Source: Candidatus Levyibacteriota bacterium (GTDB lineage Bacteria > Patescibacteriota > Microgenomatia > Levybacterales > UBA12049). Taken from it: DNA of 64,000 nt. Where the stretch lies: NCBI GenBank assembly GCA_043823085.1, contig JBDRBE010000004.1:133510-197509 (forward strand). The letters run 5' to 3'. Made by a program: the position numbers and the translations under genes. This document shows positions 1 through 64,000 of the stretch, piece by piece (positions within the stretch are counted from its first letter, which is position 1; every line of letters begins with the position of its first letter). The notes beneath the pieces are model-generated. The model saw nothing but the letters and a program-made list of their open reading frames with translations, was not told the origin of the DNA and did not search any database.

Positions 1-419
1 CTCATACTCCAAATGCCCTCGAACAGATTTTAAGTTCTGTAAGATCTGAAGTTAAGGGCAGGCTTATTCATGTTTTTGGAAGCGCGGGGGAGAGGGATTA
101 TAAAAAAAGACCTTTAATGGGAAAAGTTTCTTCAAATTATGCGGATATAGTTATTTTGACAGCCGAGGATCCTCGCAGTGAATCCATTGAAGAAATTTCA
201 AACCAAATAGCACAAGGAATTGAGGATAAAAATAAAATGTTGATGATTCCAAATAGGCAGGAGGCCATTAATAAGGCCATAAAAATGGCAAAAGAGGACG
301 ATTTTATTTTAATTACCGGTAAAGCCCATGAAAAATCAATGAATTATGGTCATGGGGAAGAACCTTGGAACGAATACGAGGCTGTAGAAAAGGTGATAAA
401 ATTGATGAATAAGCGCTGA
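1..419 (+). CDS. murE: UDP-N-acetylmuramoyl-tripeptide ligase MurE, C-terminal fragment (N-terminus lies off the window)
   Basis: The frame is open from nt 3. Translation ...GRLIHVFGSAGERDYKKRPLMG...ILTAEDPRSE...ITGKAHEKS matches the MurE C-terminal domain (GxGxRD, PLMG, GKGHE). Confidence 0.75.
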   Translation, partial: HTPNALEQILSSVRSEVKGRLIHVFGSAGERDYKKRPLMGKVSSNYADIVILTAEDPRSESIEEISNQIAQGIEDKNKMLMIPNRQEAINKAIKMAKEDDFILITGKAHEKSMNYGHGEEPWNEYEAVEKVIKLMNKR

Positions 420-615
420 GGTCGGCACAAAAGTTTTCTTGTTCCGCAGCTCGCAACAGTTTTGTTTCATTATAAGCGGAATAGCGCTCTGAAAATGTTT
501 TAAAATTCGGTTCAAAAGTTGTCAGCTCGAAATGCGAACTGCGAAAATTTTATGCCTCCCCGCGCTATCAATATAAGCGCGACTAGGCCTTTTTTGGGAT
601 TAAAGACTTAAGATT

Positions 616-2037
616 ATGAAAAAGATTAAGTGTATTCATTTTGTTGGAATAAAAGGCGTTGGCATGACGCCTTTAGCAATTATTGCCAAAGAAGCTGGTT
701 TTAAAGTGACTGGTTCGGATATTGCAGATGAATTTGTTACTGCAGAGCCGCTTAAAAAGGCAAAGATTAAACCATTTGTTGGTTTTTCAGAAAAAAATAT
801 TTCTAAGGCCGATTTAGTTATTACTACTGGTGCACATGGTGGTTTTGAAAACTTGGAAGTAGTTGCGGCACGAAAAAAAAGTATTAAAATTTTAACACAA
901 GGTGAAGCGGTTGGTCTTTTTATGTCCGGAGAAATTTTTGAACGTCGACAAGTTGGCATTTCTGTTACCGGTTGTCACGGAAAAACTACTACGACTGCAA
1001 TGACGGCTTTAATTTTTAAAGAGTGTATGCAGGACCCAAGTTTTGTAATCGGGTCGGGAAATATTCCGAGTCTTGGTAGTTGTGGGCATTTTGGAAAAGG
1101 AAATTATTTTATTTGCGAGGCAGATGAATATGCAACAGAACCTGTTTTTGATAAAACTCCAAAGTTTTTATGGCAGAAGCCAAAAATCGCAATATTTACC
1201 AACATCGAATTCGATCATCCGGATTTATTTGCATCGGTTGATGAAGTCAGAAACGCGTTTCTAAAGTTTGCAAACCAGTTGCCAAGCGATGGAATTTTGA
1301 TTGCCAACGGAGATGATGCTCAAACAAAAAAACTTATTCAGGATTATAGGGGTAAGGTAATTACTTTTGGATTTTCTCCCGGCAATAATTATATCTTAAA
1401 AAGAGTAAGTATTTCAGGGTCTCAAACTTTTTTTTGGGTAGATGCATATGGAGTAAGTTTAGGGGAATTTAGTATTAATGTTATCGGTGATTTTAATGCG
1501 TTAAATGCTCTTGGGGCAATTATTGCAGCACTTGAATCCGGTCTTGATACGGAAAAAATTAAAAAATCTCTTAAAATGTTCACCGGTACAAAAAGAAGGT
1601 TTGAATATATCGGCAAACTTTCATCGGGGGCATTGCTGTTTGATGATTATGCACATCACCCGACAGAAATTAAAAGCACTTTGAATGCTTTTCGAAAAGC
1701 CTTTCCAAAGTCTAAAATAGTTTGTATATTCCAGCCGCATACTTATTCCAGAACAAAGATATTGTTCGAACAATTTAGTTGCTCTTTTATTGATTGTGAT
1801 ACTGTTATTTTAACCGATATCTATCCTTCTCTCCGTGAGGTTCCGGACCCGCATGTCTCTTCTATGCATTTAGTCAGTGAAATTGCAAAACATCACAAAA
1901 TCGCTTTATTCTGTCCAAAACTCTCTGATGTGATAGAATATATAAGGCAAAAAGACTATAAGGACAATACAATCGTAATAACAATGGGTGCTGGAGATAT
2001 CTATAAGATAGGTGAAAACCTAGAAGTGAAAAGCTAG
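616..2037 (+). CDS. murC: UDP-N-acetylmuramate--L-alanine ligase
   Basis: N-terminal IHFVGIKGVGMTPLA..GFKVTGSD, GKTTTT P-loop and DDYAHHP motif are typical of MurC. 473 aa. Confidence 0.9.
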   Translation: MKKIKCIHFVGIKGVGMTPLAIIAKEAGFKVTGSDIADEFVTAEPLKKAKIKPFVGFSEKNISKADLVITTGAHGGFENLEVVAARKKSIKILTQGEAVGLFMSGEIFERRQVGISVTGCHGKTTTTAMTALIFKECMQDPSFVIGSGNIPSLGSCGHFGKGNYFICEADEYATEPVFDKTPKFLWQKPKIAIFTNIEFDHPDLFASVDEVRNAFLKFANQLPSDGILIANGDDAQTKKLIQDYRGKVITFGFSPGNNYILKRVSISGSQTFFWVDAYGVSLGEFSINVIGDFNALNALGAIIAALESGLDTEKIKKSLKMFTGTKRRFEYIGKLSSGALLFDDYAHHPTEIKSTLNAFRKAFPKSKIVCIFQPHTYSRTKILFEQFSCSFIDCDTVILTDIYPSLREVPDPHVSSMHLVSEIAKHHKIALFCPKLSDVIEYIRQKDYKDNTIVITMGAGDIYKIGENLEVKS

Positions 2038-2042
2038 AAATT

Positions 2043-3035
2043 ATGGATAAAAAATTAAATGAATTAGAGATGACTTTTGGCCCAAATCGTATTCGAAAAA
2101 ATGAACCGATGAGCCTTCATACGACTTTTAAAATAGGAGGTCCTGCAAAGTTTTATCTAAACGTTGAAAAAATAGATGATTTAGTTAGGGCTGTTAAAAT
2201 TGCCAAAAAAATGAATTTACCGTTTTTTATTTTAGGCGGAGGATCAAATATTTTGGTATCAGATAAGGGGTTTAAGGGACTGGTGATTAAAAATAATTGC
2301 CGCAATTTTGAGATAATGATGGTAAGCGGGAATGTAAAAAATAAAAAAGTTGGAATTAATAAAGCACTAGTTAGCGCTGAAAGCGGAGCGATTATGAATC
2401 AACTTGTTCGTTTTACTATAGAGCATGGTCTTTCAGGTCTTGAATATCAGCTTGGTCTTCCGGGTACGGTTGGAGGAGCTGTCTTTATGAATTCAAATTT
2501 TCCAAAAGAAAATTCATTTGTTGGAGATTGTGTTTATCAGGCGCGTCTTTTGACAAAAGAAGGAGAAGTTAAGGACGTTGATAATTCATATTTTCATTTT
2601 GGGTATGACGAAAGTATTCTGCAAAAGACAGGAGAGATGATTTTGTCCGTAGTTTTTAAATTATCCCCGGAAGCGAAAAATGTATTATGGGAAAGAGGTA
2701 CGAATGCCTTAGAATATCGAAAAAAAACTCAGCCTGCTAAGGCTTCGGCCGGATGCGCTTTTCGCAATATTTCAATGCTTGAGGCAATTAATATTCCCAC
2801 ACCCGATAGAATCACTTCGGTAGGATACTTAATTGAAAAAGCAGGGTTAAAAGGTAAAAGAATTGGGGATGCGGTAATTTCTGATATGCATGCAAATTAT
2901 ATATTGAATGCAGGACATGCAAAAGCAGAGGACGTTCTTAAACTTATTAATCTTATAAAAGGTGAGATATTTAAAATGTTTAATGTCAAAATAAATTTGG
3001 AAATTAAAACAATTGGGATAGATACTTTAAATTAG
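2043..3035 (+). CDS. murB: UDP-N-acetylenolpyruvoylglucosamine reductase
   Basis: FAD-binding fold with FKIGGPAKFY...FILGGGSNILVSD, matching the MurB family. 330 aa. Confidence 0.85.
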   Translation: MDKKLNELEMTFGPNRIRKNEPMSLHTTFKIGGPAKFYLNVEKIDDLVRAVKIAKKMNLPFFILGGGSNILVSDKGFKGLVIKNNCRNFEIMMVSGNVKNKKVGINKALVSAESGAIMNQLVRFTIEHGLSGLEYQLGLPGTVGGAVFMNSNFPKENSFVGDCVYQARLLTKEGEVKDVDNSYFHFGYDESILQKTGEMILSVVFKLSPEAKNVLWERGTNALEYRKKTQPAKASAGCAFRNISMLEAINIPTPDRITSVGYLIEKAGLKGKRIGDAVISDMHANYILNAGHAKAEDVLKLINLIKGEIFKMFNVKINLEIKTIGIDTLN

Positions 3036-3039
3036 AATT

Positions 3040-4365
3040 ATGGAAAAGTTTGTTATAAAAGGAGGTAGAAAATTAACAGGGAAAGTCAGTGTTTCCGGGG
3101 CAAAGAACGTTGCGCTTAAGTCATTGGTTGCAGCCTGTTTAACCGATGAAAAAGTTGTAATCGAAAATATTCCGTTGATTTCTGATTTTATGGTTATGGC
3201 AGATATTATCAAAGAATTGGGAGGAGAAATTACTATTAATAATCACACTGCGACAATTCAAGTTAAGAAATTTACCAAAAATAAAGTTTCATTGGAAAAA
3301 GCCGCCGAAATTAGAACTTCATCAATGTTTTTATCACCGCTTTTATTAAGAGTGGGACATGCTGTGATTCCAAATCCGGGCGGATGCAGAATTGGCGCAA
3401 GACCGATAGATAGAATCATTAAAGGATTGCAAAAAATGGGCGTTAAAGTTTCTTACGACAAACAAGACGGATATTTTCATCTTAAGGCGGAAAAAATAAA
3501 AGGAACCAATTATTCATTTGAGAAAAACACACATACAGGGACCGAGACCCTTTTACTTTTGGCAGTTTTGGCGCAAGGCAAAACAATTTTAGAAAATGCG
3601 GCGCAGGAACCGGAAATTGACGAATTAATAGAGCTTCTAAATAAAATGGGCGCAAAGATTAAAAGAGAAAGCACGCGAAAAATTATAATTGATGGAGTTG
3701 AAAAACTCAATAGTGCTAAATTTAGTATTGGACCTGATAGAAACGAAATTATTACTCTTGCAATAGCTGCGATAATAACAAGCGGAGATATTTTTATAGA
3801 GAATATAAGAAAGACTGGTCTTTTGGAATTTCTTAAAGAATTTAATGCGGCAAACGGAGGATATGAAATTAAGAATCAAGGCATGCGTTTTTATTACAAG
3901 GGTGAAATTAATCCGACAAAAATTACAACTTTCCCTTATCCCGGATTTATGACTGATTGGCAAGGTCCATGGTCCGTGCTAATGACAAGGGCAAATGGAA
4001 TTTCAGAAATTCATGAAACAGTTTACGAGAACAGATTTAACTATGTTCAGGAATTAAAAAAAATGGGCGCACATATTGAATTATTCAATCCAAAAGTTAC
4101 AAATCCCGATAAGTTTTATAATTTTAACTTAAAAGATGACAAAAGTAGCTATTTTCACGCAATAAAAATTTACGGCCCAAAAGAATTACATAATGGAATA
4201 GTTAATATTTCGGATTTAAGAGCCGGGGCAACTTTAGTCCTTGCTGCTTTAGCAGCGCAGGGAGAAAGTGTAATTTTTGGAGTTGAACATTTAGACAGAG
4301 GGTATGAACGATTTGAAGAAAGATTAAATAGTCTAGGAGCTCGTATTAAAAGAGCAAAAAATTAA
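3040..4365 (+). CDS. murA: UDP-N-acetylglucosamine 1-carboxyvinyltransferase
   Basis: N-terminal MEKFVIKGGRKLTGKVSVSGAKNVALK, EPT family, 441 aa. Confidence 0.9.
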   Translation: MEKFVIKGGRKLTGKVSVSGAKNVALKSLVAACLTDEKVVIENIPLISDFMVMADIIKELGGEITINNHTATIQVKKFTKNKVSLEKAAEIRTSSMFLSPLLLRVGHAVIPNPGGCRIGARPIDRIIKGLQKMGVKVSYDKQDGYFHLKAEKIKGTNYSFEKNTHTGTETLLLLAVLAQGKTILENAAQEPEIDELIELLNKMGAKIKRESTRKIIIDGVEKLNSAKFSIGPDRNEIITLAIAAIITSGDIFIENIRKTGLLEFLKEFNAANGGYEIKNQGMRFYYKGEINPTKITTFPYPGFMTDWQGPWSVLMTRANGISEIHETVYENRFNYVQELKKMGAHIELFNPKVTNPDKFYNFNLKDDKSSYFHAIKIYGPKELHNGIVNISDLRAGATLVLAALAAQGESVIFGVEHLDRGYERFEERLNSLGARIKRAKN

Positions 4366-4366
4366 T

Positions 4367-5620
4367 ATGCAAGCAGTAATTTTAGCAGCTGGTCTTTCCA
4401 GCAGATTTTATCCATTAGCAAGCGGAATGCACAAATCTATGATAAAGATTTGCGGCAAACCGATTCTCGAGTATACAATCAATGGTTTAAAAATGTCTGG
4501 AATAAAAGATATAGTTCTTGTGGTTAGTTCAACTGGATTAATTGAATCTTATTTTGGCAATGGAGAAAAATTTGGCGTTTCGATGAAATATGTTATTCAG
4601 CCGAAACCACTTGGAATGGGGAATGCGCTACTTTTAGCAGAAAAAAATCTCAAAGGTGATTTTCTTTTATTGAACGCTTCGCATGTTGATATTGGAATTT
4701 TTGCAAAAAAATTAATTGATGCTAAATCAGAAGAAAACAAGTCAATAATTTTAGTCAAAGAAGAAGAAAATACTTGGAAATTTGGAGTTGTTAAGTTGTC
4801 CGGTGATAGAGTGGAGGAATTGATAGAAAAACCAAAAAAAGGAGAAGAGCCTTCAAAATTACGCGTTATCGGGATATATTATTTTTCCAGAAAGTTTTTA
4901 AGCGAACTTAAAAATACACCTCAAGACCATTATCAACTAGAGGCAGCTATTTCTTCTTTTGCGAAAAAAAATTACGTTAAGGCAGTTATTATCAAGGAAG
5001 AAACTATCACCTTAAAATATTCATGGGATTTACTTAGTGTAAAGAATTTTATATTTAAATTGTTGAAAGGTGCGGTTGGAAAAAATGTTAATATCGCCAA
5101 AACTGCGGAAATTATTGGAGATGTTGTTATTGAAGACGGGGCAGAGATTTTGGAAGGCGCAAAAATAAAAGGGCCTTGTTACCTTGGAAAAAATACATAT
5201 GTTGGTAATCACGCGGTTTTGCGAAATAATGTTGACTTAGGAGAAAATAGTGTTGTCGGTGCATACATGGAAGTTAAAAATAGTATTATAATGTCGAATT
5301 CAAAAACGCACGCAGGGTTTATAGGAGATTCAATAATTGACCAAAATTGTAGAATCGGCACACAGTTTTGTACGGCTAATGTCAGACTTGACAGGAGTAC
5401 GGTTAAAGTTGATTTCAAAGGAAAAGTAATAGATACGGGATTAAAATCACTAGGTATGATTCTTGGAAAGAATGTTAGAATCGGCGTTAAATGTTCAACC
5501 ATGCCTGGAGTAACTATTGGTGAGAATGCAATTGTTGGACCATCAACAGTTGTTTCACAGAATGTGGAAGCAAATACAAAATACTATTCAAAATTTCAGG
5601 AAATTATTATAAAAAAATGA
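4367..5620 (+). CDS. Sugar-phosphate nucleotidyltransferase fused to a left-handed beta-helix acyltransferase domain (GlmU-like, archaeal-type)
   Basis: The N-terminal region (ILAAGLSSRF..GKPIL) is a nucleotidyltransferase fold. The C-terminal third carries hexapeptide (I/V-G-x-x-x-x) repeats. Confidence 0.7.
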   Translation: MQAVILAAGLSSRFYPLASGMHKSMIKICGKPILEYTINGLKMSGIKDIVLVVSSTGLIESYFGNGEKFGVSMKYVIQPKPLGMGNALLLAEKNLKGDFLLLNASHVDIGIFAKKLIDAKSEENKSIILVKEEENTWKFGVVKLSGDRVEELIEKPKKGEEPSKLRVIGIYYFSRKFLSELKNTPQDHYQLEAAISSFAKKNYVKAVIIKEETITLKYSWDLLSVKNFIFKLLKGAVGKNVNIAKTAEIIGDVVIEDGAEILEGAKIKGPCYLGKNTYVGNHAVLRNNVDLGENSVVGAYMEVKNSIIMSNSKTHAGFIGDSIIDQNCRIGTQFCTANVRLDRSTVKVDFKGKVIDTGLKSLGMILGKNVRIGVKCSTMPGVTIGENAIVGPSTVVSQNVEANTKYYSKFQEIIIKK

Positions 5621-6264
5621 AAAAAATAATTCTTTTTGATATTGATTACACTCTTTTTGATACTCAATTATTTAGAGAAAAGCTTTATAAAAGTATCGCC
5701 AATGCATTAGGTTGTGATATTAAAGATTCATCAGAAAATATTGACGAGATGTACGATGAAATTAGAGCAGAAAAAGGTTATTTTCAGCCAAAAATTTTTA
5801 GTTTGCAGCTTGCAAGGAAACTTGGCAGAGAAAAAGACGCGCAACTCATAGAAAAAGCAATATTTGCAAAAGAAAATTTTAAAAATTGTCTTTATAAAGA
5901 ATCACTTAAGGCTATCGAAAAGCTTTCAAAAATTATATCTGTTGGAATTTTTTCAAAAGGATATAATAGTTTTCAGAGAAACAAGATTAAAGTTCTCAAG
6001 AATGTTTTAAATAATAAAAACGTTCACATTTTTGTTAACAAACGCAAGAGCTTGCCAAAAATTATTGATAGATATAAAGATTTTAAACTTTATATTATTG
6101 ACGATGCTCTGGATGTATTATTTGAAGCCTGGAAATTACGTAAAGACATTGTAACAATTTGGGTAAAAAGAGGAATATATGCCAAAAACCAAAAACCAAT
6201 AGAAAATTTTAAGCCGGATGCTATAATAAAAAACCTTGGAGAATTAATTTCAGTTATTAAATAA
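5617..6264 (+). CDS. HAD-superfamily hydrolase
   Basis: N-terminal FDIDYTLFDT (DxDxT) motif. 215 aa. Confidence 0.65.
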   Translation: MKKIILFDIDYTLFDTQLFREKLYKSIANALGCDIKDSSENIDEMYDEIRAEKGYFQPKIFSLQLARKLGREKDAQLIEKAIFAKENFKNCLYKESLKAIEKLSKIISVGIFSKGYNSFQRNKIKVLKNVLNNKNVHIFVNKRKSLPKIIDRYKDFKLYIIDDALDVLFEAWKLRKDIVTIWVKRGIYAKNQKPIENFKPDAIIKNLGELISVIK

Positions 6265-6267
6265 ATT

Positions 6268-8034
6268 ATGTGCGGAATATTTGGATACGTAGGAAAAAAA
6301 GATAACGCGGCCGATACGATTCTTGAAGGATTAAAACTTTTAGAATATCGTGGTTATGATTCTTGGGGAGTTACTGTTAAGGTAGGAAAAAAACTTGAAG
6401 TAGATAAACATGTCGGAAAGATAGGAGATGCAAAAGTAACTCTTCCAAAAAGTTCTCTAGGCATTGGTCATACAAGGTGGGCAACACACGGAGGTGTGAC
6501 AGTAGTTAATGCCCATCCTCATCTGGATTGTTCAAAAACAATCGCAGTTGTTCATAACGGTATTGTAGAGAATTATGAGGAATTAAAGGAGGAATTGAAA
6601 ACGCAGGGACATCAGTTTGTTTCCCAGACTGATACAGAGGTAATGGCTCATCTTATTGAAGAAAATTTAAAACAAGGTAAAGGTTTTGCTACTTCGGTTA
6701 GGGATACTTTTAATAGACTTACCGGTTTAAATGCAATCGCTGTCGTAAATTCCATATCTAAAGAAGTAATTGCCGCTAAAACCGGATCACCTTTAGTTGT
6801 TGGGCAAAATAGTAATGGACTTTTTGTTGCCTCGGATGCTTGTGGAATCATTAAACATACTAGAAGCGTGATTTTTTTGGAAGATAATCAAATGGCCATT
6901 CTGGGAGATAAACTTAAATTAATACGTTTACCCAATGGAGAAGAAATTAAACCAATATTTCATCATCTTGACTGGAAGTTTGAGGAGGTTAAAAAGGGCA
7001 GCTATAAGCATTTCTTAATCAAGGAGATTCATGATCAACCGCAGGTCATTGAAAATATAGCCTTATCTTATGAAGAACAAACAAAAAAACTTGCAGACTT
7101 AATCGAAAAAGCTTTTGGAACCTTTATGTTAGGGTGCGGAACTGCTTCTTATGCGGCTTTGGCAGGTACGTATCTTTTTTCAAGAATTGCAAAAAAACAT
7201 ATTAATTTTTCAACAGGATCGGAATTTAATTACCTAGAAGATTATTTGACAAAGGAAAGTCTTCTTGTTCCTATTTCTCAAAGCGGAGAAACAATAGATG
7301 TAGTAGGGCCGGTTGCAACCGCTAAAAAAAGAGGCGTAAAAGTTGCGGCAATAGTTAATGTTTTAGGATCTACGCTGTATAGACAGGCAGATTATAAAGT
7401 TATGCTTTCGGCAGGGCCTGAAAAGGCAGTTGTCTGTACAAAGGGTTTTACTGCTATGATAGCTGTGCTTATTTTGACAGCTTATACTTTAGCTAAAAAT
7501 CAGGAAAAGGGTAAGAAATTACTTTTAAACGCAGTTAAAAACATTAGAGAAATTTTGCAAAATTCATATCAGCTAAATATAAAGAAACTTGCGCAAGAAT
7601 TAAAAAATAAAGAACATATTTATGTTATTGGGAGAGGATTATCTTATGCAACTGCTCTTGAAACAACACTTAAACTTAAAGAAGGCGCTTATATCCATGC
7701 AGAAGGTTTTGCCGGGGGAGAGCTCAAGCATGGTGTGATAGCGTTAATTGAAAAAGGAACGCCTTGTATTGTTTTTACACCAAACGATGAAACTTATAAC
7801 GATATTATTTCAAACGCGACGGAAATAAAAGCCAGAGGAGGATTTATTATTGGTATTGGACCAAAAAATAATGATGCATTTGATATATTTTTTAAAACAG
7901 CAGATGTTGGTGATGCAACAATTATTCCTCAAATTGTTATTGCGCAACTGCTTGCTTATAATCTAGCCCTTAAAAAAGGAATAAAAGATCCGGACAAACC
8001 AAGAAATCTGGCAAAAAGCGTCACGGTAAAATAA
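6268..8034 (+). CDS. glmS: Glutamine--fructose-6-phosphate aminotransferase
   Basis: MCGIFGYVG N-terminal nucleophile (Ntn) amidotransferase start followed by two SIS domains. 588 aa. Confidence 0.9.
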   Translation: MCGIFGYVGKKDNAADTILEGLKLLEYRGYDSWGVTVKVGKKLEVDKHVGKIGDAKVTLPKSSLGIGHTRWATHGGVTVVNAHPHLDCSKTIAVVHNGIVENYEELKEELKTQGHQFVSQTDTEVMAHLIEENLKQGKGFATSVRDTFNRLTGLNAIAVVNSISKEVIAAKTGSPLVVGQNSNGLFVASDACGIIKHTRSVIFLEDNQMAILGDKLKLIRLPNGEEIKPIFHHLDWKFEEVKKGSYKHFLIKEIHDQPQVIENIALSYEEQTKKLADLIEKAFGTFMLGCGTASYAALAGTYLFSRIAKKHINFSTGSEFNYLEDYLTKESLLVPISQSGETIDVVGPVATAKKRGVKVAAIVNVLGSTLYRQADYKVMLSAGPEKAVVCTKGFTAMIAVLILTAYTLAKNQEKGKKLLLNAVKNIREILQNSYQLNIKKLAQELKNKEHIYVIGRGLSYATALETTLKLKEGAYIHAEGFAGGELKHGVIALIEKGTPCIVFTPNDETYNDIISNATEIKARGGFIIGIGPKNNDAFDIFFKTADVGDATIIPQIVIAQLLAYNLALKKGIKDPDKPRNLAKSVTVK

Positions 8035-8046
8035 GAGTTAGGAATT

Positions 8047-8754
8047 ATGAATTATGAATCAAACATTATTATTTTACATGGATGGGGTTTAAACGGAAAT
8101 AAATATTCGAAACTGTCTTCTCTTTTAAAACAAAAAGGATGCAAAGTTTTTACACCGGATTTACCGGGTTTTGGAGCAGAACCTCTAAAATCAGAATCAA
8201 TGACGCTTGGCGATTACATTGATTTTGTTGAAAAATTTATCGAAAAGAATAAAATCCTAAAACCAATTATTATCGGTCATTCTTTCGGAGGAAGAGTTGC
8301 CATAAAATATTGTTGGAAATATCCAAAAAGCGTTTCGGCTTTAATATTAACAGGAGTGCCGGTAATTAGAAATGTTTCTCTTTCAAAAAAAATTGCTTTT
8401 TTATTATCAATTATGGGAAGAAAAATTTTTAGTATTTTTCCATCTTCAATAGAAAACATGATGAGAAAAATTCTTTATTTTTTACTAGGCGAGTGGGATT
8501 ATTATAAAGCAGGAAGATTAAAGCAAGTTTTTAAAAACATTGTCGGAGAAGACTTAAAGGGATATTTACGTGAAATAAGAATTCCAATATTGCTTATTTG
8601 GGGAGAGGAAGACAAAACAGTGCCGGCAGTAGATATAAAAAAGATTAAACAAATTAATAGTACTGTAAAAGAAGTAATTATCAAAGAGACCGGGCATAAA
8701 CTTCCCTATGATCATCCGGCGTTATTTTTAGATGCAATAATTTCCAATTTATGA
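8047..8754 (+). CDS. Alpha/beta-fold hydrolase
   Basis: GHSFGG nucleophile elbow with a C-terminal His. 235 aa. Confidence 0.65.
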   Translation: MNYESNIIILHGWGLNGNKYSKLSSLLKQKGCKVFTPDLPGFGAEPLKSESMTLGDYIDFVEKFIEKNKILKPIIIGHSFGGRVAIKYCWKYPKSVSALILTGVPVIRNVSLSKKIAFLLSIMGRKIFSIFPSSIENMMRKILYFLLGEWDYYKAGRLKQVFKNIVGEDLKGYLREIRIPILLIWGEEDKTVPAVDIKKIKQINSTVKEVIIKETGHKLPYDHPALFLDAIISNL

Positions 8755-10343
8755 ATGTTATTTTTTACTTAACAGGTTTTTTCTTCTTTTTTTGGGAAAT
8801 AAGAAATATTCTTTTTCTGGTAAATCTTTGGCAGATAAAAGAATACCGTTTTGACAGGCTATTTTCTCACTTAAAAGAAACTTCGCAAGGCAAAGACATA
8901 TTATTCTCTGCGCTTCCGATTGTAAAGTTAATCGCAATTTTAGGTTTTGGTTTTGTTATTTTTAATAATTTTTTGCTCCTGCCTTACCAGCTTTTTATCT
9001 TCTTTATTTTTTGTTTGCAATTCTTAAAGATAATTAAAGAAATTTGGGAGCATACTTTAAAAATACCGGTTTTAACCTTTAAAGCATTATTTATAACAAC
9101 CAGTACGCTTTTTATTGTTTCCCTTTTATTTTTTCTTCCGCTTATAGATAAATTTGCATGGATTTTAATTATTGACAAATTAGTCTTTTTGATAATTGCA
9201 TTTGCGGTTTTTTTTCTATCATTTCCTACGAATTTTTACAGAGGCTTTCAAGAAGAGAGAGCTATAAAAAAGATTAGAAAACATAAAAATCTTTTAGTAA
9301 TTGGAGTTACCGGAAGCTACGGTAAAAGTTCTACAAAAGAATATATTGCGCAGATTTTGGAGAAAAAATTTAAAGTTCTTAAAACCAAGGGAACAAATAA
9401 TACATTAATTGGAGTAACGAATACAATTATTTCCGGTTTAAAAGACGACACGGAAATTTTTGTTGTAGAAATGGGTGCTTATAAAAAAGGTGAAATTAAT
9501 GAAATTTGCGAAATTGTTAAGCCTAAAATTGGCATAATTACCGGAATTAATTCTCAACACCTTTCTCTTTTTGGAAGTTTGCAAAACACTATGGATGCAA
9601 AATATGAATTAATTAATTCACTGCCTTCCGGAGGGCTGGCAATATTTAACGGCAGCAATATAAATTCTTCTAAACTTTATTCCAAAACCAAAAAAAAGAA
9701 AATTATTTATAGTTCTTTTGACAATAAAGCCGATATTTATAGTTCTGATATCCAGATTGAAAAATCTTGCGTTGCTTTTGATGTTCATGCAGAGGGTATT
9801 GATATGGCGCTTAAAGCAAATCTTATAGGAAAGCAAAATGTTGAAAATATATTGCCTGCTGCTTATATTGCAAGATATTTGGGGATGAATATTACCGAGA
9901 TTAAAAAGGCAGTTTCAAAACTTAAACCATTGCCAAAAACAATGACAAAAATAAAATTTTCAAATGGCGCGACTTTAATTGATGATGCTTTTAATGCAAA
10001 TCCGGATGCTGTTTTAGCAGTGCTTGACTACATGAAAATTTATAACGGGAAGAAGATTTTAGTAATGCAGCCAATGATTGAGCTTGGAAAGGATGCAAAA
10101 AAAGAACATTATCGGGTAGCGCTTGAAATTTCAAAGATTTGTGACTACTTAGTTTTAACAAACAAAAATTTTTATTCTTCAGTCTCTATGGGGATAAAAG
10201 ACGGAAAAGGAAAATGTGCTGTTAAAATTTTTAGTCCTGGAGAAATTGTAGATTTTGTTAAGTCTAATTTAACTCCAGCAAGCATTGCTGTTTTTGAAGG
10301 AAAGGAAACACTAAAAGCATTATCCAAACTCCAGTCATTATGA
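8751..10343 (+). CDS. murF: UDP-MurNAc-tripeptide--D-Ala-D-Ala ligase MurF with an N-terminal polytopic membrane domain
   Basis: VIGVTGSYGKSSTKE P-loop and DAFNANPDA (the DxYNANP MurF signature) are present. The first ~170 aa are strongly hydrophobic (about 5 predicted TM helices) in place of the usual soluble N-terminal domain. Confidence 0.75.
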   Translation: MNVIFYLTGFFFFFWEIRNILFLVNLWQIKEYRFDRLFSHLKETSQGKDILFSALPIVKLIAILGFGFVIFNNFLLLPYQLFIFFIFCLQFLKIIKEIWEHTLKIPVLTFKALFITTSTLFIVSLLFFLPLIDKFAWILIIDKLVFLIIAFAVFFLSFPTNFYRGFQEERAIKKIRKHKNLLVIGVTGSYGKSSTKEYIAQILEKKFKVLKTKGTNNTLIGVTNTIISGLKDDTEIFVVEMGAYKKGEINEICEIVKPKIGIITGINSQHLSLFGSLQNTMDAKYELINSLPSGGLAIFNGSNINSSKLYSKTKKKKIIYSSFDNKADIYSSDIQIEKSCVAFDVHAEGIDMALKANLIGKQNVENILPAAYIARYLGMNITEIKKAVSKLKPLPKTMTKIKFSNGATLIDDAFNANPDAVLAVLDYMKIYNGKKILVMQPMIELGKDAKKEHYRVALEISKICDYLVLTNKNFYSSVSMGIKDGKGKCAVKIFSPGEIVDFVKSNLTPASIAVFEGKETLKALSKLQSL

Positions 10344-11584
10344 AGAGGCCTATTGCAATTTCTCTTTCACCGAACACAAAAACTAACGATGTTTTTTTGG
10401 CATTTAGACTGATATTTTCTCCATGGACATATATTAATGGTAATTATCCAAAGGTGTTGGAGCAATGGTTTAGAAATTATTTTAAAGTTTCAAATGCTAT
10501 TTCTTTTGCAAGCGGTAGGGGAGCATTACTTGCAATACTAAAAACTTTGGGAATTGGCTTACAAGACGAAGTAATTATTCAAGCGTTTACTTGTGTTGCA
10601 GTTTGTGATCCGATAATTAAAACAGGTGCAAAACCGATTTTTGCAGATATTAATAATTCATTAACAATGGACGCAGAAGACTTGGAAAAAAAAATTACAG
10701 CTAAAACAAAAGCGATTATTGTCCAGCATACTTTTGGTATACCGTCGGACTTAAATAAGATTTTGGCGATTGCAAAAAATCATGGAATAGCAGTAATTGA
10801 GGATTGCGCTCATATAATTGGCGGAAAATATAAAGATAAAAGACTTGGGACTTTTGGCGATGCTTCTTTTTTTAGTTTTGGAAGAGATAAAGCTTTTTCA
10901 TCTGTTTTTGGAGGAATGGCGATAACCGATAACGAACTTTTAGGAAAGAAGATAAGAATTTTTTGCAAACAGCAAAAAAATCCATCTTATTTTTGGGTGG
11001 CTCAACAGCTTTTTCATCCAATTGCTTTTTATTTTATTTTACCAATCTATAATTTTTTTGCATTCGGTAAGTTTCTGCTAATCTTTTTCCAAAAATTAAA
11101 ATTACTGTCATTACCGGTTTCTTCTAAAGAGAAACAAGGAGGTTTGTCATTAAAATTTGCCAGAAAATTACCAAACGCCTTTGCTTGTCTTGCCATCTTT
11201 CAACTTAAAAAAATTAACGAATATAATCAAAAACGAGAAGCAGTCGCAGATTATTACTTGAAAAATATTAAAAATAAAGAATTTATTTTTCCCTACCAAA
11301 AATCTATTCCTTTTTTGCGTTTTCCTATTTTAGCGGATAAGAGAGATGAAATTATTAATTTCTTTAAAAGAAAAGGAATTTATCTTGGAAAATGGTATAG
11401 CGAAACTGTAGGTCCTAAAGGAGTTAGTTTTAAGAGTATTTATTACAGGCAGGGGTTATGTCCAAATGCGGAGCTCATCGCAAAAAAAATAATTAATTTG
11501 CCGACTTATCCTGTTATGGAACCGAATGAAGAAAAGAAAATAGTTAATCTTCTGGAAAACTATGTTAAAGATTCAAGAAATTAA
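10340..11584 (+). CDS. DegT/DnrJ/EryC1/StrS-family PLP-dependent aminotransferase
   Basis: SGRGALLAIL...VIEDCAHIIGG...FSFGRDKAF (Lys-containing PLP motif). A ~60-aa hydrophobic insertion sits mid-protein. Confidence 0.7.
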   Translation: MKRPIAISLSPNTKTNDVFLAFRLIFSPWTYINGNYPKVLEQWFRNYFKVSNAISFASGRGALLAILKTLGIGLQDEVIIQAFTCVAVCDPIIKTGAKPIFADINNSLTMDAEDLEKKITAKTKAIIVQHTFGIPSDLNKILAIAKNHGIAVIEDCAHIIGGKYKDKRLGTFGDASFFSFGRDKAFSSVFGGMAITDNELLGKKIRIFCKQQKNPSYFWVAQQLFHPIAFYFILPIYNFFAFGKFLLIFFQKLKLLSLPVSSKEKQGGLSLKFARKLPNAFACLAIFQLKKINEYNQKREAVADYYLKNIKNKEFIFPYQKSIPFLRFPILADKRDEIINFFKRKGIYLGKWYSETVGPKGVSFKSIYYRQGLCPNAELIAKKIINLPTYPVMEPNEEKKIVNLLENYVKDSRN

Positions 11585-12575
11585 AGATAAAAAAGTTTGG
11601 GAGGATTTTATTGACAGAGCGGATTTTTATCCTTTTTTTCAATCATGGGACTGGGGGGATGTGCAAAAAAATCTTGGTCGAAAGATTTTAAGAATAGGAG
11701 CATATGAGGAAACTTTATTAATTGGTGTTTGTTTAGTTATCGAAATTAACGCGAGAAGAGGTCGCTATTTGCATCTAAGACACGGACCGGTGTTTTTAGT
11801 ATTTGACGAAAGGAAACTTGACGCAATTTTAGATTTTATTAAAAAAGAAGCAAGTAGAAGAGGGTCTTCTTTTATCCGTATCAGTCCGCTTTTAAATAAA
11901 GACTCGGAATCAGAAAAAATTTTGCAAAAAAAGGGATTTATTAATTCACCCATTCATAATATGGATGCAGAGACTTGTCTTATTTTGGATCTCGAAAAAT
12001 CAGAAGAAGATTTGCTTAAGGAAATGAGAAAGACACATAGATATTTAATACGTAAAGCACAAAATATGGGTATAAAAATTATTCGAACACAAAAAGTTTC
12101 TGATTTGAATAGTTTTTTGGATATTTATAAGAATTTATCAAAAAGAAAGCATTTTGTTCCGCACAGCGACGTAAAAGAAGAATTTGAATTATTTGTCGAA
12201 GATGATCAGGCGGTTTTATTTTTAGCGTCATTTCGAAAAAAAATTATTTGTGGTGCGATAATAATTTTTGCCGGGAATATGGCAATTTATCATCATGGAG
12301 CGTCTTTGGATGAGTTTAGAGACGTTCCTATCTCATATTTACTGCAATGGGAAGCGATTTTAGAAGCCAAAAAACGAGGTAAAAAACTTTATAATTTTTG
12401 GGGAATAACGCCTTTAGATAAACCTAATCATCCCTGGAAAGGAATCACCCTTTTTAAAACAGGATTTGGCGGTACTAGGCTTGAATTTATGCACGCCAAG
12501 GACCTGCCTTTAAATATATGGTACTGGAAAAGTTTTTTAATAGAATTTTATACAAAATGGAAAAAAGGGTATTGA
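11562..12575 (+). CDS. FemAB-family peptidoglycan aminoacyl/peptidyl transferase
   Basis: 337 aa GNAT-like Fem fold, with QSWDWGDV and a C-terminal HHGASL..YLLQWEAI region. Confidence 0.6.
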   Translation: MLKIQEIKDKKVWEDFIDRADFYPFFQSWDWGDVQKNLGRKILRIGAYEETLLIGVCLVIEINARRGRYLHLRHGPVFLVFDERKLDAILDFIKKEASRRGSSFIRISPLLNKDSESEKILQKKGFINSPIHNMDAETCLILDLEKSEEDLLKEMRKTHRYLIRKAQNMGIKIIRTQKVSDLNSFLDIYKNLSKRKHFVPHSDVKEEFELFVEDDQAVLFLASFRKKIICGAIIIFAGNMAIYHHGASLDEFRDVPISYLLQWEAILEAKKRGKKLYNFWGITPLDKPNHPWKGITLFKTGFGGTRLEFMHAKDLPLNIWYWKSFLIEFYTKWKKGY

Positions 12576-12612
12576 TTTGCTCTTATTGAGGTAGCATTGT
12601 ATAATATAACCC

Positions 12613-13623
12613 ATGGCTCAACTCTTAGGACTAATCATCCTCTCTTTTTTTATAAGCGGTATTCTTCTTGTTCCTTTTATTGATTTTTTATATAAAATTA
12701 AATTAAGGCGTCAAAAACAAGTAACAAGGGATGTTTTTAATAACAAAACTCCGGTTTTTGATAAATTCAATACCTGTAAAGTTGGAACTCCATTTGGCGG
12801 AGGAATCCTTATTATTCTTGTTTCAACGGCATTAACTTTGTGGGCATATGGGATTTTTAATATTAATATAAAACCATGGGAACTTTTCGTGATTCTTTTT
12901 TCTTTCTTAGGTTTTGGAGCATTAGGTCTTTATGACGATCTAAAAAAATTAGTTAATGGATCGAAAACAGCATTCTTTGGTCTGCGTTTTAGGCATAAGT
13001 TTATAATCCAATGGATTTTAGCGGTTATTATCGCGACGGTTCTATATTCAAAATTAGGTTATGATTTTATTTTCATTCATGGATTTGGCTTAGCAAGCAT
13101 TGGTTTTTTATTCATACCTGTGGCCGCATTTATTATTGTTTCTTTTGTTAACGCATTTAACATTTCTGATGGTCTTGACGGACTTTCTTCGGGACTTTTT
13201 CTTATTTGCATGATTGCATTTTTAGTTATTACTTCAAGTCAGTTAGATAAATCGCTTGGAATTTTTATTGCAATACTTATTGGAAGTGTTGCAGCATTTT
13301 TATATTTTAATATTTATAAAGCCAGGATTTGGCTTGGTGATGTGGGTTCATTATCCCTTGGTGCTGTTCTTGCCGTTGTTGGACTTTTAACAGGTAAAAT
13401 TGTCGCATTGGGATTTATTGGCGGATTTTTTATGCTGGAAGCAGGATCGTCTTTGATACAAATATTTGGCAAAAAGTTTTTAGGCAGAAAAATTTTGCCA
13501 GTTTCACCGTTACATCTCTATTTAAGAAAAATTGGCTGGGAAGAGCCAAAAATTGTTATGAGAGCGTGGTTGGCTGGTTTAATTTTTGCTGTTCTGGGTT
13601 TATATATAGCTCTTATCCGATGA
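12613..13623 (+). CDS. mraY: Phospho-N-acetylmuramoyl-pentapeptide transferase
   Basis: NAFNISDGLDGL motif and polytopic membrane topology. 336 aa. Confidence 0.9.
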   Translation: MAQLLGLIILSFFISGILLVPFIDFLYKIKLRRQKQVTRDVFNNKTPVFDKFNTCKVGTPFGGGILIILVSTALTLWAYGIFNINIKPWELFVILFSFLGFGALGLYDDLKKLVNGSKTAFFGLRFRHKFIIQWILAVIIATVLYSKLGYDFIFIHGFGLASIGFLFIPVAAFIIVSFVNAFNISDGLDGLSSGLFLICMIAFLVITSSQLDKSLGIFIAILIGSVAAFLYFNIYKARIWLGDVGSLSLGAVLAVVGLLTGKIVALGFIGGFFMLEAGSSLIQIFGKKFLGRKILPVSPLHLYLRKIGWEEPKIVMRAWLAGLIFAVLGLYIALIR

Positions 13624-13624
13624 A

Positions 13625-14692
13625 ATGAAAAAAATAGATCTTCTCCTTTTGGCAACTGTAGTTTTTTTAACTCTTTTTGGACTTCTAATGATTTATGACG
13701 CCTCTTCATTTATTGCATTTAGAGATTTTGCAGATAAAAATCATTATGTCAAAGATCAGGCGCTTTGGGTAGTTTTAGGTTTTTGCATGCTTTTGTTCTT
13801 TTCCTTTTTTGATTACCGAAGACTTTATAATCTTTCAATACCTCTTTTAATAGTAGCGATTATTTTTTTATCTCTTGTTTTTGTTCCGGGTGTTGGTATT
13901 CAGGTTCTTGGAGCTAGACGTTGGATAGATGCAGGAGTTTTTGTTATTCAGCCTGCAGAATTTATTAAACTTTCTTTGGCTGTTTATCTTTCGGCCTGGT
14001 TCTCTCGTAAAGAGAAGGGGAGATCTTTTGCGTTCTTTCTCTTGCTTGGCTTGGTAATGGTTCTTGTGATGCTTGAGCCTGATCTTGGTACTGCTTCTAT
14101 TATCTTTCTGGAAGCGGTAATTATTTATTTTTTATCCGGAGCAAATATTCTTTATTTTATTGGAATGGCGCCAATTGTTGCCATAGGATTATTTTTGTTA
14201 ATTAAAGTAGAATCGTATAGGGCGCAGAGGCTTGCGGCTTTTTTGAATATCAATCAATCACTTCAAAACTCTTCGTACCACGTAAAGCAAATTCTAATTG
14301 CTCTCGGAATGGGAGGACTGACAGGTGTGGGACTAGGTAATTCTTTGCAAAAATATGCGTATCTTCCGGAGAATACGACTGATTCTATTTTTGCTATTAT
14401 TGCCGAAGAGATAGGTTTTATTGGCGCAACGATTTTAATAGTTCTTTTGGCTGTTGTAATTTGGCGCGGGTTTTATATTGCGCTTAATAGTAAAGATCCT
14501 TTCGGAAGACTTCTTGCCGGGGGTATTACGTCCTTTTTGGCGATACAAATGATTCTTAATCTTGGCTCCCAAACTGCTCTTTTTCCTTTAACAGGTATTC
14601 CTCTTCCATTTATTTCCTACGGCGGTTCATCCTTAGTGGTTGATTTATTATCAGTTGGAATACTTCTTAATATTTCAAAAAATAAAATATAA
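13625..14692 (+). CDS. ftsW: SEDS-family peptidoglycan glycosyltransferase FtsW
   Basis: MIYDASS N-terminal region, 10-TM SEDS topology, positioned between mraY and murG. Confidence 0.85.
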   Translation: MKKIDLLLLATVVFLTLFGLLMIYDASSFIAFRDFADKNHYVKDQALWVVLGFCMLLFFSFFDYRRLYNLSIPLLIVAIIFLSLVFVPGVGIQVLGARRWIDAGVFVIQPAEFIKLSLAVYLSAWFSRKEKGRSFAFFLLLGLVMVLVMLEPDLGTASIIFLEAVIIYFLSGANILYFIGMAPIVAIGLFLLIKVESYRAQRLAAFLNINQSLQNSSYHVKQILIALGMGGLTGVGLGNSLQKYAYLPENTTDSIFAIIAEEIGFIGATILIVLLAVVIWRGFYIALNSKDPFGRLLAGGITSFLAIQMILNLGSQTALFPLTGIPLPFISYGGSSLVVDLLSVGILLNISKNKI

Positions 14693-14695
14693 AAT

Positions 14696-15799
14696 ATGAA
14701 AGCAGTTTTTACCGGAGGTCATTTGTCCCCGCTGTTAGCGGTTTTGGACGTTATGCCAAAGGATATTGACCTTTTGGTTATTGGAAGAAAATATGCGCTT
14801 GAAGGCGATAAGGTTCTTTCTTTGGAATATCAAACGTTAAATAAAGAGAAAGTTCGTTTTGAAAATATCACAGCCGCAAGACTGCAAAGAAAATTTACAA
14901 GACATACTCTTGCTGCGCTTTTTAAATTTCCATTAGGCTTTGTTCAGTCACTGTTGATTTTGTTAAAATTTAAACCGGAGGTTGTGTTATCGTTTGGCGG
15001 ATATGTTTCTCTTCCGGTAACATTGGCAAGTTTCGTTTTAGGAATTCCCGTTGTAATACACGAACAAACTTTGGAAGCAGGACTATCCAATAGAATCAGT
15101 TCCTTTTTTGCCAAAAAGATATGCATATCTTGGGAAACATCAAGAAAATTTTTTCCCAAATCAAAAGTTGTAATGACGGGAAACCCCGTACGAGAATTTT
15201 CAATTTTCAATTTTAAATTTTCAATTTCGGATGAGAAAATTCCATTAGTTTATGTTACGGGTGGAAGTTCAGGGTCTCATGCAATAAATCTTTTGATTGA
15301 GGGTTGTCTTGAAAAATTATTAGTCAATTGTAAAATTATTCACCAAACCGGCGGGGCAAAAGAATATAACGATTTGGAGCGTCTGAAGAAAATTAAAGAT
15401 AGCCTGAATCAAAAATTTCAAAAGAGGTATTTTCTTGCGAAGTTTATTGAGCCATGCGATGTCGGCTCAATTGTTAATGCAAGCGATCTTGTTGTATCAA
15501 GATCCGGCATAAGTACTATTACTGAACTTTTATTTTTTGCAAAACCTTCTCTTTTGATACCGCTTCCTTTTTCACAAAATAACGAGCAGAAAAAAAATGC
15601 TCTTCTTTTGCAAAATCTGGGTTTAGGAGAAATTATTGATCAAGAAAAAACTTCTTGCGATTTGTTATATGATAAAATGATAGAAATGTTGAATAACATC
15701 GAAAAATATAAAAAATCAAGAGAAGTTGTAAAAACATTAATAAAAAAAGATGCGGCGCAAAAATTAATTGAGGTATGTTATGCGCAAAAGAAAAATTAA
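14696..15799 (+). CDS. murG: Undecaprenyldiphospho-muramoylpentapeptide beta-N-acetylglucosaminyltransferase
   Basis: FTGGHLSPLLAV N-terminal G-rich motif and a GT28 fold. It contains the (TTTTCAA)4 insertion that encodes [10 protein letters not shown]. Confidence 0.85.
   Translation: MKAVFTGGHLSPLLAVLDVMPKDIDLLVIGRKYALEGDKVLSLEYQTLNKEKVRFENITAARLQRKFTRHTLAALFKFPLGFVQSLLILLKFKPEVVLSFGGYVSLPVTLASFVLGIPVVIHEQTLEAGLSNRISSFFAKKICISWETSRKFFPKSKVVMTGNPVREFSIFNFKFSISDEKIPLVYVTGGSSGSHAINLLIEGCLEKLLVNCKIIHQTGGAKEYNDLERLKKIKDSLNQKFQKRYFLAKFIEPCDVGSIVNASDLVVSRSGISTITELLFFAKPSLLIPLPFSQNNEQKKNALLLQNLGLGEIIDQEKTSCDLLYDKMIEMLNNIEKYKKSREVVKTLIKKDAAQKLIEVCYAQKKN
15197..15224. repeat. Heptanucleotide tandem array ttttcaa-ttttcaa-ttttaaa-ttttcaa (28 nt) inside murG
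   Basis: Read directly from the sequence. It translates to [10 protein letters not shown] within MurG. Confidence 0.9.
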
Positions 15800-16187
15800 A
15801 AGAAAAATATTTTTTATATGGTTTATTTTGTTATTAATTCTTTTTTGTTTGGCAATAACAATATTAATTTTGTATAAAAATTTGAATTTAATATCAGTTC
15901 CTTCAGCAGTAAATAAACTCGAAGATTCTAAAGATGTGCAATTAACAAAAAATCTGGAGCAAATTTTAGCCAAAAATAATATTAAATTTGATTTAATAAA
16001 GCTTGCTTCGCAATCTTCAGTTTTAGTTATTTTATTAAGCGGCGAAGAGATAATTTTCTCCAAAGTTAAGCCTTTGGAAGCTCAAGTTTCCTCTTTGCAA
16101 TTTATACTTTCTAGGCTTACAATAGAAGGTAAACGGTTTTCGCGATTAGATTTTAGATTTGAAAAACCGGTAATTTCTTTAAAGTAA
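15768..16187 (+). CDS. Small membrane-anchored protein, possibly an FtsQ/DivIB-like division protein
   Basis: Basic N-terminus followed by one TM helix. It sits in the ftsQ position between murG and ftsA, but is only 139 aa. Confidence 0.4.
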   Translation: MRYVMRKRKIKRKIFFIWFILLLILFCLAITILILYKNLNLISVPSAVNKLEDSKDVQLTKNLEQILAKNNIKFDLIKLASQSSVLVILLSGEEIIFSKVKPLEAQVSSLQFILSRLTIEGKRFSRLDFRFEKPVISLK

Positions 16188-16190
16188 GTT

Positions 16191-17501
16191 ATGAGCGAGG
16201 GAAAAATTGTTGTCGGAATAGATATAGGAACCTCAAAAATTGTCACTGTAATTGCCAAGGTTGACGATTCTGTAAACGTACTTGGAGTTTCGGAAGTAAA
16301 AGCGCAAGGCATTAAAAAGGGTCAAATCGTTGATATTGAGGAAGCTGTTTTATCAATCAACAGTTCTCTTGAATCTGCCGAAAGAATGGCAGGATATTCT
16401 GTTTCTCATGTTATTACTTCAATTGGCGGAGATCATGTTGAAAGCCAAAATTCAAAAGGAGTAGTTGCAGTTTCCAATCCTGACGGCGAGATTATTAAGA
16501 ATGATTTAACTAGGGTTATTGATGCAGCTAAGGCAATTTCTCTTCCTTCAAGCCGCGAGATTATTCATGTTTTGCCGCGAACCTACGCGGTTGATGGACA
16601 GCAAGGAATTAAAGACCCAATTGGAATGACAGGAGTTAGACTTGAGGTCGATACCCATTTGGTTACTGCTTCTTCAACATCAATTCGCAATATCGAAAAG
16701 GCAATGTCAGAAGTTGGAGTTGATATTGATGGTATTGTTTTCAATGGTTATGCAAGTAGTCTTTCTGCACTTTCGGAAACGGAAAAAGAGCTTGGCGTGG
16801 TTTTGGTTGATATGGGCGCTGGGACAACAGATATTTGTATTTATACAGAGGGATCCTTGTCATATTCATCTGTTCTATCAATAGGGGCCAGGCACATAAC
16901 CAATGATTTGGCAATTGGACTTAGAATTTCTTTGGAATCGGCAGAAAAAATAAAACTTTACCTTTCAAAAACTCCGGAAAAAACAAAACTTGAACCAAAC
17001 GATTTTGAAAAAGAAGAAGTGAAACCTTTACAAAGAAACTTCATGGGAAAGAATGACGAGCTTGATTTAAGTGCGTTAAACCTTCCCGAAGATTTAGGCT
17101 CGGTTTCTAAAAAAACTTTAATTGATGGAATTATCAGACCGAGACTTAACGAAATATTTACCATGGTTGGACTTGAAATTAAAAAAAGCGGATTTGCCGC
17201 ATCTACACCGGCAGGTCTGGTTGTAACAGGAGGGGGAGCAAGAACAATAGGCATTAATGATGCGACAAAAAGAATGCTTGCCATGCCAATTAGAATTGGC
17301 TATCCGCAGGAATTAAAAGGAATAATCGATGAAGTGCAAGACTCTCCATTTTCAACAGTTATTGGTTTGGCCATATATGGTTCAAAAGTTGAAACGTCTA
17401 CCGGTTTACCTTTTGGTTTTTCTTTTCCCCAAGCTCCTTTTTTAAAATTTGGAAAGTTTTCCAATAAAATTATTGATTTGATAAAATCATTTATTCCATA
17501 A
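16191..17501 (+). CDS. ftsA: Cell division protein FtsA
   Basis: VVGIDIGTSKI actin-fold phosphate-1 motif. 436 aa, immediately upstream of ftsZ. Confidence 0.9.
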   Translation: MSEGKIVVGIDIGTSKIVTVIAKVDDSVNVLGVSEVKAQGIKKGQIVDIEEAVLSINSSLESAERMAGYSVSHVITSIGGDHVESQNSKGVVAVSNPDGEIIKNDLTRVIDAAKAISLPSSREIIHVLPRTYAVDGQQGIKDPIGMTGVRLEVDTHLVTASSTSIRNIEKAMSEVGVDIDGIVFNGYASSLSALSETEKELGVVLVDMGAGTTDICIYTEGSLSYSSVLSIGARHITNDLAIGLRISLESAEKIKLYLSKTPEKTKLEPNDFEKEEVKPLQRNFMGKNDELDLSALNLPEDLGSVSKKTLIDGIIRPRLNEIFTMVGLEIKKSGFAASTPAGLVVTGGGARTIGINDATKRMLAMPIRIGYPQELKGIIDEVQDSPFSTVIGLAIYGSKVETSTGLPFGFSFPQAPFLKFGKFSNKIIDLIKSFIP

Positions 17502-17559
17502 ACTTCACTCTTGCAAAATCATTTTTTATCTGTTAGGATTTAGCTAATTAATTTGCCTT

Positions 17560-18654
17560 ATGCTAATTAAACCTCAAACAGCAAACTTCGCAAAGATTAG
17601 AGTGATTGGTATTGGTGGAGCTGGAAATAATGGTCTCAATTCGATGATTTCTCAAAGCCAAATTCAGGGTGTTGATTTTATTGGTGTAAATACAGATGCG
17701 CAAGCACTTTTAATGTGCCAGTCCGCGACAAAAATTCAAATCGGAGAAAATTTAACTAAGGGTCTTGGTTCTGGCGGCGATCCGGAAATCGGAAGGCAAG
17801 CCGCAGAGGAGTCGGTTGAAAAAATAAAAGACATACTGGAGGGTTCTGACATGGTTTTTTTAGCTGCCGGAATGGGAGGAGGAACAGGAACAGGAGCGTC
17901 TCCTATTATTGCCAAAATTGCCAAGGATGTGGGAGCGTTGACAATCGCGGTTGTAACCAAACCTTTTGCCTTTGAAGGGACACGAAGAATTGTAACCGGA
18001 GAAGACGGGGTAGAAAATCTTCGCGACAAAGTTGATACACTTATTGTTATTCCAAACCAAAGGATTTTAGAAGTAGTTGACAGGAAACTTTCGCTTTTAG
18101 AAGCTTTTAAAGTTGCAGATTCGGTTTTATCCCAAGGTGTTCAGGGAATATCTGATTTGATTACTACTCCCGGTCTTATTAATGTTGATTTTGCCGATGT
18201 TAAAACAATTATGAACAATGCAGGTTCTGCGTTAATGGGAATTGGAACAGGTGTTGGTGAAAATAGGGCGCAGACTGCAGCTAGAACTGCAATTGCCTCT
18301 CCGCTTTTGGAAATTTCTATGGACGGTGCAAGGGGAGTTCTTTTCAACATTATCGGCGGACCGGATTTGACAATGAGCGAAGTTGACGAAGCGGCAAAAA
18401 TTATTGCTTCATCTGCAGATCCGGATGCAAATATTATTTTTGGTGCGACAATAGATGAAACAATGCATGATCAAATGAAAATTACTGTTATTGCTACAGG
18501 TTTTGATCAGACAAAACAAAGATTAAAGGAATTTGTTGCTCCGCAGGTTGAAAAAACGGATGATCAAAATATTCCAAGCCCGGAGGAGGCGCCGGCAGAA
18601 GAAGAAGATAAAGACATCTGGGACATCCCCGCATTTTTGAGGAATAGGAATTAA
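17560..18654 (+). CDS. ftsZ: Cell division protein FtsZ
   Basis: GIGGAGNN and GGGTGTG tubulin signatures. Confidence 0.95.
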
Positions 18655-18715
18655 GCCTCACTTTGTCATTCGAACAATATCTTCCAAGATTGTTTTGTTG
18701 TGGTAAAATGATGGT

Positions 18716-19192
18716 ATGGTTGCGGATTTAAATAAGTTGGCCAGAGAAATTGTTGAGAAGAATCAGTATATGACGATTGGTTCTGCTAATAAAGCTGGCG
18801 AGGTTTGGGCATCGGTTGTCGCATATGTTTACGATGAAAACTATAATTTTTATTTTGTTTCGATGCCAAATTCAAAACATTGTTCAAATTTTAAAGAAAA
18901 CAGTGAAGTGGTTATAGCCATTTTTGATTCTCATCAGGCTTGGGGAGAAGGTATAGGACTACAAATAGAGGGAGAAATTTTGGAATTAAAATTAATTGAA
19001 GCTCCAAAGGCAATCAGAGCTTATTATAAACGAAATTATCCTTACGGAAAAATAACCGACGCTTTTGGTAAAGGACTTAAAAATCTCTTGAATAAAAATC
19101 TCTACAAACTTTACAAATTTATGCCAATAAAATTTTGGATGAATAACCCAAATTCCGACATAGACGAAAGAGTAGAAATTAAATTGCTTTAA
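18716..19192 (+). CDS. Pyridoxamine 5'-phosphate oxidase-like FMN-binding protein
   Basis: Split-barrel PNPOx-like profile (YMTIGS..GEVWASVV..YFVS). 158 aa. Confidence 0.5.
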   Translation: MVADLNKLAREIVEKNQYMTIGSANKAGEVWASVVAYVYDENYNFYFVSMPNSKHCSNFKENSEVVIAIFDSHQAWGEGIGLQIEGEILELKLIEAPKAIRAYYKRNYPYGKITDAFGKGLKNLLNKNLYKLYKFMPIKFWMNNPNSDIDERVEIKLL

Positions 19193-19286
19193 TTTTAGAC
19201 TGACAAATTAATTTCTTCGAGGATTGTTCTTGAACGGGTATTAAGTTCTCTTGAATAAAAAGCCGCTATCCGCTACAATTTAAACA

Positions 19287-22112
19287 ATGTTTAAATCATT
19301 TAAACCTGTTTCTCCGAAAGTTGATTTTGTAAAACAAGAGGAAGAAATTCTAAAATTCTGGAAAGAAAATAAAATTTTTGAAAAATCCGTTGAGTCCCGG
19401 CCGGAGAATAAGCCCTGGATTTTTTTAGACGGGCCGCCTTTTATTACCGGCCTTCCGCATTACGGGACTTTACTCTCCAGTATTCCAAAAGATTTATTTC
19501 CAAGATTTAAAACAATGCAAGGATATAGAGTCCGCCGTGTTTGGGGATGGGATTGCCATGGTTTGCCTGCCGAAAATAAAGTTGAAGAAAAGCTTGGCAT
19601 AAAAAGAAAAAAAGATATAGAAGAAAAAGTCGGAGTCAAAAAGTTTATTAATGAATGTAAATTATATGTTAAAAATGTTTCCAAAGACTGGGAATGGTAT
19701 GTTGATCGCATCGGAAGATGGGCAGATTTTGAAAATGCCTACAAAACCATGGACATTTCCTATATGGAGTCGGTGATGTGGGTTTTTAAGCAGATGTACG
19801 ATAAAGGGTTAGTTTATAAGGGGCTTCGTGTTTCGCTTTTTTGCCCTCATTGTTCAACTCCAATTTCCAATTTCGAAGTTGCCATGGATGCCGATAATTA
19901 TAAGGATTTAACAGAACCGACTGCGGTTTATAAATACCGGTTAAAAGCTGAGAAAAATACTTATTTACTGGCTTGGTCAACTACTCCTTGGAATAAATTA
20001 GTTACTTCGTCTTTAGCAGTTAAACCCGATTTAACTTATGTTAAGGTTTGCCAGGGAAAAGAAAATTATATTTTGGCAAAGTCTACCGTTAAAATGCTTG
20101 AAGAGAAACCTTACAAGATTCTGGAGGAATTTAAAGGTAGTGAGTTAGTTGGGAAGGAGTTTATTCCTCCTTATGATTTTTACAAAATTGATCCGGGCAA
20201 AAAGGCATTTATTGTAATAGGCGCTGATTTTGTGACTGAGGAGGAAGGAACAGGTGTGGTTACCCTTGCTCCTTATGGTGAAGAAGATTTGGAAGTAATG
20301 CAAAAGGAAAACATTCAAATAGTGTTGCATGTTGATGAGGAAGGGATTGTAAAGGACTTTGTGCCGAAATTTGGGGGAATGTATTATCTTAAGGCTGATA
20401 AATTAGTGCTTGAGGATTTAAAAGAGCGGGGAGTAGTGTACAGATTAATAGAGCATACCCATAGCGTGCCTCATTGCTGGAGATGCGAAACAAGGCTTTT
20501 TTACGCTCCGCAAAATGCATGGTATGTAAATATCCAGACTTTAAAATCGCAGCTTAAAAAAACCAATGAAACAATAAATTGGTTCCCAAAACATTTTAAA
20601 TACGGCCGTTTCCTAAAAAGCATGGAGCAGGCGCCTGACTGGTGTATTTCGCGAAGTAGGTATTGGGGTTCGCCGGTACCTGTTTGGGAGTGTTTTGGAT
20701 GCGGCCAAAATTTTGTTCCGGACTCAATAAAGGAATTGGAAGAGGCAAGTGGTAAAAAGATTAATGATTTACATAAACCGGAAATTGATGAAATAACAGT
20801 AAAGTGTAAAAAATGCGGAAAAGTTAGTCATCGTGTACCTGAAGTTTTGGATTCATGGATAGAGGCCGGTTCTGCGCCATATGCCGAGCGTCATTTTCCC
20901 TTTGTAAAAGGTCTAAAGCTTGAAGATTTTTTTCCGCCGGATTTTATTGTTGAATATACAGGACAAATAAGAGCTTGGTTTTATGTTCTTCATGTCATTG
21001 GGACGGCAATTTTTAATTCGAAAGCTTTTAAAAATGTTTCGGTGACAGGCGTAATTCTTGGAACAGACGGCAGGAAAATGAGCAAAAACTATAATAATTA
21101 TCCTGACCCAAAACAAATGCTGCAAAAATACGGAGGAGATGCGCTGCGTTTGTATTTAATGGGAAGTCCGGTAATGAAAGGCGAAGATATTTTAATATCA
21201 GAGGATCATTACCGTGAACAAGTGAAAGGAACAATGCTTATTCTTTGGAACATTTATAATTTTTTCGTGATGAACGCAAGTGTGGACAAATGGTCAGTTA
21301 CAAGTTGCAAGTTACAAGTTACAAGCCAGAATGTTTTAGATAAATGGATAAATGCAAGACTAAATGAAACAATACGGGAAGTAACTAATTCGCTTGAGAA
21401 TTTTGATACTGTTTCTGCGATCAAATTTAGCGAAGTATTTATTTCTGATTTATCTCTTTGGTATGTTCGCAGATCCCGCAGCAGGGTTGGCATGGCGGCT
21501 TCCAACAAAGAAGATAAAAATGCGTGTTACCAGACTTTTTACAGAGTTTTAGTAACTTTTTCAAAATTAATTGCGCCGATTACGCCTTTTATTGCCGAAG
21601 AATTTTTTAGAAACTTAACCGGCGAAGAATCAGTTCATTTAACAGAATGGCCGGAAAACAGTTTAAGCATCGATAAAAAACTTATCGAAGAGATGGCTAT
21701 GGTTCGTAAAATTGTGGAAATGGGTCATTCAACAAGAAAAAGCAATAATATTAAAGTTCGGCAACCCCTTTCGAAATTTTCAATTTTTAATTTAAAATTT
21801 TTAATTGATGAAGGCTTAGTTAATCTTGTTAAGGATGAATTAAATGTTAAAGAAGTTATTCAGAAAGAGGGGAAGGGTGATTTGCTAGTCGAGTTTGACA
21901 CAAAATTGACAAAGGAATTGATTGACGAGGGACAAATGAGGGATATTGTCAGAAAAATCCAGGAAGAGAGAAAAAGACTCGAAACAAAACCGGATGAAAA
22001 AGTTAATGTGGTTTTGCAAGACTGGCCAAAAGATTTTGAAGAAGAAATTAAAAAAAGGGCGCAAGCGAACAAACTTTCCAAGGGTGAAAAATTTGAGGTT
22101 AAAAGGGAATGA
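19287..22112 (+). CDS. ileS: Isoleucyl-tRNA synthetase, archaeal/eukaryotic type
   Basis: DGPPFITGLPHYGT (degenerate HIGH), GWDCHGLPAE, KMSKNYNNYPDP (KMSKS). It carries two in-frame heptamer-array insertions. Confidence 0.8.
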   Translation: MFKSFKPVSPKVDFVKQEEEILKFWKENKIFEKSVESRPENKPWIFLDGPPFITGLPHYGTLLSSIPKDLFPRFKTMQGYRVRRVWGWDCHGLPAENKVEEKLGIKRKKDIEEKVGVKKFINECKLYVKNVSKDWEWYVDRIGRWADFENAYKTMDISYMESVMWVFKQMYDKGLVYKGLRVSLFCPHCSTPISNFEVAMDADNYKDLTEPTAVYKYRLKAEKNTYLLAWSTTPWNKLVTSSLAVKPDLTYVKVCQGKENYILAKSTVKMLEEKPYKILEEFKGSELVGKEFIPPYDFYKIDPGKKAFIVIGADFVTEEEGTGVVTLAPYGEEDLEVMQKENIQIVLHVDEEGIVKDFVPKFGGMYYLKADKLVLEDLKERGVVYRLIEHTHSVPHCWRCETRLFYAPQNAWYVNIQTLKSQLKKTNETINWFPKHFKYGRFLKSMEQAPDWCISRSRYWGSPVPVWECFGCGQNFVPDSIKELEEASGKKINDLHKPEIDEITVKCKKCGKVSHRVPEVLDSWIEAGSAPYAERHFPFVKGLKLEDFFPPDFIVEYTGQIRAWFYVLHVIGTAIFNSKAFKNVSVTGVILGTDGRKMSKNYNNYPDPKQMLQKYGGDALRLYLMGSPVMKGEDILISEDHYREQVKGTMLILWNIYNFFVMNASVDKWSVTSCKLQVTSQNVLDKWINARLNETIREVTNSLENFDTVSAIKFSEVFISDLSLWYVRRSRSRVGMAASNKEDKNACYQTFYRVLVTFSKLIAPITPFIAEEFFRNLTGEESVHLTEWPENSLSIDKKLIEEMAMVRKIVEMGHSTRKSNNIKVRQPLSKFSIFNLKFLIDEGLVNLVKDELNVKEVIQKEGKGDLLVEFDTKLTKELIDEGQMRDIVRKIQEERKRLETKPDEKVNVVLQDWPKDFEEEIKKRAQANKLSKGEKFEVKRE
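21297..21324. repeat. Heptanucleotide array gttacaa-gttgcaa-gttacaa-gttacaa (28 nt) in ileS
   Basis: Read directly from the sequence. It encodes SVTSCKLQVTSQ. Confidence 0.9.
21775..21809. repeat. Degenerate AATTTTY heptamer array (aattttc-aattttt-aatttaa-aattttt-aattgat) in ileS
   Basis: Read directly from the sequence. It encodes KFSIFNLKFLI. Confidence 0.8.
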
Positions 22113-23188
22113 AAAGAGGGGGTATTTTAAATATCGAGCTGGGGTTATTAATTCCTGTTTTTGTTCTTGTCTCCTTAGGTCTTGCCACGCTTTTTTCCAT
22201 CAACGTTTCGTATTTTAAAAGTCAACTCGTCTATATTATCCTTTCGTTTTTAGTCTTTATATTTTTTGCCAATGTTAATTATCGGATTTTTCGTTTATAT
22301 TACGTTCAAATTTATATTATTTCTATAATTGCATTTATAATTGTTCTTTTGTTGGGTTTTGAAACTCGGGGGACAATGCGATGGGTTGATATTTTTGGTT
22401 TTCGGATTCAATTCTCCGAAGTGCTAAAGCCATTTTTGGCTGTTTCATTTTCCTCAATGTTGGCCAATAGCAGAAAATCGTTCAAATCTCTTCTTTTGAG
22501 TATTGCTTATCTTATCCCAATTGTTTTTTTAGTTTATATTCAGCCGGATCTTGGTAACGCTTTAATTTATTTTTTTGTAGCACTTTTAACTTTAGTTGTT
22601 ACAGGCTTTCCGCTTATTTGGTTTGGTCTGGGATTTTTTTTCATGGCAGGTTTGTCTCCTTTATTTTGGAGAATGATGCATGGCTATCAAAGAGAAAGAA
22701 TACTTACGTTTATCAATCCAAACAAAGATATTTTGGGAACATCCTATAACGCAATTCAATCGATTGTAGCGGTTGGCTCGGGAATGATTCTTGGGAGAGG
22801 GCTTGGCGAGGGTACACAGTCGGGACTTCGTTTTTTGCCCGAACAGTATACGGATTTTATCTTTGCGACAATTTCTGAAAGCTTTGGATTTTTAGGAGGG
22901 CTTTTAATAATTATTTCGTTTGCTTTCCTTCTCTATAAAATATATTCGATATATAGAGACTCCGAGGATAAATTTTGTAAAATTTTTAGTGCCTGCGTCT
23001 TTTTCTTAATTCTTGTGCAGCTTTTTATTAATATCGGCATGAATATAGGGATTGTTCCTATTGTTGGTATTACTTTGCCCTTTGTTTCGTATGGGGGAAG
23101 CTCGCTTTTATCAAATTTCATTTTACTTGGATTTCTTTCTTCAATTGGCCGTGATATTAAAGAGCAGGAAACACTAGAAATTAAGTGA
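22109..23188 (+). CDS. rodA: SEDS-family protein RodA/FtsW paralogue
   Basis: Polytopic membrane protein of the FtsW/RodA/SpoVE family, with the PFVSYGGSS C-terminal motif shared with the ftsW at 13625. Confidence 0.8.
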   Translation: MKRGGILNIELGLLIPVFVLVSLGLATLFSINVSYFKSQLVYIILSFLVFIFFANVNYRIFRLYYVQIYIISIIAFIIVLLLGFETRGTMRWVDIFGFRIQFSEVLKPFLAVSFSSMLANSRKSFKSLLLSIAYLIPIVFLVYIQPDLGNALIYFFVALLTLVVTGFPLIWFGLGFFFMAGLSPLFWRMMHGYQRERILTFINPNKDILGTSYNAIQSIVAVGSGMILGRGLGEGTQSGLRFLPEQYTDFIFATISESFGFLGGLLIIISFAFLLYKIYSIYRDSEDKFCKIFSACVFFLILVQLFINIGMNIGIVPIVGITLPFVSYGGSSLLSNFILLGFLSSIGRDIKEQETLEIK

Positions 23189-23221
23189 TGAGTTTGATAT
23201 AATTGCTTTTTACAAAAGCAT

Positions 23222-23542
23222 ATGAAGTACGCGGTTATAAAAACAGGCGGAAAGCAGTATAAAGTTGAAGAAGGAGATGTGTTGGAGGTGGAGAGGCTCC
23301 AAATTTTGCCAAATAAGGATTTTAATTTTGAAGAAGTATTGCTTTATGTGTCGGACGATTCTTTTAAAATAGGTAAGCCAAAAGCGGAAGGGGTTAAAGT
23401 TTTGGCAAAGCTCTTGGAACATATAAAAGGAGAGAAAATTAGAGTTTCTAAATTTAAATCAAAAGTAAAATATCGAAGAACTACAGGCCACAGGCAATCG
23501 CTTAGTAAAGTTAAAATTGAATCGATCGGGCTGCATAAATGA
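23222..23542 (+). CDS. rplU: 50S ribosomal protein L21
   Basis: MKYAVIKTGGKQYKVEEGDVL. Confidence 0.95.
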   Translation: MKYAVIKTGGKQYKVEEGDVLEVERLQILPNKDFNFEEVLLYVSDDSFKIGKPKAEGVKVLAKLLEHIKGEKIRVSKFKSKVKYRRTTGHRQSLSKVKIESIGLHK

Positions 23543-23557
23543 TATAATTTGACTGTC

Positions 23558-23602
23558 TTGACTTCTGTGAAAAGTGCAGATAAAATACATTTAGTTTTCA
23601 CA
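23558..23602 (+). promoter_or_regulatory. Sigma70-like promoter (ttgact, 17 nt spacer, taaaat) embedded in an 8-bp inverted repeat (tgtgaaaa/ttttcaca) upstream of rpmA
   Basis: -35 at 23558-23563, -10 at 23581-23586. Inverted-repeat arms at 23566-23573 and 23595-23602. Confidence 0.4.
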
Positions 23603-23610
23603 AAAATACT

Positions 23611-23862
23611 ATGGCACATACAAAAGCACAAGGATCAGTAAAAGGAAATAGGGATTCAGTTGCCAAACGTTTAGGGGTGAAGCTTTTTGGTGGACAAAAG
23701 GCAGAAAACGGCAATATTATTGTCAGGCAAAAAGGAACAAGAATAAGCGCTGGAAAAAATGTTTTGATGGGGAAAGACTTTACCCTTTACGCAGTAGCAT
23801 CCGGTTATGTAAATTTTAAGACAAGATTTGGTAAAAAAATTGTGGAGGTTATTAATGGATAA
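23611..23862 (+). CDS. rpmA: 50S ribosomal protein L27
   Basis: MAHTKAQGSVKGNRDS..GVKLFGGQ. Confidence 0.95.
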   Translation: MAHTKAQGSVKGNRDSVAKRLGVKLFGGQKAENGNIIVRQKGTRISAGKNVLMGKDFTLYAVASGYVNFKTRFGKKIVEVING

Positions 23863-24676
23863 TAATGATCAACAGATAAGCGAAATAGAAATATCACAGC
23901 TTCAAGCAAATCCTTTACAACCCCGTGGGATTATTTCTCCGGAATCAATAGCGGAACTGATGGATTCAATTCGTGAACACGGAATTTTAGAGCCATTGGT
24001 TATTGCAAAAACCCCTGCCGGATTTCAGATAATTGCAGGTGAAAGAAGATGGAGAGCCGCCAAAGCTCTTGGGATGGCAAAAGTTCCGGCAGTCGTAAGA
24101 GAGACAACTCCGCAAGGAATGCTGGAAATGTCAATTGTCGAAAACGTTCAGCGGGAAGATCTTAATCCGATAGAAAGAGCACTTGCCTACAAGAGATTAA
24201 TAGATGAATTTGGTCTTGGAACAAATGAGGTTGCAAAGAGAGTTGGAAAGAGTGCACCGGCGGTCTCAAATACTATTCGGCTTCTATCGTTACCGGATGC
24301 GATTAAAGATGCGTTGGTCGCAGGTGTAATCAGCGAGGGACATGTTCGTCCTTTAATTTCCTTGGAAGATCACAAACTTATGCTTGATCTTTTCAAAAAA
24401 ATATTGCGTGAAAACAGCACTGTCAGACAAACAGAAGAGTTGGCAAGAGAAATTAAATCCGACATACAAAAGAAAGAGCCGCGCACAAAACAGGATAGGC
24501 TGTGGGTGCCGGAAATGGATGAAATGGCAAAGTCAATAGAAAAGAAATTTAATCTTAATAAAGTTACGGTTTATCAGTCAAGAAGTCTGGCAAGACTTGT
24601 TTTGGTAGTTAGAGGAGAAGTGGATATAACAACGCCAAAAATAAAAGAAATTTGCAATTTGCTTGAAGGTGTCTAA
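23855..24676 (+). CDS. parB: Chromosome partitioning protein ParB/Spo0J
   Basis: LEPLVIAKTP..GFQIIAGERRWRAAKALG. The ATG at 23855 (MDNNDQQ) is the likely start; the track ORF begins at 23828 inside rpmA. Confidence 0.85.
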   Translation: MDNNDQQISEIEISQLQANPLQPRGIISPESIAELMDSIREHGILEPLVIAKTPAGFQIIAGERRWRAAKALGMAKVPAVVRETTPQGMLEMSIVENVQREDLNPIERALAYKRLIDEFGLGTNEVAKRVGKSAPAVSNTIRLLSLPDAIKDALVAGVISEGHVRPLISLEDHKLMLDLFKKILRENSTVRQTEELAREIKSDIQKKEPRTKQDRLWVPEMDEMAKSIEKKFNLNKVTVYQSRSLARLVLVVRGEVDITTPKIKEICNLLEGV

Positions 24677-25323
24677 TAAGGATTAGTGATTCTTCTTATT
24701 CTATCAAGCGGCCAATAGGCAAATAGAGAACGCCCGATAACTTCATTTTTTTTGACAAATCCCCATTCTCTGGAGTCCGAACTATAAGGACGGTTGTCGC
24801 CCATAACAAAATACATGTTTTCAGGCACACTGAGCGGTATTCCCTCTTTAAGGAATGAAGAGGGATAAGTTTTAACGTCGCTATTTAAATACATGTGCTG
24901 GTCAAGTTTTTCATTATTGATATAAATATTGTTGTCTTTGAGAAGTATGGTGTCACCCGCAACTGCGATGATTCTTTTAATAAAATCTTTTTCTTCGTCC
25001 AACGGATATCTAAAGACAATTACATCTCCTTTTTTTAGCTCGTCAAACCGCAAGGAAATAAGGTCGGTCAAGATATATTCTTTGTCGTGAAAATTTGGAA
25101 ACATTGAATCACCGTTAACCTGAAATGGCCGAAAAAAGAAAATATAAATAAAAACAAAAAATGAGGCAAAAAGAAGTAAAGTTTGAGCGGTGTCAATAAA
25201 GAATGAAAATATTTTCCGTAAGATAAACATAAAATATATTGTGGCAGAGAGCTTAAATTTTGTCAACGATAATAATCTGTGGTAAGATTGAGGTGAAGTG
25301 TGGGTACTTAGCTCCCCGTACAA
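24673..25323 (-). CDS. lepB: Signal peptidase I
   Basis: GDSMFPNF (catalytic Ser box) and VMGDNRPYSSDSREWG box E. Confidence 0.85.
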   Translation of the reverse strand: MYGELSTHTSPQSYHRLLSLTKFKLSATIYFMFILRKIFSFFIDTAQTLLLFASFFVFIYIFFFRPFQVNGDSMFPNFHDKEYILTDLISLRFDELKKGDVIVFRYPLDEEKDFIKRIIAVAGDTILLKDNNIYINNEKLDQHMYLNSDVKTYPSSFLKEGIPLSVPENMYFVMGDNRPYSSDSREWGFVKKNEVIGRSLFAYWPLDRIRRITNPY

Positions 25324-25395
25324 TTCTTACTTGCTCCCGAGGGTTGCATCCTCGCGTCGCAAAGGCGGATATACGGGCAAGTAGTGGTTTTATAT

Positions 25396-25467
25396 GGATC
25401 CGTAGCTCAGTGGTAGAGCGTTCGGTTCACATCCGAAAGGTCAGAGGTTCGATACCTCTCGGATCCA
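25396..25467 (+). tRNA. tRNA-Val (anticodon CAC)
   Basis: 72-nt manual cloverleaf fold: acceptor ggatccg/cggatcc, anticodon loop ttCACat, T-loop ttcgata. No encoded CCA. Confidence 0.85.
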
Positions 25468-25541
25468 CTTTTCGTATTTTGTTCGCATTTTTCTCTTTCC
25501 CGCCATCTTAGCACTCTCTGCATATGTCTGATAATCGAGAT

Positions 25542-26489
25542 TTAATTCACCTTATTCGTCGGTTTTCCTTTGAGGAAATTTTCTATATTTGACGTAAACA
25601 TTTCTTGTCTCATAATTCCTGCCTCTTTTGTAATATATGCCATTGGCGGATAAATAATGCAGTTTTCATATTTTGAAAGATTCTTTAAATCTTTTTGGGA
25701 CATTTCATCGGAATGGTCCAAAACAAAAGTTATATCTTTCTTCTCAAGTCTCTTTACCAATCCTTCAATATTAACCAACTCCATAGGAGCAGTGTTTATA
25801 ATAACAGCTCCCTTTTTTACTTCTTGAAATCTTTTTTTATTAAAGATATTTTCTGTTTCTTTATTTAGGGCAAGATTTATAGATACAAAATCGGATTTGG
25901 AGATAAGTTTGTTAAGTTCCTCGTATCTTATTCCTTTTTTCTCCGCATCTCTCTTTCTATTTCTTGACCAATACCTAACGTCTGCGCCAAGACCAAGAGC
26001 CAGCTCTGCAATTCTTGTTCCAATATGTCCTAGACCAATTACGCCAAAAATTTTATCTTTAATCTCAAAAGCGGAAATACCAGCCTCTGAATAATTGCCT
26101 GTTTTTCCTCTTCTTTTCCCTTCACAAATTCCTTTTACTACTTCAAGGATTGCTGCTAGAACAAATTCCGCGACAGATTCAGTGCTATAACCGGCCAGAT
26201 TACAAACAATGACTTTCTTTTTCTTTGCATATTCGCTGTCAATTTTTCCATATGCAGTTGCAAATACTCCAATATATTTAAGATGCGGAGCTTTATCTAT
26301 ATCTTCTTTTGAAACATTTACTCCAAAGCCAACCAATAGGCAGTCTGTATCTGCTAAATGTTTTTTTATTTCCAGACTGTTTTTAGGGAGAAATACTTTT
26401 TCTTTAGTTAATTTATTTATTCTCTTCCAATAGTTTTGCTCAAGAGATGATTTAGATATTCCAATGAATGTAGCTTTATTAAATTTCAT
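25542..26489 (-). CDS. D-isomer-specific 2-hydroxyacid dehydrogenase (NAD-binding)
   Basis: GVIGLGHIGTRIAELA Rossmann motif with a catalytic His/Glu/Arg pattern. 315 aa. Confidence 0.75.
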   Translation of the reverse strand: MKFNKATFIGISKSSLEQNYWKRINKLTKEKVFLPKNSLEIKKHLADTDCLLVGFGVNVSKEDIDKAPHLKYIGVFATAYGKIDSEYAKKKKVIVCNLAGYSTESVAEFVLAAILEVVKGICEGKRRGKTGNYSEAGISAFEIKDKIFGVIGLGHIGTRIAELALGLGADVRYWSRNRKRDAEKKGIRYEELNKLISKSDFVSINLALNKETENIFNKKRFQEVKKGAVIINTAPMELVNIEGLVKRLEKKDITFVLDHSDEMSQKDLKNLSKYENCIIYPPMAYITKEAGIMRQEMFTSNIENFLKGKPTNKVN

Positions 26490-26598
26490 ATTATTATGAG
26501 TTTGATTATAATATTAATTATTAAGTAATGCAAGCTTAGGCTTCTACGGAATATATTTAGGTTTTATTAATTTTAAATTTAATGGTAGAATTTGAGGA

Positions 26599-27681
26599 AT
26601 GCGGGTTTTATTTTTAACAAGACTTTTTTATCCCCATATCGGCGGAGTTGAAAGACATGTGATGGAGTTGAGTAAGAGGTTGGTTGAAAGAGGAGACGAG
26701 GCATCGGTAATCACAGAGGCAGATTCTCATAATTTTCAATTTTCAATTTTCAATTTTCAATCAAATTCTAATGTAAAAATTTTAAATAAAAAAACACCAG
26801 GCAAGATCGAAATTTATCGGATACCGGTAGGTAAAGATAGCTGGTTTAAGAAGTTTCGGATTTGGCAATGGATGTGGAAACATCGGGAGTTGATTAGTAG
26901 TGCTGACGTTGTCCACTGTCATGATGTATTCTTTTGGTATTTGCCGTTTAGATTCTTGTTTCCGCAAAAGAAAGTTTTTACAACCTTTCATGGTTACGAA
27001 AGCTATCCCATTTCCAAAAAAGCAATAATTGTCCGAAAAATTTCAGAACTTTTATCATTTGGCAATATTTGTATCGGCGATTTTATCAAAAAATGGTACA
27101 AAACAAAAGCGACGTTTGTTTCATATGGCGGCGTCAATGCCAAAAATCAAAAATCAAAAATCAAAAATCAAAGATTAGAAAAAGCAAGAGAGAAGTATTC
27201 CGCTGTTTTCATTGGGCGTTTGGATGAGCAGACAGGAATTTTGACTTATTTAAAGGCGGTTGAATTAATAAAAAAGAAAATTCCTGGTTTTAAATTCACA
27301 GTTATTGGCGAGGGGAGGTTCAAAAATAAAATTCCAAAAGATATTGAGGTTTTAGGATTCCAAGAGAGGGTTGAAGAATATTTCCCAGAATTTAATTTTG
27401 CTTTTGTTTCGCGTTACCTCTCAATTCTTGAGGCAATAGCTGCAAAGCGTCTTGTTTTTGCCCTTTATGATAATCCGGTAAAGCGAGACTATTTAAAAAT
27501 GGCGCCGTTTGCAAAGTTTGTTATTATCTCTAATTCGGAAAAAGAGTTGGCAGAAAAAGTTTTGTTTTTCCTAAAAAATCCGGATAAAGAAAAAGAATTG
27601 GTTGACGATGCTTTTAATTGGGTAAAAAATCAAACATGGGAAAAAGTCCTTCAAACTTACCTAAATCTTTGGAAAAAGTAA
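26599..27681 (+). CDS. Glycosyltransferase family 4 (GT-B)
   Basis: Starts MRVLFLTRLFYPHIGGVERHV, with an E-x7-E-like C-terminal region. It carries two heptamer-array insertions. Confidence 0.75.
   Translation: MRVLFLTRLFYPHIGGVERHVMELSKRLVERGDEASVITEADSHNFQFSIFNFQSNSNVKILNKKTPGKIEIYRIPVGKDSWFKKFRIWQWMWKHRELISSADVVHCHDVFFWYLPFRFLFPQKKVFTTFHGYESYPISKKAIIVRKISELLSFGNICIGDFIKKWYKTKATFVSYGGVNAKNQKSKIKNQRLEKAREKYSAVFIGRLDEQTGILTYLKAVELIKKKIPGFKFTVIGEGRFKNKIPKDIEVLGFQERVEEYFPEFNFAFVSRYLSILEAIAAKRLVFALYDNPVKRDYLKMAPFAKFVIISNSEKELAEKVLFFLKNPDKEKELVDDAFNWVKNQTWEKVLQTYLNLWKK
26734..26761. repeat. (ttttcaa)4 perfect heptamer array inside the GT4 gene
   Basis: Read directly from the sequence. It encodes FQFSIFNFQ. 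Confidence 0.9.
27142..27169. repeat. (aaaaatc)4 perfect heptamer array inside the GT4 gene
   Basis: Read directly from the sequence. It encodes KNQKSKIKNQ. Confidence 0.9.
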
Positions 27682-27716
27682 GCTTCAAATGATATACTTC
27701 AAATATAAAAACAAAC

Positions 27717-28640
27717 ATGAAAGTTTCTTTTGTGGCTACGGTTTTGAATGAGGAGAAGTCAATTGATTATTTCCTTGAATCGCTTTTCAAGCAGTCAGTG
27801 GAGCCGGATGAAATAATCATCGTTGATGCGGAAAGCACCGATGCTACAGCGTCGATAATTTTCAATTTTAAATTTTCAATTTTCAATGAAAAAGTAAAAA
27901 TTATAATAAAAAAAGGGAATAGGGCGGTGGGGAGGAATGAGGCGATAAAAAATGCTACAGGAGAAATTATTGCATGTTCGGACGCCGGATGTGTTTTGGA
28001 TAAAGATTGGTTAAAAAATATCATCGAATCGTTTCAAGACCCAACTATTGATGTAGTTTGCGGATTTTATAAACCAATTACTCACAATATTTTTGAGAGA
28101 TGTTTGGCTACTTACACTTGTGTTATGCCGGACAGAATCGACAGGGAGAATTTCCTTCCATCTTCAAGGTCAGTTGCTTTCAAAAAAAGTGCATGGGAAA
28201 AAGTCAAAGGGTATCCGGAGAATTTAGATACTTGTGAAGATTTAATTTTTGCAAGAAATTTAAAAAAAGCAGGATTAAAATTTAAATTTAATAGAAAGGC
28301 AATAGTTTACTGGCCTCAAAAGAAAAATTTACTTGAAGCATTTAAACAATTTTTTAATTATGCAAAAGGGGACGGTCAGGCAAGACATATACGAATGCAA
28401 ACTCCATTCCTTTTTATCAGATATATTTTAGGTTTTATATTATTATTTTATTCATTAATTTTTAAAATAACATTATTTTATTTTTTAATATTTCTTTTGT
28501 GTTTATATTTTCTTTGGTCAATAAATAAAAGCTTTAAATATATCAAAAACTGGAAGGGATTAATTATTTTACCTGTCTTACAAATGACATCAGATATTGC
28601 AGTAATATCCGGAATGACAGTTGGATTTTTTAAAAAATAA
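27717..28640 (+). CDS. Glycosyltransferase family 2 with a C-terminal TM region
   Basis: Starts [22 protein letters not shown], with a DxD-type GT-A fold. It carries a (ttttcaa)-type insertion. Confidence 0.75.
27848..27875. repeat. Heptamer array ttttcaa-ttttaaa-ttttcaa-ttttcaa inside the GT2 gene
   Basis: Read directly from the sequence. It encodes [10 protein letters not shown]. Confidence 0.9.
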
Positions 28641-29883
28641 TATGGAAAGAAAAATTTTCTTAAATACTTTTTATCAAATTTTTGGAAAAGTTGTTATATC
28701 CTTTTTGGGATTGGTTGGTACATCTTTTTTAACACGTTATCTTGGGCCAATCGGATTCTCCGAATACAGTTTTATTTTCGCCTTTGTTGGATTTGCTTAC
28801 ATTTTTATGGATTTTGGTCTTGGGACTTTACTTACCAGAACCCTTGCCTCTCAAAAAGAAGGGGAGCGATTATTCTCCGAATTTTTTTCGTTAAGAGTAT
28901 TACTCTCGGTTATTGTTTTATTTTTTTCAATGTTAATTGTAATCTTTCTGCCATATACTACAGAAATTAAAATTGGAATTTTTATTGCGTCTTTTTCTAC
29001 GATTTTTATTCTTTTCTCCGGCGTTTTTTGGGGGTTATTTCAGGCGGAAATCAAATTTTCGAAAATGGTAATTCCGCAGATTATAACTTCAGTCTGTTCA
29101 TTCCTTTTGATATCACTTGGCGTAATTTTTCGGGCAAATTTATTTTATTTTTTATTAATTAGCGTAGCGGCGTCACTGGTGGGTTTATTTATTTCATTTT
29201 TATTTAGTAAATATAAAAAGCTCTTTATTTTTAACTTTAAAGTTTTTTGGAGAATTATAATCAAGGCATTGCCTTTCGGAATTGGACTAATAACAAGCGT
29301 TGCATATTTTAAAGTAGACATCCTTATTCTTTCATTTTTTTATAATCCGTCTTTTTATCCGGATGTAGGATTATATTCATTATCTTATAAAGTATTCGAG
29401 GTAGCTGTAATTTTTGGAGGATTATTTTCACAAACACTTTTTCCTCTTTTTTCCAGAATTATAAATTCAAAAGTTTTTTTAATTCACTTCAAAAAATATC
29501 TTTTATATTCATTGTTAATCTCTTTTTCTGCGATTTTGGTTCTTTTGTTCTTTGCGAATTTCTTCATTTCGATTTTGGGGGGAAGTAAATTTTTACAATC
29601 TGCTCAGTCACTGCGAATTTTATCGCTTGCCGCAGGATCTAGCATTTTGGCAGGATTTTTTTCAAGTGTTGCTATAGCCGGCCACAAAGAAGTTTTAATT
29701 TTAAAATTTAGTATTATTGCTCTTATTTTAAATGTTTTTTTAAACTTTGTTTTTATTCCGCAATTTTCTTTTATTGCTGCCAGTTGGACAACTGTTGTGA
29801 CGCAGAGTTTTATCATGACAACAAATATATTCGCTTCCTATTTGGTAATTAAACAACATTTGAGGATGATAAAAGCCCCATGA
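28621..29883 (+). CDS. Polysaccharide biosynthesis flippase (MOP superfamily, Wzx-like)
   Basis: 420 aa, about 12 predicted TM helices, with an N-terminus typical of oligosaccharide flippases. Confidence 0.65.
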
Positions 29884-30731
29884 TTATGAAAAAAAATCCT
29901 TTAGTTTCCGTTGTCACCCCATTTTTTAATGAAGAAAAATATCTTGATTCTTGTCTCTTTTCAATTGCAAATCAGACATATAAAAATGTTCAAATTATCG
30001 CAGTTGACGATGGTTCAAATGATAATTCAAAGCGCAAGGTGCAAAGTGCAAAACAACAATTCAAATTTAAAAATTTAACAATCTTAGAGCAATGCCACCT
30101 TGGTCCGGGAGCGGCTAGAAATTTGGGGGCAACAATGGCAAAAGGTGAGATACTAGTTTTTGCAGATGCGGATATGCATTACGATAAGAATTACATTCAA
30201 AAATTGATAAAACCTATTGTCGAAGGTAAAACAATTGGGACTTTCACTAAGGAAGAATTTATCGCAAATCCAGATAATTTATGGTCTTACTGTTGGAATA
30301 TAAATAGTAATTTGCCAAGAGAAAGACGTTTGCCAACTGATTATCCGGATACGGAGAATGCATTTAGGGCAATTCTAAAAAAAGAATTTGTCAGAGTTGA
30401 AGGTTTTGACGAAAATGAGGGATATACGGACGATTCAAGTTTAGCACGAAAATTAAAAATAAAAGCACTTAGTGCAAAAGGAGCGATATGTTACCACTTT
30501 AACCCCTCAACATTATTTGAAGTTTTTTATTCTGCGCGTTGGATTGGCCGGAGTAAAATTTTTAGACCAAGTTTTGAAAATTTTCTTCGTTTCTCACCGT
30601 TAAATTCTTTAAGAATTAGTTTCAAATACATATTGCAAAAAGCGCCGTTATCAATTATTCCTTTTAAATTGGTTTATGATTTCGGAGTTTTTACTGGAAT
30701 TTTTATATCGAGCGAAAAATATTATAAATAG
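29880..30731 (+). CDS. Glycosyltransferase family 2
   Basis: VSVVTPFFNEEKYL..IIAVDDGSNDNS and a DAD motif. Confidence 0.75.
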   Translation: MIMKKNPLVSVVTPFFNEEKYLDSCLFSIANQTYKNVQIIAVDDGSNDNSKRKVQSAKQQFKFKNLTILEQCHLGPGAARNLGATMAKGEILVFADADMHYDKNYIQKLIKPIVEGKTIGTFTKEEFIANPDNLWSYCWNINSNLPRERRLPTDYPDTENAFRAILKKEFVRVEGFDENEGYTDDSSLARKLKIKALSAKGAICYHFNPSTLFEVFYSARWIGRSKIFRPSFENFLRFSPLNSLRISFKYILQKAPLSIIPFKLVYDFGVFTGIFISSEKYYK

Positions 30732-30732
30732 T

Positions 30733-31404
30733 ATGAATGTTAAATATGATTTTCCCAGATTTGATCCGACAAAGCTTAATAAAAATAATATTAATAGGCA
30801 AGTCGTAGATATTGTTCCATTTGGCTCATTGGTTCTAGAGCTTGGCTGTGCAACGGGATTTGTCGGCGAATTTTTAATAAAAAGCAAAAAATGTCATGTT
30901 TATGGAGTTGAGGAAAGAAAAGACGAGGCAAAAATTGCAGCTAAAAGATTAAACGGGATTTTAGCAATAAATATTGAAGAAAAGGAAGCAATTGATAAAA
31001 TTCAAAAATTGCATCATGGAAAATTTGACGTAATTTTGGCAATGTCTTTAGCAGAGCATCTTAAAGATTTAAAAAGTTTTTTTAGTTTGGTTAAAAAACT
31101 GATGGATAAAAATGGCTGCTTAATTATTACAGTTCCAAATATTGCGCATTGGAGCATAAGATTATCGTTATTGTTTGGAAAATTTAATTACGAAAAATAT
31201 GGAATTTTAGATGAAACTCATTTACATTTTTTTACTGTTAAATCTTTAAAAGATTTAATCGAAAATAATGGATTTGAAATAACAAGTTTAAAAATCGATG
31301 CCGAGGGCGGAGGATACCCTAAGATAAGTCTTTTTCTTTCTCGTTTCTTTCCAAATTTATTCGCTTATCAAATATTAGTGATTGCCAAAATTAAAAATAA
31401 ATGA
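30733..31404 (+). CDS. Class I SAM-dependent methyltransferase
   Basis: VLELGCATGF motif I. The start is placed at the ATG just after the upstream stop; the track ORF begins at 30676, overlapping the previous gene. Confidence 0.65.
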   Translation: MNVKYDFPRFDPTKLNKNNINRQVVDIVPFGSLVLELGCATGFVGEFLIKSKKCHVYGVEERKDEAKIAAKRLNGILAINIEEKEAIDKIQKLHHGKFDVILAMSLAEHLKDLKSFFSLVKKLMDKNGCLIITVPNIAHWSIRLSLLFGKFNYEKYGILDETHLHFFTVKSLKDLIENNGFEITSLKIDAEGGGYPKISLFLSRFFPNLFAYQILVIAKIKNK

Positions 31405-32240
31405 AGCTTTCTATAATTATCGTTGGTTACAGAGCTAAAAAAAGACTGTTCGATTGCATTAAATCGATTGAAAACTCGAAACCCAAAAATCAATATGAAA
31501 TAATTGTTATTGATCATGATGAGACGAGCGCTATTAAAAACGAAACCGAAAAGAAGTTTCCGTTTGTTCAGTATTTCAAATCAAAAGAAAATAAAGGCTA
31601 TGGCGCTGGAAATAATTTAGGGGCAAAACGTGCTAAAGGTCAGTTCCTTTTCTTTTTAAATCCCGACACAATTGTCTTTCCAGACACAATAGATATTTTA
31701 CTAAATACGATTGAAAAAAATAAAAATATTGGTATTGTTGCGCCGTTTCTTTTAGATAAAAGTAATAATCAATACGATCTTCAGGGAGCAAGAGAACTGA
31801 CTCCGTTTAGAGCGTTTTTTGTTCTTTCATTTATTAACAAATATTTCCCCAAGAATCCGGTTTCCAGAGACTACTGGATTTTAGATTGGGACAAAATTAG
31901 TTTAAAAGAAGTTGATACAGTGCCTGGGACGGCTTTCATTATTAGGCGTGAAGTATTTGAAAAGATTAAGGGTTTTGATGAGAATTTTTTCCTTTACTTT
32001 GAGGAGTTTGATTTGTGTAGAAGAATCAGGAAATTGGGTTTCAAAATTTTTATGGACCCAAAAAGCAAAGTGAAGCATTTTTGGGGCGAAAGCACAAAGG
32101 AGCGAAATGACATAAAGCGAATTTTTGCTGAGTCCCGTTTTTACTATTTTAGAAAGAGTTATGGATTTTTTTGGGCGCTGCTGGTTCAATTTGTCACGAG
32201 TCTGAACAAGTACAAAATGTTTTTATCTTTTTTTAAATAA
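31401..32240 (+). CDS. Glycosyltransferase family 2
   Basis: LSIIIVGYRA... GT-A N-terminus and DxD. Confidence 0.7.
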   Translation: MKLSIIIVGYRAKKRLFDCIKSIENSKPKNQYEIIVIDHDETSAIKNETEKKFPFVQYFKSKENKGYGAGNNLGAKRAKGQFLFFLNPDTIVFPDTIDILLNTIEKNKNIGIVAPFLLDKSNNQYDLQGARELTPFRAFFVLSFINKYFPKNPVSRDYWILDWDKISLKEVDTVPGTAFIIRREVFEKIKGFDENFFLYFEEFDLCRRIRKLGFKIFMDPKSKVKHFWGESTKERNDIKRIFAESRFYYFRKSYGFFWALLVQFVTSLNKYKMFLSFFK

Positions 32241-32261
32241 TATTATATAATTAAAATTAAA

Positions 32262-33002
32262 ATGATATCAGCTGTTATTTTAACTAAAAACGAGGGAAAA
32301 AATATTATTGATTGCATTAAAAATTTGTCTTTTGCAAACGAGATAATAATCATCGACGATAATTCGAATGATAAAACAGCAGAGCTTGTCGAAAGTTTAA
32401 AGAGAAAAGAAATAAAGATTTTCAAAAGAGATCTCCAAAAAGATTTTGGCACGCAAAGAAATTTTGGACTTTCAAAAGCAACTGGTGAGTGGGTAATTTT
32501 TATAGATGCCGACGAAAGAGTGTCAGATGCTCTAGCTTGGGAAGTCTCAAATTTAAATTTGAATAATTTAAATGGGTTTTTTGTAAGACGTATTGACGTC
32601 ATGTGGGGAAAACGGTTGCAACATGGAGAGATAGGAAATATTAATCTTTTGCGCATGGCAAAAAAAGATGCAGGCGCGTGGGAAGGGAAGGTTCATGAGA
32701 AATGGAATGTAAAAGGAAGAATTGGAAGCTTTAAAAATCCGCTAATGCACTATCCCCATCAATCAGTATCGGAATTCTTAAAAGAAATTAATTTTTACAC
32801 GGATATTAGAGCAAAAGAGTTGCATGATAAAAAAGTTAAAGCGGGAATATTATCAATTATTCTTTATCCAATGATGAAATTTATTGTAAATTATTTCTTT
32901 AAATTAGGTTTTTTTGACGGTTTAGAGGGTTTGGTTTTTGCAATGATGATGTCTTTTCATTCTTTTTTGGTTAGAGGAAAACTATGGCAATTATCTTTTT
33001 AA
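32262..33002 (+). CDS. Glycosyltransferase family 2
   Basis: ISAVILTKNEGKNI..IIIIDDNSNDKT, with a DAD motif. Confidence 0.7.
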   Translation: MISAVILTKNEGKNIIDCIKNLSFANEIIIIDDNSNDKTAELVESLKRKEIKIFKRDLQKDFGTQRNFGLSKATGEWVIFIDADERVSDALAWEVSNLNLNNLNGFFVRRIDVMWGKRLQHGEIGNINLLRMAKKDAGAWEGKVHEKWNVKGRIGSFKNPLMHYPHQSVSEFLKEINFYTDIRAKELHDKKVKAGILSIILYPMMKFIVNYFFKLGFFDGLEGLVFAMMMSFHSFLVRGKLWQLSF

Positions 33003-34150
33003 TTCTTCTTTTTATTTTTCCTTTAGGAGAAATAACCCGACTCCAATTCTCAAATGGAATTGCATTTACATTAAATGATATCTTTATCGCATTAACAGTA
33101 ACAGTTTGGTTTATATGGAGATTAATCAAAAGAAAGGAGTTAAAAATACCTTTATTAAAGCCAATTATGATTTTTGCCGGGTTCGGTTTATTCTCACTAA
33201 TTATAAATATATTAAACCTAAATTCATTCCAGTTTTTGGTTTCATTCCTTTATCTTTTTAGGTGGTTAATCTACGCGGGAATTTATTTTGTTGTTTTTGA
33301 TTTTGACCCCAAGTTTAAAAGGAAAATTCCAGTTTTTATGATTATTGTTGGGATGATCGTAGTTTTAATTGGGTTTGTCCAATATTTTTTATATCCATCT
33401 TTGCGAAATCTTTATTATCTGGGATGGGATGAACATTTATACCGAATGTTCTCAAGCTTCCTTGATCCAAATTTTTTAGGAGTGTTTTTTGTATTATTAT
33501 TTTTGTTAGTTTTTGAATTTTTCTTTAGAACAAAAGAAAGACAAAAAAAAATATTAATGGCAGTTTTATCTATATTAATTCTTGTTTCTATTTATCTGAC
33601 TTTTTCCAGAAGCGCTTATGCAGCGTTGGTTATTGGATTAACAGTTTTTCTTGTTTTGGAAAATAAGAGGAAATGGAGTTTGGCAATGTTTGGAATTATA
33701 ATTTTGGTTTTAATATTGTCTTTGCGAAATTCTAATATCGAAAATCAAAATTTGTTTAGAACAGCATCAAGTATCGCAAGAATTGATTCTTCGTTAAACG
33801 CAATAAAAATAATTGAAAAAAATCCGATTTTTGGAGTCGGTTTTAATGCTTACAGATACGCGCAGATTAGATATGGATTTCGAGGTGATCAATCATTATT
33901 TTCAGACCACGCCGGTTCGGGAACAGATAATAGTTTTTTGTTTATCCTTGCAACTACAGGTATTTTGGGGCTTAGTGGATATTTATACTTAACATTTTCA
34001 ATTTTTAAAAATTCATTGAAACTAAAATCGACATTGCTAGTTTCCTCATTAACAAGTTTAATAATTGCCAGTTTTTTTATTAACGCCCTTTTTTATCCAT
34101 TTTTAATGCAGTGGGTGTGGATTCTAGTAGGACTTACTGAGAATAAGTGA
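32984..34150 (+). CDS. O-antigen ligase/polymerase-like (Wzy/WaaL family) membrane protein
   Basis: Polytopic protein with an FSRSAYAALVIG-type periplasmic loop motif characteristic of O-antigen ligase/polymerase. Confidence 0.6.
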   Translation: MAIIFLILLFIFPLGEITRLQFSNGIAFTLNDIFIALTVTVWFIWRLIKRKELKIPLLKPIMIFAGFGLFSLIINILNLNSFQFLVSFLYLFRWLIYAGIYFVVFDFDPKFKRKIPVFMIIVGMIVVLIGFVQYFLYPSLRNLYYLGWDEHLYRMFSSFLDPNFLGVFFVLLFLLVFEFFFRTKERQKKILMAVLSILILVSIYLTFSRSAYAALVIGLTVFLVLENKRKWSLAMFGIIILVLILSLRNSNIENQNLFRTASSIARIDSSLNAIKIIEKNPIFGVGFNAYRYAQIRYGFRGDQSLFSDHAGSGTDNSFLFILATTGILGLSGYLYLTFSIFKNSLKLKSTLLVSSLTSLIIASFFINALFYPFLMQWVWILVGLTENK

Positions 34151-34865
34151 CTTTACGTTTCATTTCTGTTTGGTTTCCTGCCGGGTCTGTTGAGTTAATT
34201 ACAATTTCATTATCGCCATTTTGAAGCTTTAAATTGTAAGAATATCTTCCGTTTCCATCGACAATAGCCCAGAATCCGTTAACAGTAACTTTATTTCCCG
34301 CCTCAGTACTGCCGCTTACAATTATAGGATTGTCATCTTTTGAAAAAGATTGTCCTTCGTTTGGTGTGTCAACAGATAAATTTGGCGCATCATTTTTTAA
34401 AGTAATTGTATAGGTTTGGGAAAAATCGCTTTCTTTCTTTTCTTGATTATCGTTTACGACAGCTTTAACTTTAATTGAGTTCTCTCCTTTTGAGAGTATA
34501 ATTTTATCAAACATAAATGAACCGTCGTCTTTGGTGCTTGTTTTGTCAACAATCTCCTCGTTTATATAAAGATCAATTGTTTCATCTTTCGATGCGTTTC
34601 CGGAAATATTTAGTTTGGCGCTGTTCGTAGCATCAAGAATTGGATTAAGAAGAGGAACAGCGATATATGAACTGGAATTTTGAGTTGATGGTTCGGTTTC
34701 TCCCTTTGAACCAGTAGCAAACATGCTTAAATTTACCAAAAGAGGAATGCCAAACTTTACTAATAAAAATATGATGATAATTATGCCAAGAATACTGAAC
34801 CAAAAAGTTTTTGCGCTCTGTTTTTCAAGTCTTCTTGCCAGTCGTGATCTATTCGTATTTTTCAT
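34134..34865 (-). CDS. Membrane-anchored surface protein with two Ig-like (Big-type) repeats
   Basis: N-terminal TM helix, Ser/Thr/Asn/Asp-rich, two ~80-aa beta-rich repeats. The start is moved to Met16 to avoid overlap with tRNA-Thr. Confidence 0.5.
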   Translation of the reverse strand: MKNTNRSRLARRLEKQSAKTFWFSILGIIIIIFLLVKFGIPLLVNLSMFATGSKGETEPSTQNSSSYIAVPLLNPILDATNSAKLNISGNASKDETIDLYINEEIVDKTSTKDDGSFMFDKIILSKGENSIKVKAVVNDNQEKKESDFSQTYTITLKNDAPNLSVDTPNEGQSFSKDDNPIIVSGSTEAGNKVTVNGFWAIVDGNGRYSYNLKLQNGDNEIVINSTDPAGNQTEMKRKVTYSQ

Positions 34866-34885
34866 AAAAATTAATATTTCCCCTG

Positions 34886-34957
34886 AGCCGATGGCGGGAA
34901 TCGAACCCACGACCTAGTGTTTACGAAACACTTGCTCTACCACTGAGCCACATCGGC
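34886..34957 (-). tRNA. tRNA-Thr (anticodon CGT)
   Basis: 72-nt manual fold on the minus strand: acceptor gccgatg/catcggc, anticodon loop ttCGTaa, T-loop ttcgatt. Confidence 0.8.
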
Positions 34958-34990
34958 GCGGATAATATCATTGTATTAAATTTGAGGTTT

Positions 34991-35650
34991 TTATTCAAAT
35001 CCCATGCGTTTGCCCCAAGTCGGCGGGTCTTTTATAAATTCTAAAAGAATATTTTGATCTTCATTTGCAATATATTTATTTTTTTTTGCAACAGATACCA
35101 CATCGGCAAAGCTTGTGAGCGACGTCAGCCTTACTTTATTTTGTTTAAAATTATCCTCTGATTTTTTCATCTTATAAGTGATAATAGAAAATATATTTGA
35201 GGATTTTGCGCCAGCGTTTCTAATTGCTCTAACGGTTTGGACAGAACTTTCTCCGGTTGATATCAAATCTTCAATAACCGCCACTTTTTGATTTTTCTTA
35301 AGGATTCCTTCAATTTGGTTGCCTTTGCCATGGTCTTTGGCTTTTCCACGGACATAAACCATGGGTTTATTTAGTTTATGTGAAATCCATGCCGCGTGTG
35401 GAATGCCTGCCGTAGCTGTTCCGGCAATAACGTCATAATTATCAGTTGATTGAATTAAATTCAAAAGTAAACCGATGATAATTTTTCTTTCTTTTGGATG
35501 TCCCATCAAAAGCCTACAATCTGTGTAAACCGGACCAAGAATCCCCGAAGTGTACCGATAAGGTTTTTTTGGATTTAGAGTTATTCCGTTAATCTCAAGC
35601 AAAATTTTTGCGACTTTTTCAGCGATTTTTTTTCTATCTATTTTTTTCAT
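34991..35650 (-). CDS. pyrE: Orotate phosphoribosyltransferase
   Basis: PRPP-binding motif VAVIEDLISTG. 219 aa. Confidence 0.85.
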   Translation of the reverse strand: MKKIDRKKIAEKVAKILLEINGITLNPKKPYRYTSGILGPVYTDCRLLMGHPKERKIIIGLLLNLIQSTDNYDVIAGTATAGIPHAAWISHKLNKPMVYVRGKAKDHGKGNQIEGILKKNQKVAVIEDLISTGESSVQTVRAIRNAGAKSSNIFSIITYKMKKSEDNFKQNKVRLTSLTSFADVVSVAKKNKYIANEDQNILLEFIKDPPTWGKRMGFE

Positions 35651-36462
35651 AGGCGGTATTCGTTTATTATCCCTCTCATTTTGCTTGCATTTATTCGCGC
35701 ATTTTTGGCAAAATCGTCATTACTCGATGTATAAAGTATAGATCTTGAGTTATTGCAAATAAGATTACTGCCACTTTTGTCAATGCCTGCTGTTATTGCT
35801 TTTTGGGTTTCAGCCCCTTGTGCGCCAATTCCTGCAGTCAAAATAGGATTATTTGGAAAAAGTTTTCTGACATTTGCTAATTCTTTAGGATAAGTAGCTC
35901 CCACAAATACTGCAATATTTTTATATGGCCATTTACTTATTGTTTTTGCCAATCTTAAATAAAAAGGTTCATTCTTTACCTTTAAATCTTGAAACATTTT
36001 TGCATCGGGATTGGAAGTTTTTAGCAACAAAATAGTTGTTTTGTCTTTGTATTCAAGAAAAGGAAGAATTGAATCCAAGCCCAAATATGGATAAACAGTT
36101 GTCGCGTCGGCATTCCAATATTCAAACATCGCTTTAGCATACATTTTGGCGGTATTTCCAATGTCAGCTCTTTTTGCATCTAATATAACAGGTATGTCTG
36201 TATACTTTGCACGAATATAATCGATAGTTTTTTTTAATTGCATTAACCCGTTGATTCCGTAAGCCTCGTAAAAAGCGATATTTGGTTTGTAAGTGCAGAC
36301 GAGATCAAAAGTCGCGTTAATAATTTCTTTATTAAATTCAAAAATTGGTTCTTTCTTTTTTAAAGTATGTTTTGGAAATTTTGCAAGTTCCGGATCGAGA
36401 CCAACGCAAAGGAGTGAATTGTTTTTTTTAATAATCGCAGATAATTTTTGCGCAAAATTCAT
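35647..36462 (-). CDS. pyrF: Orotidine 5'-phosphate decarboxylase (type 2)
   Basis: LCVGLDP motif. 271 aa. Confidence 0.8.
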   Translation of the reverse strand: MNFAQKLSAIIKKNNSLLCVGLDPELAKFPKHTLKKKEPIFEFNKEIINATFDLVCTYKPNIAFYEAYGINGLMQLKKTIDYIRAKYTDIPVILDAKRADIGNTAKMYAKAMFEYWNADATTVYPYLGLDSILPFLEYKDKTTILLLKTSNPDAKMFQDLKVKNEPFYLRLAKTISKWPYKNIAVFVGATYPKELANVRKLFPNNPILTAGIGAQGAETQKAITAGIDKSGSNLICNNSRSILYTSSNDDFAKNARINASKMRGIINEYRL

Positions 36463-37031
36463 TTATTTCTTTTTTTAAGTTCATTAATAACGTTTTCGAT
36501 TAATTTTTTGGGCGAGCTATTAAAAAATATTTTTGCTTTGCTTTTCTTTTTGATTTTTCTGTCTAACTTTTGCAGTTCATCTGCAATTCCTCCGGTGCCG
36601 GTTAAAACGCCAATAACTTTCCCCATGTCGTATAAATTAGTAAATTCGTTCATTGAACCCCATCGTCCTGCCACAATTATTCCTGCGTCGCAGTTGGCTG
36701 TTGAAATAACATTTCTATATTTTTTACATGCTCCAGAATCAAAAGAAAGTTCAAATTTTTTGGGAACAAAATAAATATTTTTATAAATTAAAAGATCATC
36801 GTTTGGGGTAAATTTTTTTTGTTCTGCAAAATTAAAAACTGGAGAATACCCATAAACATCAATGCCCTTTTTATGGGCGTTAGAAGCAACAAGATAAGGA
36901 ACCCCAGAACAAGCACCGGTGATAATTTCAATATTATATTTACTTAATGATTGAGCTAATGATTTTGCTTTTCTTTCGGTAGTCTTTCCTTCTTTTACTG
37001 CCGACCCAAAAACTCCAATTTTGTATTTCAT
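36459..37031 (-). CDS. LOG/TIGR00725-like Rossmann-fold protein
   Basis: IGVFGSA...GACSGVP and a PGGxGTxxE-like C-terminus (GTGGIADE). Confidence 0.5.
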   Translation of the reverse strand: MKYKIGVFGSAVKEGKTTERKAKSLAQSLSKYNIEIITGACSGVPYLVASNAHKKGIDVYGYSPVFNFAEQKKFTPNDDLLIYKNIYFVPKKFELSFDSGACKKYRNVISTANCDAGIIVAGRWGSMNEFTNLYDMGKVIGVLTGTGGIADELQKLDRKIKKKSKAKIFFNSSPKKLIENVINELKKRNK

Positions 37032-37041
37032 AGTCCTGTTC

Positions 37042-37251
37042 TTATTTGATTAGAAAAGGGAATTCTGATTTATTGATAATTCTTCTTCGGACATAGCTTC
37101 TAGCATCTTTGGGCATTAATGTTTCAAAACAAGTTCCATGACGGGGTAAATGAGAGACGCGACCATCATATTCACTGAGCCCCCCAGGTTCGGGAACTAA
37201 GCCGATCATTCCGCATCGAGGACAGTATGTTTGACCTTCTTTTGGTTGCAT
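37042..37251 (-). CDS. Small Cys/His-containing protein (possible zinc ribbon) encoded in a locally GC-rich island
   Basis: 69-aa ORF with CPRC..H..HGTC. No family recognised. It could instead be a structured RNA. Confidence 0.3.
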   Translation of the reverse strand: MQPKEGQTYCPRCGMIGLVPEPGGLSEYDGRVSHLPRHGTCFETLMPKDARSYVRRRIINKSEFPFLIK

Positions 37252-38315
37252 TATTTTATCATCTTTTTCTTAATTTCAAACGCCAAATTTGGATTAAACA
37301 TTGCGCCTGTGGCAGATTGTACTAAATTAGCGCCAGCTTTTCTATAGTCAAAATAATCTTTTGGCGTCATCACTCCGCCGACTCCGATAATTTCAAATTT
37401 ATAATTGTTTTTAGTTTTGATATTGTTCAGTCTTTTTACCATTTCCAACCCCGCCCATTTAATTGACGCTCCGCATATTCCGCTTTTAATTCTGTTAGCG
37501 CCCGGAAGCGCTTGGTTTCCGTACTTATCAACAACCGGCATAGGGATAGTATTTATAGAAGCGATTGCATTGGCATATTCGTTGCAGATTTGGGCAAGTT
37601 TTTTTAAATCATTTTCGCTTTTGAAATATCCAACCTTCAAAATTAACGGAATATTGCCGATTGCTTTTCTAATTGTTTTGCATGCTTCTTTGGTTGTTTC
37701 TAAATCATAACAGACTAAATCGTCATTCCCTCTGTTTGGACATGATAAATTTACTTCCAAAACTTTTGCTCCTGTTTGGGCTGATAATTTTGCGGTTTTG
37801 TAAAAATCGTCTATGAATTGTTTATGGCTTTGATTCTCTCTGATGGTTGCCATAAAACCTAATATCAATAATTGACCTTTTTTTACATGTTTTAAGGCTT
37901 TTTTTACGTCTTTTTGCCAAATTTCAGGTTTAATTCCCGGTACTCCAAAGGAATTGGTGATACTCATGTTTGATAAATTCTTTGGAATATCTGTGGTTTT
38001 TAGCCTTTTTAATTTATCAGGATGCAATTCTTTTGGCGCTTTGACAAAAAGAATATTTGGATAGGGAAGACAGGGTAAAAAATCCGATCGGACAGTTTTG
38101 TAAGTTGAGACATCAAATCCTAAATCAAAAGCAACGTTTGTAAATTTACTGTTTAATAGGGGACCGGCAGGAATTCCAAAAGGAAAATTTATATCAAAAC
38201 CCAAAAATTTATAACCACCTTTACTTTCAAACTTTTTTCTAACTGGTTTTATTTTAGGGCCTTCTTTATAGTTCTTTTCATAGGTTAGTTTTATGTCGTA
38301 AAAAAAAGACTTCAT
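37251..38315 (-). CDS. pyrD: Dihydroorotate dehydrogenase
   Basis: LEVNLSCPN and C-terminal GVGGV..G motifs of the DHOD TIM barrel. It has an N-terminal extension of ~40 aa. Confidence 0.8.
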   Translation of the reverse strand: MKSFFYDIKLTYEKNYKEGPKIKPVRKKFESKGGYKFLGFDINFPFGIPAGPLLNSKFTNVAFDLGFDVSTYKTVRSDFLPCLPYPNILFVKAPKELHPDKLKRLKTTDIPKNLSNMSITNSFGVPGIKPEIWQKDVKKALKHVKKGQLLILGFMATIRENQSHKQFIDDFYKTAKLSAQTGAKVLEVNLSCPNRGNDDLVCYDLETTKEACKTIRKAIGNIPLILKVGYFKSENDLKKLAQICNEYANAIASINTIPMPVVDKYGNQALPGANRIKSGICGASIKWAGLEMVKRLNNIKTKNNYKFEIIGVGGVMTPKDYFDYRKAGANLVQSATGAMFNPNLAFEIKKKMIK

Positions 38316-38320
38316 AACTT

Positions 38321-40996
<2,676 letters not shown>

Positions 40997-40999
40997 AAA

Positions 41000-42520
41000 T
41001 TAAACAGAAAATATTTTTTTAGAATCTTGAATTGTTTTTTGCATTGCTTTTAGAGTTTCTTCATTTGGTTTAAGGCCAGACATTAATGTCTCAATTAATT
41101 TTTTATTGTGAGTTTGGACGTATCTATGAAATTCCGTTTCGAATTTTCGCACCGAATCTACAGGTATATCATCAAGATATCCATTTGTTACAGCCCAAAT
41201 GCTTAGCATTTCCAAACTTTCAATAAGCGGTTGGTATTGAGCTTGTTTAAGCATCTCTGTCATTCTTTTTCCTTTTTCAAGTTGCGAGAGCGTAGCTTGG
41301 TCCAGTTCGCTTCCAAATTGAGCAAATGACGCAAGCTCCCGATATTGCGCAAGTTCCAGCCTCAGTTTTCCCGATACGGATTTCATAGCGGGTGTTTGCG
41401 CCGCGCCCCCGACTCTTGAAACAGAATTACCCGCATTAATAGCCGGTCGAATTCCAATATTAAATAAATCTGCCTGTAAAAATATCTGTCCGTCTGTAAT
41501 GGAAATAATATTTGTTGGAATATAGGCTGAAAGATCGCCGGCTTGGGTTTCAATAATTGGTAAAGCCGTTATTGATCCTCCGCCATTTTTTTTGTTTAAT
41601 TTTACCGCTCTTTCTAAAAGACGGCTGTGGAGATAGAAAATATCTCCGGGATATGCTTCTCTTCCGGCCGGCCGTCTTAAAACCAACGAAATCTGTCGAT
41701 ACGCCCAGGCATGTTTTGTAAGGTCATCATAGGCGATTAAAACATCTTCCCCTTTTGCCATAAAGTATTCGGCGATTGCACAACCGGCATATGGAGCAAG
41801 ATACTGCAAGGCCGCAGGATCTGAAGCGCTGGCACAGACGACAATAGTGTATCCAAACGCATTCTCCTCTTTTAATTTGTTAATTATTTGAGCGATTGTG
41901 CTTTGTTTAAGGCCTATTGCAACATAAATACAAATGACTCTTTTATCGCCTTTTTTTACATTTTTTTGATTAATGATTGTGTCAATAACAATAGCAGTTT
42001 TTCCCAGTCCTCTGTCTCCGATAATTAATTCTCTTTGCCCTCGTCCGATTGGAATCATTGAGTCAATTGCCTTGATGCCTGTTTTAATGGGTGTGTTTAC
42101 GGGTTCTCTTTCGACAACCCCCGCTGCAATAGTTTCAAGGGGCATATCAGGCCCTTTGGAAATTTTTTGTTTTCCGTCAAGTGGTTTTCCAAGCGGGTTA
42201 ATTACTCTTCCCAAAAGTTCGTCGGATGCTTTCACGCTTAAAACTTTCCCTGTTGTTTTAACAATATTCCCTTCACGGAGATTTTCACCTTTATCTAGTA
42301 AAATCATTGATACACTGTCTTCGTCCAGTCCTAAAACAACACCTGTGCTTCCTTCGTTAAAGCTTACAATTTCTCCTGCGAATGCTTTTGAAAGTCCATT
42401 GGCAATAATAACCCCGTCATTATTTTTTTCAACGGTTCCAATATTTTGCGTTTTTTTGCCTCCTTGGAAGGAAGAAAGTTTCTTTTCCAACTCTGAAATA
42501 ATAGATTGACTATTAATCAT
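41000..42520 (-). CDS. atpA: F1 ATP synthase alpha subunit
   Basis: GDRGLGKT P-loop. 506 aa. Confidence 0.95.
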   Translation of the reverse strand: MINSQSIISELEKKLSSFQGGKKTQNIGTVEKNNDGVIIANGLSKAFAGEIVSFNEGSTGVVLGLDEDSVSMILLDKGENLREGNIVKTTGKVLSVKASDELLGRVINPLGKPLDGKQKISKGPDMPLETIAAGVVEREPVNTPIKTGIKAIDSMIPIGRGQRELIIGDRGLGKTAIVIDTIINQKNVKKGDKRVICIYVAIGLKQSTIAQIINKLKEENAFGYTIVVCASASDPAALQYLAPYAGCAIAEYFMAKGEDVLIAYDDLTKHAWAYRQISLVLRRPAGREAYPGDIFYLHSRLLERAVKLNKKNGGGSITALPIIETQAGDLSAYIPTNIISITDGQIFLQADLFNIGIRPAINAGNSVSRVGGAAQTPAMKSVSGKLRLELAQYRELASFAQFGSELDQATLSQLEKGKRMTEMLKQAQYQPLIESLEMLSIWAVTNGYLDDIPVDSVRKFETEFHRYVQTHNKKLIETLMSGLKPNEETLKAMQKTIQDSKKIFSV

Positions 42521-42869
42521 TCGTTTCTCCTATATATTTCGCTAAATCATCAAGCGTATTTTTTAAATCCATTTCATAGAGTATATCATTGTCCTGGATT
42601 CTCATGCCCAAGATTAAGTTAGGATCAAGATTATAAATAATTTTTTTAGAGCCAAACATATTTTTTAAATTTTTTATATTTTCGCCTTTTAAGGGTCTAG
42701 GCGAAGACACTATTACACTTCTTTGTAGTTCTAAATTTTTCAAAGCTTTTATATAATGTTTTAATTCTTTTCTTGTTAATCTTTCGGCTATCCTTTCTAC
42801 TTTTTTTTGATCGAGATTGTTTTTGGTATAACTTTCCAAGATTAATTTTTTTATGTGTTTTTTTGTCAT
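42513..42869 (-). CDS. atpH: ATP synthase delta (OSCP) subunit, unusually short (118 aa)
   Basis: Position between the b and alpha subunits, with a C-terminal OSCP-like segment. The N-terminal domain appears to be missing. Confidence 0.55.
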   Translation of the reverse strand: MTKKHIKKLILESYTKNNLDQKKVERIAERLTRKELKHYIKALKNLELQRSVIVSSPRPLKGENIKNLKNMFGSKKIIYNLDPNLILGMRIQDNDILYEMDLKNTLDDLAKYIGETND

Positions 42870-42870
42870 T

Positions 42871-43377
42871 TTAATTTGGTTTTTCTTTAAATCGTTTTAT
42901 GGCTTTATTAATAATTTCTTCCTGATCCTTTTCGCTAAAAAAATCCTTCATTGTTTTTTGCAAAAATTGAATAGCAAGATTTGAAACATGGACAGTAAGT
43001 TTTTCCTCGGTAAGTTTCGCTTCTCTTGAGATTTGATTTTTTGCTTCTTCCACAAGCATCTCTGTCTGTTTCTTTGTTCGTTTTTCTGCTTTATTAGAAA
43101 GTTCGAGCGCCTGGTTTTTTGCCTCTTGAAGCATTTGGTTTGCCTGACCTTGAGCTTTTTTTAAAATATTTTTTTCATCTTCAAGAGTTTTTTCCAAAAG
43201 AAGCCTTGCTTTTTCTGAATTTTCCAATCCTGCTTTTATTTTTACTTCTCTTTCTTTTAGCATCCCAAGAATTGGTTTATAAAGAAGCTTTCGTAAAAGG
43301 AACAATATAATCAGAAAATTTATTATTTGAGCTGCCAACAACATCGGATCAAGCCCAAAATTATTTATAATCTCCAT
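42871..43377 (-). CDS. atpF: Fo ATP synthase subunit b
   Basis: N-terminal TM helix followed by a long charged coiled coil. Confidence 0.8.
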   Translation of the reverse strand: MEIINNFGLDPMLLAAQIINFLIILFLLRKLLYKPILGMLKEREVKIKAGLENSEKARLLLEKTLEDEKNILKKAQGQANQMLQEAKNQALELSNKAEKRTKKQTEMLVEEAKNQISREAKLTEEKLTVHVSNLAIQFLQKTMKDFFSEKDQEEIINKAIKRFKEKPN

Positions 43378-43392
43378 AATTTAAACACAAAT

Positions 43393-44338
<946 letters not shown>

Positions 44339-44384
44339 ATTTGTTTTCTTTTATTTAATATTTTAGAGATAACATCAGATTAAG

Positions 44385-47300
44385 TCAAGAAGAAAAATAG
44401 TTTAAAGGGTAAATTTTTTCGATAATAATAATCGATTTTTCATTTTTGGTATCTATTTTCCCATCAATAACAATAATTGTGTCTTCCCGTAAAAGATTTT
44501 TATACTGGTCAAAAATTTTAGGGAAAACAATGCATTCGAGACTAATTCCCTTTTCGTCGCTTATTACCAAAAAGGCCATTTCTTTATTGGATTTTTTAGT
44601 AAATATTCTTCTAAGCGATTCGATAAGGCCTCCAATTCTAACTTTACTTCCTTCTGTTTCTTCGGGAATTAACTCAAAACTATGGGAAACAGTAGATTTT
44701 AACAAAAGGAGATTTTCCATTTGCGGATGAGAAGTTAAATAAATGCCTAAAAATTCTTTTTCAAAAGCCAGCTTTTCGTTTGCACTGAATTCTTCAACGT
44801 CTGTGGTAAAACGGTCAGAAGAAACGGGATCGTCTGTATCATCAAAAAGCATTCCCTGACCTTGGGCTTTTTGTTTTTTTATTTTATGTAAGTTTTCTAA
44901 AGTTTGAGGAAGACTGATTAAAAGATTGGCTCGTTTTCCAAAATCATCCATGGCTCCTGCTTTAATAAGGCTTTCCATAGTTTTTTTATTTACCTTACTA
45001 AGGTCAACTCTTTGGCAAAAATCATCGAAATTTTTGAATAGTTCATTCTTTCTTGAAGCAAGGATTGTTTCAATTGCCGCTGTCCCTACATTTTTAATGG
45101 CAGATAATCCAAATCTTATTTTAGTTTTATCTTCAATAGAAAATTCGCTTTCTGATTTATTAATGTCAGGGGGTAAAACTAAAATTTTAATTTTTTTGCA
45201 TTCTGCTACGGCCAGAGCAATTTTTTCGTTCTTAACAGGTCCGGATGAACTACGAGACTCAGCAGTTAGAAGAGCTGTCATAAATTCCACTGGAAAGTGG
45301 GATTTCATGTATCCGGTTTGGTAAGCAATTAAAGCGTAAGATGCGCTATGAGATTTGTTGAAACCATAGCCGACAAATTTTTCAATTAATGCAAAAACGT
45401 CTTCGGCTGTTTTCTTTGAATACCCTTTAGCAAGACACCCTTTCATGAATTTTTCTTTTTCTTTTTTCATTAACTCCGGTTTTTTCTTGCCGATAGCTTT
45501 TCTAAAAGTATCCGCTTCAGCCAGAGTGTAACCTGCCATGACATTTGCAATTTGCATACATTGTTCTTGGTAAACAGCTATACCATATGTTTCTTCTAAA
45601 ATTGGCTTTAGATCGGGATGCGGATAATTTATTTTAAAAGAGTTGTTTTTTGATGCAATAAATTCGTCGATCCAGGCCATAGGTCCCGGTCGAAAAAGCG
45701 CGACCATTGCTGAAAGATCGGAAATCTTTGAAGGCTTAAGGTCTTTGGCAAGTCTTCTCATTCCGGCTGATTCAAGCTGGAAAACTCCTGTTGTCTCACC
45801 GCTTTTTATTAAGTCATAGATACTTTTGTCATCAAGAGGAATTTTTTCAAGATCAATATTGATATTCTGATTTTTTTTAACAAAAATAATAGCGTTTTCC
45901 AAAATTGTTAAGTTCCTAAGTCCTAAAAAATCAATTTTTAAAAGTCCGATAGCGTTTGAGGAAACATTTAAATCTAGATCGTACATATCGTATTGCGTAA
46001 TTATTCTTTCGCCTCTTGCTTCTCTTTGAAGTGGAGTATATTCAGTCAATGATTTATCTGCGATAACAACACCTGCGGCATGAGTTGAGGCATGTCTTGT
46101 AACACCCTCCAGTTTTCTTGCTAAATCTAAAAGTTTTTTTGTTTCTTGTTCGCTATGATAGGCAACTGATAATTCTGTACTTTGTTCTAGAGCTTTTTCG
46201 ATAGTCATTGTAAATCCTTGAGCCCCAAGCGGAATCATTTTCGAAATTCTATCAGGTCCGGTATAGGGCATTCCCAAAGCTCTTCCCGTGTCTCTAATAG
46301 AACCTCTTGCCTCCATTGTTCCAAAAGTTATAATTTGAGCTACTTTATCGCTTCCGTATTTACCAGTGACATATTTAATCACCTCGTCTCTTCGGTCATC
46401 TGCAAAATCTAAATCAAAGTCAGGGGGAGTTGGCCTTTCCGGATTTAAAAATCTTTCAAACGGAAGTTTATACAAAAGGGGATCAAGCTGTGTGATTTTT
46501 AGAATGTAAGAGATAATGCTTCCAGCAACCGACCCTCTCCCCGGTCCTGCACCGATTCCTTTAACTCTTGCCCATTGTTTTAGATCGTGGACGATTAAAA
46601 AATAAGTTGAATACCCTTTTTGTATAATGATTGATAATTCATACTCAATTCTTTTTTTTACTTCATCGTTTGGTTTTGGGTATCTTTCTTTTAAATTTTT
46701 ATCGACAAGTTCGCGAAGGTAAATTTCCGTCGTTTGGCCTTTGGGAACTTTAAATTGGGGAATTATCCATTTCCCTGTCTCGATTTCAAGATTGCACATG
46801 TCGGCAATTTTGACCGTATTTTCAATAGCTTGCGGATATTGAATAAACTGTCCTGCCATTTCTTCTGGACTTTTTAGGTAAAAATCCGGAGATTCGATCA
46901 TCGATAAGGGTCTATCTTTATCCAAGAGAGTTTTTTGAGTCTGGATGCAAAGTAAAATTTCTTGAGCTTGCGCATCCTCTTTTGTCGGATAATGCGTGTC
47001 GTTTGTGGCGACAATTGGCAAGCCCATTCTTTTTGAAAGTTCTATAAGATGTCCGTTTAATGTTTCTTGCACATCGATTTTTGGATGTATTTGCAGTTCT
47101 AAAAAGAAATTTCCTTGCCCATAAATATCTACTAGCGCTTTTGTTTTATCCTCGGCTTCTTTTTGTTTTCCCAAAAGCAACGGTTCGGCGATAAACCCGT
47201 TGACGCAGGCGGATAAGCAAATTAATCCTTTACTGTATTTTGAAAGCGTTTGTAAATCAAGCCTAGGTTTATAATAAAAGCCTTCCAAATTGGAAATTGT

Positions 47301-47618
47301 TACAAGCTTAAGAAGATTTTTATAGCCGACATTGTCTTTTGCAAGTAAAACCAGGTGATTTCTATCAGCATCAATATTTGCTTCTTTATCATGTAAATTG
47401 CGTCTTGCAATGTAAACTTCGCAGCCGATAATTGGTTTTATGCCTGCCTCTTGGCAAGAGTGATAAAATTTTAACGCTCCGTACAAAGCTCCATGGTCGG
47501 TAATCGCCAACGCTTTCATCCCTAATTCTTTTGCACGGCGTACCATGTTGGGGATTTTTGAAAGCCCATCCAAAAGTGAAAATTCAGTATGGTTGTGAAG
47601 ATGAACGAAGTCTGCCAT
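44385..47618 (-). CDS. dnaE: DNA polymerase III alpha subunit
   Basis: N-terminal PHP domain (HLHNHTEFSLLDG), polymerase core and OB fold. 1077 aa. Confidence 0.95.
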   Translation of the reverse strand: MADFVHLHNHTEFSLLDGLSKIPNMVRRAKELGMKALAITDHGALYGALKFYHSCQEAGIKPIIGCEVYIARRNLHDKEANIDADRNHLVLLAKDNVGYKNLLKLVTISNLEGFYYKPRLDLQTLSKYSKGLICLSACVNGFIAEPLLLGKQKEAEDKTKALVDIYGQGNFFLELQIHPKIDVQETLNGHLIELSKRMGLPIVATNDTHYPTKEDAQAQEILLCIQTQKTLLDKDRPLSMIESPDFYLKSPEEMAGQFIQYPQAIENTVKIADMCNLEIETGKWIIPQFKVPKGQTTEIYLRELVDKNLKERYPKPNDEVKKRIEYELSIIIQKGYSTYFLIVHDLKQWARVKGIGAGPGRGSVAGSIISYILKITQLDPLLYKLPFERFLNPERPTPPDFDLDFADDRRDEVIKYVTGKYGSDKVAQIITFGTMEARGSIRDTGRALGMPYTGPDRISKMIPLGAQGFTMTIEKALEQSTELSVAYHSEQETKKLLDLARKLEGVTRHASTHAAGVVIADKSLTEYTPLQREARGERIITQYDMYDLDLNVSSNAIGLLKIDFLGLRNLTILENAIIFVKKNQNINIDLEKIPLDDKSIYDLIKSGETTGVFQLESAGMRRLAKDLKPSKISDLSAMVALFRPGPMAWIDEFIASKNNSFKINYPHPDLKPILEETYGIAVYQEQCMQIANVMAGYTLAEADTFRKAIGKKKPELMKKEKEKFMKGCLAKGYSKKTAEDVFALIEKFVGYGFNKSHSASYALIAYQTGYMKSHFPVEFMTALLTAESRSSSGPVKNEKIALAVAECKKIKILVLPPDINKSESEFSIEDKTKIRFGLSAIKNVGTAAIETILASRKNELFKNFDDFCQRVDLSKVNKKTMESLIKAGAMDDFGKRANLLISLPQTLENLHKIKKQKAQGQGMLFDDTDDPVSSDRFTTDVEEFSANEKLAFEKEFLGIYLTSHPQMENLLLLKSTVSHSFELIPEETEGSKVRIGGLIESLRRIFTKKSNKEMAFLVISDEKGISLECIVFPKIFDQYKNLLREDTIIVIDGKIDTKNEKSIIIIEKIYPLNYFSS

Positions 47619-47622
47619 AAAA

Positions 47623-48396
47623 CTATTTCATTATGTTTTCAAATATTATCTTTTCTCCAACCCTTTTTGCTTGTACAAAATGATTTCTGGTGTGTTTTGC
47701 TTTGTATAATGCTTGATCGGCAAGTTTAATTACGTCTTCAAGTTTGTCGCCTGGGTGGTAGTCTGCAACTCCCCCGCTGATTCTAACTACTTTAAGTTTA
47801 TTTTTTGGATCAGCGTCGGGACTGTAAGAACGGTTTTCTAGAATGTTTCTCGTAACCATTGATATTTTAGAAGCATGAGCTGAAACAACGTGGAATAAGC
47901 CTTGGAGGTAAGATTCTTTGTCGTCCATATTTATTATTTGAAGAAATTCATCTCCTCCCCACCGCGCAATCGGTTCAGATGTTCTATGATCTAGTAGTTT
48001 AGCGCTTCTTAATATGTCGTCTCCAACTGGGTGTCCATATCCGTCGTTTACGAATTTAAATTTATCGTAATCCATTATTAAGATTTTAAATGCAAGTCCA
48101 ATCCTGTCAGCTTGCGATGTTCTCATTTTTAGTTGCTCTTCCATCCATCTTCTATTAGGCAGGCCTGTTACGCTATCGACAACTGAAAGTTTTTTTGTTG
48201 ATTTTTCTCTTTCTCTCAATCTCTCAATTCTCATATCTTTTGCGGTTTGACTTCTAGCAATTCTATTTACTGCAACAGGATCACTATTCGGAAGAATTTT
48301 ATTTAGTTCTTTAGTAATTCCTTGAACCCTAGCTTGATTTTGGGGTATTTTACTTTCTTTTTGTTCTGGTTGTTCTGGACTTTGTATGTCTGACAT
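47623..48396 (-). CDS. GGDEF-domain protein (putative diguanylate cyclase) without a recognisable sensor domain
   Basis: GGDEF signature (ARWGGDEF) with upstream RxxD-like context. It has an ~80-aa low-complexity N-terminus. Confidence 0.7.
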   Translation of the reverse strand: MSDIQSPEQPEQKESKIPQNQARVQGITKELNKILPNSDPVAVNRIARSQTAKDMRIERLREREKSTKKLSVVDSVTGLPNRRWMEEQLKMRTSQADRIGLAFKILIMDYDKFKFVNDGYGHPVGDDILRSAKLLDHRTSEPIARWGGDEFLQIINMDDKESYLQGLFHVVSAHASKISMVTRNILENRSYSPDADPKNKLKVVRISGGVADYHPGDKLEDVIKLADQALYKAKHTRNHFVQAKRVGEKIIFENIMK

Positions 48397-48398
48397 AG

Positions 48399-49766
48399 TT
48401 AATTTAACTTTTTGATTATAGTGTTTCTGATTGTTTCCGTGTTGACTTTTTTGTCTTTTAATTTGCGGTTAACAGAGCCTATAAGAAAGCCCAAGACTTG
48501 AGTTTTTCCATTTTTGTAATCATTTATCGCTTTTTTGTTCTCCAATAAAACTTCTTTTACGATTTTTTCTAATTCGTCGTCGGATATTGTAGTTGTTTGC
48601 GTTGATTTTAATATTTGTTGAATAAGCTCTGCCGGTAAAACTTGTTTAATGTTGATTCTTTTATTTATAATCCAGTTGGCAATTGTTTTTGCGTCTGTCT
48701 GATTCACTTTTACGCATTCTTCAAAATATTCTGCAGTATTTTTTTCTCTGGTTAAAATTTCCGCATCATAATTAATCAAAGAGTACTCTTTTTTAAACCG
48801 CTCGAATTTTTGATCGGGAAGTTCAACCATTTGATTCGCCAGCTGGCGGATTTGATTTTCCGTCCAACGGAATGGAGGAATGTCGGGCTCGGGGAAATAT
48901 CTGTAATCATGCGCTTGTTCTTTGCTTCGCTGGGTTACTGTTGTCTGCTTTTTTTCATCCCAGCCTCTTGTTTCTTGCTCCGGAATTTTTCCAGATTCAA
49001 GAATTTTTTCCTGTCTTTGAATTTCATAATTAATCGCTTTCTCAACGAACTTAAATGAATTGATATTTTTAACCTCAACTTTATAGGGAGGTAATTTATT
49101 GTTTAGATTTGAATTTTGATTTGTAGTTTTGATTTTTGAGGTTTGATTTTTGAGGTTTAATGATATGTTGGGTTCCAGTCTCATTTCTCCTTTCTCCATA
49201 TTCGCATTCGAAACGCCTAGATAGCGGACAATTTGCTGAAGTTTTTGCAAAAATTCTTTAACATCAGTTGAATTCTCAAAATCCGGTTCCGTCACAATTT
49301 CAACTAGGGGAACGGCGGATCTATTAAAGTCGACAAGAGAAAATCCTTCGTCACTATGAATCAATTTAGCTGTATCTTCTTCCATGTGAACACGCCTGAT
49401 CCTTATATTTTTGATTTTTAATTTTTGATTTTTGATTTTGAGCAATCCGTTGATTGCGAACGGTTTATCATATTGGCTTATTTGGTATCCTTTTGCCAAA
49501 TCGGGATAAAAGTAATTTTTTCTGTCAAATTTTGAAGTTAATGGAATTTTACAGTTTAATGCCAGTCCAATCATAATGCACCAATCAATTGCGGTTTTAT
49601 TTGGTACGGGAAGTGCCCCAGGAAGTCCAAGACAAACAGGACAGGTATGAGTGTTTGGATCTTTGCCAAAATACTCGGCAGAACATGAACAAAACATCTT
49701 CGATTTTGTCTTTAGCTCCACATGAACTTCTAGTCCTATAATAGGTTGATATTTTACGTCTTTCAT
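48399..49766 (-). CDS. gatB: Asp/Glu-tRNA amidotransferase subunit B
   Basis: IGLEVHVEL...CSCS N-terminus. It contains two low-complexity insertions encoded by heptamer arrays. Confidence 0.9.
   Translation of the reverse strand: MKDVKYQPIIGLEVHVELKTKSKMFCSCSAEYFGKDPNTHTCPVCLGLPGALPVPNKTAIDWCIMIGLALNCKIPLTSKFDRKNYFYPDLAKGYQISQYDKPFAINGLLKIKNQKLKIKNIRIRRVHMEEDTAKLIHSDEGFSLVDFNRSAVPLVEIVTEPDFENSTDVKEFLQKLQQIVRYLGVSNANMEKGEMRLEPNISLNLKNQTSKIKTTNQNSNLNNKLPPYKVEVKNINSFKFVEKAINYEIQRQEKILESGKIPEQETRGWDEKKQTTVTQRSKEQAHDYRYFPEPDIPPFRWTENQIRQLANQMVELPDQKFERFKKEYSLINYDAEILTREKNTAEYFEECVKVNQTDAKTIANWIINKRINIKQVLPAELIQQILKSTQTTTISDDELEKIVKEVLLENKKAINDYKNGKTQVLGFLIGSVNRKLKDKKVNTETIRNTIIKKLN
49131..49158. 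repeat. Tandem 14-mer (gatttttgaggttt)x2 plus flanking degenerate copies inside gatB (sense strand: aaacctcaaaaatc)
   Basis: Read directly from the sequence. It encodes ...KPQKSNLKNQTSKIK... Confidence 0.85.
49407..49441. repeat. (atttttg)n array of 4-5 units inside gatB (sense strand: caaaaat)
   Basis: Read directly from the sequence. It encodes LKIKNQKLKIKNIRI. Confidence 0.9.
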
Positions 49767-49814
49767 ATATTTTCAACCATAAACACTTTAATGATATATA
49801 TTATTAAAGTAAAC

Positions 49815-51242
49815 TTATAATAAGTTAGGTTTCTTTTTATAATGTTGCGACTCTTGTTCATATTTATTCCCGATGTTGAATAATAATTCTTCTGAAAATT
49901 GCGGTCCGATGATTTGCATGCCAATCGGCAGTCCATTTTTTGAAAAACCGCAGGGTAGCGCAAGGGAGGGGAGTCCTGCCAGATTAATTAAAACTGTATA
50001 AACATCAATTAAATACATTTGTAAAGGATCATTGACCTTCTCCCCTATTTTAAACGGCGGGGTAGGCGAGACCGGAGCAATTATAACATCGCATTGCGTA
50101 AATGCTTTTTCAAAATCGTTTTTAATTAAAGTTCTAACTTGCATTGCTTTTCTGTAATAAGCTTCGTAATATCCGGCCGATAATGCATATGTTCCAAGCA
50201 TGATTCTTCTTTTTGCTTCACTGCCAAAATTTTCTCTTTCCGATCCAAATCTTATATTATCGTATCTTGCCAAATTAGAACTGGTTTCAGAAGGCGCAAT
50301 AATATAATAGGTGGCAATGCCGTATTCGGTTCGCGGGATTGAAACATCAATAATATGTGCGCCTTTTTCCTCCAAAGTTTTTAACGCTTTGTTGATAGTT
50401 CCTTTAACTTCGCTGTCCAAACCTTCCTGATAGAATTCTTTTGGAATCCCGATCTTTAGTCCTTTTATTCCTTTATTTACTGATTTAATATAATCGGGAA
50501 CTTTGTTGGGCGAACTGGTAGCATCTAAAGAATCGATTCCAGCCATGATATTCAATAAATAAGCATTATCGTGAACGCATTTTCCCATCGGACCAACGCT
50601 ATCAAGTGAAGAAGCGTAGGCAATAGCACCGTAGCGTGAAACTCTGCCGTAAGTTACTTTTAATCCGGTAGTTGAACAGAATGAGGAAGGAAGGCGGATT
50701 GAGCCTCCTGTGTCCTCGCCTACTTCAAAAATAGTCATGTCGCTTGCTAGAGCTGCGGCAGCGCCGCCGCTTGAGCCACCTGCAACATATTCACTGTTCC
50801 ATGGGTTTTTCGTCGTGCCGTAGTCGGAATTTTCGGTTGAACTGCCATGTCCAAAAGCGTCGCAGTTGGTTTTTCCAATTAAAATCGCGCCTGCATCTTT
50901 TAATTTTTTGTAAACAGTTGCGTTATAGGGTGGAATATAATTTTCTAAAATTTTTGATCCGGCAGTTGTTTTAATTCCTTTGGTGGAATAAATATCTTTC
51001 ATAGAGAAAGGGATGCCTAATAACGGCTTATGGCTAATAGCAGACGGTGTATGGTTTATTTCTTCATCGGCTCGTTTAGCATTTCCCACCGCTTCTTTTT
51101 CGCAAACCGTGATATAGGCGTTTAATTTTCCATTTAATCTCTTGATTTGTTCAAAACAGGCGGACACCAGTTCTAAAGATGAGAATTTTTTAGTTTCCAG
51201 TCCTTCCTTCGCTTCTTTTATGGTTAGGTGGTTTAGTGTCAT
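49815..51242 (-). CDS. gatA: Glutamyl-tRNA(Gln) amidotransferase subunit A
   Basis: Amidase signature GGSSGGAAAALA. Confidence 0.95.
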   Translation of the reverse strand: MTLNHLTIKEAKEGLETKKFSSLELVSACFEQIKRLNGKLNAYITVCEKEAVGNAKRADEEINHTPSAISHKPLLGIPFSMKDIYSTKGIKTTAGSKILENYIPPYNATVYKKLKDAGAILIGKTNCDAFGHGSSTENSDYGTTKNPWNSEYVAGGSSGGAAAALASDMTIFEVGEDTGGSIRLPSSFCSTTGLKVTYGRVSRYGAIAYASSLDSVGPMGKCVHDNAYLLNIMAGIDSLDATSSPNKVPDYIKSVNKGIKGLKIGIPKEFYQEGLDSEVKGTINKALKTLEEKGAHIIDVSIPRTEYGIATYYIIAPSETSSNLARYDNIRFGSERENFGSEAKRRIMLGTYALSAGYYEAYYRKAMQVRTLIKNDFEKAFTQCDVIIAPVSPTPPFKIGEKVNDPLQMYLIDVYTVLINLAGLPSLALPCGFSKNGLPIGMQIIGPQFSEELLFNIGNKYEQESQHYKKKPNLL

Positions 51243-51244
51243 AT

Positions 51245-51343
51245 AATTTTCAATTTTTAATTTTTAATCAATTTTCAATGACAAAATTTTTGAACATTAA
51301 AACATTTTGATTTCACTTTAAATTTCAAATTTTAAATTTAAAA
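51245..51343. repeat. gatC-gatA intergenic spacer built almost entirely of AATTTTY/AAATTTY heptamer-like units
   Basis: aattttc-aattttt-aattttt-aatcaattttcaatg ... aaatttc-aaatttt-aaattta-aaatt. Confidence 0.7.
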
Positions 51344-51625
51344 TTACGAATCTAGTATCGCTTTCACCTTGAACATTCCATTATGCGTATCTTTCCCGTT
51401 TGCCAGCGCTTCTTCTTGGGATAATGAAGGCTTTGCTTCGTCAGTTATCGTCACATTTTCCAGTCCTGTAACCTGGCTTGTCGGTTCTACATTCTTCGTT
51501 TCTACCTCTCCAAGTTTTTTAATATAATTGAGGATAGAAGAAAGCTGGGATTCAAATGTTTTTATTTCCTCGTTTTTTAACTCCAAATTCGCAAGTTTCG
51601 CAACGTGTTTAATATTCATTTTCAC
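51344..51625 (-). CDS. gatC: Glutamyl-tRNA(Gln) amidotransferase subunit C
   Basis: 93 aa, starts MKMNIKHVAKLANLEL, GatC family. Confidence 0.85.
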   Translation of the reverse strand: MKMNIKHVAKLANLELKNEEIKTFESQLSSILNYIKKLGEVETKNVEPTSQVTGLENVTITDEAKPSLSQEEALANGKDTHNGMFKVKAILDS

Positions 51626-51746
51626 ATATTAATTATAGGTTCTTGCAAAATAATTCGCAACATGAAAAATAAATATGTATGGTGCAATATCACTTGAGTT
51701 TGTTTTAACAGTTGACAGCGATGTATTTGGGTGAAAGAATTAAAAC

Positions 51747-52028
51747 ATGAAAACAAAATATCAAAATGGGGGGTTGGAAGAAAAAATAGCAAGTGTATTC
51801 AGCGATTTTTTTCATGAAACCCTCGCTCCATACTTGGAAGAAAAATTTAGCGCAATTGATAAAAGATTTGATGAAAACGATATGGATCATGAGAAAATTT
51901 TTCGGGCGGTAGAGAGAAACAAAGATGAACACGACAAAATTTTTCAGGACTTAGAAAAAGCTGAAAAATTACTTAATGTTCATGGAAAGAAAATTAAACA
52001 TTTAAAATCCGCAGTTTCCGCTTTATAA
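51747..52028 (+). CDS. Hypothetical small coiled-coil protein
   Basis: 93-aa ORF, charged and helical. No family recognised. Confidence 0.4.
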   Translation: MKTKYQNGGLEEKIASVFSDFFHETLAPYLEEKFSAIDKRFDENDMDHEKIFRAVERNKDEHDKIFQDLEKAEKLLNVHGKKIKHLKSAVSAL

Positions 52029-52143
52029 TTAGTTTTTCAGTTTAGTGGAAAACTTTCGCAACGTGTTTTATATCAATTGTCATATCATAATTATATTCGC
52101 TTAAAGTTTAGTTCGTAAGGTGAAAATATGCTATAATCACATC

Positions 52144-53220
52144 ATGAGCAAACTTCAAATTGGAATCATTTCATGCGGGGGAACAATTGTGATGGAAAAA
52201 GGGATAAAAGGTGCCCTTGAGCCAAAGAAGAAAATTAAAGACGTTTTGGATACAGTAAACTTAGCTGAATTAAAAAAAGAAATATCTATTCTCCCTGAAA
52301 ATTGTATAGAATTATTTATACTTGATAGCTCAAATCTTAATCAATCTCATTGGGTTAGAATTATCGACGCGGTTAGAAACTTGCAAAACAAATGCGACGG
52401 TATTCTTATATTTCACGGAACCGATACAATGGCTTATTCAGCAACTGCTGTTGGACTTGCACTATGCCAAAAATTGAAAGTTTCAGTTGTTTTTACCGGC
52501 AGCCAAAAGCCAATCGGAGAGCTTGGCAGCGATGCCATTTCCAACGTCGAGCGTTCAATGCTGGTTCTTAAAGAGGCTGTAACAGAGGGGGTTTTAGAAA
52601 GCATGGTTTTCTTTGATGACCAAGCTTTTAGAAGCGTTAATACTAGAAAAAGAAGCGAATCTGAATTTGCAGCTTTTGAAAGCCCAAATTACAGACCGCT
52701 TTTTACAGTTGACGGCATGGGAGTAAAAATTGGTATCTTGGGAAGAAAATTGGAAGATATTAAAAATTCAAAAAATAAAATAAAAGTTGAACTTAAAAAC
52801 GCTTTTGCAAACGGGATTATCCCTTTGTCTGTTGTTCCCGGACTTGAGCCTGGAGCGCTTGAGGCGATAGCAGAAAAAGATTTTTGCAGAGTTCTTATTT
52901 TAAACTCTTTTGGGGTTGGTAATGTGCCGTCAGAAGGTAAATATAGTGTTGTAAACGCAATTGATAAAATAGTGCATAAATTAAAAAAAATTGTAATTGT
53001 AACTTCTCCTTTTGTAGGCGGTAATGTAGACATGAATGTTTATTTACCGGGAAAATTAGCTATGGAGGCAGGGGCGATAGATGCAGGAAGTATGACCGCT
53101 GAAGCGGCTCTTGTAAAAACCCGATTGCTTCTTGCTCATCCAGAGTTTGGAATATCAGTACCTGAATTTAAAAAAGCATTGCTTGCGAATTTTGCAGGAG
53201 AAAACCCATCGGTCCTATAG
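52144..53220 (+). CDS. L-asparaginase, type I family
   Basis: SCGGTIVM and FHGTDTMAYS asparaginase signatures. The ATG at 52144 lies 7 nt downstream of a tataat box and may give a leaderless mRNA; the track ORF begins at a GTG at 52120. Confidence 0.75.
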   Translation: MSKLQIGIISCGGTIVMEKGIKGALEPKKKIKDVLDTVNLAELKKEISILPENCIELFILDSSNLNQSHWVRIIDAVRNLQNKCDGILIFHGTDTMAYSATAVGLALCQKLKVSVVFTGSQKPIGELGSDAISNVERSMLVLKEAVTEGVLESMVFFDDQAFRSVNTRKRSESEFAAFESPNYRPLFTVDGMGVKIGILGRKLEDIKNSKNKIKVELKNAFANGIIPLSVVPGLEPGALEAIAEKDFCRVLILNSFGVGNVPSEGKYSVVNAIDKIVHKLKKIVIVTSPFVGGNVDMNVYLPGKLAMEAGAIDAGSMTAEAALVKTRLLLAHPEFGISVPEFKKALLANFAGENPSVL

Positions 53221-53222
53221 AA

Positions 53223-53978
53223 TTACTCATTTTTTATTCTTTTAATTATAAAATCGCGGGCTTGGAGTTCGAGTGAGTCGTCGAGGTCAGAAAGAGGGAT
53301 TTCTTTTTTGTATTTTTTTTCGAGCGCCAGTTTTATTAAATAGTCTGTGAATTCGGGGTTTTTGGGGAGAATCGGACCGTGAAGGTATGTTCCAAAACTA
53401 TTTTTGTAAACAGCGCCCTCGGTTTTATCAATTCCATTATTTCCAAATCCGGAAATAACTTTGCCAAAAGGCCTTACGTTTTTCCCAAGATAAGTTCTTC
53501 CGCCATGATTTTCGAAACCAACCAACTGGCTTATGGCGCATGGTTTGTGGCTAATAGTTTTTTTGCTATTCACGATATGCCATGTGTTATCTGCTTGGAT
53601 AATGATATTGCCAATCAATCGTTTATAATCGCTTCCTGGGTTTTCGGTGTAAAGGTCGAGGATGCCAAGGCCGGGAATTATTTTTCCGTCTGCTTCTTTA
53701 TAATATTTTCCCAAAAATTGATATGCGCCGCAGATGTAAAGCCCTGGAATTTTATCTTCAATAGCTTCTGATAGCGCTTTTATTTTTTCTCGAGATAGAT
53801 CTTTGCCGACAATCTGCTGTTGTTTATCTTGCGCGCCGCCCATAAATAGCAGGTTGCACGTAGCTAATAGCTTGTGGTCAAAACCGACATCAAGATGTTT
53901 AATTTCAACTTCAATTTCCCGCCACAGACAGCGTTTCTGCAAAACAATAATATTTCCTCTGTCGCCGTAGGTATTCAT
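53223..53978 (-). CDS. gatD: Lipid II isoglutaminyl synthase glutaminase subunit GatD (CobB/CobQ-like GATase)
   Basis: GDRGNIIVLQKR, GFENHGGRTYL and GTYLHGPILPKN closely parallel Staphylococcus aureus GatD. It lies adjacent to murT. Confidence 0.8.
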   Translation of the reverse strand: MNTYGDRGNIIVLQKRCLWREIEVEIKHLDVGFDHKLLATCNLLFMGGAQDKQQQIVGKDLSREKIKALSEAIEDKIPGLYICGAYQFLGKYYKEADGKIIPGLGILDLYTENPGSDYKRLIGNIIIQADNTWHIVNSKKTISHKPCAISQLVGFENHGGRTYLGKNVRPFGKVISGFGNNGIDKTEGAVYKNSFGTYLHGPILPKNPEFTDYLIKLALEKKYKKEIPLSDLDDSLELQARDFIIKRIKNE

Positions 53979-54007
53979 GAGTTCGGGGTATAACCAACCG
54001 ATAGTTA

Positions 54008-54028
54008 GCGTATGGCGTATGGCGTATG
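54008..54028. repeat. (gcgtatg)3 heptamer array in the gatD-murT spacer
   Basis: Read directly from the sequence. Confidence 0.85.
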
Positions 54029-54030
54029 GT

Positions 54031-55458
54031 TCATAGTATTTTACGTCCTGTTAATATTTTTCTAACTTCTAACATGGCTGAATAAGTCGGCAGAATATAA
54101 AGTGTTTCTGATTTTGGAGTATTAGTCAATGCGGAAGAAATTGCATTTCTTAAGTCTGACTCAATTTTTAATTTGAAATTTTTAATTTTCATTGAATCAT
54201 TCATTTGAAATTTGGAATTTGGAATTTGGAATTCATTGAAAGTATATTTAATGCGTAGTCCCATATCGTAGCATCTGTCTCCCGAAACAGTAATTGTTTT
54301 AAAATCATTAATAGCGCTTTCAATGTCCGTGTCCCATATCCACGATACATCTCTGCCGTCGGGAATTCTATCATTTAAAACAAAAAGCAAATTTTTCCTG
54401 CCCGCAACGCCTCGCAACGCTCGGCTTACATGGCGGGCGGGTCCTCCAAGTTCTATAACAGTTTTTAACGATTCGTTAAAACTCGTCGGATTTTTGGAGA
54501 GAAAAATTCTAACTTTCTTCCCATCAATATTAATTGTTTCCTGTCTGCCAAAGGCGGGGGTGAAATTCTGTAAAGCAGAATTAATTACTTTATTATCGAT
54601 ATTAATTCTCTTTGCCAAAAGAATTGCCGCGCGAGTGTTGTATTTATTATATATTCCGGAAAGAGGATAGAATTCAACTTTAAACATATCTGTTTTAGGT
54701 CTTTTGAAAGCGCATTGGTCGCATTTCCAGTCGCCAAGGTGAGAAAAATAAACCTTATTAAATTGGAGTTTATTGCTACAAGAAGGACAGTAAACAGAAT
54801 CGGAGGCGTGTTGATGCGTAGAAGCGTCACTGCTGTTTTTTTCAATTCCGAAATATTTTGTAGTTGCTTTGACGTCTTTTCCCAAAAATGCAATTAGCGG
54901 GTCGTCGGCATTTAATATTAATGTTGTATTTTTGGAAAGTGTGGCTAAAGATTCCTTCCATTTTTTGGCAATTGAGTCAATTTCCCCATATCTGTCTAGC
55001 TGATCGCGAAAAAGATTAAGCAGAATAATGTAATCGGGAATCAGTTCACTGATTGCAGATGGCAATGTGTTTTCATCAACTTCAAAAATTGCATAGTCAT
55101 AATTTAATTCGCAAAGTATGCTGCTATGTAGCAACATACTTGATGCAATGCCGTTTAATAAATTTGCGCCTGATTGGTTTTGAAAAACCCGCCAGTGGGC
55201 GGGCAGGCTTTTTTCGTGATATTCAAGAATGGTTTTGATAAGTTTACCAGTTGTAGTTTTTCCGTTCGTTCCGGCAATTAAAACAGTCTTTACGTTTGAA
55301 TTTTTTAAAATGTCTTTAATAAAATTTTTGTTAAGTATTAACGCGATGTGTCCGGGCCAGGTTGAACCGGAACCAAGATTCAACGCATTGCTTATTTTAG
55401 AAAGTAGTTTGCCAATTATAATCAATAATATGTTAAGCATTTTTATATTATACCGCAA
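54031..55458 (-). CDS. murT: Lipid II isoglutaminyl synthase MurT (Mur-ligase family with Cys4 ribbon and DUF1727-like C-terminus)
   Basis: IAGTNGKTTTGKLI P-loop and a CPSC..CDQC zinc ribbon, paired with gatD. It carries a heptamer-array insertion. Confidence 0.8.
   Translation of the reverse strand: MRYNIKMLNILLIIIGKLLSKISNALNLGSGSTWPGHIALILNKNFIKDILKNSNVKTVLIAGTNGKTTTGKLIKTILEYHEKSLPAHWRVFQNQSGANLLNGIASSMLLHSSILCELNYDYAIFEVDENTLPSAISELIPDYIILLNLFRDQLDRYGEIDSIAKKWKESLATLSKNTTLILNADDPLIAFLGKDVKATTKYFGIEKNSSDASTHQHASDSVYCPSCSNKLQFNKVYFSHLGDWKCDQCAFKRPKTDMFKVEFYPLSGIYNKYNTRAAILLAKRINIDNKVINSALQNFTPAFGRQETINIDGKKVRIFLSKNPTSFNESLKTVIELGGPARHVSRALRGVAGRKNLLFVLNDRIPDGRDVSWIWDTDIESAINDFKTITVSGDRCYDMGLRIKYTFNEFQIPNSKFQMNDSMKIKNFKLKIESDLRNAISSALTNTPKSETLYILPTYSAMLEVRKILTGRKIL
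54205..54232. repeat. ttgaaat-(ttggaat)3 heptamer array inside murT (sense strand: attccaa)
   Basis: Read directly from the sequence. It encodes EFQIPNSKFQ. Confidence 0.9.
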
Positions 55459-55589
55459 TTTGGAATTCTTGAAGTTGGATGTGGGATTTTCTTGAATTTG
55501 AATTTTTGATTTTTTGAATCATTGACGTCAAAAGATCAAAATATCTAGCAATCAATATCAAGAATTTCTCATCTCTATCTTCAAAAATA

Positions 55590-56483
55590 TCACATCGAGC
55601 GTAGTATTTTTATTCGTTCCTCAATTGGGGGGTGAGTGTTAAAAAGCCCAGAAAACCAGTTCCCTGTTTTTTTCCCTTTAAAGGGGCTTGCGATATAAAG
55701 ATGAGCAGTTGCGTTATTTGCAGCTTCCAGAGGTTCTTTGTCTCTGCTGATTTTTTCAAGCGCCGAAGCCAAACCTTCAGGATATCTTGTTAATAAAGCT
55801 CCCGATGCGTCGGCGAGATATTCCCGTTTTCTTGAAACTGCAAGTTGAATTAAAGTTGCGATGATTGGAGAAAGAATGGCAAATGCAACGCCTACTAACA
55901 GAAAAATACCTTGTGCGTTTCCTTGGCGGTCATTACTTCTTCTTCCAAACCAAAGACTACGCATAAAAAAGTCAGCCATTAAAGCAACAAGACCGACCAG
56001 TATAACAATTACGGCCATTAATCGAATATCATAATTTTTAATATGTGATAGTTCGTGGGCAACAACTCCCTCCAGCTCAATTTTATTCAATTTTTCTAAA
56101 ATTCCCGTTGTTGCGCAGATGACCGCATGTTTTGGATCGCGTCCCGTTGCAAAAGCATTGGGAGCGGAATCTTTTATCAAATAAATTTTTGGCATTTTTA
56201 AACCGCTTCCAATACATAAATTCTCAACAATCCTAAAAAATTGCGGATTATCTTTTTTCTGAATTTGTCTTGCATTGGACATGGCAAGAATTACTTTATC
56301 GGAGTAATAATAACTGCCAAAACTCATTAGGCCTGAAAAAATAAGCGCAAATCCGACAATTGATAAACCAGAACCCGAAGCCTTGCCATACACATAAACA
56401 ATCGTGGTGATAAAGACAATAAAAAATATCATTATCAACCATGTTCTTATTTTATTGGAACTTATTTGAGAATAGATGTTCAT
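55590..56483 (-). CDS. htpX: Zinc metalloprotease HtpX (M48)
   Basis: HELSHIKNYD (HExxH), N-terminal TM helices. 297 aa. Confidence 0.85.
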   Translation of the reverse strand: MNIYSQISSNKIRTWLIMIFFIVFITTIVYVYGKASGSGLSIVGFALIFSGLMSFGSYYYSDKVILAMSNARQIQKKDNPQFFRIVENLCIGSGLKMPKIYLIKDSAPNAFATGRDPKHAVICATTGILEKLNKIELEGVVAHELSHIKNYDIRLMAVIVILVGLVALMADFFMRSLWFGRRSNDRQGNAQGIFLLVGVAFAILSPIIATLIQLAVSRKREYLADASGALLTRYPEGLASALEKISRDKEPLEAANNATAHLYIASPFKGKKTGNWFSGLFNTHPPIEERIKILRSM

Positions 56484-56489
56484 TAAGAA

Positions 56490-57044
56490 TTAAAATTTCA
56501 CCTTCACCGGTTTTTTTTCTTCGTCTGACGTCTGGAAAAATTCTTCTTGTTTAAATCCAAACATCTTTCCAAAAAAACCGCTCGGGAAATTAACTAAAGT
56601 TGTGTTATAGTCTCTGACATTTGTGTTATAAAATTGTCTGGAATACGCAATTTTATCTTCCGTATCGGTAAGCTCGTCTTGCAATTTTGAAAAATTTTGG
56701 CTTGCCTTTAAATCGGGATAGTTTTCAGAGATAGCAAAAAGACTTTTTAAGGCACCGGTCAACATATTATTTGACTCTGCTTTTTCTCCTGGAGTTTTTG
56801 CGCCCATCAGTTCGCTTCTTGCTTTTGAAACATTTTCAAAGATTGATTTTTCGTGTTTTGCGTATCCTTTAACGGTTTCTATAAGATTCGGAATAAGATC
56901 CACGCGTCTTTTTAACTGAACATCAATTCCGCTAAACGCTTCTCGAATCCGAACTTTAGCTGTTGCAAGACTGTTATAAATAGACCATACATAAAGAGCT
57001 AAAATTACTACAAATGCGATTATTATCATTGTTGAAATTTCCAT
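56490..57044 (-). CDS. lemA: LemA-family protein
   Basis: Single N-terminal TM helix and the conserved LemA core (IREAFSGIDVQLKRR). Confidence 0.8.
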   Translation of the reverse strand: MEISTMIIIAFVVILALYVWSIYNSLATAKVRIREAFSGIDVQLKRRVDLIPNLIETVKGYAKHEKSIFENVSKARSELMGAKTPGEKAESNNMLTGALKSLFAISENYPDLKASQNFSKLQDELTDTEDKIAYSRQFYNTNVRDYNTTLVNFPSGFFGKMFGFKQEEFFQTSDEEKKPVKVKF

Positions 57045-57065
57045 TTCTAAATCACCCCCTTCCTC

Positions 57066-58832
57066 TTAATTTTTTAACCATTTAATAAATTCATTATACT
57101 CCAGCGTATTTAAAATGTCACTTTTTTTTGCCCATCCGCGGCGTGCAACAGATACACCGTATTTCATTAAATCCATTTGAGAAACTCTGTGGCTGTCTGT
57201 GTTTATAATCATTTTTATTCCTTTATCAACAGCTTGCCTAACAAGAACATCAGGAAGATCTAGTCTGTATGGCCAGGCATTAATTTCCAGAGCTATTTTT
57301 CTTTTTTTGCAAAATTCAAAAATTGTTTCCCAATCAAGTTGGATTTCCGGACGCTGATTAATAAGTCTTCCAGTTGGGTGGGCTAATATTTTTACTTTTG
57401 AATTAGATAAACCTTTAATAACTCTTTTTGTCATGTCGCTTTTGCTTAGGGTAAAAGAGCTGTGAATAGCGACAATCATTCCTTCAAGGTAGTCAATGCA
57501 GTTATCATCAATTGATAGTTCTCCATTGGCTAAAATATCTACTTCAAGTAAATTTATTGCTCGAATATATTTTTTACTCGAATTAATTTGTTCAATTTTT
57601 GATTTACGCTTCGCTAAAATAGAACAAATTGACTTTTTTGTGTGTTTTGAAACACTTGGATTATGTTCTGAAAAACCAAGATAGCTGTAGCCCAGTTCTT
57701 TGGCTTTTTTAAGCATTTCTTCCATTGAATTAAGGCCTAGATCATGACTTGGTTCAATGGGAAAGTTAGAATGGACATGTAAATCGCCTTTGATATCGGG
57801 AAGTTCTACTATATTTGGCAGTTTGTGAGAAAGCGATAACTCGATTTCACCTGTATCTTCTCTTAATTCCGGCGGAATCCAATCCATTCCAAGTGCTTTA
57901 TAAAACTTTTCTTCAGAATCAAAATTTTGGATTTTCACTCCTTCATTTTTTTTCTTTATTCCATATTCTGAAAGAGATAGTCCTTTTTTTAAGGCTTGTT
58001 CGCGAAGGTGAATATTGTGATTTTTGCTTCCTGTAAAGTGTTGCAGGAGAGAACCAAAGCTTTCAGGCGGTTGAGTCATAAGATCGACTTGTTTGCCGCC
58101 GGAAACCAGAATTGAGGCTGTTGCAGGGCCTTTTTCGATAATTCTATCCTTATAGGGATAGCTAACAAAGTGGGCAATAACTTCAGCAGGTTTTTTAGTT
58201 GAAACAGCAATATCAATATCACCAACTGTTTCAACCATCCTGCGCAGGCTGCCCAGAGGGTAAGCTTCGATGACGTCTTTTGAAGTTTTTAGATGGTCGA
58301 CAATTTTCTCTGCAATTTCGAAAGCATAAGGCAGGGTCATTCTGCTCTTTTTTTGCTTACCCATTTCATACTCATTTATTGCTTGCAAAATATCTTCCTG
58401 GGACTTTTCGCCAAAGCCTTCGAGACTGGCAATTTTACCTTTGACGGCAATCTTTTTAAGATCTTCGATAACAGTATTTTCATTGTTCAAAGAGAATTCT
58501 TTCACTAATTTATATGCTTTTTTGGGCCCAAAAGACGGGATGTCAAGAAGTGGAAAAATAGATTTGGGAATCCCGGAAAAAACCCAATTAAAATGTTTAA
58601 CTTTGCCCGTTTTAAACAGCTCTTCAAGATGAGATTTAATGGAAGTGCCTATCCCAGGTAGCAAATCAAGTTTATTTTCTTTAAATAGGTCTTTTAATTC
58701 GGAATTTGAGCCCTCTACCGCGTCTGCAGCTCTTTGATAAGCAATTATTTGAAAACGAAATTTTTTCTCATCTTTAATCGTGTAGGCGGCGGCAACATTA
58801 CGAAATAGTTTAGCTATTTGAGAGTTTGACAC
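57066..58832 (-). CDS. polX: DNA polymerase X family protein with a C-terminal PHP phosphoesterase domain
   Basis: Pol-beta-like N-terminus (helix-hairpin-helix, GDIDI-type nucleotidyltransferase motif VGDIDIAVS) plus a PHP domain (HVHSNFP..H..H). Confidence 0.8.
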   Translation of the reverse strand: MSNSQIAKLFRNVAAAYTIKDEKKFRFQIIAYQRAADAVEGSNSELKDLFKENKLDLLPGIGTSIKSHLEELFKTGKVKHFNWVFSGIPKSIFPLLDIPSFGPKKAYKLVKEFSLNNENTVIEDLKKIAVKGKIASLEGFGEKSQEDILQAINEYEMGKQKKSRMTLPYAFEIAEKIVDHLKTSKDVIEAYPLGSLRRMVETVGDIDIAVSTKKPAEVIAHFVSYPYKDRIIEKGPATASILVSGGKQVDLMTQPPESFGSLLQHFTGSKNHNIHLREQALKKGLSLSEYGIKKKNEGVKIQNFDSEEKFYKALGMDWIPPELREDTGEIELSLSHKLPNIVELPDIKGDLHVHSNFPIEPSHDLGLNSMEEMLKKAKELGYSYLGFSEHNPSVSKHTKKSICSILAKRKSKIEQINSSKKYIRAINLLEVDILANGELSIDDNCIDYLEGMIVAIHSSFTLSKSDMTKRVIKGLSNSKVKILAHPTGRLINQRPEIQLDWETIFEFCKKRKIALEINAWPYRLDLPDVLVRQAVDKGIKMIINTDSHRVSQMDLMKYGVSVARRGWAKKSDILNTLEYNEFIKWLKN

Positions 58833-58938
58833 ACATAAATCATATCAGAGCATTGATGTTTCGACAAGACTCTATCAATGCTGAGTGTAATCGAAGCATT
58901 GACTACATTTCAATAATTTGTTAGGATACATTAGCCTT

Positions 58939-58985
58939 GGGGTGGTAGCATTGAGATTAACGACGTCTCCCTGCTCGCCCGTCAA
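58939..58985 (+). other. Degenerate copy of the 5' half of tRNA-Asp (acceptor/D-arm/anticodon-stem), truncated in the anticodon loop
   Basis: ggggtggtagc...gtctccctg is identical to the corresponding segments of the intact tRNA-Asp 53 nt downstream. The D-loop and everything after the anticodon loop have diverged. Confidence 0.6.
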
Positions 58986-58991
58986 AATTTT

Positions 58992-59068
58992 GGGGTGGTA
59001 GCTCAGTTGGTTAGAGCGTCTCCCTGTCACGGAGAAGGTCGCGGGTTCGAGTCCCGTTCACCCCGCCA
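58992..59068 (+). tRNA. tRNA-Asp (anticodon GTC), CCA encoded
   Basis: 77-nt manual cloverleaf: acceptor ggggtgg/tcacccc, anticodon loop ctGTCac, T-loop ttcgagt, 3' gcca. Confidence 0.85.
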
Positions 59069-59167
59069 AAATTAGGCGGGTAAGAGAGAAGATCGCCCCG
59101 CTTAGCGGGGTCGAGCCCGCCTGCAACAAATTTTTAGAATTTATTTTCTGCCTGGAAAGGAGGAAAA

Positions 59168-59797
59168 ATGCCAAGAAGAAAAACCTCTGCCCGAAAATTA
59201 GAAAAATTTGAATTAAAAGAAAACAGATTTCTAAAAAAATTTCAAATAAGTGAGTCCTATATAAGTTTAGTTTTAGGAATAATTGTGGTTGCGTTTATTT
59301 TTGTTGTTGTAATTTTATTCTTTAAAGGCAAAAATATTTTAAATTTTAGTCAACCAGCTCAAGAAACAAGCTCAACAAAAACACAGAACCTTTTGGAAAA
59401 TGGAAGTAGGTCGACATATACAGTTGTCAGCGGCGATACGCTTTGGAGCATTTCAGAAAAAGAATATAATTCGGGTTATAACTGGGTTGATATTGCAAAC
59501 GCAAATAAATTATCAAATCCAGATATTATTGAATCCGGAACAAAATTAATTATTCCAAAAGTGGAAACAAAACAGGTTGAGCCAAGCGCGACGCCAACTC
59601 CAACAAAAGCAATACAAATGTTTGTCATTGATTCAATTACGGGTTCATCCTATACAATAAAAACAGGTGATGACCTTTGGAATATTGCTGTTAGAGCATA
59701 CGGCGACGGATACGCGTGGGTAAAAATAGCGCAAGCAAATAAACTTGAAAATCCGGATTTAATTCATTCTGGAAACACATTAGTAATTCCGCGCTAA
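59168..59797 (+). CDS. Membrane-anchored protein with two LysM peptidoglycan-binding domains
   Basis: N-terminal TM helix. Two YTV(V/I)SGDTLW(S/N)IA...I.PGQ.L.IP LysM repeats. Confidence 0.8.
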   Translation: MPRRKTSARKLEKFELKENRFLKKFQISESYISLVLGIIVVAFIFVVVILFFKGKNILNFSQPAQETSSTKTQNLLENGSRSTYTVVSGDTLWSISEKEYNSGYNWVDIANANKLSNPDIIESGTKLIIPKVETKQVEPSATPTPTKAIQMFVIDSITGSSYTIKTGDDLWNIAVRAYGDGYAWVKIAQANKLENPDLIHSGNTLVIPR

Positions 59798-59872
59798 ACT
59801 AGCGTTTAGTGAATAGCGTCTAGCGTTTAGTTTTGGTATTATAAAATAAGTTCACATTGAGCGAACTGAAAT

Positions 59873-59906
59873 GCGGGATTAGTACAATGGCAGTATGTCT
59901 CCTTCC
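59873..59906 (+). other. Degenerate copy of the 5' half of tRNA-Gly (27/34 identity), ending in the anticodon loop
   Basis: gcgggattagtacaatggcagtatgtctccttcc aligns with gcggtggtagttcagtggtagaatgtctccttcc of the intact tRNA-Gly at 60243. Confidence 0.55.
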
Positions 59907-59955
59907 TCCGCCAAAAGCTAAAGCATTCAGGCGGACCCATCAAAATGCGTAGCTT

Positions 59956-60252
59956 TTGTTGGGCAAGGTTAATAAAATGTATTATACTTATATCTTATTG
60001 TGCCTCGATCTTAAAAACAAAAAGAAAAAATTTTACATAGGTTCAAGCGGCAATTTAAAAGAACGTATTTTTGATCATAAAACTAAAAGTGTGGAAACAA
60101 CTAAGATTTTTGATAAAATAGAGTTAGTTTATTACGAAGCTTGTCCTAACAGAACAGATGCCATAAAAAGAGAAAAGCAATTAAAAACAGGTTTTGGAAG
60201 AGGTTATATTAAAAGAAGACTTGAAAAATATTTAAATGACATGCGGTGGTAG
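59956..60252 (+). CDS. GIY-YIG nuclease-domain protein (free-standing, 98 aa)
   Basis: YYTYILLC (GIY) ... FYIGSSGNLKERIFDH (YIG + Arg) ... EKQLK. The stop codon lies inside the first 10 nt of tRNA-Gly. Confidence 0.7.
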   Translation: MLGKVNKMYYTYILLCLDLKNKKKKFYIGSSGNLKERIFDHKTKSVETTKIFDKIELVYYEACPNRTDAIKREKQLKTGFGRGYIKRRLEKYLNDMRW

Positions 60253-60314
60253 TTCAGTGGTAGAATGTCTCCTTCCCAAGGAGAAGGTCGGCGGTCCGAA
60301 TCCGCTCCACCGCT
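60243..60314 (+). tRNA. tRNA-Gly (anticodon CCC)
   Basis: 72-nt manual fold: acceptor gcggtgg/ccaccgc, anticodon loop ttCCCaa, T-loop tccgaat. Confidence 0.8.
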
Positions 60315-60386
60315 CACACAGTATTATTAGTTTTTATTGATAAAATAGGATAAATGTACGATAATACCTAAATTAAAGAAAATAAT

Positions 60387-60545
60387 ATGAAAAAAGAAAA
60401 TATAAGAGTTGTTGGTGGAAGTTTAAGGTTTATTAGTGGAGAAGTTTATAGAGGCTTAGATACATTTAAAGGTGAGGATTATGTTGCGGGTAAGTTTGTA
60501 AGAGTCGGAAGATTATATTGGTTGTTTCTATGGATCCGTTGGTAA
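60387..60545 (+). CDS. Short ORF (52 aa) that may be the 5' part of a frameshifted gene continuing at 60518
   Basis: ATG with A-rich upstream sequence. It overlaps the next ORF by 28 nt in a different frame. Confidence 0.25.
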   Translation: MKKENIRVVGGSLRFISGEVYRGLDTFKGEDYVAGKFVRVGRLYWLFLWIRW

Positions 60546-60826
60546 ACCATGAATCATTGGTATGTCAGCCAGGGAAAGGCGCCGGAGACAAACAAAAAAT
60601 TCATGGAATTATTGATACATTAAGAACACAAGGAAGTGATAAGATCGATGCAGGATTTTATAACTTTTCAAAAAATTCAGAGATAATAGTATTAAGTGGA
60701 GAATCAAATGGTTTAAAAATCTGGGAAAATGACAATAGTCGAAATAAAACCGTAGAACTTTTTGAAAATCTAACTCCTGAAATTAAAGTCAGAAAAAAAG
60801 TAAAAAATAATGCGATAAAATTATAG
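60518..60826 (+). CDS. Hypothetical protein (102 aa), possibly a pseudogene half
   Basis: ORF only. No family recognised. Confidence 0.3.
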   Translation: MVVSMDPLVNHESLVCQPGKGAGDKQKIHGIIDTLRTQGSDKIDAGFYNFSKNSEIIVLSGESNGLKIWENDNSRNKTVELFENLTPEIKVRKKVKNNAIKL

Positions 60827-60860
60827 TTGACGGAATGGTTAAAATTTGGTAAGATAAACC

Positions 60861-62531
60861 GTGCACGTAATAAAATCGACAAAACTAAAATACATTTTTG
60901 TTTCCGGTGGTGTGATTTCAGGAATCGGAAAAGGAACCACCGTTGCTTCAATCGCTTTTCTTCTTAAATCCGCCGGTTACAAAGTTGCTCCAATCAAATT
61001 TGAAAACTATTTAAATATTGACGCGGGAACTATTAATCCCATTGAACACGGAGATCCGTTTTTATGTGAAGACGGAACAGAAGCAGACATGGATATTGGA
61101 AGTTATGAAAAATTTATGGACGAGGATATGGGCAAAGATAATTTTGTCACCATGGGCGCAATCTATTCAACAGTTATAGAAAGAGAAAGAAGATTTGAAT
61201 ATAAAGGAGAAGATGTTGAAGCAATACCATGCATCACTGATGAAATCGTTGCCAGAATTAACAAATTAGCAAAAGAAAAAAAAGCTGATATTGCAATTAT
61301 AGAACTTGGTGGAACAGCGGGAGAATATCAAAATGTTTTTTATTACGAAGCATCAAGAATCTTAACTTTGAGAAATCCCGGAGATGTTATTCATATTCAT
61401 GTAAGTTATGTTCCAACACCAGCGCACTTGGGGGAACCAAAAACCAAACCCACTCAACTTTCTGTTAGAACTTTAAATTCCATGGGGATTCAGCCGGATT
61501 TTATTGTGGCGCGATCGGAAAAATATCTTGACCAAAGACGAAGAGAAAGATTTGCATTATTTTGCAACATGCATTCAGATGATATAATCTCCAGTCCTGA
61601 TTTATCAACTGTTTACGAAATTCCTTTAATCTTGCACAAACAAAATTTAGACAGTAAAGTTTTGCAAAAATTAGGGTTAAAAGCAATAGAGCCGGATCTT
61701 AAGGAATGGAATAATTTGCTTACAAAAATAAAGTCAAAAAAAGCAAAATCAGTTGAAATTGTAATTGTCGGTAAATATTTTGGTACCGGAGATTATCAAT
61801 TGCGTGATTCATACGCAGCGCTTTTTGATGCCATAGATCATGCGGCATGGCAAAATAATATAGAAGTAAAAACGCGCTGGGTTGACGCGGAAAAAGTTGA
61901 ATCCTCCTTCGCTAAAGCTTCGAAGGATAAACAAGAGAATGCTTTAGAAGAAGTTTTGGGTCATCCCAATGGGATTATTGTTCCAATCGGCTGGGGAATA
62001 AGAGGCGCGGAGGGAATGATTCAAACGGCGTCTTATGCAAGAAAAATGAAAATTCCCTATCTTGGACTTTGTTATGGCATGCAGTTAGCGGTTATTGCAT
62101 ATGGGCGGGATATTTTGGGTTGGAAAGATGCCAATACTACGGAAAACGATGAAAAAACAAGTCATCCTGTAATCCATATTATTTCAAAACAAAAAGAATT
62201 TATGGAAAGAAGAGCTTATGGAGGAACCATGAGGCTTGGGGCATGGGACGCAAGAGTTGAAAAAGGGACAAAAACTTTTGAAATTTATGGAAAAACTTTA
62301 ACCAGCGAAAGACATAGGCATAGATATGAGTTTAATGGTAAGTACTCAAAAGATTTCCAAGATAAAGGTTTAATTATTAGTGCAAGGTCGGTTAAAGAGG
62401 ATTTAGTTGAAATAATTGAATTATCCACCAAAGATCATCCGTTTTACATGGGAACACAGGGTCATCCGGAGTACAAGAGCCGTCCGTTAGAGCCTCACCC
62501 GATTTTTGTTGCCTTTCTTAAAGCCGCCTGA
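60861..62531 (+). CDS. pyrG: CTP synthase
   Basis: [17 protein letters not shown]-terminal synthetase domain and a C-terminal class I GATase (GLCYGMQ, HPE). Confidence 0.95.
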
Positions 62532-62838
62532 TATAATACTTTCTATGATTCCGAAAATTGATTTTATTGTTGGAGATACTGTTAAAGTCTACCAAAAAAT
62601 TAAGGAAGATGAAAAAAGCCGGACTCAAGTTTTTGAAGGTGTGGTTTTGGCAATTAGAGGCAGAGATGAAAATAAAAGTTTTATGGTTCGAAAACTTGTC
62701 GGAGACATAGCTGTCGAAAGGATTTGGCCGCTAAGTTCCCCTCAAATCGAAAAGGTAGTTGTTAGGTCTCACTCAAAAAAGAAGGTTCGAAGAGCAAAAC
62801 TATATTATTTAAGAGATAAAAAATCACGAAGTAAATAA
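62506..62838 (+). CDS. rplS: 50S ribosomal protein L19
   Basis: [12 protein letters not shown]...[10 protein letters not shown]...RRAKLYYLR. The start at 62506 gives the expected ~16-aa N-terminal lead. An alternative ATG lies at 62545. Confidence 0.85.
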
Positions 62839-62848
62839 TTAAATCTTC

Positions 62849-63217
62849 ATGAAGGGATCCGCAAATATTTCTCAGGGGAGAAGAGGGGAGACTCAAGCCT
62901 TAGAATACCTCATAAAAAAAGGTTATAAAATCATTGATAGAAATTTTAGAACAAGAAATGGAGAGATTGATTTAATTGGAATACAAAATAATGTTTTGGT
63001 TTTTATTGAAGTAAAAACACGAACATCACAGGATTTTGGAATACCATTTGAAGCAATTACCTATTATAAAATGAAAGCGCTTATTCGTGTCGCACAATAT
63101 TACAAAATGACCCATTCAAAATTACCAGAGCAAATGAGAATTGATGCGGTTTCGGTTCAATTAAATGATTTTGGAATGTCTACAATTGAGCATGTCGAAA
63201 ATATCTCCGGATTTTAG
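62849..63217 (+). CDS. yraN: YraN-family (UPF0102) endonuclease-fold protein
   Basis: GE..A..YL...GY.I..RN.R...GEIDLI..........FIEVKTR. Confidence 0.75.
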
Positions 63218-64000
63218 GATTTTAATGATTTTATCTGGTCTCGAATTAAAGCGGCGGTTTCAAAATCTAAATTTTTAGCATATAAGATCATTTCCTTTCT
63301 AAGTTTTTTTATCAGCTGTTCTTTTTCGTCGGCAAGCAAAACATCTTTTTTGCCTATTTGCAAAAGTAAATCAAGACTTTTTTCTTCTTCTTTTTCTTTT
63401 TCTACTAATTTAGCCCTGATGCTTTTTTGAATTCCAATTGGCGTGATTTTATGTTTTTTATTATATCTTGTTTGTATTTCTCTTCTTCTTTCAACTTCTT
63501 TGATAGCCCCGCTCATGGATTTTGTGATATCATCAGCATACATAATAACAGTTGAATCCCTATGGCGGGCCGCTCTTCCCATTGTTTGGATAAGCGAAGT
63601 TTTACTTCTAAGAAATCCTTCTTTATCTGCATCAAGTATCACAACAAGAGAAACTTCGGGTAAATCAAGACCTTCGCGAAGTAGGTTTATGCCTATAATT
63701 ACATCATATTCTCCAATTCTTAAACTGTCTAAGATATCCTGCCGTTTGAGAGTTTCGATTTCAGAATGAAGATAAGTGACTTTAATTCCTTTTTCTTCAA
63801 AAAATGATGAGAGTTCTTCCGACATACGTTTTGTCAGAGTTGTGACAAGCGTTCTTTGTTTTTTCTTTGTCCTTTTTTTAATTTCTAAAATAAGATCTTC
63901 TATTTGTCCTTTGGTAGGCCGAATTATAATTCTTGGGTCGGTAAGACCGGTTGGTCGTATTAATTGTTCAATAATGCAATTATTTTCTTTAGCCAGAGAA
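63214..64000 (-). CDS. uvrB: Excinuclease ABC subunit B, C-terminal part (gene continues beyond the window end)
   Basis: Helicase C-terminal motifs ([59 protein letters not shown]) and a C-terminal UVR domain ([11 protein letters not shown]). Confidence 0.85.

Follow-up and report, generated by a model that had tools for sequence, protein, structure and literature searches.

AAAAATC arrays in a Levybacteria-type CPR genome as probable heptanucleotide simple-sequence repeats

Studies have shown that heptanucleotides are the most over-represented class of long simple-sequence repeats (SSRs) in many prokaryotes; polymerase slippage was proposed as their origin, and 7 nt was suggested to be the stretch that contacts the polymerase (Mrazek, Guo & Shah 2007, as cited in PMC4679880 and PMC4692102). 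In the parts cited there, such repeats are mainly intergenic and belong to large, often GC-rich genomes, for example Burkholderia, Xanthomonas and cyanobacteria. The GGGNATC/STRR-type heptamers of Xanthomonas and Nostoc are G-rich and form G-quadruplexes, to which their preference for about 4 units was attributed (Rehm et al. 2015, PMC4692102). The TAACTGA repeats of marine Beggiatoaceae and cyanobacteria have a single dominant unit, are mostly located directly upstream of start codons, and were proposed to act in translational regulation; in reverse orientation they are translated as LSVISYQ, with a predicted antiparallel beta structure (MacGregor 2015, PMC4679880). The repeats upstream of hmw1A and hmw2A of H. 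influenzae are long, lie in adhesin-gene promoters and have a demonstrated regulatory effect (PMC8262952).

In this study, we analyzed a 64-kb stretch of DNA (the window), whose GT4 protein is 100% identical to an NCBI MAG protein of Candidatus Levyibacteriota. No close relative of the window genome was found in the databases searched, where the next best match had 62-74% identity. We believe, with a probability of roughly 0.7, that the AAAAATC arrays of the window are heptanucleotide SSRs (7-bp microsatellites) that arise by slippage and then pass through filters of reading frame, stop codons and protein tolerance.

Period-7 arrays in the window

Three AAAAATC-type arrays had been claimed in the initial annotation, and all of them were found at their positions as true 7-base tandem repeats, far beyond chance (Table 1). 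When arrays of at least 3.5 copies with at most 2 mismatches were counted, the window contained 12-13 near-perfect period-7 arrays versus 0.06 expected from third-order Markov sequences, and periods 4, 5 and 8-15 showed no array excess over the Markov expectation within the window. Exact lag-7 runs of at least 10 nt numbered 11 in the window, compared with 0-3 for each other lag, multiples of 7 excluded. With at most 2 mismatches allowed, AAAAATCAAAAATC had 30 matches versus 13.0 +/- 3.6 in shuffles, and 0/100 shuffles reached 30. Period-7 arrays numbered 36 in 473 kb of Microgenomates-like loci (0.4 expected), 14 in 746 kb of other low-GC CPR loci, and 1 in 285 kb of loci with more than 50% GC.

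At least seven different heptamer units were present within the window, so the arrays are not sequence-specific. The recurrent AAAAATC family with its K/N/Q/S/I-rich peptide does exist, but it is not the second system paired with TTTTCAA that it had been taken for; instead, it is one unit of a genome-wide period-7 class. The arrays in the window were hosted by MurG, IleRS, two glycosyltransferases, GatB and MurT and also by intergenic DNA, and their density per base was about 10 times higher in non-coding DNA (5 arrays/3.2 kb) than in coding DNA (7/60.8 kb). Perfect arrays fall into three different reading frames and some arrays are intergenic, so their origin lies at the DNA level.

Table 1. 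Heptamer arrays of the window and the genes named with them
Feature	Position	Strand	Remark
Short (CCAAAAA)2.6, AAAAATC relative	6182..6199	+	sense, HAD-like hydrolase gene; peptide KNQKP
(TTATGAA)3.1	8038..8059		gene boundary
(AAAATAT)3.6	14677..14701		spans stop/start gene junction
(AATTTTC)4.7	15195..15227	+	MurG, N-/C-terminal domain junction
(AGTTACA)4.3	21296..21325	+	IleRS; +2 aa vs PDB 8c8v
Degenerate (AATTTTC/AATTTTT)4.6	21775..21806	+	IleRS, "site 830" beta-hairpin hot spot
GT4-family glycosyltransferase	26599..27681	+	Pfam Glyco_transf_4, Glycos_transf_1
Perfect (AATTTTC)4.4	26731..26761	+	GT4 gene; disordered loop, pLDDT <50 at aa 44-67
Perfect (CAAAAAT)4.6	27141..27172	+	contains (AAAAATC)4 at 27142-27169; interdomain linker of GT4 glycosyltransferase
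(AATTTTC)4.4	27857..27887	+	within GT2 glycosyltransferase gene 27717..28640
gatB (Asp/Glu-tRNA amidotransferase subunit B)	48399..49766	-	PDB 3al0_B, 3h0l_B, 2df4_B, E 1e-126 to 1e-96
gatB site 2, degenerate heptamer array	49108..49158	-	14-mer x3.2 and decayed tail
gatB site 1, (AAAAATC/AAAAATT)4.7	49407..49440 (end 49439/40)	-	92% identity; beta-hairpin tip
gatA	49815..51242		next after gatB
AATTTTC/AATTTTT array	51245..51279	+	intergenic, directly upstream of gatA start; antisense to gatA
(AAATTTA/AAATTTC)3.7	51320..51345		intergenic
Perfect (GCGTATG)3.1	54008..54029		intergenic, murT to downstream gatD-like gene
Degenerate (AAAATTA/AAAAATT)3.9	54163..54189	-	murT, sense; encodes KIKNFKLKI
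(AATTCCA)4.4	54203..54233	-	murT; repeat class as 54163..54189, different unit

Arrays within genes and their orientation

The AAAAATC array of the GT4 gene is in frame and encodes AKNQKSKIKNQR, including KNQKSKIKNQ. With three units removed, the loop has the modal 14 aa of the homologues (the present loop is modal + 7 aa), and aa 181-194 are a low-confidence helix or linker in the AF2 model. The array at gatB site 1 reads (ATTTTTG)4.7 on the + strand, which is AAAAATC-type in the sense of the minus-strand gene; it encodes LLKIKNQKLKIKNIRI, and the hairpin-tip peptide is LKIKNQKLKIKNI. At gatB site 2, the 14-mer occupies 49115-49158 with 90% identity, the degenerate period-7 tail runs on to 49108, and the 14-mer consists of two heptamer variants, AAACCTC and AAAAATC. 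The peptide given earlier for this site, KPQKSNLKNQTSKIK, mixes reading frames, and the in-frame peptide is LNLKNQTSKIKTTNQNSNLNN.

GatB had been thought to contain two extra segments, and this holds for site 2 but not for site 1. Site 2 (aa 206-225) is an insertion that faces a gap of 13-14 aa in the GatB of Thermotoga, Aquifex and S. aureus; its loop has 25 aa, compared with modal lengths of 11, 17 and 24 in 120 orthologues, and aa 210-222 are predicted to be disordered (pLDDT <50). When GatB was compared with solved structures, site 1 (aa 108-123) aligned residue-for-residue to an existing hairpin with no gap, the outcome set in advance as refuting an extra segment. The difference in length was 0 to +1 aa from Aquifex and Thermotoga and +4 aa from the modal Levybacteria hairpin. 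Thus, site 1 recodes the tip of a conserved beta-hairpin (AF2 strands E104-112 and E118-130, pLDDT 87-95).

The periodicity was also visible in the proteins. Runs of at least 3 residues with i = i+7 numbered 64 in GatB (6-18 at other lags), and runs of at least 4 numbered 20 in IleRS (0-4) and 10 in GT4 (0-2).

Levybacteria orthologues carry heptamer arrays at matching hot spots with different units, and these were confirmed as perfect DNA repeats in L081-L086. For example, the array at IleRS site 830 is length-neutral relative to PDB structures, the site is length-invariant among orthologues, and arrays with other units occur there in at least 25/120 orthologues. The MurG array gives no net length gain relative to PDB MurG, and the two murT arrays together account for a gain of about 15 aa relative to the closest relative, L002. 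At GatB site 3, orthologues with matching flanks have 13 versus 20 aa, or 10 versus 17 aa, depending on whether the array is absent or present. Between close Levybacteria strains whose GatB proteins share more than 90% identity, the difference is exactly DQRSKIK, which corresponds to 3 x GATCAAA; such copy-number differences come from orthologues of relatives and not from the three focal arrays themselves. AAAAATC itself was found in different species at GatB sites 1, 2, 3 and 5, and in unrelated metagenome contigs it was present in sense orientation with at least 4 copies in aaRS, TsaD, GMP synthase, PGK, DNA ligase, CCA-adding enzyme and other genes. All but one of the approximately 35 intragenic arrays seen were in frame. 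In L084, the MurG reading frame breaks in two at the orthologous site, where a (TCAGAGT) array falls one unit short of being in frame.

All intragenic AAAAATC copies are sense-oriented, as the initial annotation had stated, but the rule behind this is a logical filter and not an orientation signal. A heptamer array traverses all three codon phases per 21 nt. Read as a circle in three phases, AAAAATC is stop-free (AAA AAT CAA AAA TCA AAA ATC), whereas its complement GATTTTT contains TGA, and therefore three or more antisense copies are impossible inside any ORF; the same applies to AATTTTC and GAAAATT. The strand opposite each array is closed in all frames. In the L084 IleRS array, a single unit is altered exactly where an in-frame TAA would fall, and one unit of the murT array at 54163..54189 is altered where an in-frame TAA would arise. 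The sense-strand placement of AAAAATC is forced by the stop codons in the opposite orientation. The sense strand is also the presumed leading strand throughout the window, where the two effects are inseparable. The intergenic array at 51245..51279 is antisense relative to gatA, so there is no intrinsic tie to the direction of transcription.

Origin of the arrays

The 7-bp class is strongly over-produced in this genome and its relatives, and we infer slippage as the generating step. While DNA is replicated or repaired, strands that slip or misalign in a 7-nt register would duplicate, delete and homogenize heptamers, probably starting from short A-rich proto-repeats already in the local sequence. 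The frame would survive only if turnover is length-neutral or the net change is three units (21 nt = 7 aa), which would explain why coding arrays cluster at about 4.3-4.7 copies. As an array is read in three phases, only stop-free units in the stop-free orientation would survive, and this would account for the confinement of AAAAATC to the sense strand and for the C between the run of T and the run of A. Arrays would then persist where the protein tolerates them, at hairpin tips, disordered loops, linkers and a surface helix. The action of the filters, like the three-unit polymorphism and the one-unit frameshift, was seen directly. The K/N/Q-rich peptide results incidentally from a unit that is rich in A and free of stops; it is not a designed module.

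Some points weigh against slippage. Perfect arrays occur at strictly length-invariant sites, namely IleRS site 830 and GatB aa 303-313, where the anchors are 16 aa apart in 120/120 orthologues; therefore, simple expansion is insufficient without +3/-3 cycles or in-place conversion. For an array in an essential gene to grow from about 1.6 to 4.6 copies, either several units must be gained in one burst or the intermediates are frameshifted and lethal. From composition and the stop filter, AAAAATC should make up only 0.3% of the expected mass, but the unit turns up repeatedly. Finally, AT-rich AAAAATC arrays are found in contigs of 55-70% GC, which would not be expected from birth in situ out of local sequence.

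For these arrays, we consider it unlikely that pre-formed heptamer cassettes of about 31-35 bp were inserted or spread horizontally by a mobile or enzymatic process instead of being born locally, a scenario suspected for the STRR repeats of cyanobacteria and the TAACTGA repeats of Beggiatoa, with horizontal transmission proposed for the latter (PMC4679880). AAAAATC is common to many loci and genomes, including 80+ metagenome contigs of 27-70% GC, the array size is narrow for any unit (about 4.4-5.1 copies), and the GC-rich contig L136 has 28 arrays, AT-rich units included. However, arrays of one family share no flanking sequence and show neither terminal repeats nor target duplications, and orthologous hot-spot units are graded variants differing by 1-3 nt that resemble the orthologue sequence without arrays. 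Strain differences are exact three-unit steps within the array, three-unit removal returns the ancestral loop length in frame, and length-neutral arrays at invariant sites do not represent insertions.

It is very unlikely that selection acts on the K/N/Q-rich (and FSIFNF) segments as protein features, for example as interaction or solubility modules specific to CPR, with the DNA periodicity secondary. The persistence of arrays at matching structural positions in many orthologues, the recurrence of peptides such as KLKIKNEKLKI, and a 7-aa direct repeat with Asn in mid-unit, which suits a beta-hairpin with an Asn turn, would fit such selection. Perfect nucleotide periodicity is nevertheless superfluous for a peptide when each unit is in a different frame, and the class is denser outside genes. 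Units, and hence peptides, vary freely among orthologues, many of which have no array; the segment can be present or absent between close strains, and GatB site 2 and GT4 site A are predicted to be disordered.

Contingency loci, in which unit slippage reversibly toggles genes on and off, appear highly improbable here. A unit of 7 nt is not divisible by 3, one orthologous MurG has a frameshift at the position of its array, promoter-proximal arrays exist at 51245 and around 55500, and in H. influenzae 7-bp repeats make hmw phase-variable (PMC8262952), but the hosts IleRS, GatB, MurG and MurT are single-copy essential housekeeping genes, the arrays lie mid-gene and not near the 5' end with low copy numbers (about 4.6), and nearly all are in frame. 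That the arrays are an assembly artefact or arose by chance from AT-rich low-complexity sequence is hardly conceivable, for although the genome has 31-37% GC and an A-rich coding strand, Markov and dinucleotide shuffles yield about zero such arrays and already refute it, the excess is limited to period 7, the genes stay in frame, and arrays recur in independent assemblies of different studies.

Comparison with known systems

Rickettsia palindromic elements (RPEs), whose in-frame insertion into protein genes was reportedly described by Ogata et al. in 2000, are not tandem heptamers but mobile palindromes of about 100-150 bp. What RPEs are said to share with the window arrays is that non-functional DNA is accommodated in frame where essential proteins are exposed at their surface. 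A palindromic element class comparable to RPEs seems to exist in relatives of this genome.

The hmw1A/hmw2A repeats are similar to the window arrays in their 7-bp unit and in whole-unit gain or loss by slipped-strand mispairing (PMC8262952), whereas the window arrays are short and sit in the middle of genes for housekeeping enzymes. TAACTGA repeats are likewise heptamer direct repeats, and a matching argument was made for them, namely that stop codons in one orientation limit their occurrence in ORFs (PMC4679880); in contrast, the window arrays have many units and are located within genes. GGGNATC/STRR-type heptamers also form dispersed 7-nt arrays (PMC4692102), yet the window arrays, which are A/T-rich and incapable of forming G4, have a similar copy-number preference of about 4.5.

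Heptanucleotide over-representation is known in prokaryotes, and its density in essential CPR genes seems to be undescribed. As far as the published SSRs are described in the citing papers, they and the window arrays are alike in their tandem 7-nt units, a period 7 above neighbouring periods, many units per genome, a higher density outside genes and a proposed slippage origin. Unlike them, the window arrays belong to a tiny CPR genome of 35% GC, many are in frame inside essential genes, and they occupy orthologous hot spots with unit turnover.

Heptanucleotide arrays in the window

The AAAAATC arrays of the window are part of a genome-wide period-7 class. An exact-repeat scan of the window gave five perfect tandem repeats with three or more copies, and all but one of them had period 7. 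Period-7 arrays with no more than two mismatches numbered 13, against 0.06 expected in third-order Markov sequences, and the same comparison gave no excess at periods 4, 5 and 8-15. Exact lag-7 runs of at least 10 nt numbered 11, against 0-3 at other lags. The over-representation relative to composition-matched sequence was specific to period 7, as is characteristic of heptanucleotide simple-sequence repeats (SSRs). At least seven distinct units were present in 64 kb: AATTTTC (five loci), AAAAATC, AGTTACA, AATTCCA, GCGTATG, TTATGAA, and AAAATAT. The host proteins were MurG, IleRS (two arrays), a GT4 glycosyltransferase (two), a GT2 glycosyltransferase, GatB (two), and MurT (two), and the copy number of the coding arrays was 4.3-4.7. 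Seven of the 12 arrays were wholly intragenic, and five lay at gene boundaries or between genes; per base, the density outside genes was more than 10 times greater (5 in approximately 3.2 kb vs. 7 in 60.8 kb).

The initial annotation had placed three AAAAATC-family arrays in the window, one in a glycosyltransferase and two in gatB, and all three were recovered there by TRF or repeat scanning. Its sole factual slip was the peptide of the third array, whose in-frame translation is LNLKNQTSKIKTTNQNSNLNN. At least three head-to-tail 7-nt copies were found at 27141-27172 and 49407-49439, and 49108-49158 is degenerate as a whole. The family had 30 matches in the window, compared with 13.0 ± 3.6 in shuffled sequences; because none of 100 shuffles reached 30, it is commoner than chance.

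Features of the window and of two comparison loci from relatives (L082, L084)
Feature	Position	Strand	Repeat or remark	Peptide
GT4 gene	26599..27681	+		
AATTTTC array, GT4 gene	26731-26761			
AAAAATC array, GT4 gene	27141-27172	+	(CAAAAAT)4.6, 100% identity (TRF, exact-repeat scan)	AKNQKSKIKNQR
Possible replication terminus region	~34000-36000			
gatB	48399..49766	-		
gatB site 2 array	49115-49158	-	14-mer (AAACCTC+AAAAATC) x3.2; decayed period-7 tail out to 49108	
gatB site 1 array	49407-49440	-	AAAAATC/AAAAATT in gatB sense, 4.7 copies, 92% identity (TRF)	LLKIKNQKLKIKNIRI
Intergenic AATTTTC array	51245		antisense to gatA	
murT array	54163		one altered unit	
murT GC-rich insertion (aa ~338-354)	54398-54446	-	10-mer tandem (GCGTTGCGAG GCGTTGCGGG); inverted repeat GCCCGC...GCGGGC	GGPARHVSRALRGVAGR
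Listed murT ORF start	55458		TTG	
Repeat upstream of murT	55466-55518		degenerate A-rich heptamer/23-mer repeat, then TTGCGGTATAAT	
IleRS gene, L082 (Gottesmanbacteria-labelled MAG)	L082:10001-12874		four period-7 arrays: two AAGGAAA-type, AAATCTC x5, AAATATC x5	
MurG gene, L084 (Levybacteria contig)	L084:3177-4282		called as two overlapping ORFs	
Array in L084 MurG	L084:3683-3716		(TCAGAGT)4.7, one unit short of in-frame	

Reading frame, orientation and protein structure

Within each 21 nt, a heptamer array runs through the three codon phases in turn. AAAAATC reads AAA AAT CAA AAA TCA AAA ATC and is free of stops, whereas its complement GATTTTT contains TGA; AATTTTC and AGTTACA are likewise open, whereas GAAAATT and TGTAACT are closed. 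At every array, the opposite strand was closed in three of three frames. The claim that intragenic AAAAATC arrays lie only in the coding sense held among all loci compared (four sense, none antisense, one outside any ORF), and the reason is that the complement brings an in-frame stop into a three-phase array. Both families first annotated, AAAAATC and TTTTCAA (AATTTTC-type), contain a C because an A/T-rich unit needs TCA at the T-to-A step, which otherwise gives TAA or TGA. In units with a stop in one phase, precisely that copy was mutated, as in the IleRS array of L084 (AGAATTA AGAATTA AGAATTT AGAATTA) and, with an altered unit of the same kind, in a murT array of the window. Only one out-of-frame array was seen among approximately 35 intragenic ones. 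The stop-codon argument has already been made for TAACTGA repeats (MacGregor 2015, PMC4679880).

Genes in the window run on the plus strand up to approximately 34.1 kb and then on the minus strand until approximately 58.8 kb, a convergent arrangement; beyond the switch, which is possibly a replication terminus region, the cumulative GC skew no longer rises. Because strand switch and GC skew coincide, sense strand and presumed leading strand are confounded for every array.

GatB had been said to carry two extra segments; structure alignment, an AlphaFold model, and orthologue lengths together indicate that site 2 is an insertion and that site 1 is instead a recoded, slightly longer hairpin tip. 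Site 1 (aa 108-123) showed no gap against Aquifex GatB and a 1-residue gap against Thermotoga GatB (0 to +1 aa). In the model (pLDDT 84), it forms the tip of a beta-hairpin with strands 104-112 and 118-130 (pLDDT 87-95), and the hairpin measures 17 aa between anchors, compared with a mode of 13 in 120 orthologues. Site 2 (aa 206-225) fell in a 13-14-aa gap relative to the GatB structures 3al0, 3h0l, and 2df4 and was modelled as a disordered loop (pLDDT below 50 at aa 210-222), with a loop length of 25 aa, compared with 11, 17, or 24 in most of the 120 orthologues. Of the two GT4 arrays, the AAAAATC array maps to the linker between the domains, where removal of exactly three units gives the modal 14-aa loop, and the AATTTTC array falls within a loop that is disordered.

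Hot spots and unit turnover in relatives

Database protein searches with GT4, IleRS, and GatB gave, beyond the 100% identical proteins of the source MAG, best relatives of at most 74% identity, and an exact look-up of the window GatB gave no match. The nearest other genomes were Levybacteria/Microgenomates MAGs with 60-74% protein identity and conserved synteny. Period-7 arrays also occurred in these relatives; they spanned 30-40 bp and often shared the host gene, but not the unit, with those of the window. As a DNA-independent test, runs in which residue i equals residue i+7 were counted in 120 homologues per set. Runs of at least 4 numbered 20 at lag 7 in IleRS (0-4 at other lags) and 10 in GT4 (0-2 at other lags), and runs of at least 3 in GatB numbered 64 (6-18 at other lags). 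The lag-7 runs were clustered at hot spots.

At least 25 orthologues carried arrays at IleRS site 830, a beta-hairpin that has Asn in its turn, with heptapeptides such as KFQISNF (AAATTTC), KYQISNI (AAATATC), EFRIQNS (GAATTCA), FSIFNFQ (AATTTTC), and ELRIKNL; the listed carriers were equal in length to array-free orthologues. Perfect five-copy DNA arrays occurred at this site in the loci L081-L084. The four arrays in IleRS of L082 show that several can evidently be tolerated in one protein. GatB had five hot spots; other species had AAAAATC itself, with the peptide NQKSKIKNQK, at sites 2, 3, and 5, and at site 1 KLKIKNEKLKI recurred. At site 2, several orthologues had NTTNTTN-type peptides (e.g., LRSNTTNTTNRSNTTNDLNLPN), which points to short-period repeats other than heptamers in that loop.

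Copy number changed by whole units in relatives, by three units in GatB and by one, with a frameshift, in MurG of L084. GatB proteins more than 90% identical differed by exactly DQRSKIK, which corresponds to three GATCAAA units (a -3 unit difference). GatB site-3 orthologues with identical flanks measured 13 aa without and 20 aa with the array, and the two MurT arrays of the window correspond to approximately 15 aa more than in the closest relative. In L084, the ORFs for the N- and C-terminal domains of MurG lie in different frames parted by the array, which sits at the same domain junction as the MurG array of the window. A gene that is truly split or in its phase-off state, a variant within the population, and recoding are all candidate readings of this MurG.

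Microgenomates-like loci (473 kb, including four chosen for having arrays) contained 36 period-7 arrays, against 0.4 expected; other low-GC CPR loci contained 14 in 746 kb, and loci above 50% GC contained one in 285 kb. A metagenome scan for (AAAAATC)4 gave at least 80 loci, most of them at 4.3-5.1 copies among the matches listed. In GC-rich contigs an ORF of at least 150 codons is unreliable as coding evidence, and only Pfam-verified low-GC matches were used. Among the matches listed, the low-GC contigs carried the arrays in sense in bona fide genes, namely two class I aaRS, TsaD, GMP synthase, HsdS, a radical-SAM protein, ThrRS, ATP-dependent DNA ligase, PGK, and CCA-adding enzyme. The unit was also present in contigs of 55-70% GC. 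One metagenome contig, L136 (Ga0308414_1000716, GC 0.66), had 28 period-7 arrays, often directly adjoining one another, within 13.9 kb, with units including CTGAACC, GATTTTC, GATTTTT, CTGAGTG, and TTCGGGC, each at approximately 4.5-5.5 copies.

Insertions of another kind were also observed. None of the 10 MurT orthologues examined had the GC-rich in-frame insertion of murT, which resembles a short palindromic or REP-like element placed within a gene, in a genome of 35% GC; a second murT insertion of 6 aa (SLPAHW) lies near aa 83. Across unrelated proteins and genomes (GatB of L009 and L022; GatB sites 1, 2, and 5 in the homologues P02xx-P03xx; the GT4 homologues P0035, P0057, P0079, and P0098), the same permissive loops repeatedly hold a second in-frame insertion class, with peptides such as HPELVSGS...MPKQVRHD, SLRG..DEAIS..ARNDK, and VIPAKAGIQ...LDSRLRGNDN. 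By analogy, these look like translated palindromic dispersed repeats of the type of Rickettsia RPEs. Upstream of murT (55440-55520), a -10-like motif contains the listed TTG start; orthologue alignment suggests that the true start is an ATG approximately 18 nt further downstream, in which case the transcript may have little or no leader.

Origin of the arrays and comparison with known repeats

The best-supported reading is that the arrays are heptanucleotide SSRs that arose by misalignment and were then filtered. Misalignment in a 7-nt register would generate and homogenise them; the reading frame would subsequently select three-unit steps, stop codons the unit and its orientation, and protein tolerance the hairpin tips, loops, and linkers. 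Heptanucleotide over-representation in prokaryotes is known, and 7 nt has been suggested to match the length over which the polymerase touches the DNA (Mrazek 2007, as cited in PMC4679880 and PMC4692102).

A mobile or enzymatic origin is a minority rival. The flanks of same-family arrays in the window showed no shared sequence, terminal repeats, inverted repeats, or target duplications. In favour of this rival, AAAAATC occurs within GC-rich contigs such as L136, where in-situ birth from local sequence is not a ready explanation, and its recurrence is far above the 0.3% expected from composition. Perfect arrays occupy strictly length-invariant sites (the GatB helix at aa 303-313 and IleRS site 830), and three-unit jumps occur within essential genes. 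The length-invariant sites, the three-unit jumps, period 7, and the AAAAATC excess keep alive both this rival and in-place rewriting. The latter, which we consider unlikely, is that Microgenomates and other CPR have a lineage-enhanced process that writes and re-homogenises heptamer tracts of approximately 32 nt in place with length unchanged, either as a property of the replisome or of repair or by means of a dedicated activity. If so, essential enzymes would have their hairpin tips, linkers, and helices continually recoded and would occasionally be split or frameshifted, as in L084 MurG, and protein evolution would be driven from the DNA level by something other than the ordinary drift of microsatellites. 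The length-neutral arrays of IleRS, MurG, and GatB site 1 were rejected as proof of overwriting; in view of the clean +7-aa gains in MurT, GT4, and GatB sites 2 and 3, and because +3/-3 cycles could mimic length neutrality, overwriting is kept only as a minor possibility. Composition plus the stop filter was rejected as the full cause of AAAAATC recurrence, as the unit ranks 8 of 1608 ORF-compatible units with only that 0.3% of the expected mass.

An apparently strand-aware coding repeat reduces to a rule (a stop-free unit, a stop-free orientation, and three-unit steps) that can be reused for any intragenic non-triplet repeat. Ultra-small CPR bacteria carry frameshift-prone 7-bp microsatellites in essential enzymes, at approximately 50-75 per Mb and concentrated at structural hot spots that orthologues share; this offers natural material for the question posed since 2007 of why period 7 is the favoured long SSR in prokaryotes. 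The arrays may account for part of the lineage-specific loop insertions in CPR proteins, and in MAG annotation they can lead to genes being called as split or frameshifted and to low-complexity "insertions" that are spurious. Literature searches on heptanucleotide repeats in Patescibacteria/CPR found nothing specific, and the in-frame density in essential CPR genes, with orthologous hot spots and unit turnover, seems to be undescribed.

Compared with known systems, the arrays show both likeness and difference. A preference for approximately four units has been reported and ascribed to G-quadruplexes (Rehm et al., PMC4692102), but the A/T-rich arrays here have it too. STRR/TAACTGA-type intergenic repeats have one or a few dominant units per genome and lie mainly between genes or upstream of starts, and the window arrays do neither; L136 resembles an STRR landscape, with AT-rich units inside GC-rich DNA. 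RPE-like in-frame mobile elements have conserved ends or a palindrome common to all copies, which the window arrays lack. Phase-variable contingency loci share with the window a non-triplet SSR inside or upstream of genes (here ORFs and the gatA and murT upstream regions), but they have surface, virulence, or R-M hosts, a 5'-proximal array, and coexisting on/off alleles, whereas the window arrays lie mid-gene in IleRS, GatB, MurG, MurT, and glycosyltransferases. The initial observation is confirmed and its interpretation partly supported: the arrays belong to a known repeat class, here in a variant that is new in its lineage and context.

What the first reader, a model, noticed from the sequence alone, without database searches (positions are those of the whole stretch)
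58939..60314. tRNA-Asp and tRNA-Gly each have an upstream degenerate 5'-half copy truncated in the anticodon loop; a GIY-YIG nuclease gene fills the gap before tRNA-Gly and its stop codon lies inside the tRNA
At 58939-58985 a copy of tRNA-Asp positions 1-11 and 27-35 lies 53 nt upstream of the intact tRNA-Asp. At 59873-59906 a 27/34-identical copy of tRNA-Gly positions 1-34 lies 337 nt upstream of the intact tRNA-Gly. Homology stops in the anticodon loop in both cases. The segment between the Gly half-copy and the intact tRNA consists only of a 98-aa GIY-YIG nuclease ORF, whose TAG stop is nt 8-10 of the tRNA. It also contains an 8-bp inverted repeat (caaaagct...agcttttg) at 59910-59958. This is the footprint expected for a small mobile or homing element that targets tRNA genes at the anticodon loop and carries its own replacement 5' half, displacing the old 5' half upstream. 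The tRNA-Asp site would then be an older, ORF-less scar of the same process. No integrase is present, so the GIY-YIG nuclease is the only candidate mobility function.
Basis: partly seen in the sequence, partly recalled or inferred. Interest (0 to 1): 0.7.

Follow-up and report, generated by a model that had tools for sequence, protein, structure and literature searches.

The report
Nuclease cassette that replaces tRNA genes
A 443-base cassette (double DNA hairpin, a tiny GIY-YIG nuclease gene and a complete tRNA-Gly gene) has landed inside the former tRNA-Gly gene of this candidate-phyla-radiation bacterium and left its dead 5' half upstream; it belongs to an apparently undescribed family of mobile units that overwrite tRNA genes across this group.

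Summary
The tRNA-Gly 5' copy matches 27/34 and the tRNA-Asp copy 24/35; nothing else in 64 kb exceeds 22. The stop codon of the GIY-YIG ORF is tRNA nt 8-10.

In 80 genomes carrying homologues of this 91-aa nuclease, 72 have a same-strand tRNA directly after the ORF. It is mostly Gly-CCC, but also Gly-TCC/GCC, Val, Ala, Asn, Thr, Glu and Ile. In 59 of them the stop lies inside the tRNA.

A conserved 56-65-nt double-hairpin module precedes nearly every ORF. It sits in the anticodon loop or D-loop of a dead 5' copy of that tRNA. About 15-20 loci also keep the matching dead 3' half downstream, so an intact tRNA plus ORF is nested inside an older tRNA gene.

In 22 unbiased loci with the same gene order, only one has the ORF and none has the module. 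Between genome pairs, similarity stops exactly at the cassette ends.

The window's tRNA-Asp is an ORF-less nested replacement of the same design.

Best reading: a homing-like mobile cassette that brings its own replacement tRNA. The nuclease belongs to the Slx1/UPF0213 structure-specific clade. Cleavage and transfer have not been demonstrated. I found no prior description.

The parts
58899..58927 (+). Native tRNA-Asp promoter (TTGACT, 17 nt, TAGGAT, with TG before the -10). It now sits 11 nt upstream of the dead Asp 5' half.
   Evidence: Promoter scan. The same motif, at the same 11-nt spacing, precedes the intact tRNA-Asp in relatives L088 and L091.
58939..58973 (+). tRNA-Asp 5' pseudo-half (nt 1-35; breaks after the first anticodon base). 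It is the remnant of the former resident gene, still at its original position.
   Evidence: 24/35 in register with the intact tRNA; nt 1-11 and 26-35 identical. It matches the L005-type allele about equally well, 23/35. Absent from all relatives examined.
58974..58991 (+). 18-nt left linker CTCGCCCGTCAAAATTTT between the pseudo-half and the intact tRNA-Asp. CCCGTCAAAAT resembles a module hairpin arm.
   Evidence: Same length and a CCCGCY start as the linkers CCCGCCTGCAnnnnnnAT in the ORF-less nested tRNA-Gly loci L083, L106 and L120. Motif hit.
58992..59068 (+). Intact tRNA-Asp(GTC), the replacement copy nested inside the old gene.
   Evidence: ARAGORN and Rfam, 70.6 bits. Its allele type differs from that of the closest relatives L005 and L009.
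59069..59085 (+). Right linker AAATTAGGCGGGTAAGA. GGCGGG (59075-59080) forms an imperfect inverted repeat with the left linker and with the tRNA 3' end CCCGCCA.
   Evidence: Weak hit of the module model at 59062-59104 and direct reading. Analogous GGCGGG right linkers occur in L083 and L120, and a perfect 13-bp inverted repeat flanks the L126 tRNA-Asp.
59086..59121 (+). Decayed tRNA-Asp 3' pseudo-half (GAGAAGATCGCCCCGCTTAGCGGGGTCGAGCCCGC) of the old resident allele.
   Evidence: It aligns better to the 3' half of the L005/L086-type tRNA-Asp (score 34) than to the window's own tRNA-Asp (score 21).
59834..59842 (+). Extended -10-like TGGTATTAT, 30 nt upstream of the Gly pseudo-half. Candidate native tRNA-Gly promoter, which would now drive pseudo-half, module, ORF and tRNA together.
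   Evidence: Similar TTTGGTATAAT-type motifs lie 9-20 nt before tRNA-Gly in empty sites and before the 5' pseudo-half in many filled loci. The window's spacing is longer, so this part is weak.
59873..59906 (+). tRNA-Gly 5' pseudo-half (nt 1-34; breaks between the 2nd and 3rd anticodon bases, canonical position 35/36).
   Evidence: 27/34 to the intact tRNA. Nt 1-25 match the intact tRNA-Gly of the closest PolX relative L009 at 23/25, against 18/25 for the window's own tRNA (sequences). A 5' copy is present in most of the 73 homologous loci tested; controls give 0/73.
59907..59963 (.). Conserved double-hairpin module: hairpin 1 at 59907-59935 (TCCGCCAAAAGC..GCATTCAGGCGGA) and hairpin 2 at 59936-59963 (CCCATCAAAATGC..GCTTTTGTTGGG).
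   Evidence: Covariance model scores 69.4 bits on the + strand and 56 on the - strand; it is the only full copy in 64 kb. In the 35-sequence alignment, 16/19 pairs show double compensatory changes and G-U pairs are almost absent. There are 203 hits in nuclease-anchored loci against none that are significant in 510 kb of PolX-anchored loci.
59964..59968 (+). CAAGG, the continuation of the pseudo-tRNA (nt 35-39) after the module. Its AAGG lies 8 nt before the ATG and probably serves as the ribosome-binding site.
   Evidence: Gapped alignment of the tRNA to the leader. In L034 (tRNA-Gly TCC) the post-module bases are CAAACT, that tRNA's own nt 35-40, so they are tRNA-derived and not a fixed motif. 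The ribosome-binding role is inferred.
59977..60252 (+). 91-aa GIY-YIG nuclease gene. It has no stop codon of its own; TAG 60250-60252 is U8-A9-G10 of the tRNA.
   Evidence: Pfam PF01541 at E = 7e-14. 100% identical to P0001, Ca. Levyibacteriota. Y5, Y20, G22, R30 and E54 are invariant and H34 nearly so. AF2 pLDDT 86.6; best fold matches are UPF0213, HIGLE and Slx1. dN/dS is 0.10-0.19 in close pairs.
60243..60315 (+). Intact tRNA-Gly(CCC), the right-hand end of the cassette.
   Evidence: ARAGORN and Rfam, 65.9 bits. Similarity blocks between genome pairs end at the tRNA 3' end. The distance from the GFGRGY motif to tRNA nt 1 peaks at 32 and 35 nt across loci.

Best explanation
Positions 59873-60315 hold a small mobile cassette that has been inserted into, and has functionally replaced, the resident tRNA-Gly(CCC) gene.

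The cassette has three parts: a double-hairpin DNA module, a 91-aa GIY-YIG nuclease gene of the Slx1/UPF0213 structure-specific type, and a complete tRNA gene. The ORF borrows the first bases of that tRNA for its last codons and its stop.

Shown by comparison. The unit is sporadic. It is always embedded in a tRNA gene. The break is in the anticodon loop or the D-loop. The old 5' half stays behind the native promoter. In many genomes the old 3' half survives downstream. The unit keeps its identity while the flanks differ.

Inferred:
1. The nuclease cuts a cassette-free tRNA gene at an exposed loop of the gene's hairpin-prone DNA.
2. The break is repaired by copying a cassette-bearing donor. The dead 5' half and the tRNA 3' half (or the dead 3' half) serve as homology arms, as in homing.
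3. Because the insertion kills the target gene, only cassettes that bring a working tRNA survive.
4. Recombination between the new tRNA's 3' half and the old 3' half later removes the right-hand remnant, giving the window's form.
5. The pseudo-half, module, ORF and tRNA are co-transcribed from the old tRNA promoter. RNase P cleavage would then strip the stop codon from the mRNA and keep nuclease levels low.

The tRNA-Asp site (58939-59121) is an ORF-less nested replacement of the same design.
For: Family-wide linkage. 72 of 80 homologous loci have a same-strand tRNA at the ORF end: Gly-CCC 48, Gly-TCC 11, Gly-GCC 3, Val 3, Asn 2, Ala 2, Thr, Glu and Ile 1 each. The stop lies inside the tRNA in 59 of them. 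The ORF-to-tRNA spacing is tight.

5' copies. 34/73 loci reach at least 22/34 identity to their own tRNA, against 0/73 for the 3'-half and reverse-strand controls. The copy always matches the tRNA type that follows.

The module. It is conserved with covariation. It is found only with this nuclease. It sits in the anticodon loop in about 22 loci and in the D-loop in about 22.

Nesting. Dead 3' halves lie downstream in about 15-20 loci. The old halves pair with each other, not with the intact tRNA, in L015, L017, L025, L106 and L120. At the window's Asp site the 3' remnant matches the allele of the closest relatives.

Sporadic presence. In 22 syntenic PolX / tRNA-Asp / LysM / tRNA-Gly loci, 1 has a GIY-YIG ORF, 3 are ORF-less nested forms, and the rest are clean, with 14-85 nt between the LysM gene and the tRNA.

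Block-limited similarity. L030/L035 share 87.5% over 455 nt, running from the start of the pseudo-half to the tRNA end, while their flanks are 64-68% identical and inverted. L067/L072 share 90.8% over 422 nt with unrelated flanks. L024/L029 behave likewise.

Divergence. Nuclease divergence does not track PolX divergence (Spearman 0.20).

The protein. The ORF is under purifying selection. The catalytic residues are conserved and the fold is that of the Slx1/HIGLE/UPF0213 clade.
Against: No cleavage, transfer or circular form was observed. Mobility is inferred from distribution alone.

The protein has no sequence-specific DNA-binding domain. Its closest structural relatives are repair and resolution nucleases, not proven homing enzymes.

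The filled allele still contains an intact tRNA that is often identical to the presumed target (13 loci at 34/34). The usual self-immunity of a homing element is therefore missing.

ORF-less nested tRNAs exist (L083, L106, L120 and the window's Asp), so tRNA replacement may not need this nuclease.

In Microgenomates the cassette sits at one syntenic site across deep divergence. That also fits long vertical retention with repeated loss.

The short tRNA pieces inside the element next to each module, the two-hairpin design and the cassette inversion between L030 and L035 are unexplained.

No co-conversion gradient was seen.
Confidence: 0.6

Rival explanations
1. tRNA genes in these bacteria are replaced by some other process, for example uptake of foreign DNA and recombination of repeat-flanked tRNA mini-cassettes into loops of the resident gene. 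On this view the GIY-YIG gene with its module is a passenger, or a domesticated structure-specific nuclease, that lives on the tRNA promoter and does not drive the insertion.
For: ORF-less nested replacements with a constant 18-nt linker occur at tRNA-Gly in L083, L106 and L120 and at the window's tRNA-Asp. Alleles replace each other in both directions: L083 went from C to A, L106 from A to C. Inverted repeats flank other tRNAs in 14/209 cases against 2 in the control. The fold belongs to the Slx1/HIGLE repair-type clade. The ORF is under purifying selection.
Against: The module and the ORF are strictly co-located and always inside tRNA-derived sequence, across eleven tRNA species for seven amino acids. 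The ORF, module and tRNA are inherited as one block with sharp ends. A host-beneficial gene would not be missing from 21 of 22 syntenic relatives.
Confidence: 0.2
2. Remnants of integrase-type integration at tRNA genes. The half copies would be old attachment-site duplications left by integrated islands or prophages that have since been deleted, and the GIY-YIG gene would be left-over cargo.
For: tRNA genes are classic integration sites. A large serine recombinase and an FtsK-like gene lie just downstream of tRNA-Gly in the L001/L174 species.
Against: No integrase lies within several kb in the window or in most loci. Here the duplicated part is the 5' portion, or both halves nested, and the insert is only about 370-450 bp with conserved ends. 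Integrase-type elements, from general knowledge, usually duplicate the 3' part. The module is not found elsewhere.
Confidence: 0.05
3. Local tandem duplication of the tRNA genes followed by decay in place. The GIY-YIG ORF would have been inserted, or have arisen, in the decaying first copy, with no mobility involved.
For: The 5' copies lie directly upstream, on the same strand. Secondary tandem duplication does occur: L023 has a 130-nt unit repeated twice.
Against: The copies are nested, with the old 5' half on the left and the old 3' half on the right of the intact gene, not tandem. Old and new copies are often different alleles. Relatives lack the copies. The same design recurs at eleven tRNA species for seven amino acids.
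Confidence: 0.05
4. A degenerate group I intron with its homing endonuclease gene in the tRNA anticodon loop. Such introns are known in Patescibacteria tRNA-Asn and tRNA-Asp at position 35/36.
For: The break at canonical 35/36 in tRNA-Gly is the same site reported for Patescibacteria tRNA introns (PMC13011429). There is a weak, sub-threshold hit to the NCBIfam group I intron endonuclease family.
Against: No Rfam intron hit even at E up to 10. There is no room for a ribozyme core: a 57-nt module, then the ORF, then a complete tRNA rather than a 3' exon. D-loop and post-3'-end positions also occur.
Confidence: 0.03

Closest known systems
Mobile endonuclease ORFs (mORFs) of fungal mitochondria that carry a replacement gene end (Allomyces atp6; Glomus atp6, atp9, cox2, nad3)
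   Same: A free-standing endonuclease ORF, GIY-YIG in atp9, is inserted into an essential gene together with a foreign copy of the disrupted gene portion. The native portion is left beside it as a pseudo-fragment. The hybrid is co-transcribed, and the distribution among relatives is sporadic (PMC3630166).
   Different: Those elements are in protein-coding genes, replace the 3' end and occur in organelles. Here the target is a tRNA gene in bacteria, the old 5' half (and often the 3' half) is displaced, a complete gene is supplied, the nuclease is a 91-aa single domain, and a conserved double-hairpin module is part of the unit.
Phage T4 SegB and other free-standing GIY-YIG homing endonucleases
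   Same: A GIY-YIG gene located among tRNA genes promotes inheritance of itself and the adjacent tRNA region by cutting the endonuclease-less genome (PMC2330249, abstract).
   Different: From general knowledge, Seg enzymes are larger and carry DNA-binding modules. They sit between genes without duplicating or nesting the target, and they act in phage crosses. No relatives of the present family were found in viral contigs.
Non-intron insertion sequences encoding GIY-YIG proteins in rRNA genes of CPR bacteria
   Same: Same host group. GIY-YIG ORFs lie in insertions that are neither group I nor group II introns, and most insertion sequences in that study sit at tips or bases of stem-loops of a structured-RNA gene (PMC11270868).
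   Different: That study covers rRNA genes only and does not treat tRNA. It reports no replacement copy, double-hairpin module or pseudo-halves. Whether the proteins belong to the same family was not tested here.
UPF0213 / YhbQ / Slx1 / HIGLE clade of GIY-YIG nucleases
   Same: The best sequence match among solved structures is UPF0213 BH0048 (1ZG2, E = 1e-3). The best fold matches are 1ZG2, At-HIGLE (TM 0.65, rmsd 2.3 A), Slx1 and the UvrC N-terminal domain. It is a single-domain protein of similar size.
   Different: Slx1 and HIGLE are, from general knowledge, branched-DNA repair and resolution enzymes without a fixed genomic address. This family is tied to tRNA genes and a hairpin module, and it has a distinctive basic C-terminal motif LKTGFGRGYIKRRL.
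Integrative elements at tRNA genes and tRNA group I introns
   Same: They target the same conserved genes and the same loop (the anticodon loop, 35/36 for Patescibacteria introns) and preserve tRNA function after insertion (PMC13011429).
   Different: There is no integrase and no ribozyme. Function is preserved by carrying a spare gene, not by restoring a 3' end or by splicing.

Membership tests
GIY-YIG nuclease superfamily | Match to the family profile above the curated cut-off | tested here: met
   PF01541, 52.4 bits against a cut-off of 22.6, E = 6.8e-14.
GIY-YIG nuclease superfamily | Conserved catalytic residues (Tyr of GIY, Tyr of YIG, Arg, His, metal-binding Glu) | tested here: met
   Y5, Y20, G22, R30 and E54 are invariant and H34 is at least 90% conserved in 28 sequences. 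Assignment of these residues to catalytic roles rests on general knowledge.
GIY-YIG nuclease superfamily | Three-stranded sheet with flanking helices, similar to solved members | tested here: met
   AF2 model with pLDDT 86.6 and topology strand-strand-helix-strand-helix-helix. Foldseek top hits are 1ZG2, 7WME, Slx1 and UvrC at probability 0.82-1.0.
GIY-YIG nuclease superfamily | Nuclease activity | not testable with these tools
   Needs biochemistry.
Free-standing homing endonuclease gene | Sporadic presence at one conserved target site among related genomes | tested here: met
   1 of 22 syntenic loci has the ORF. It lies at a tRNA in 72/80 family loci.
Free-standing homing endonuclease gene | The element moves as a unit with sharp boundaries, independently of its flanks | tested here: met
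   Similarity blocks end at the cassette ends in L030/L035, L067/L072 and L024/L029. There is no co-divergence with PolX.
Free-standing homing endonuclease gene | Sequence-specific DNA-binding module added to the catalytic domain | tested here: not met
   The protein is 91 aa with a single domain and a basic C-terminal helix only.
Free-standing homing endonuclease gene | The target site is destroyed in the element-bearing allele (self-immunity) | tested here: inconclusive
   The old gene is split, but an intact tRNA that is often identical over nt 1-34 remains (13 loci).
Free-standing homing endonuclease gene | Cleavage of the element-free allele and copying by repair | not testable with these tools
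   Needs in vitro cleavage and transfer assays.
tRNA group I intron with endonuclease gene | Group I ribozyme core | tested here: not met
   No Rfam hit other than the tRNAs at E up to 10 in 58700-60500.
tRNA group I intron with endonuclease gene | The insert is followed directly by the 3' exon | tested here: not met
   The insert is followed by a complete tRNA.
Integrase-type element at a tRNA gene | Tyrosine or serine recombinase gene within the element | tested here: not met
   The only ORF in the 443-bp unit is the nuclease.
Integrase-type element at a tRNA gene | Direct repeat of the tRNA 3' part at the far end of the element | tested here: not met
   The 5' part is repeated upstream. The 3'-half control upstream gives 0/73.
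Hairpin-ended single-strand transposons (IS200/IS605, REP elements with their transposase) | Hairpin-forming element ends | tested here: inconclusive
   A double hairpin with Watson-Crick-only covariation is present. It lies at the left end, and at both ends in only some loci.
Hairpin-ended single-strand transposons (IS200/IS605, REP elements with their transposase) | HUH-type transposase | tested here: not met
   The only protein is a GIY-YIG nuclease.
Fungal-mitochondrial-type mORF with replacement gene part | Endonuclease ORF, plus a carried copy of the disrupted gene part, plus the displaced native part | tested here: met
   All three are present. The polarity and the type of target gene differ.

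The most novel reading that the evidence does not exclude
The 91-aa Slx1-like GIY-YIG protein and its double-hairpin DNA module form a new kind of structure-guided transposition or recombination system. The nuclease would recognise folded DNA rather than sequence: hairpin loops of tRNA genes as targets, and the module as the element end or circle junction. It would move through a circular or copied intermediate whose junction mimics an anticodon arm. It would act as a natural gene drive that overwrites essential tRNA genes across the candidate phyla radiation, and possibly also the GIY-YIG insertions reported in their rRNA genes.
Probability: 0.15. Interest if true: 0.9.

Novelty: new variant of a known kind. 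Interest (0 to 1): 0.78.

Why it matters
If this reading is right, essential single-copy tRNA genes in reduced CPR genomes are repeatedly overwritten by a 0.4-kb selfish cassette that pays its way by delivering a spare tRNA. Four consequences follow:

- It would explain tRNA pseudo-halves, the mosaic distribution of tRNA alleles among close relatives, and assembly breaks at these loci.
- It extends to bacteria and to RNA genes the strategy of carrying a replacement for the gene part that the insertion destroys, so far known from fungal mitochondrial protein-coding genes.
- It gives the large, function-unknown UPF0213/YhbQ-like clade of mini GIY-YIG proteins a concrete, testable substrate: tRNA-gene DNA and a defined hairpin module.
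- The extreme economy of the unit is a compact model for gene overlap between an mRNA and a tRNA. The ribosome-binding site comes from a dead anticodon arm and the stop codon from U8-A9-G10 of the tRNA.

Tried and rejected
- Rfam scan of 58700-60500 at E up to 10 found only the two tRNAs, with no intron or known motif.
- My first reading of the window's repeats as an H-type pseudoknot was dropped once 80 loci showed two independent hairpins.
- The idea that the post-module CAAGG is just a conserved ribosome-binding site was rejected. In L034 it is replaced by that tRNA's own nt 35-40.
- The idea that the module hairpins derive from local acceptor-stem sequences, as tail-to-head tRNA junctions, was rejected. 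The same CCCGCC arms occur with Val, Thr, Ala and Asn tRNAs, and they covary independently of the acceptor stem.
- A co-conversion gradient in pseudo-half identity towards the break was looked for and not found.
- Viral contigs gave one 17-aa fragment only.
- Strain-level empty/filled polymorphism was sought through identical LysM, P0088 and P0036 proteins. All copies were filled and many contigs were too short to tell.
- The single-sequence fold energy of the window's leader is not exceptional (z = -1.5 as DNA, -0.9 as RNA). Support for the module comes from covariation.
- Literature searches combining GIY-YIG, tRNA and Patescibacteria or CPR names found no description of this arrangement. 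One search on UPF0213/YhbQ names was uninformative.
Full report
**1. What is in the window**

The window is from a Candidatus Levyibacteriota (Patescibacteria/CPR) metagenome-assembled genome. The GIY-YIG protein is 100% identical to an NCBI entry from a 431-kb contig, and the G+C content is 34.7%.

ARAGORN and Rfam agree on tRNA-Asp(GTC) at 58992-59068 and tRNA-Gly(CCC) at 60243-60315.

- The Asp copy (58939-58973) lies in register with tRNA nt 1-35 and matches 24/35. Nt 1-11 and 26-35 are identical.
- The Gly copy (59873-59906) matches tRNA nt 1-34 at 27/34.
- Per-position chance probabilities are about 2e-8 and 2e-11. No other place in the 64 kb, on either strand, exceeds 22 matches.
- The ORF matches Pfam GIY-YIG at E = 7e-14. 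The likely start is ATG 59977, giving 91 aa, the usual family length.
- The TAG stop at 60250-60252 is tRNA nt 8-10.

**2. The arrangement is a family trait**

The protein has about 900 homologues (90% clusters), most of them 88-94 aa and, where a source names them, from Patescibacteria. Many of their C-termini end in ..RD..RA..RW or ..RE, which is what the 5' acceptor strand of a tRNA followed by TAG would encode.

I fetched 80 genomic loci from species-representative genomes.

- In 72 of them a same-strand tRNA follows within 160 nt of the ORF's stop codon, in most of them directly: Gly-CCC 48, Gly-TCC 11, Gly-GCC 3, Val 3, Asn 2, Ala 2, and Thr, Glu and Ile one each.
- In 59 the stop codon lies inside the tRNA. 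It is at nt 8 in 40 loci, and at nt 12, 13, 14, 19, 21 or 43 in other reading frames.
- The distance from the conserved GFGRGY motif to tRNA nt 1 peaks at 32 and 35 nt.

So the ORF normally has no stop codon of its own and is physically fused to a tRNA gene.

**3. The upstream half-copy is general and matches the local tRNA**

A copy of the 5' part of the downstream tRNA lies 90-160 nt before the ATG in most loci.

- 34/73 loci reach at least 22/34 ungapped identity, and 13 are 34/34.
- The controls, the tRNA 3' half and the reverse strand, give 0/73.
- For Val, Ala, Thr, Asn, Glu and Ile the copy is of that same tRNA.

The duplication is therefore created anew at each kind of target.

**4. 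A conserved double-hairpin module**

A 56-65-nt element lies between the copy and the ATG in nearly every locus. Its consensus is TCCGCCAAAAGC..GCATTTAGGCGGA followed by CCCGCCAAAATGC..GCTTTTGGCGGG.

- In 35 sequences, 16 of 19 predicted pairs show double compensatory changes. G-U pairs are almost absent, about 5 cells in roughly 640.
- A covariance model scores both strands about equally.
- These two features hint at a DNA-level hairpin or cruciform rather than an RNA structure. This is inference.
- In the window the module is 59907-59963, and it is the only full copy in 64 kb.
- The module gives 203 hits in 423 kb of nuclease-anchored loci, and no significant hit in 510 kb of PolX-anchored loci.
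- Rfam has nothing like it.

**5. The module interrupts a pseudo-tRNA**

After the module the tRNA copy resumes. Two layouts are about equally common, with roughly 22 loci each:

- nt 1-34, then the module, then nt 35-39 up to about nt 47, then the ATG;
- nt 1-12 (up to nt 22 in some), then the module, then nt 13-28, then the ATG.

In the window the resumed piece is CAAGG at 59964-59968. In L034 (tRNA-Gly TCC) it is CAAACT, that tRNA's own nt 35-40, so it is not a fixed motif. AAGG, 8 nt before the ATG, probably serves as the ribosome-binding site (inference).

Some loci carry two modules (L002, L012, L045, L023). Three have the module directly after an intact tRNA-Pro (L056, L073, L080).

**6. 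Nesting: old halves on both sides**

In about 15-20 loci the intact tRNA is followed by a few nt, a short tRNA piece such as CTTCC, a second module, and then a 3' part of a tRNA (nt 35-73, 13-73 or 23-77).

In L015, L017 and L025, and in the ORF-less loci L106 and L120, the upstream 5' half and the downstream 3' half are complementary to each other in the acceptor stem (also in the anticodon stem in L015 and L017). They differ from the intact tRNA between them. This directly shows that an intact tRNA, with or without the ORF, was inserted into an older tRNA gene.

**7. The window's tRNA-Asp has the same design without an ORF**

The layout is:

- native promoter TTGACT-17-TAGGAT at 58899-58927;
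- 5' pseudo-half at 58939-58973, placed 11 nt after the -10 box, exactly where relatives have their intact tRNA-Asp;
- 18-nt linker;
- intact tRNA-Asp;
- AAATTAGGCGGG;
- a decayed 3' half at 59086-59121, which matches the tRNA-Asp allele of the closest relatives (L005/L086 type) better than the window's own tRNA.

None of about 35 relatives has the Asp half-copy.

**8. Unbiased sampling shows the cassette is sporadic**

The gene order LemA, PolX, tRNA-Asp, LysM, then module with nuclease, then tRNA-Gly (followed by PyrG in four of them) is shared with about 16 of the nuclease-anchored loci. Their PolX proteins are 48-70% identical to the window's.

I then anchored on PolX in metagenome contigs, a search that is blind to the nuclease. 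This returned 22 distinct loci with LysM and tRNA-Gly(CCC) in the same order, with PolX 49-66% identical.

- Only one (L126) has a GIY-YIG ORF. It is a 37%-identical relative with two mini-hairpins in the D-loop of a 5' pseudo-half.
- Three (L083, L106, L120) are ORF-less nested replacements with a constant 18-nt left linker, CCCGCCTGCAnnnnnnAT.
- The remainder run from the LysM stop through a promoter-like stretch to the tRNA, with gaps of 14-85 nt in most.
- L083 replaced allele type C with type A, while L106 replaced A with C.

**9. The unit of inheritance**

- Between L030 and L035, similarity is 87.5% over 455 nt. The block runs from the first base of the 5' pseudo-half to one base past the tRNA 3' end. 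The flanks are only 64-68% identical, and the cassette is inverted relative to them.
- L067 and L072 share 90.8% over 422 nt, ending at the tRNA-Asn 3' end, with no detectable flank similarity.
- L024 and L029 behave likewise.
- Pairwise nuclease identity does not follow PolX identity. Spearman is 0.20 over 55 pairs; the protein is short, so this is weak evidence.
- The ORF is under purifying selection, with dN/dS of 0.10 and 0.19 in the two informative pairs.
- In imperfect loci the pseudo-halves have decayed even at universally conserved positions.

**10. The protein**

- Y5, Y20, G22, R30 and E54 are invariant, and H34 nearly so. A basic motif, LKTGFGRGYIKRRL, closes the protein.
- The only solved relative found by sequence is UPF0213 BH0048 (1ZG2, E = 1e-3).
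- The AlphaFold model (pLDDT 86.6) best matches 1ZG2, the plant Holliday-junction resolvase HIGLE (TM 0.65, rmsd 2.3 A), Slx1 and the UvrC N-terminal domain.
- There is no extra DNA-binding domain.

It is a reasonable inference that this enzyme recognises DNA shape rather than sequence. That would fit insertion points in the two hairpin loops of tRNA genes of many different sequences.

**11. Proposed mechanism**

Shown by comparison:

- the cassette is sporadic and is always in a tRNA gene;
- it is nested in the old gene at a loop;
- it is inherited as the block from the pseudo-half to the tRNA end.

Inferred:

- the nuclease breaks a cassette-free tRNA gene;
- repair copies a cassette-bearing donor, using the tRNA-derived sequences as homology arms;
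- the carried tRNA rescues the otherwise lethal disruption;
- recombination between direct repeats later trims the right-hand remnant, giving the window's Gly form;
- recombination between the pseudo-half and the tRNA 5' half would remove the cassette altogether.

The full design (old 5' half, module, short tRNA piece, ORF, tRNA, short tRNA piece, module, old 3' half) is also what break repair with crossover against a circular copy would produce. This is speculative.

Co-transcription from the old promoter, and loss of the stop codon on RNase P cleavage, are further untested inferences.

**12. Weak points**

- The filled allele keeps an intact, often identical, target.
- ORF-less nested tRNAs exist.
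- The short internal tRNA pieces, the two-hairpin design and the cassette inversion are unexplained.
- Nothing has been shown biochemically.

I put 0.6 on the nuclease-driven mobile cassette and 0.2 on the nuclease being a passenger of another tRNA-replacement process. The remainder goes to integrase remnants, tandem decay and a degenerate intron.

**13. Comparison with what is known, and novelty**

- The nearest mechanistic precedent is the mobile endonuclease ORF of fungal mitochondria. It inserts into atp6, atp9, cox2 or nad3 while carrying a foreign replacement of the gene's 3' end, and leaves the native end as a pseudo-fragment (PMC3630166).
- T4 SegB is a GIY-YIG homing enzyme within a tRNA gene cluster (PMC2330249).
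- CPR rRNA genes carry non-intron insertions encoding GIY-YIG proteins; most insertion sequences in that study lie at stem-loop tips or bases (PMC11270868).
- Patescibacteria tRNA-Asn and tRNA-Asp carry group I introns at 35/36 (PMC13011429).
- None of these describes a bacterial tRNA-replacing cassette with this module, and targeted literature searches found no such description.

I classify it as a new variant of a known kind, the free-standing homing-type endonuclease cassette. There is a minority chance that the hairpin-plus-mini-nuclease system works by a new mechanism.

Noticed in passing
L174-L178, about 3350-5100 (same species as L001): A large serine recombinase (Resolvase, Recombinase and Zn-ribbon domains; 577 aa) and an FtsK/SpoIIIE gene lie immediately downstream of the tRNA-Gly cassette. 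In L179 a different gene occupies that place. This suggests a separate integrative element that uses the same tRNA-Gly region.
   Followed up: no
L044 tRNA-Ser, L078 tRNA-Pro and tRNA-Phe, L126 tRNA-Asp, L037 tRNA-Gly: Inverted repeats of 13-14 bp directly flank several intact tRNA genes. Overall, 14/209 tRNAs have a G+C-containing flanking repeat of at least 9 bp, against 2 in shuffled controls. They could be leader-trailer processing stems or the ends of tRNA mini-cassettes.
   Followed up: partly
L003, L049, L051, L162, L163 and other short contigs: Many assemblies break inside or right after the GIY-YIG ORF, at the tRNA junction. The two Logan contigs of the window's own species run only from near tRNA-Asp to the start of tRNA-Gly. 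This is consistent with repeats or allele heterogeneity at these loci.
   Followed up: no
L009 and L005, intact tRNA-Gly: The anticodon stem pairs CTACC with GGTGG through a G-U pair, whereas relatives have the perfect pairs CTACC/GGTAG or CCACC/GGTGG. These tRNAs may be chimeras of two alleles joined in the anticodon loop.
   Followed up: no
L030 vs L035, 2886-3340: The 455-bp cassette, including the single tRNA-Gly gene, is inverted relative to otherwise collinear neighbouring genes.
   Followed up: partly
L016 about 2790-2925; L002, L012, L045, L023 leaders: There are stacked remnants. L016 has two successive different 5' pseudo-halves. Several loci have one module in the D-loop and another in the anticodon loop of the same pseudo-tRNA. 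L023 has a 130-nt unit (3' half, spacer, module) repeated in tandem. This suggests repeated rounds of invasion.
   Followed up: partly
window 59097-59111: In the decayed Asp 3' half the T-arm has been replaced by a perfect hairpin, CCCCGC-TTA-GCGGGG.
   Followed up: no
window 34885-34957 (- strand) and ORF 34134-34910: The mechanically listed 258-aa ORF, with a GTG start, overlaps the 3' end of tRNA-Thr(CGT) by 26 nt. The start is probably mis-set, and no pseudo-half or module lies near this tRNA or near tRNA-Val at 25396.
   Followed up: partly
L086, L120, L126 downstream of tRNA-Asp: The 3' end of tRNA-Asp (CCCGCC) pairs with a downstream GGCGGG, followed by CAAGCCCGC or by a longer 3' remnant. 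So tRNA-Asp replacement scars occur in other lineages too.
   Followed up: partly
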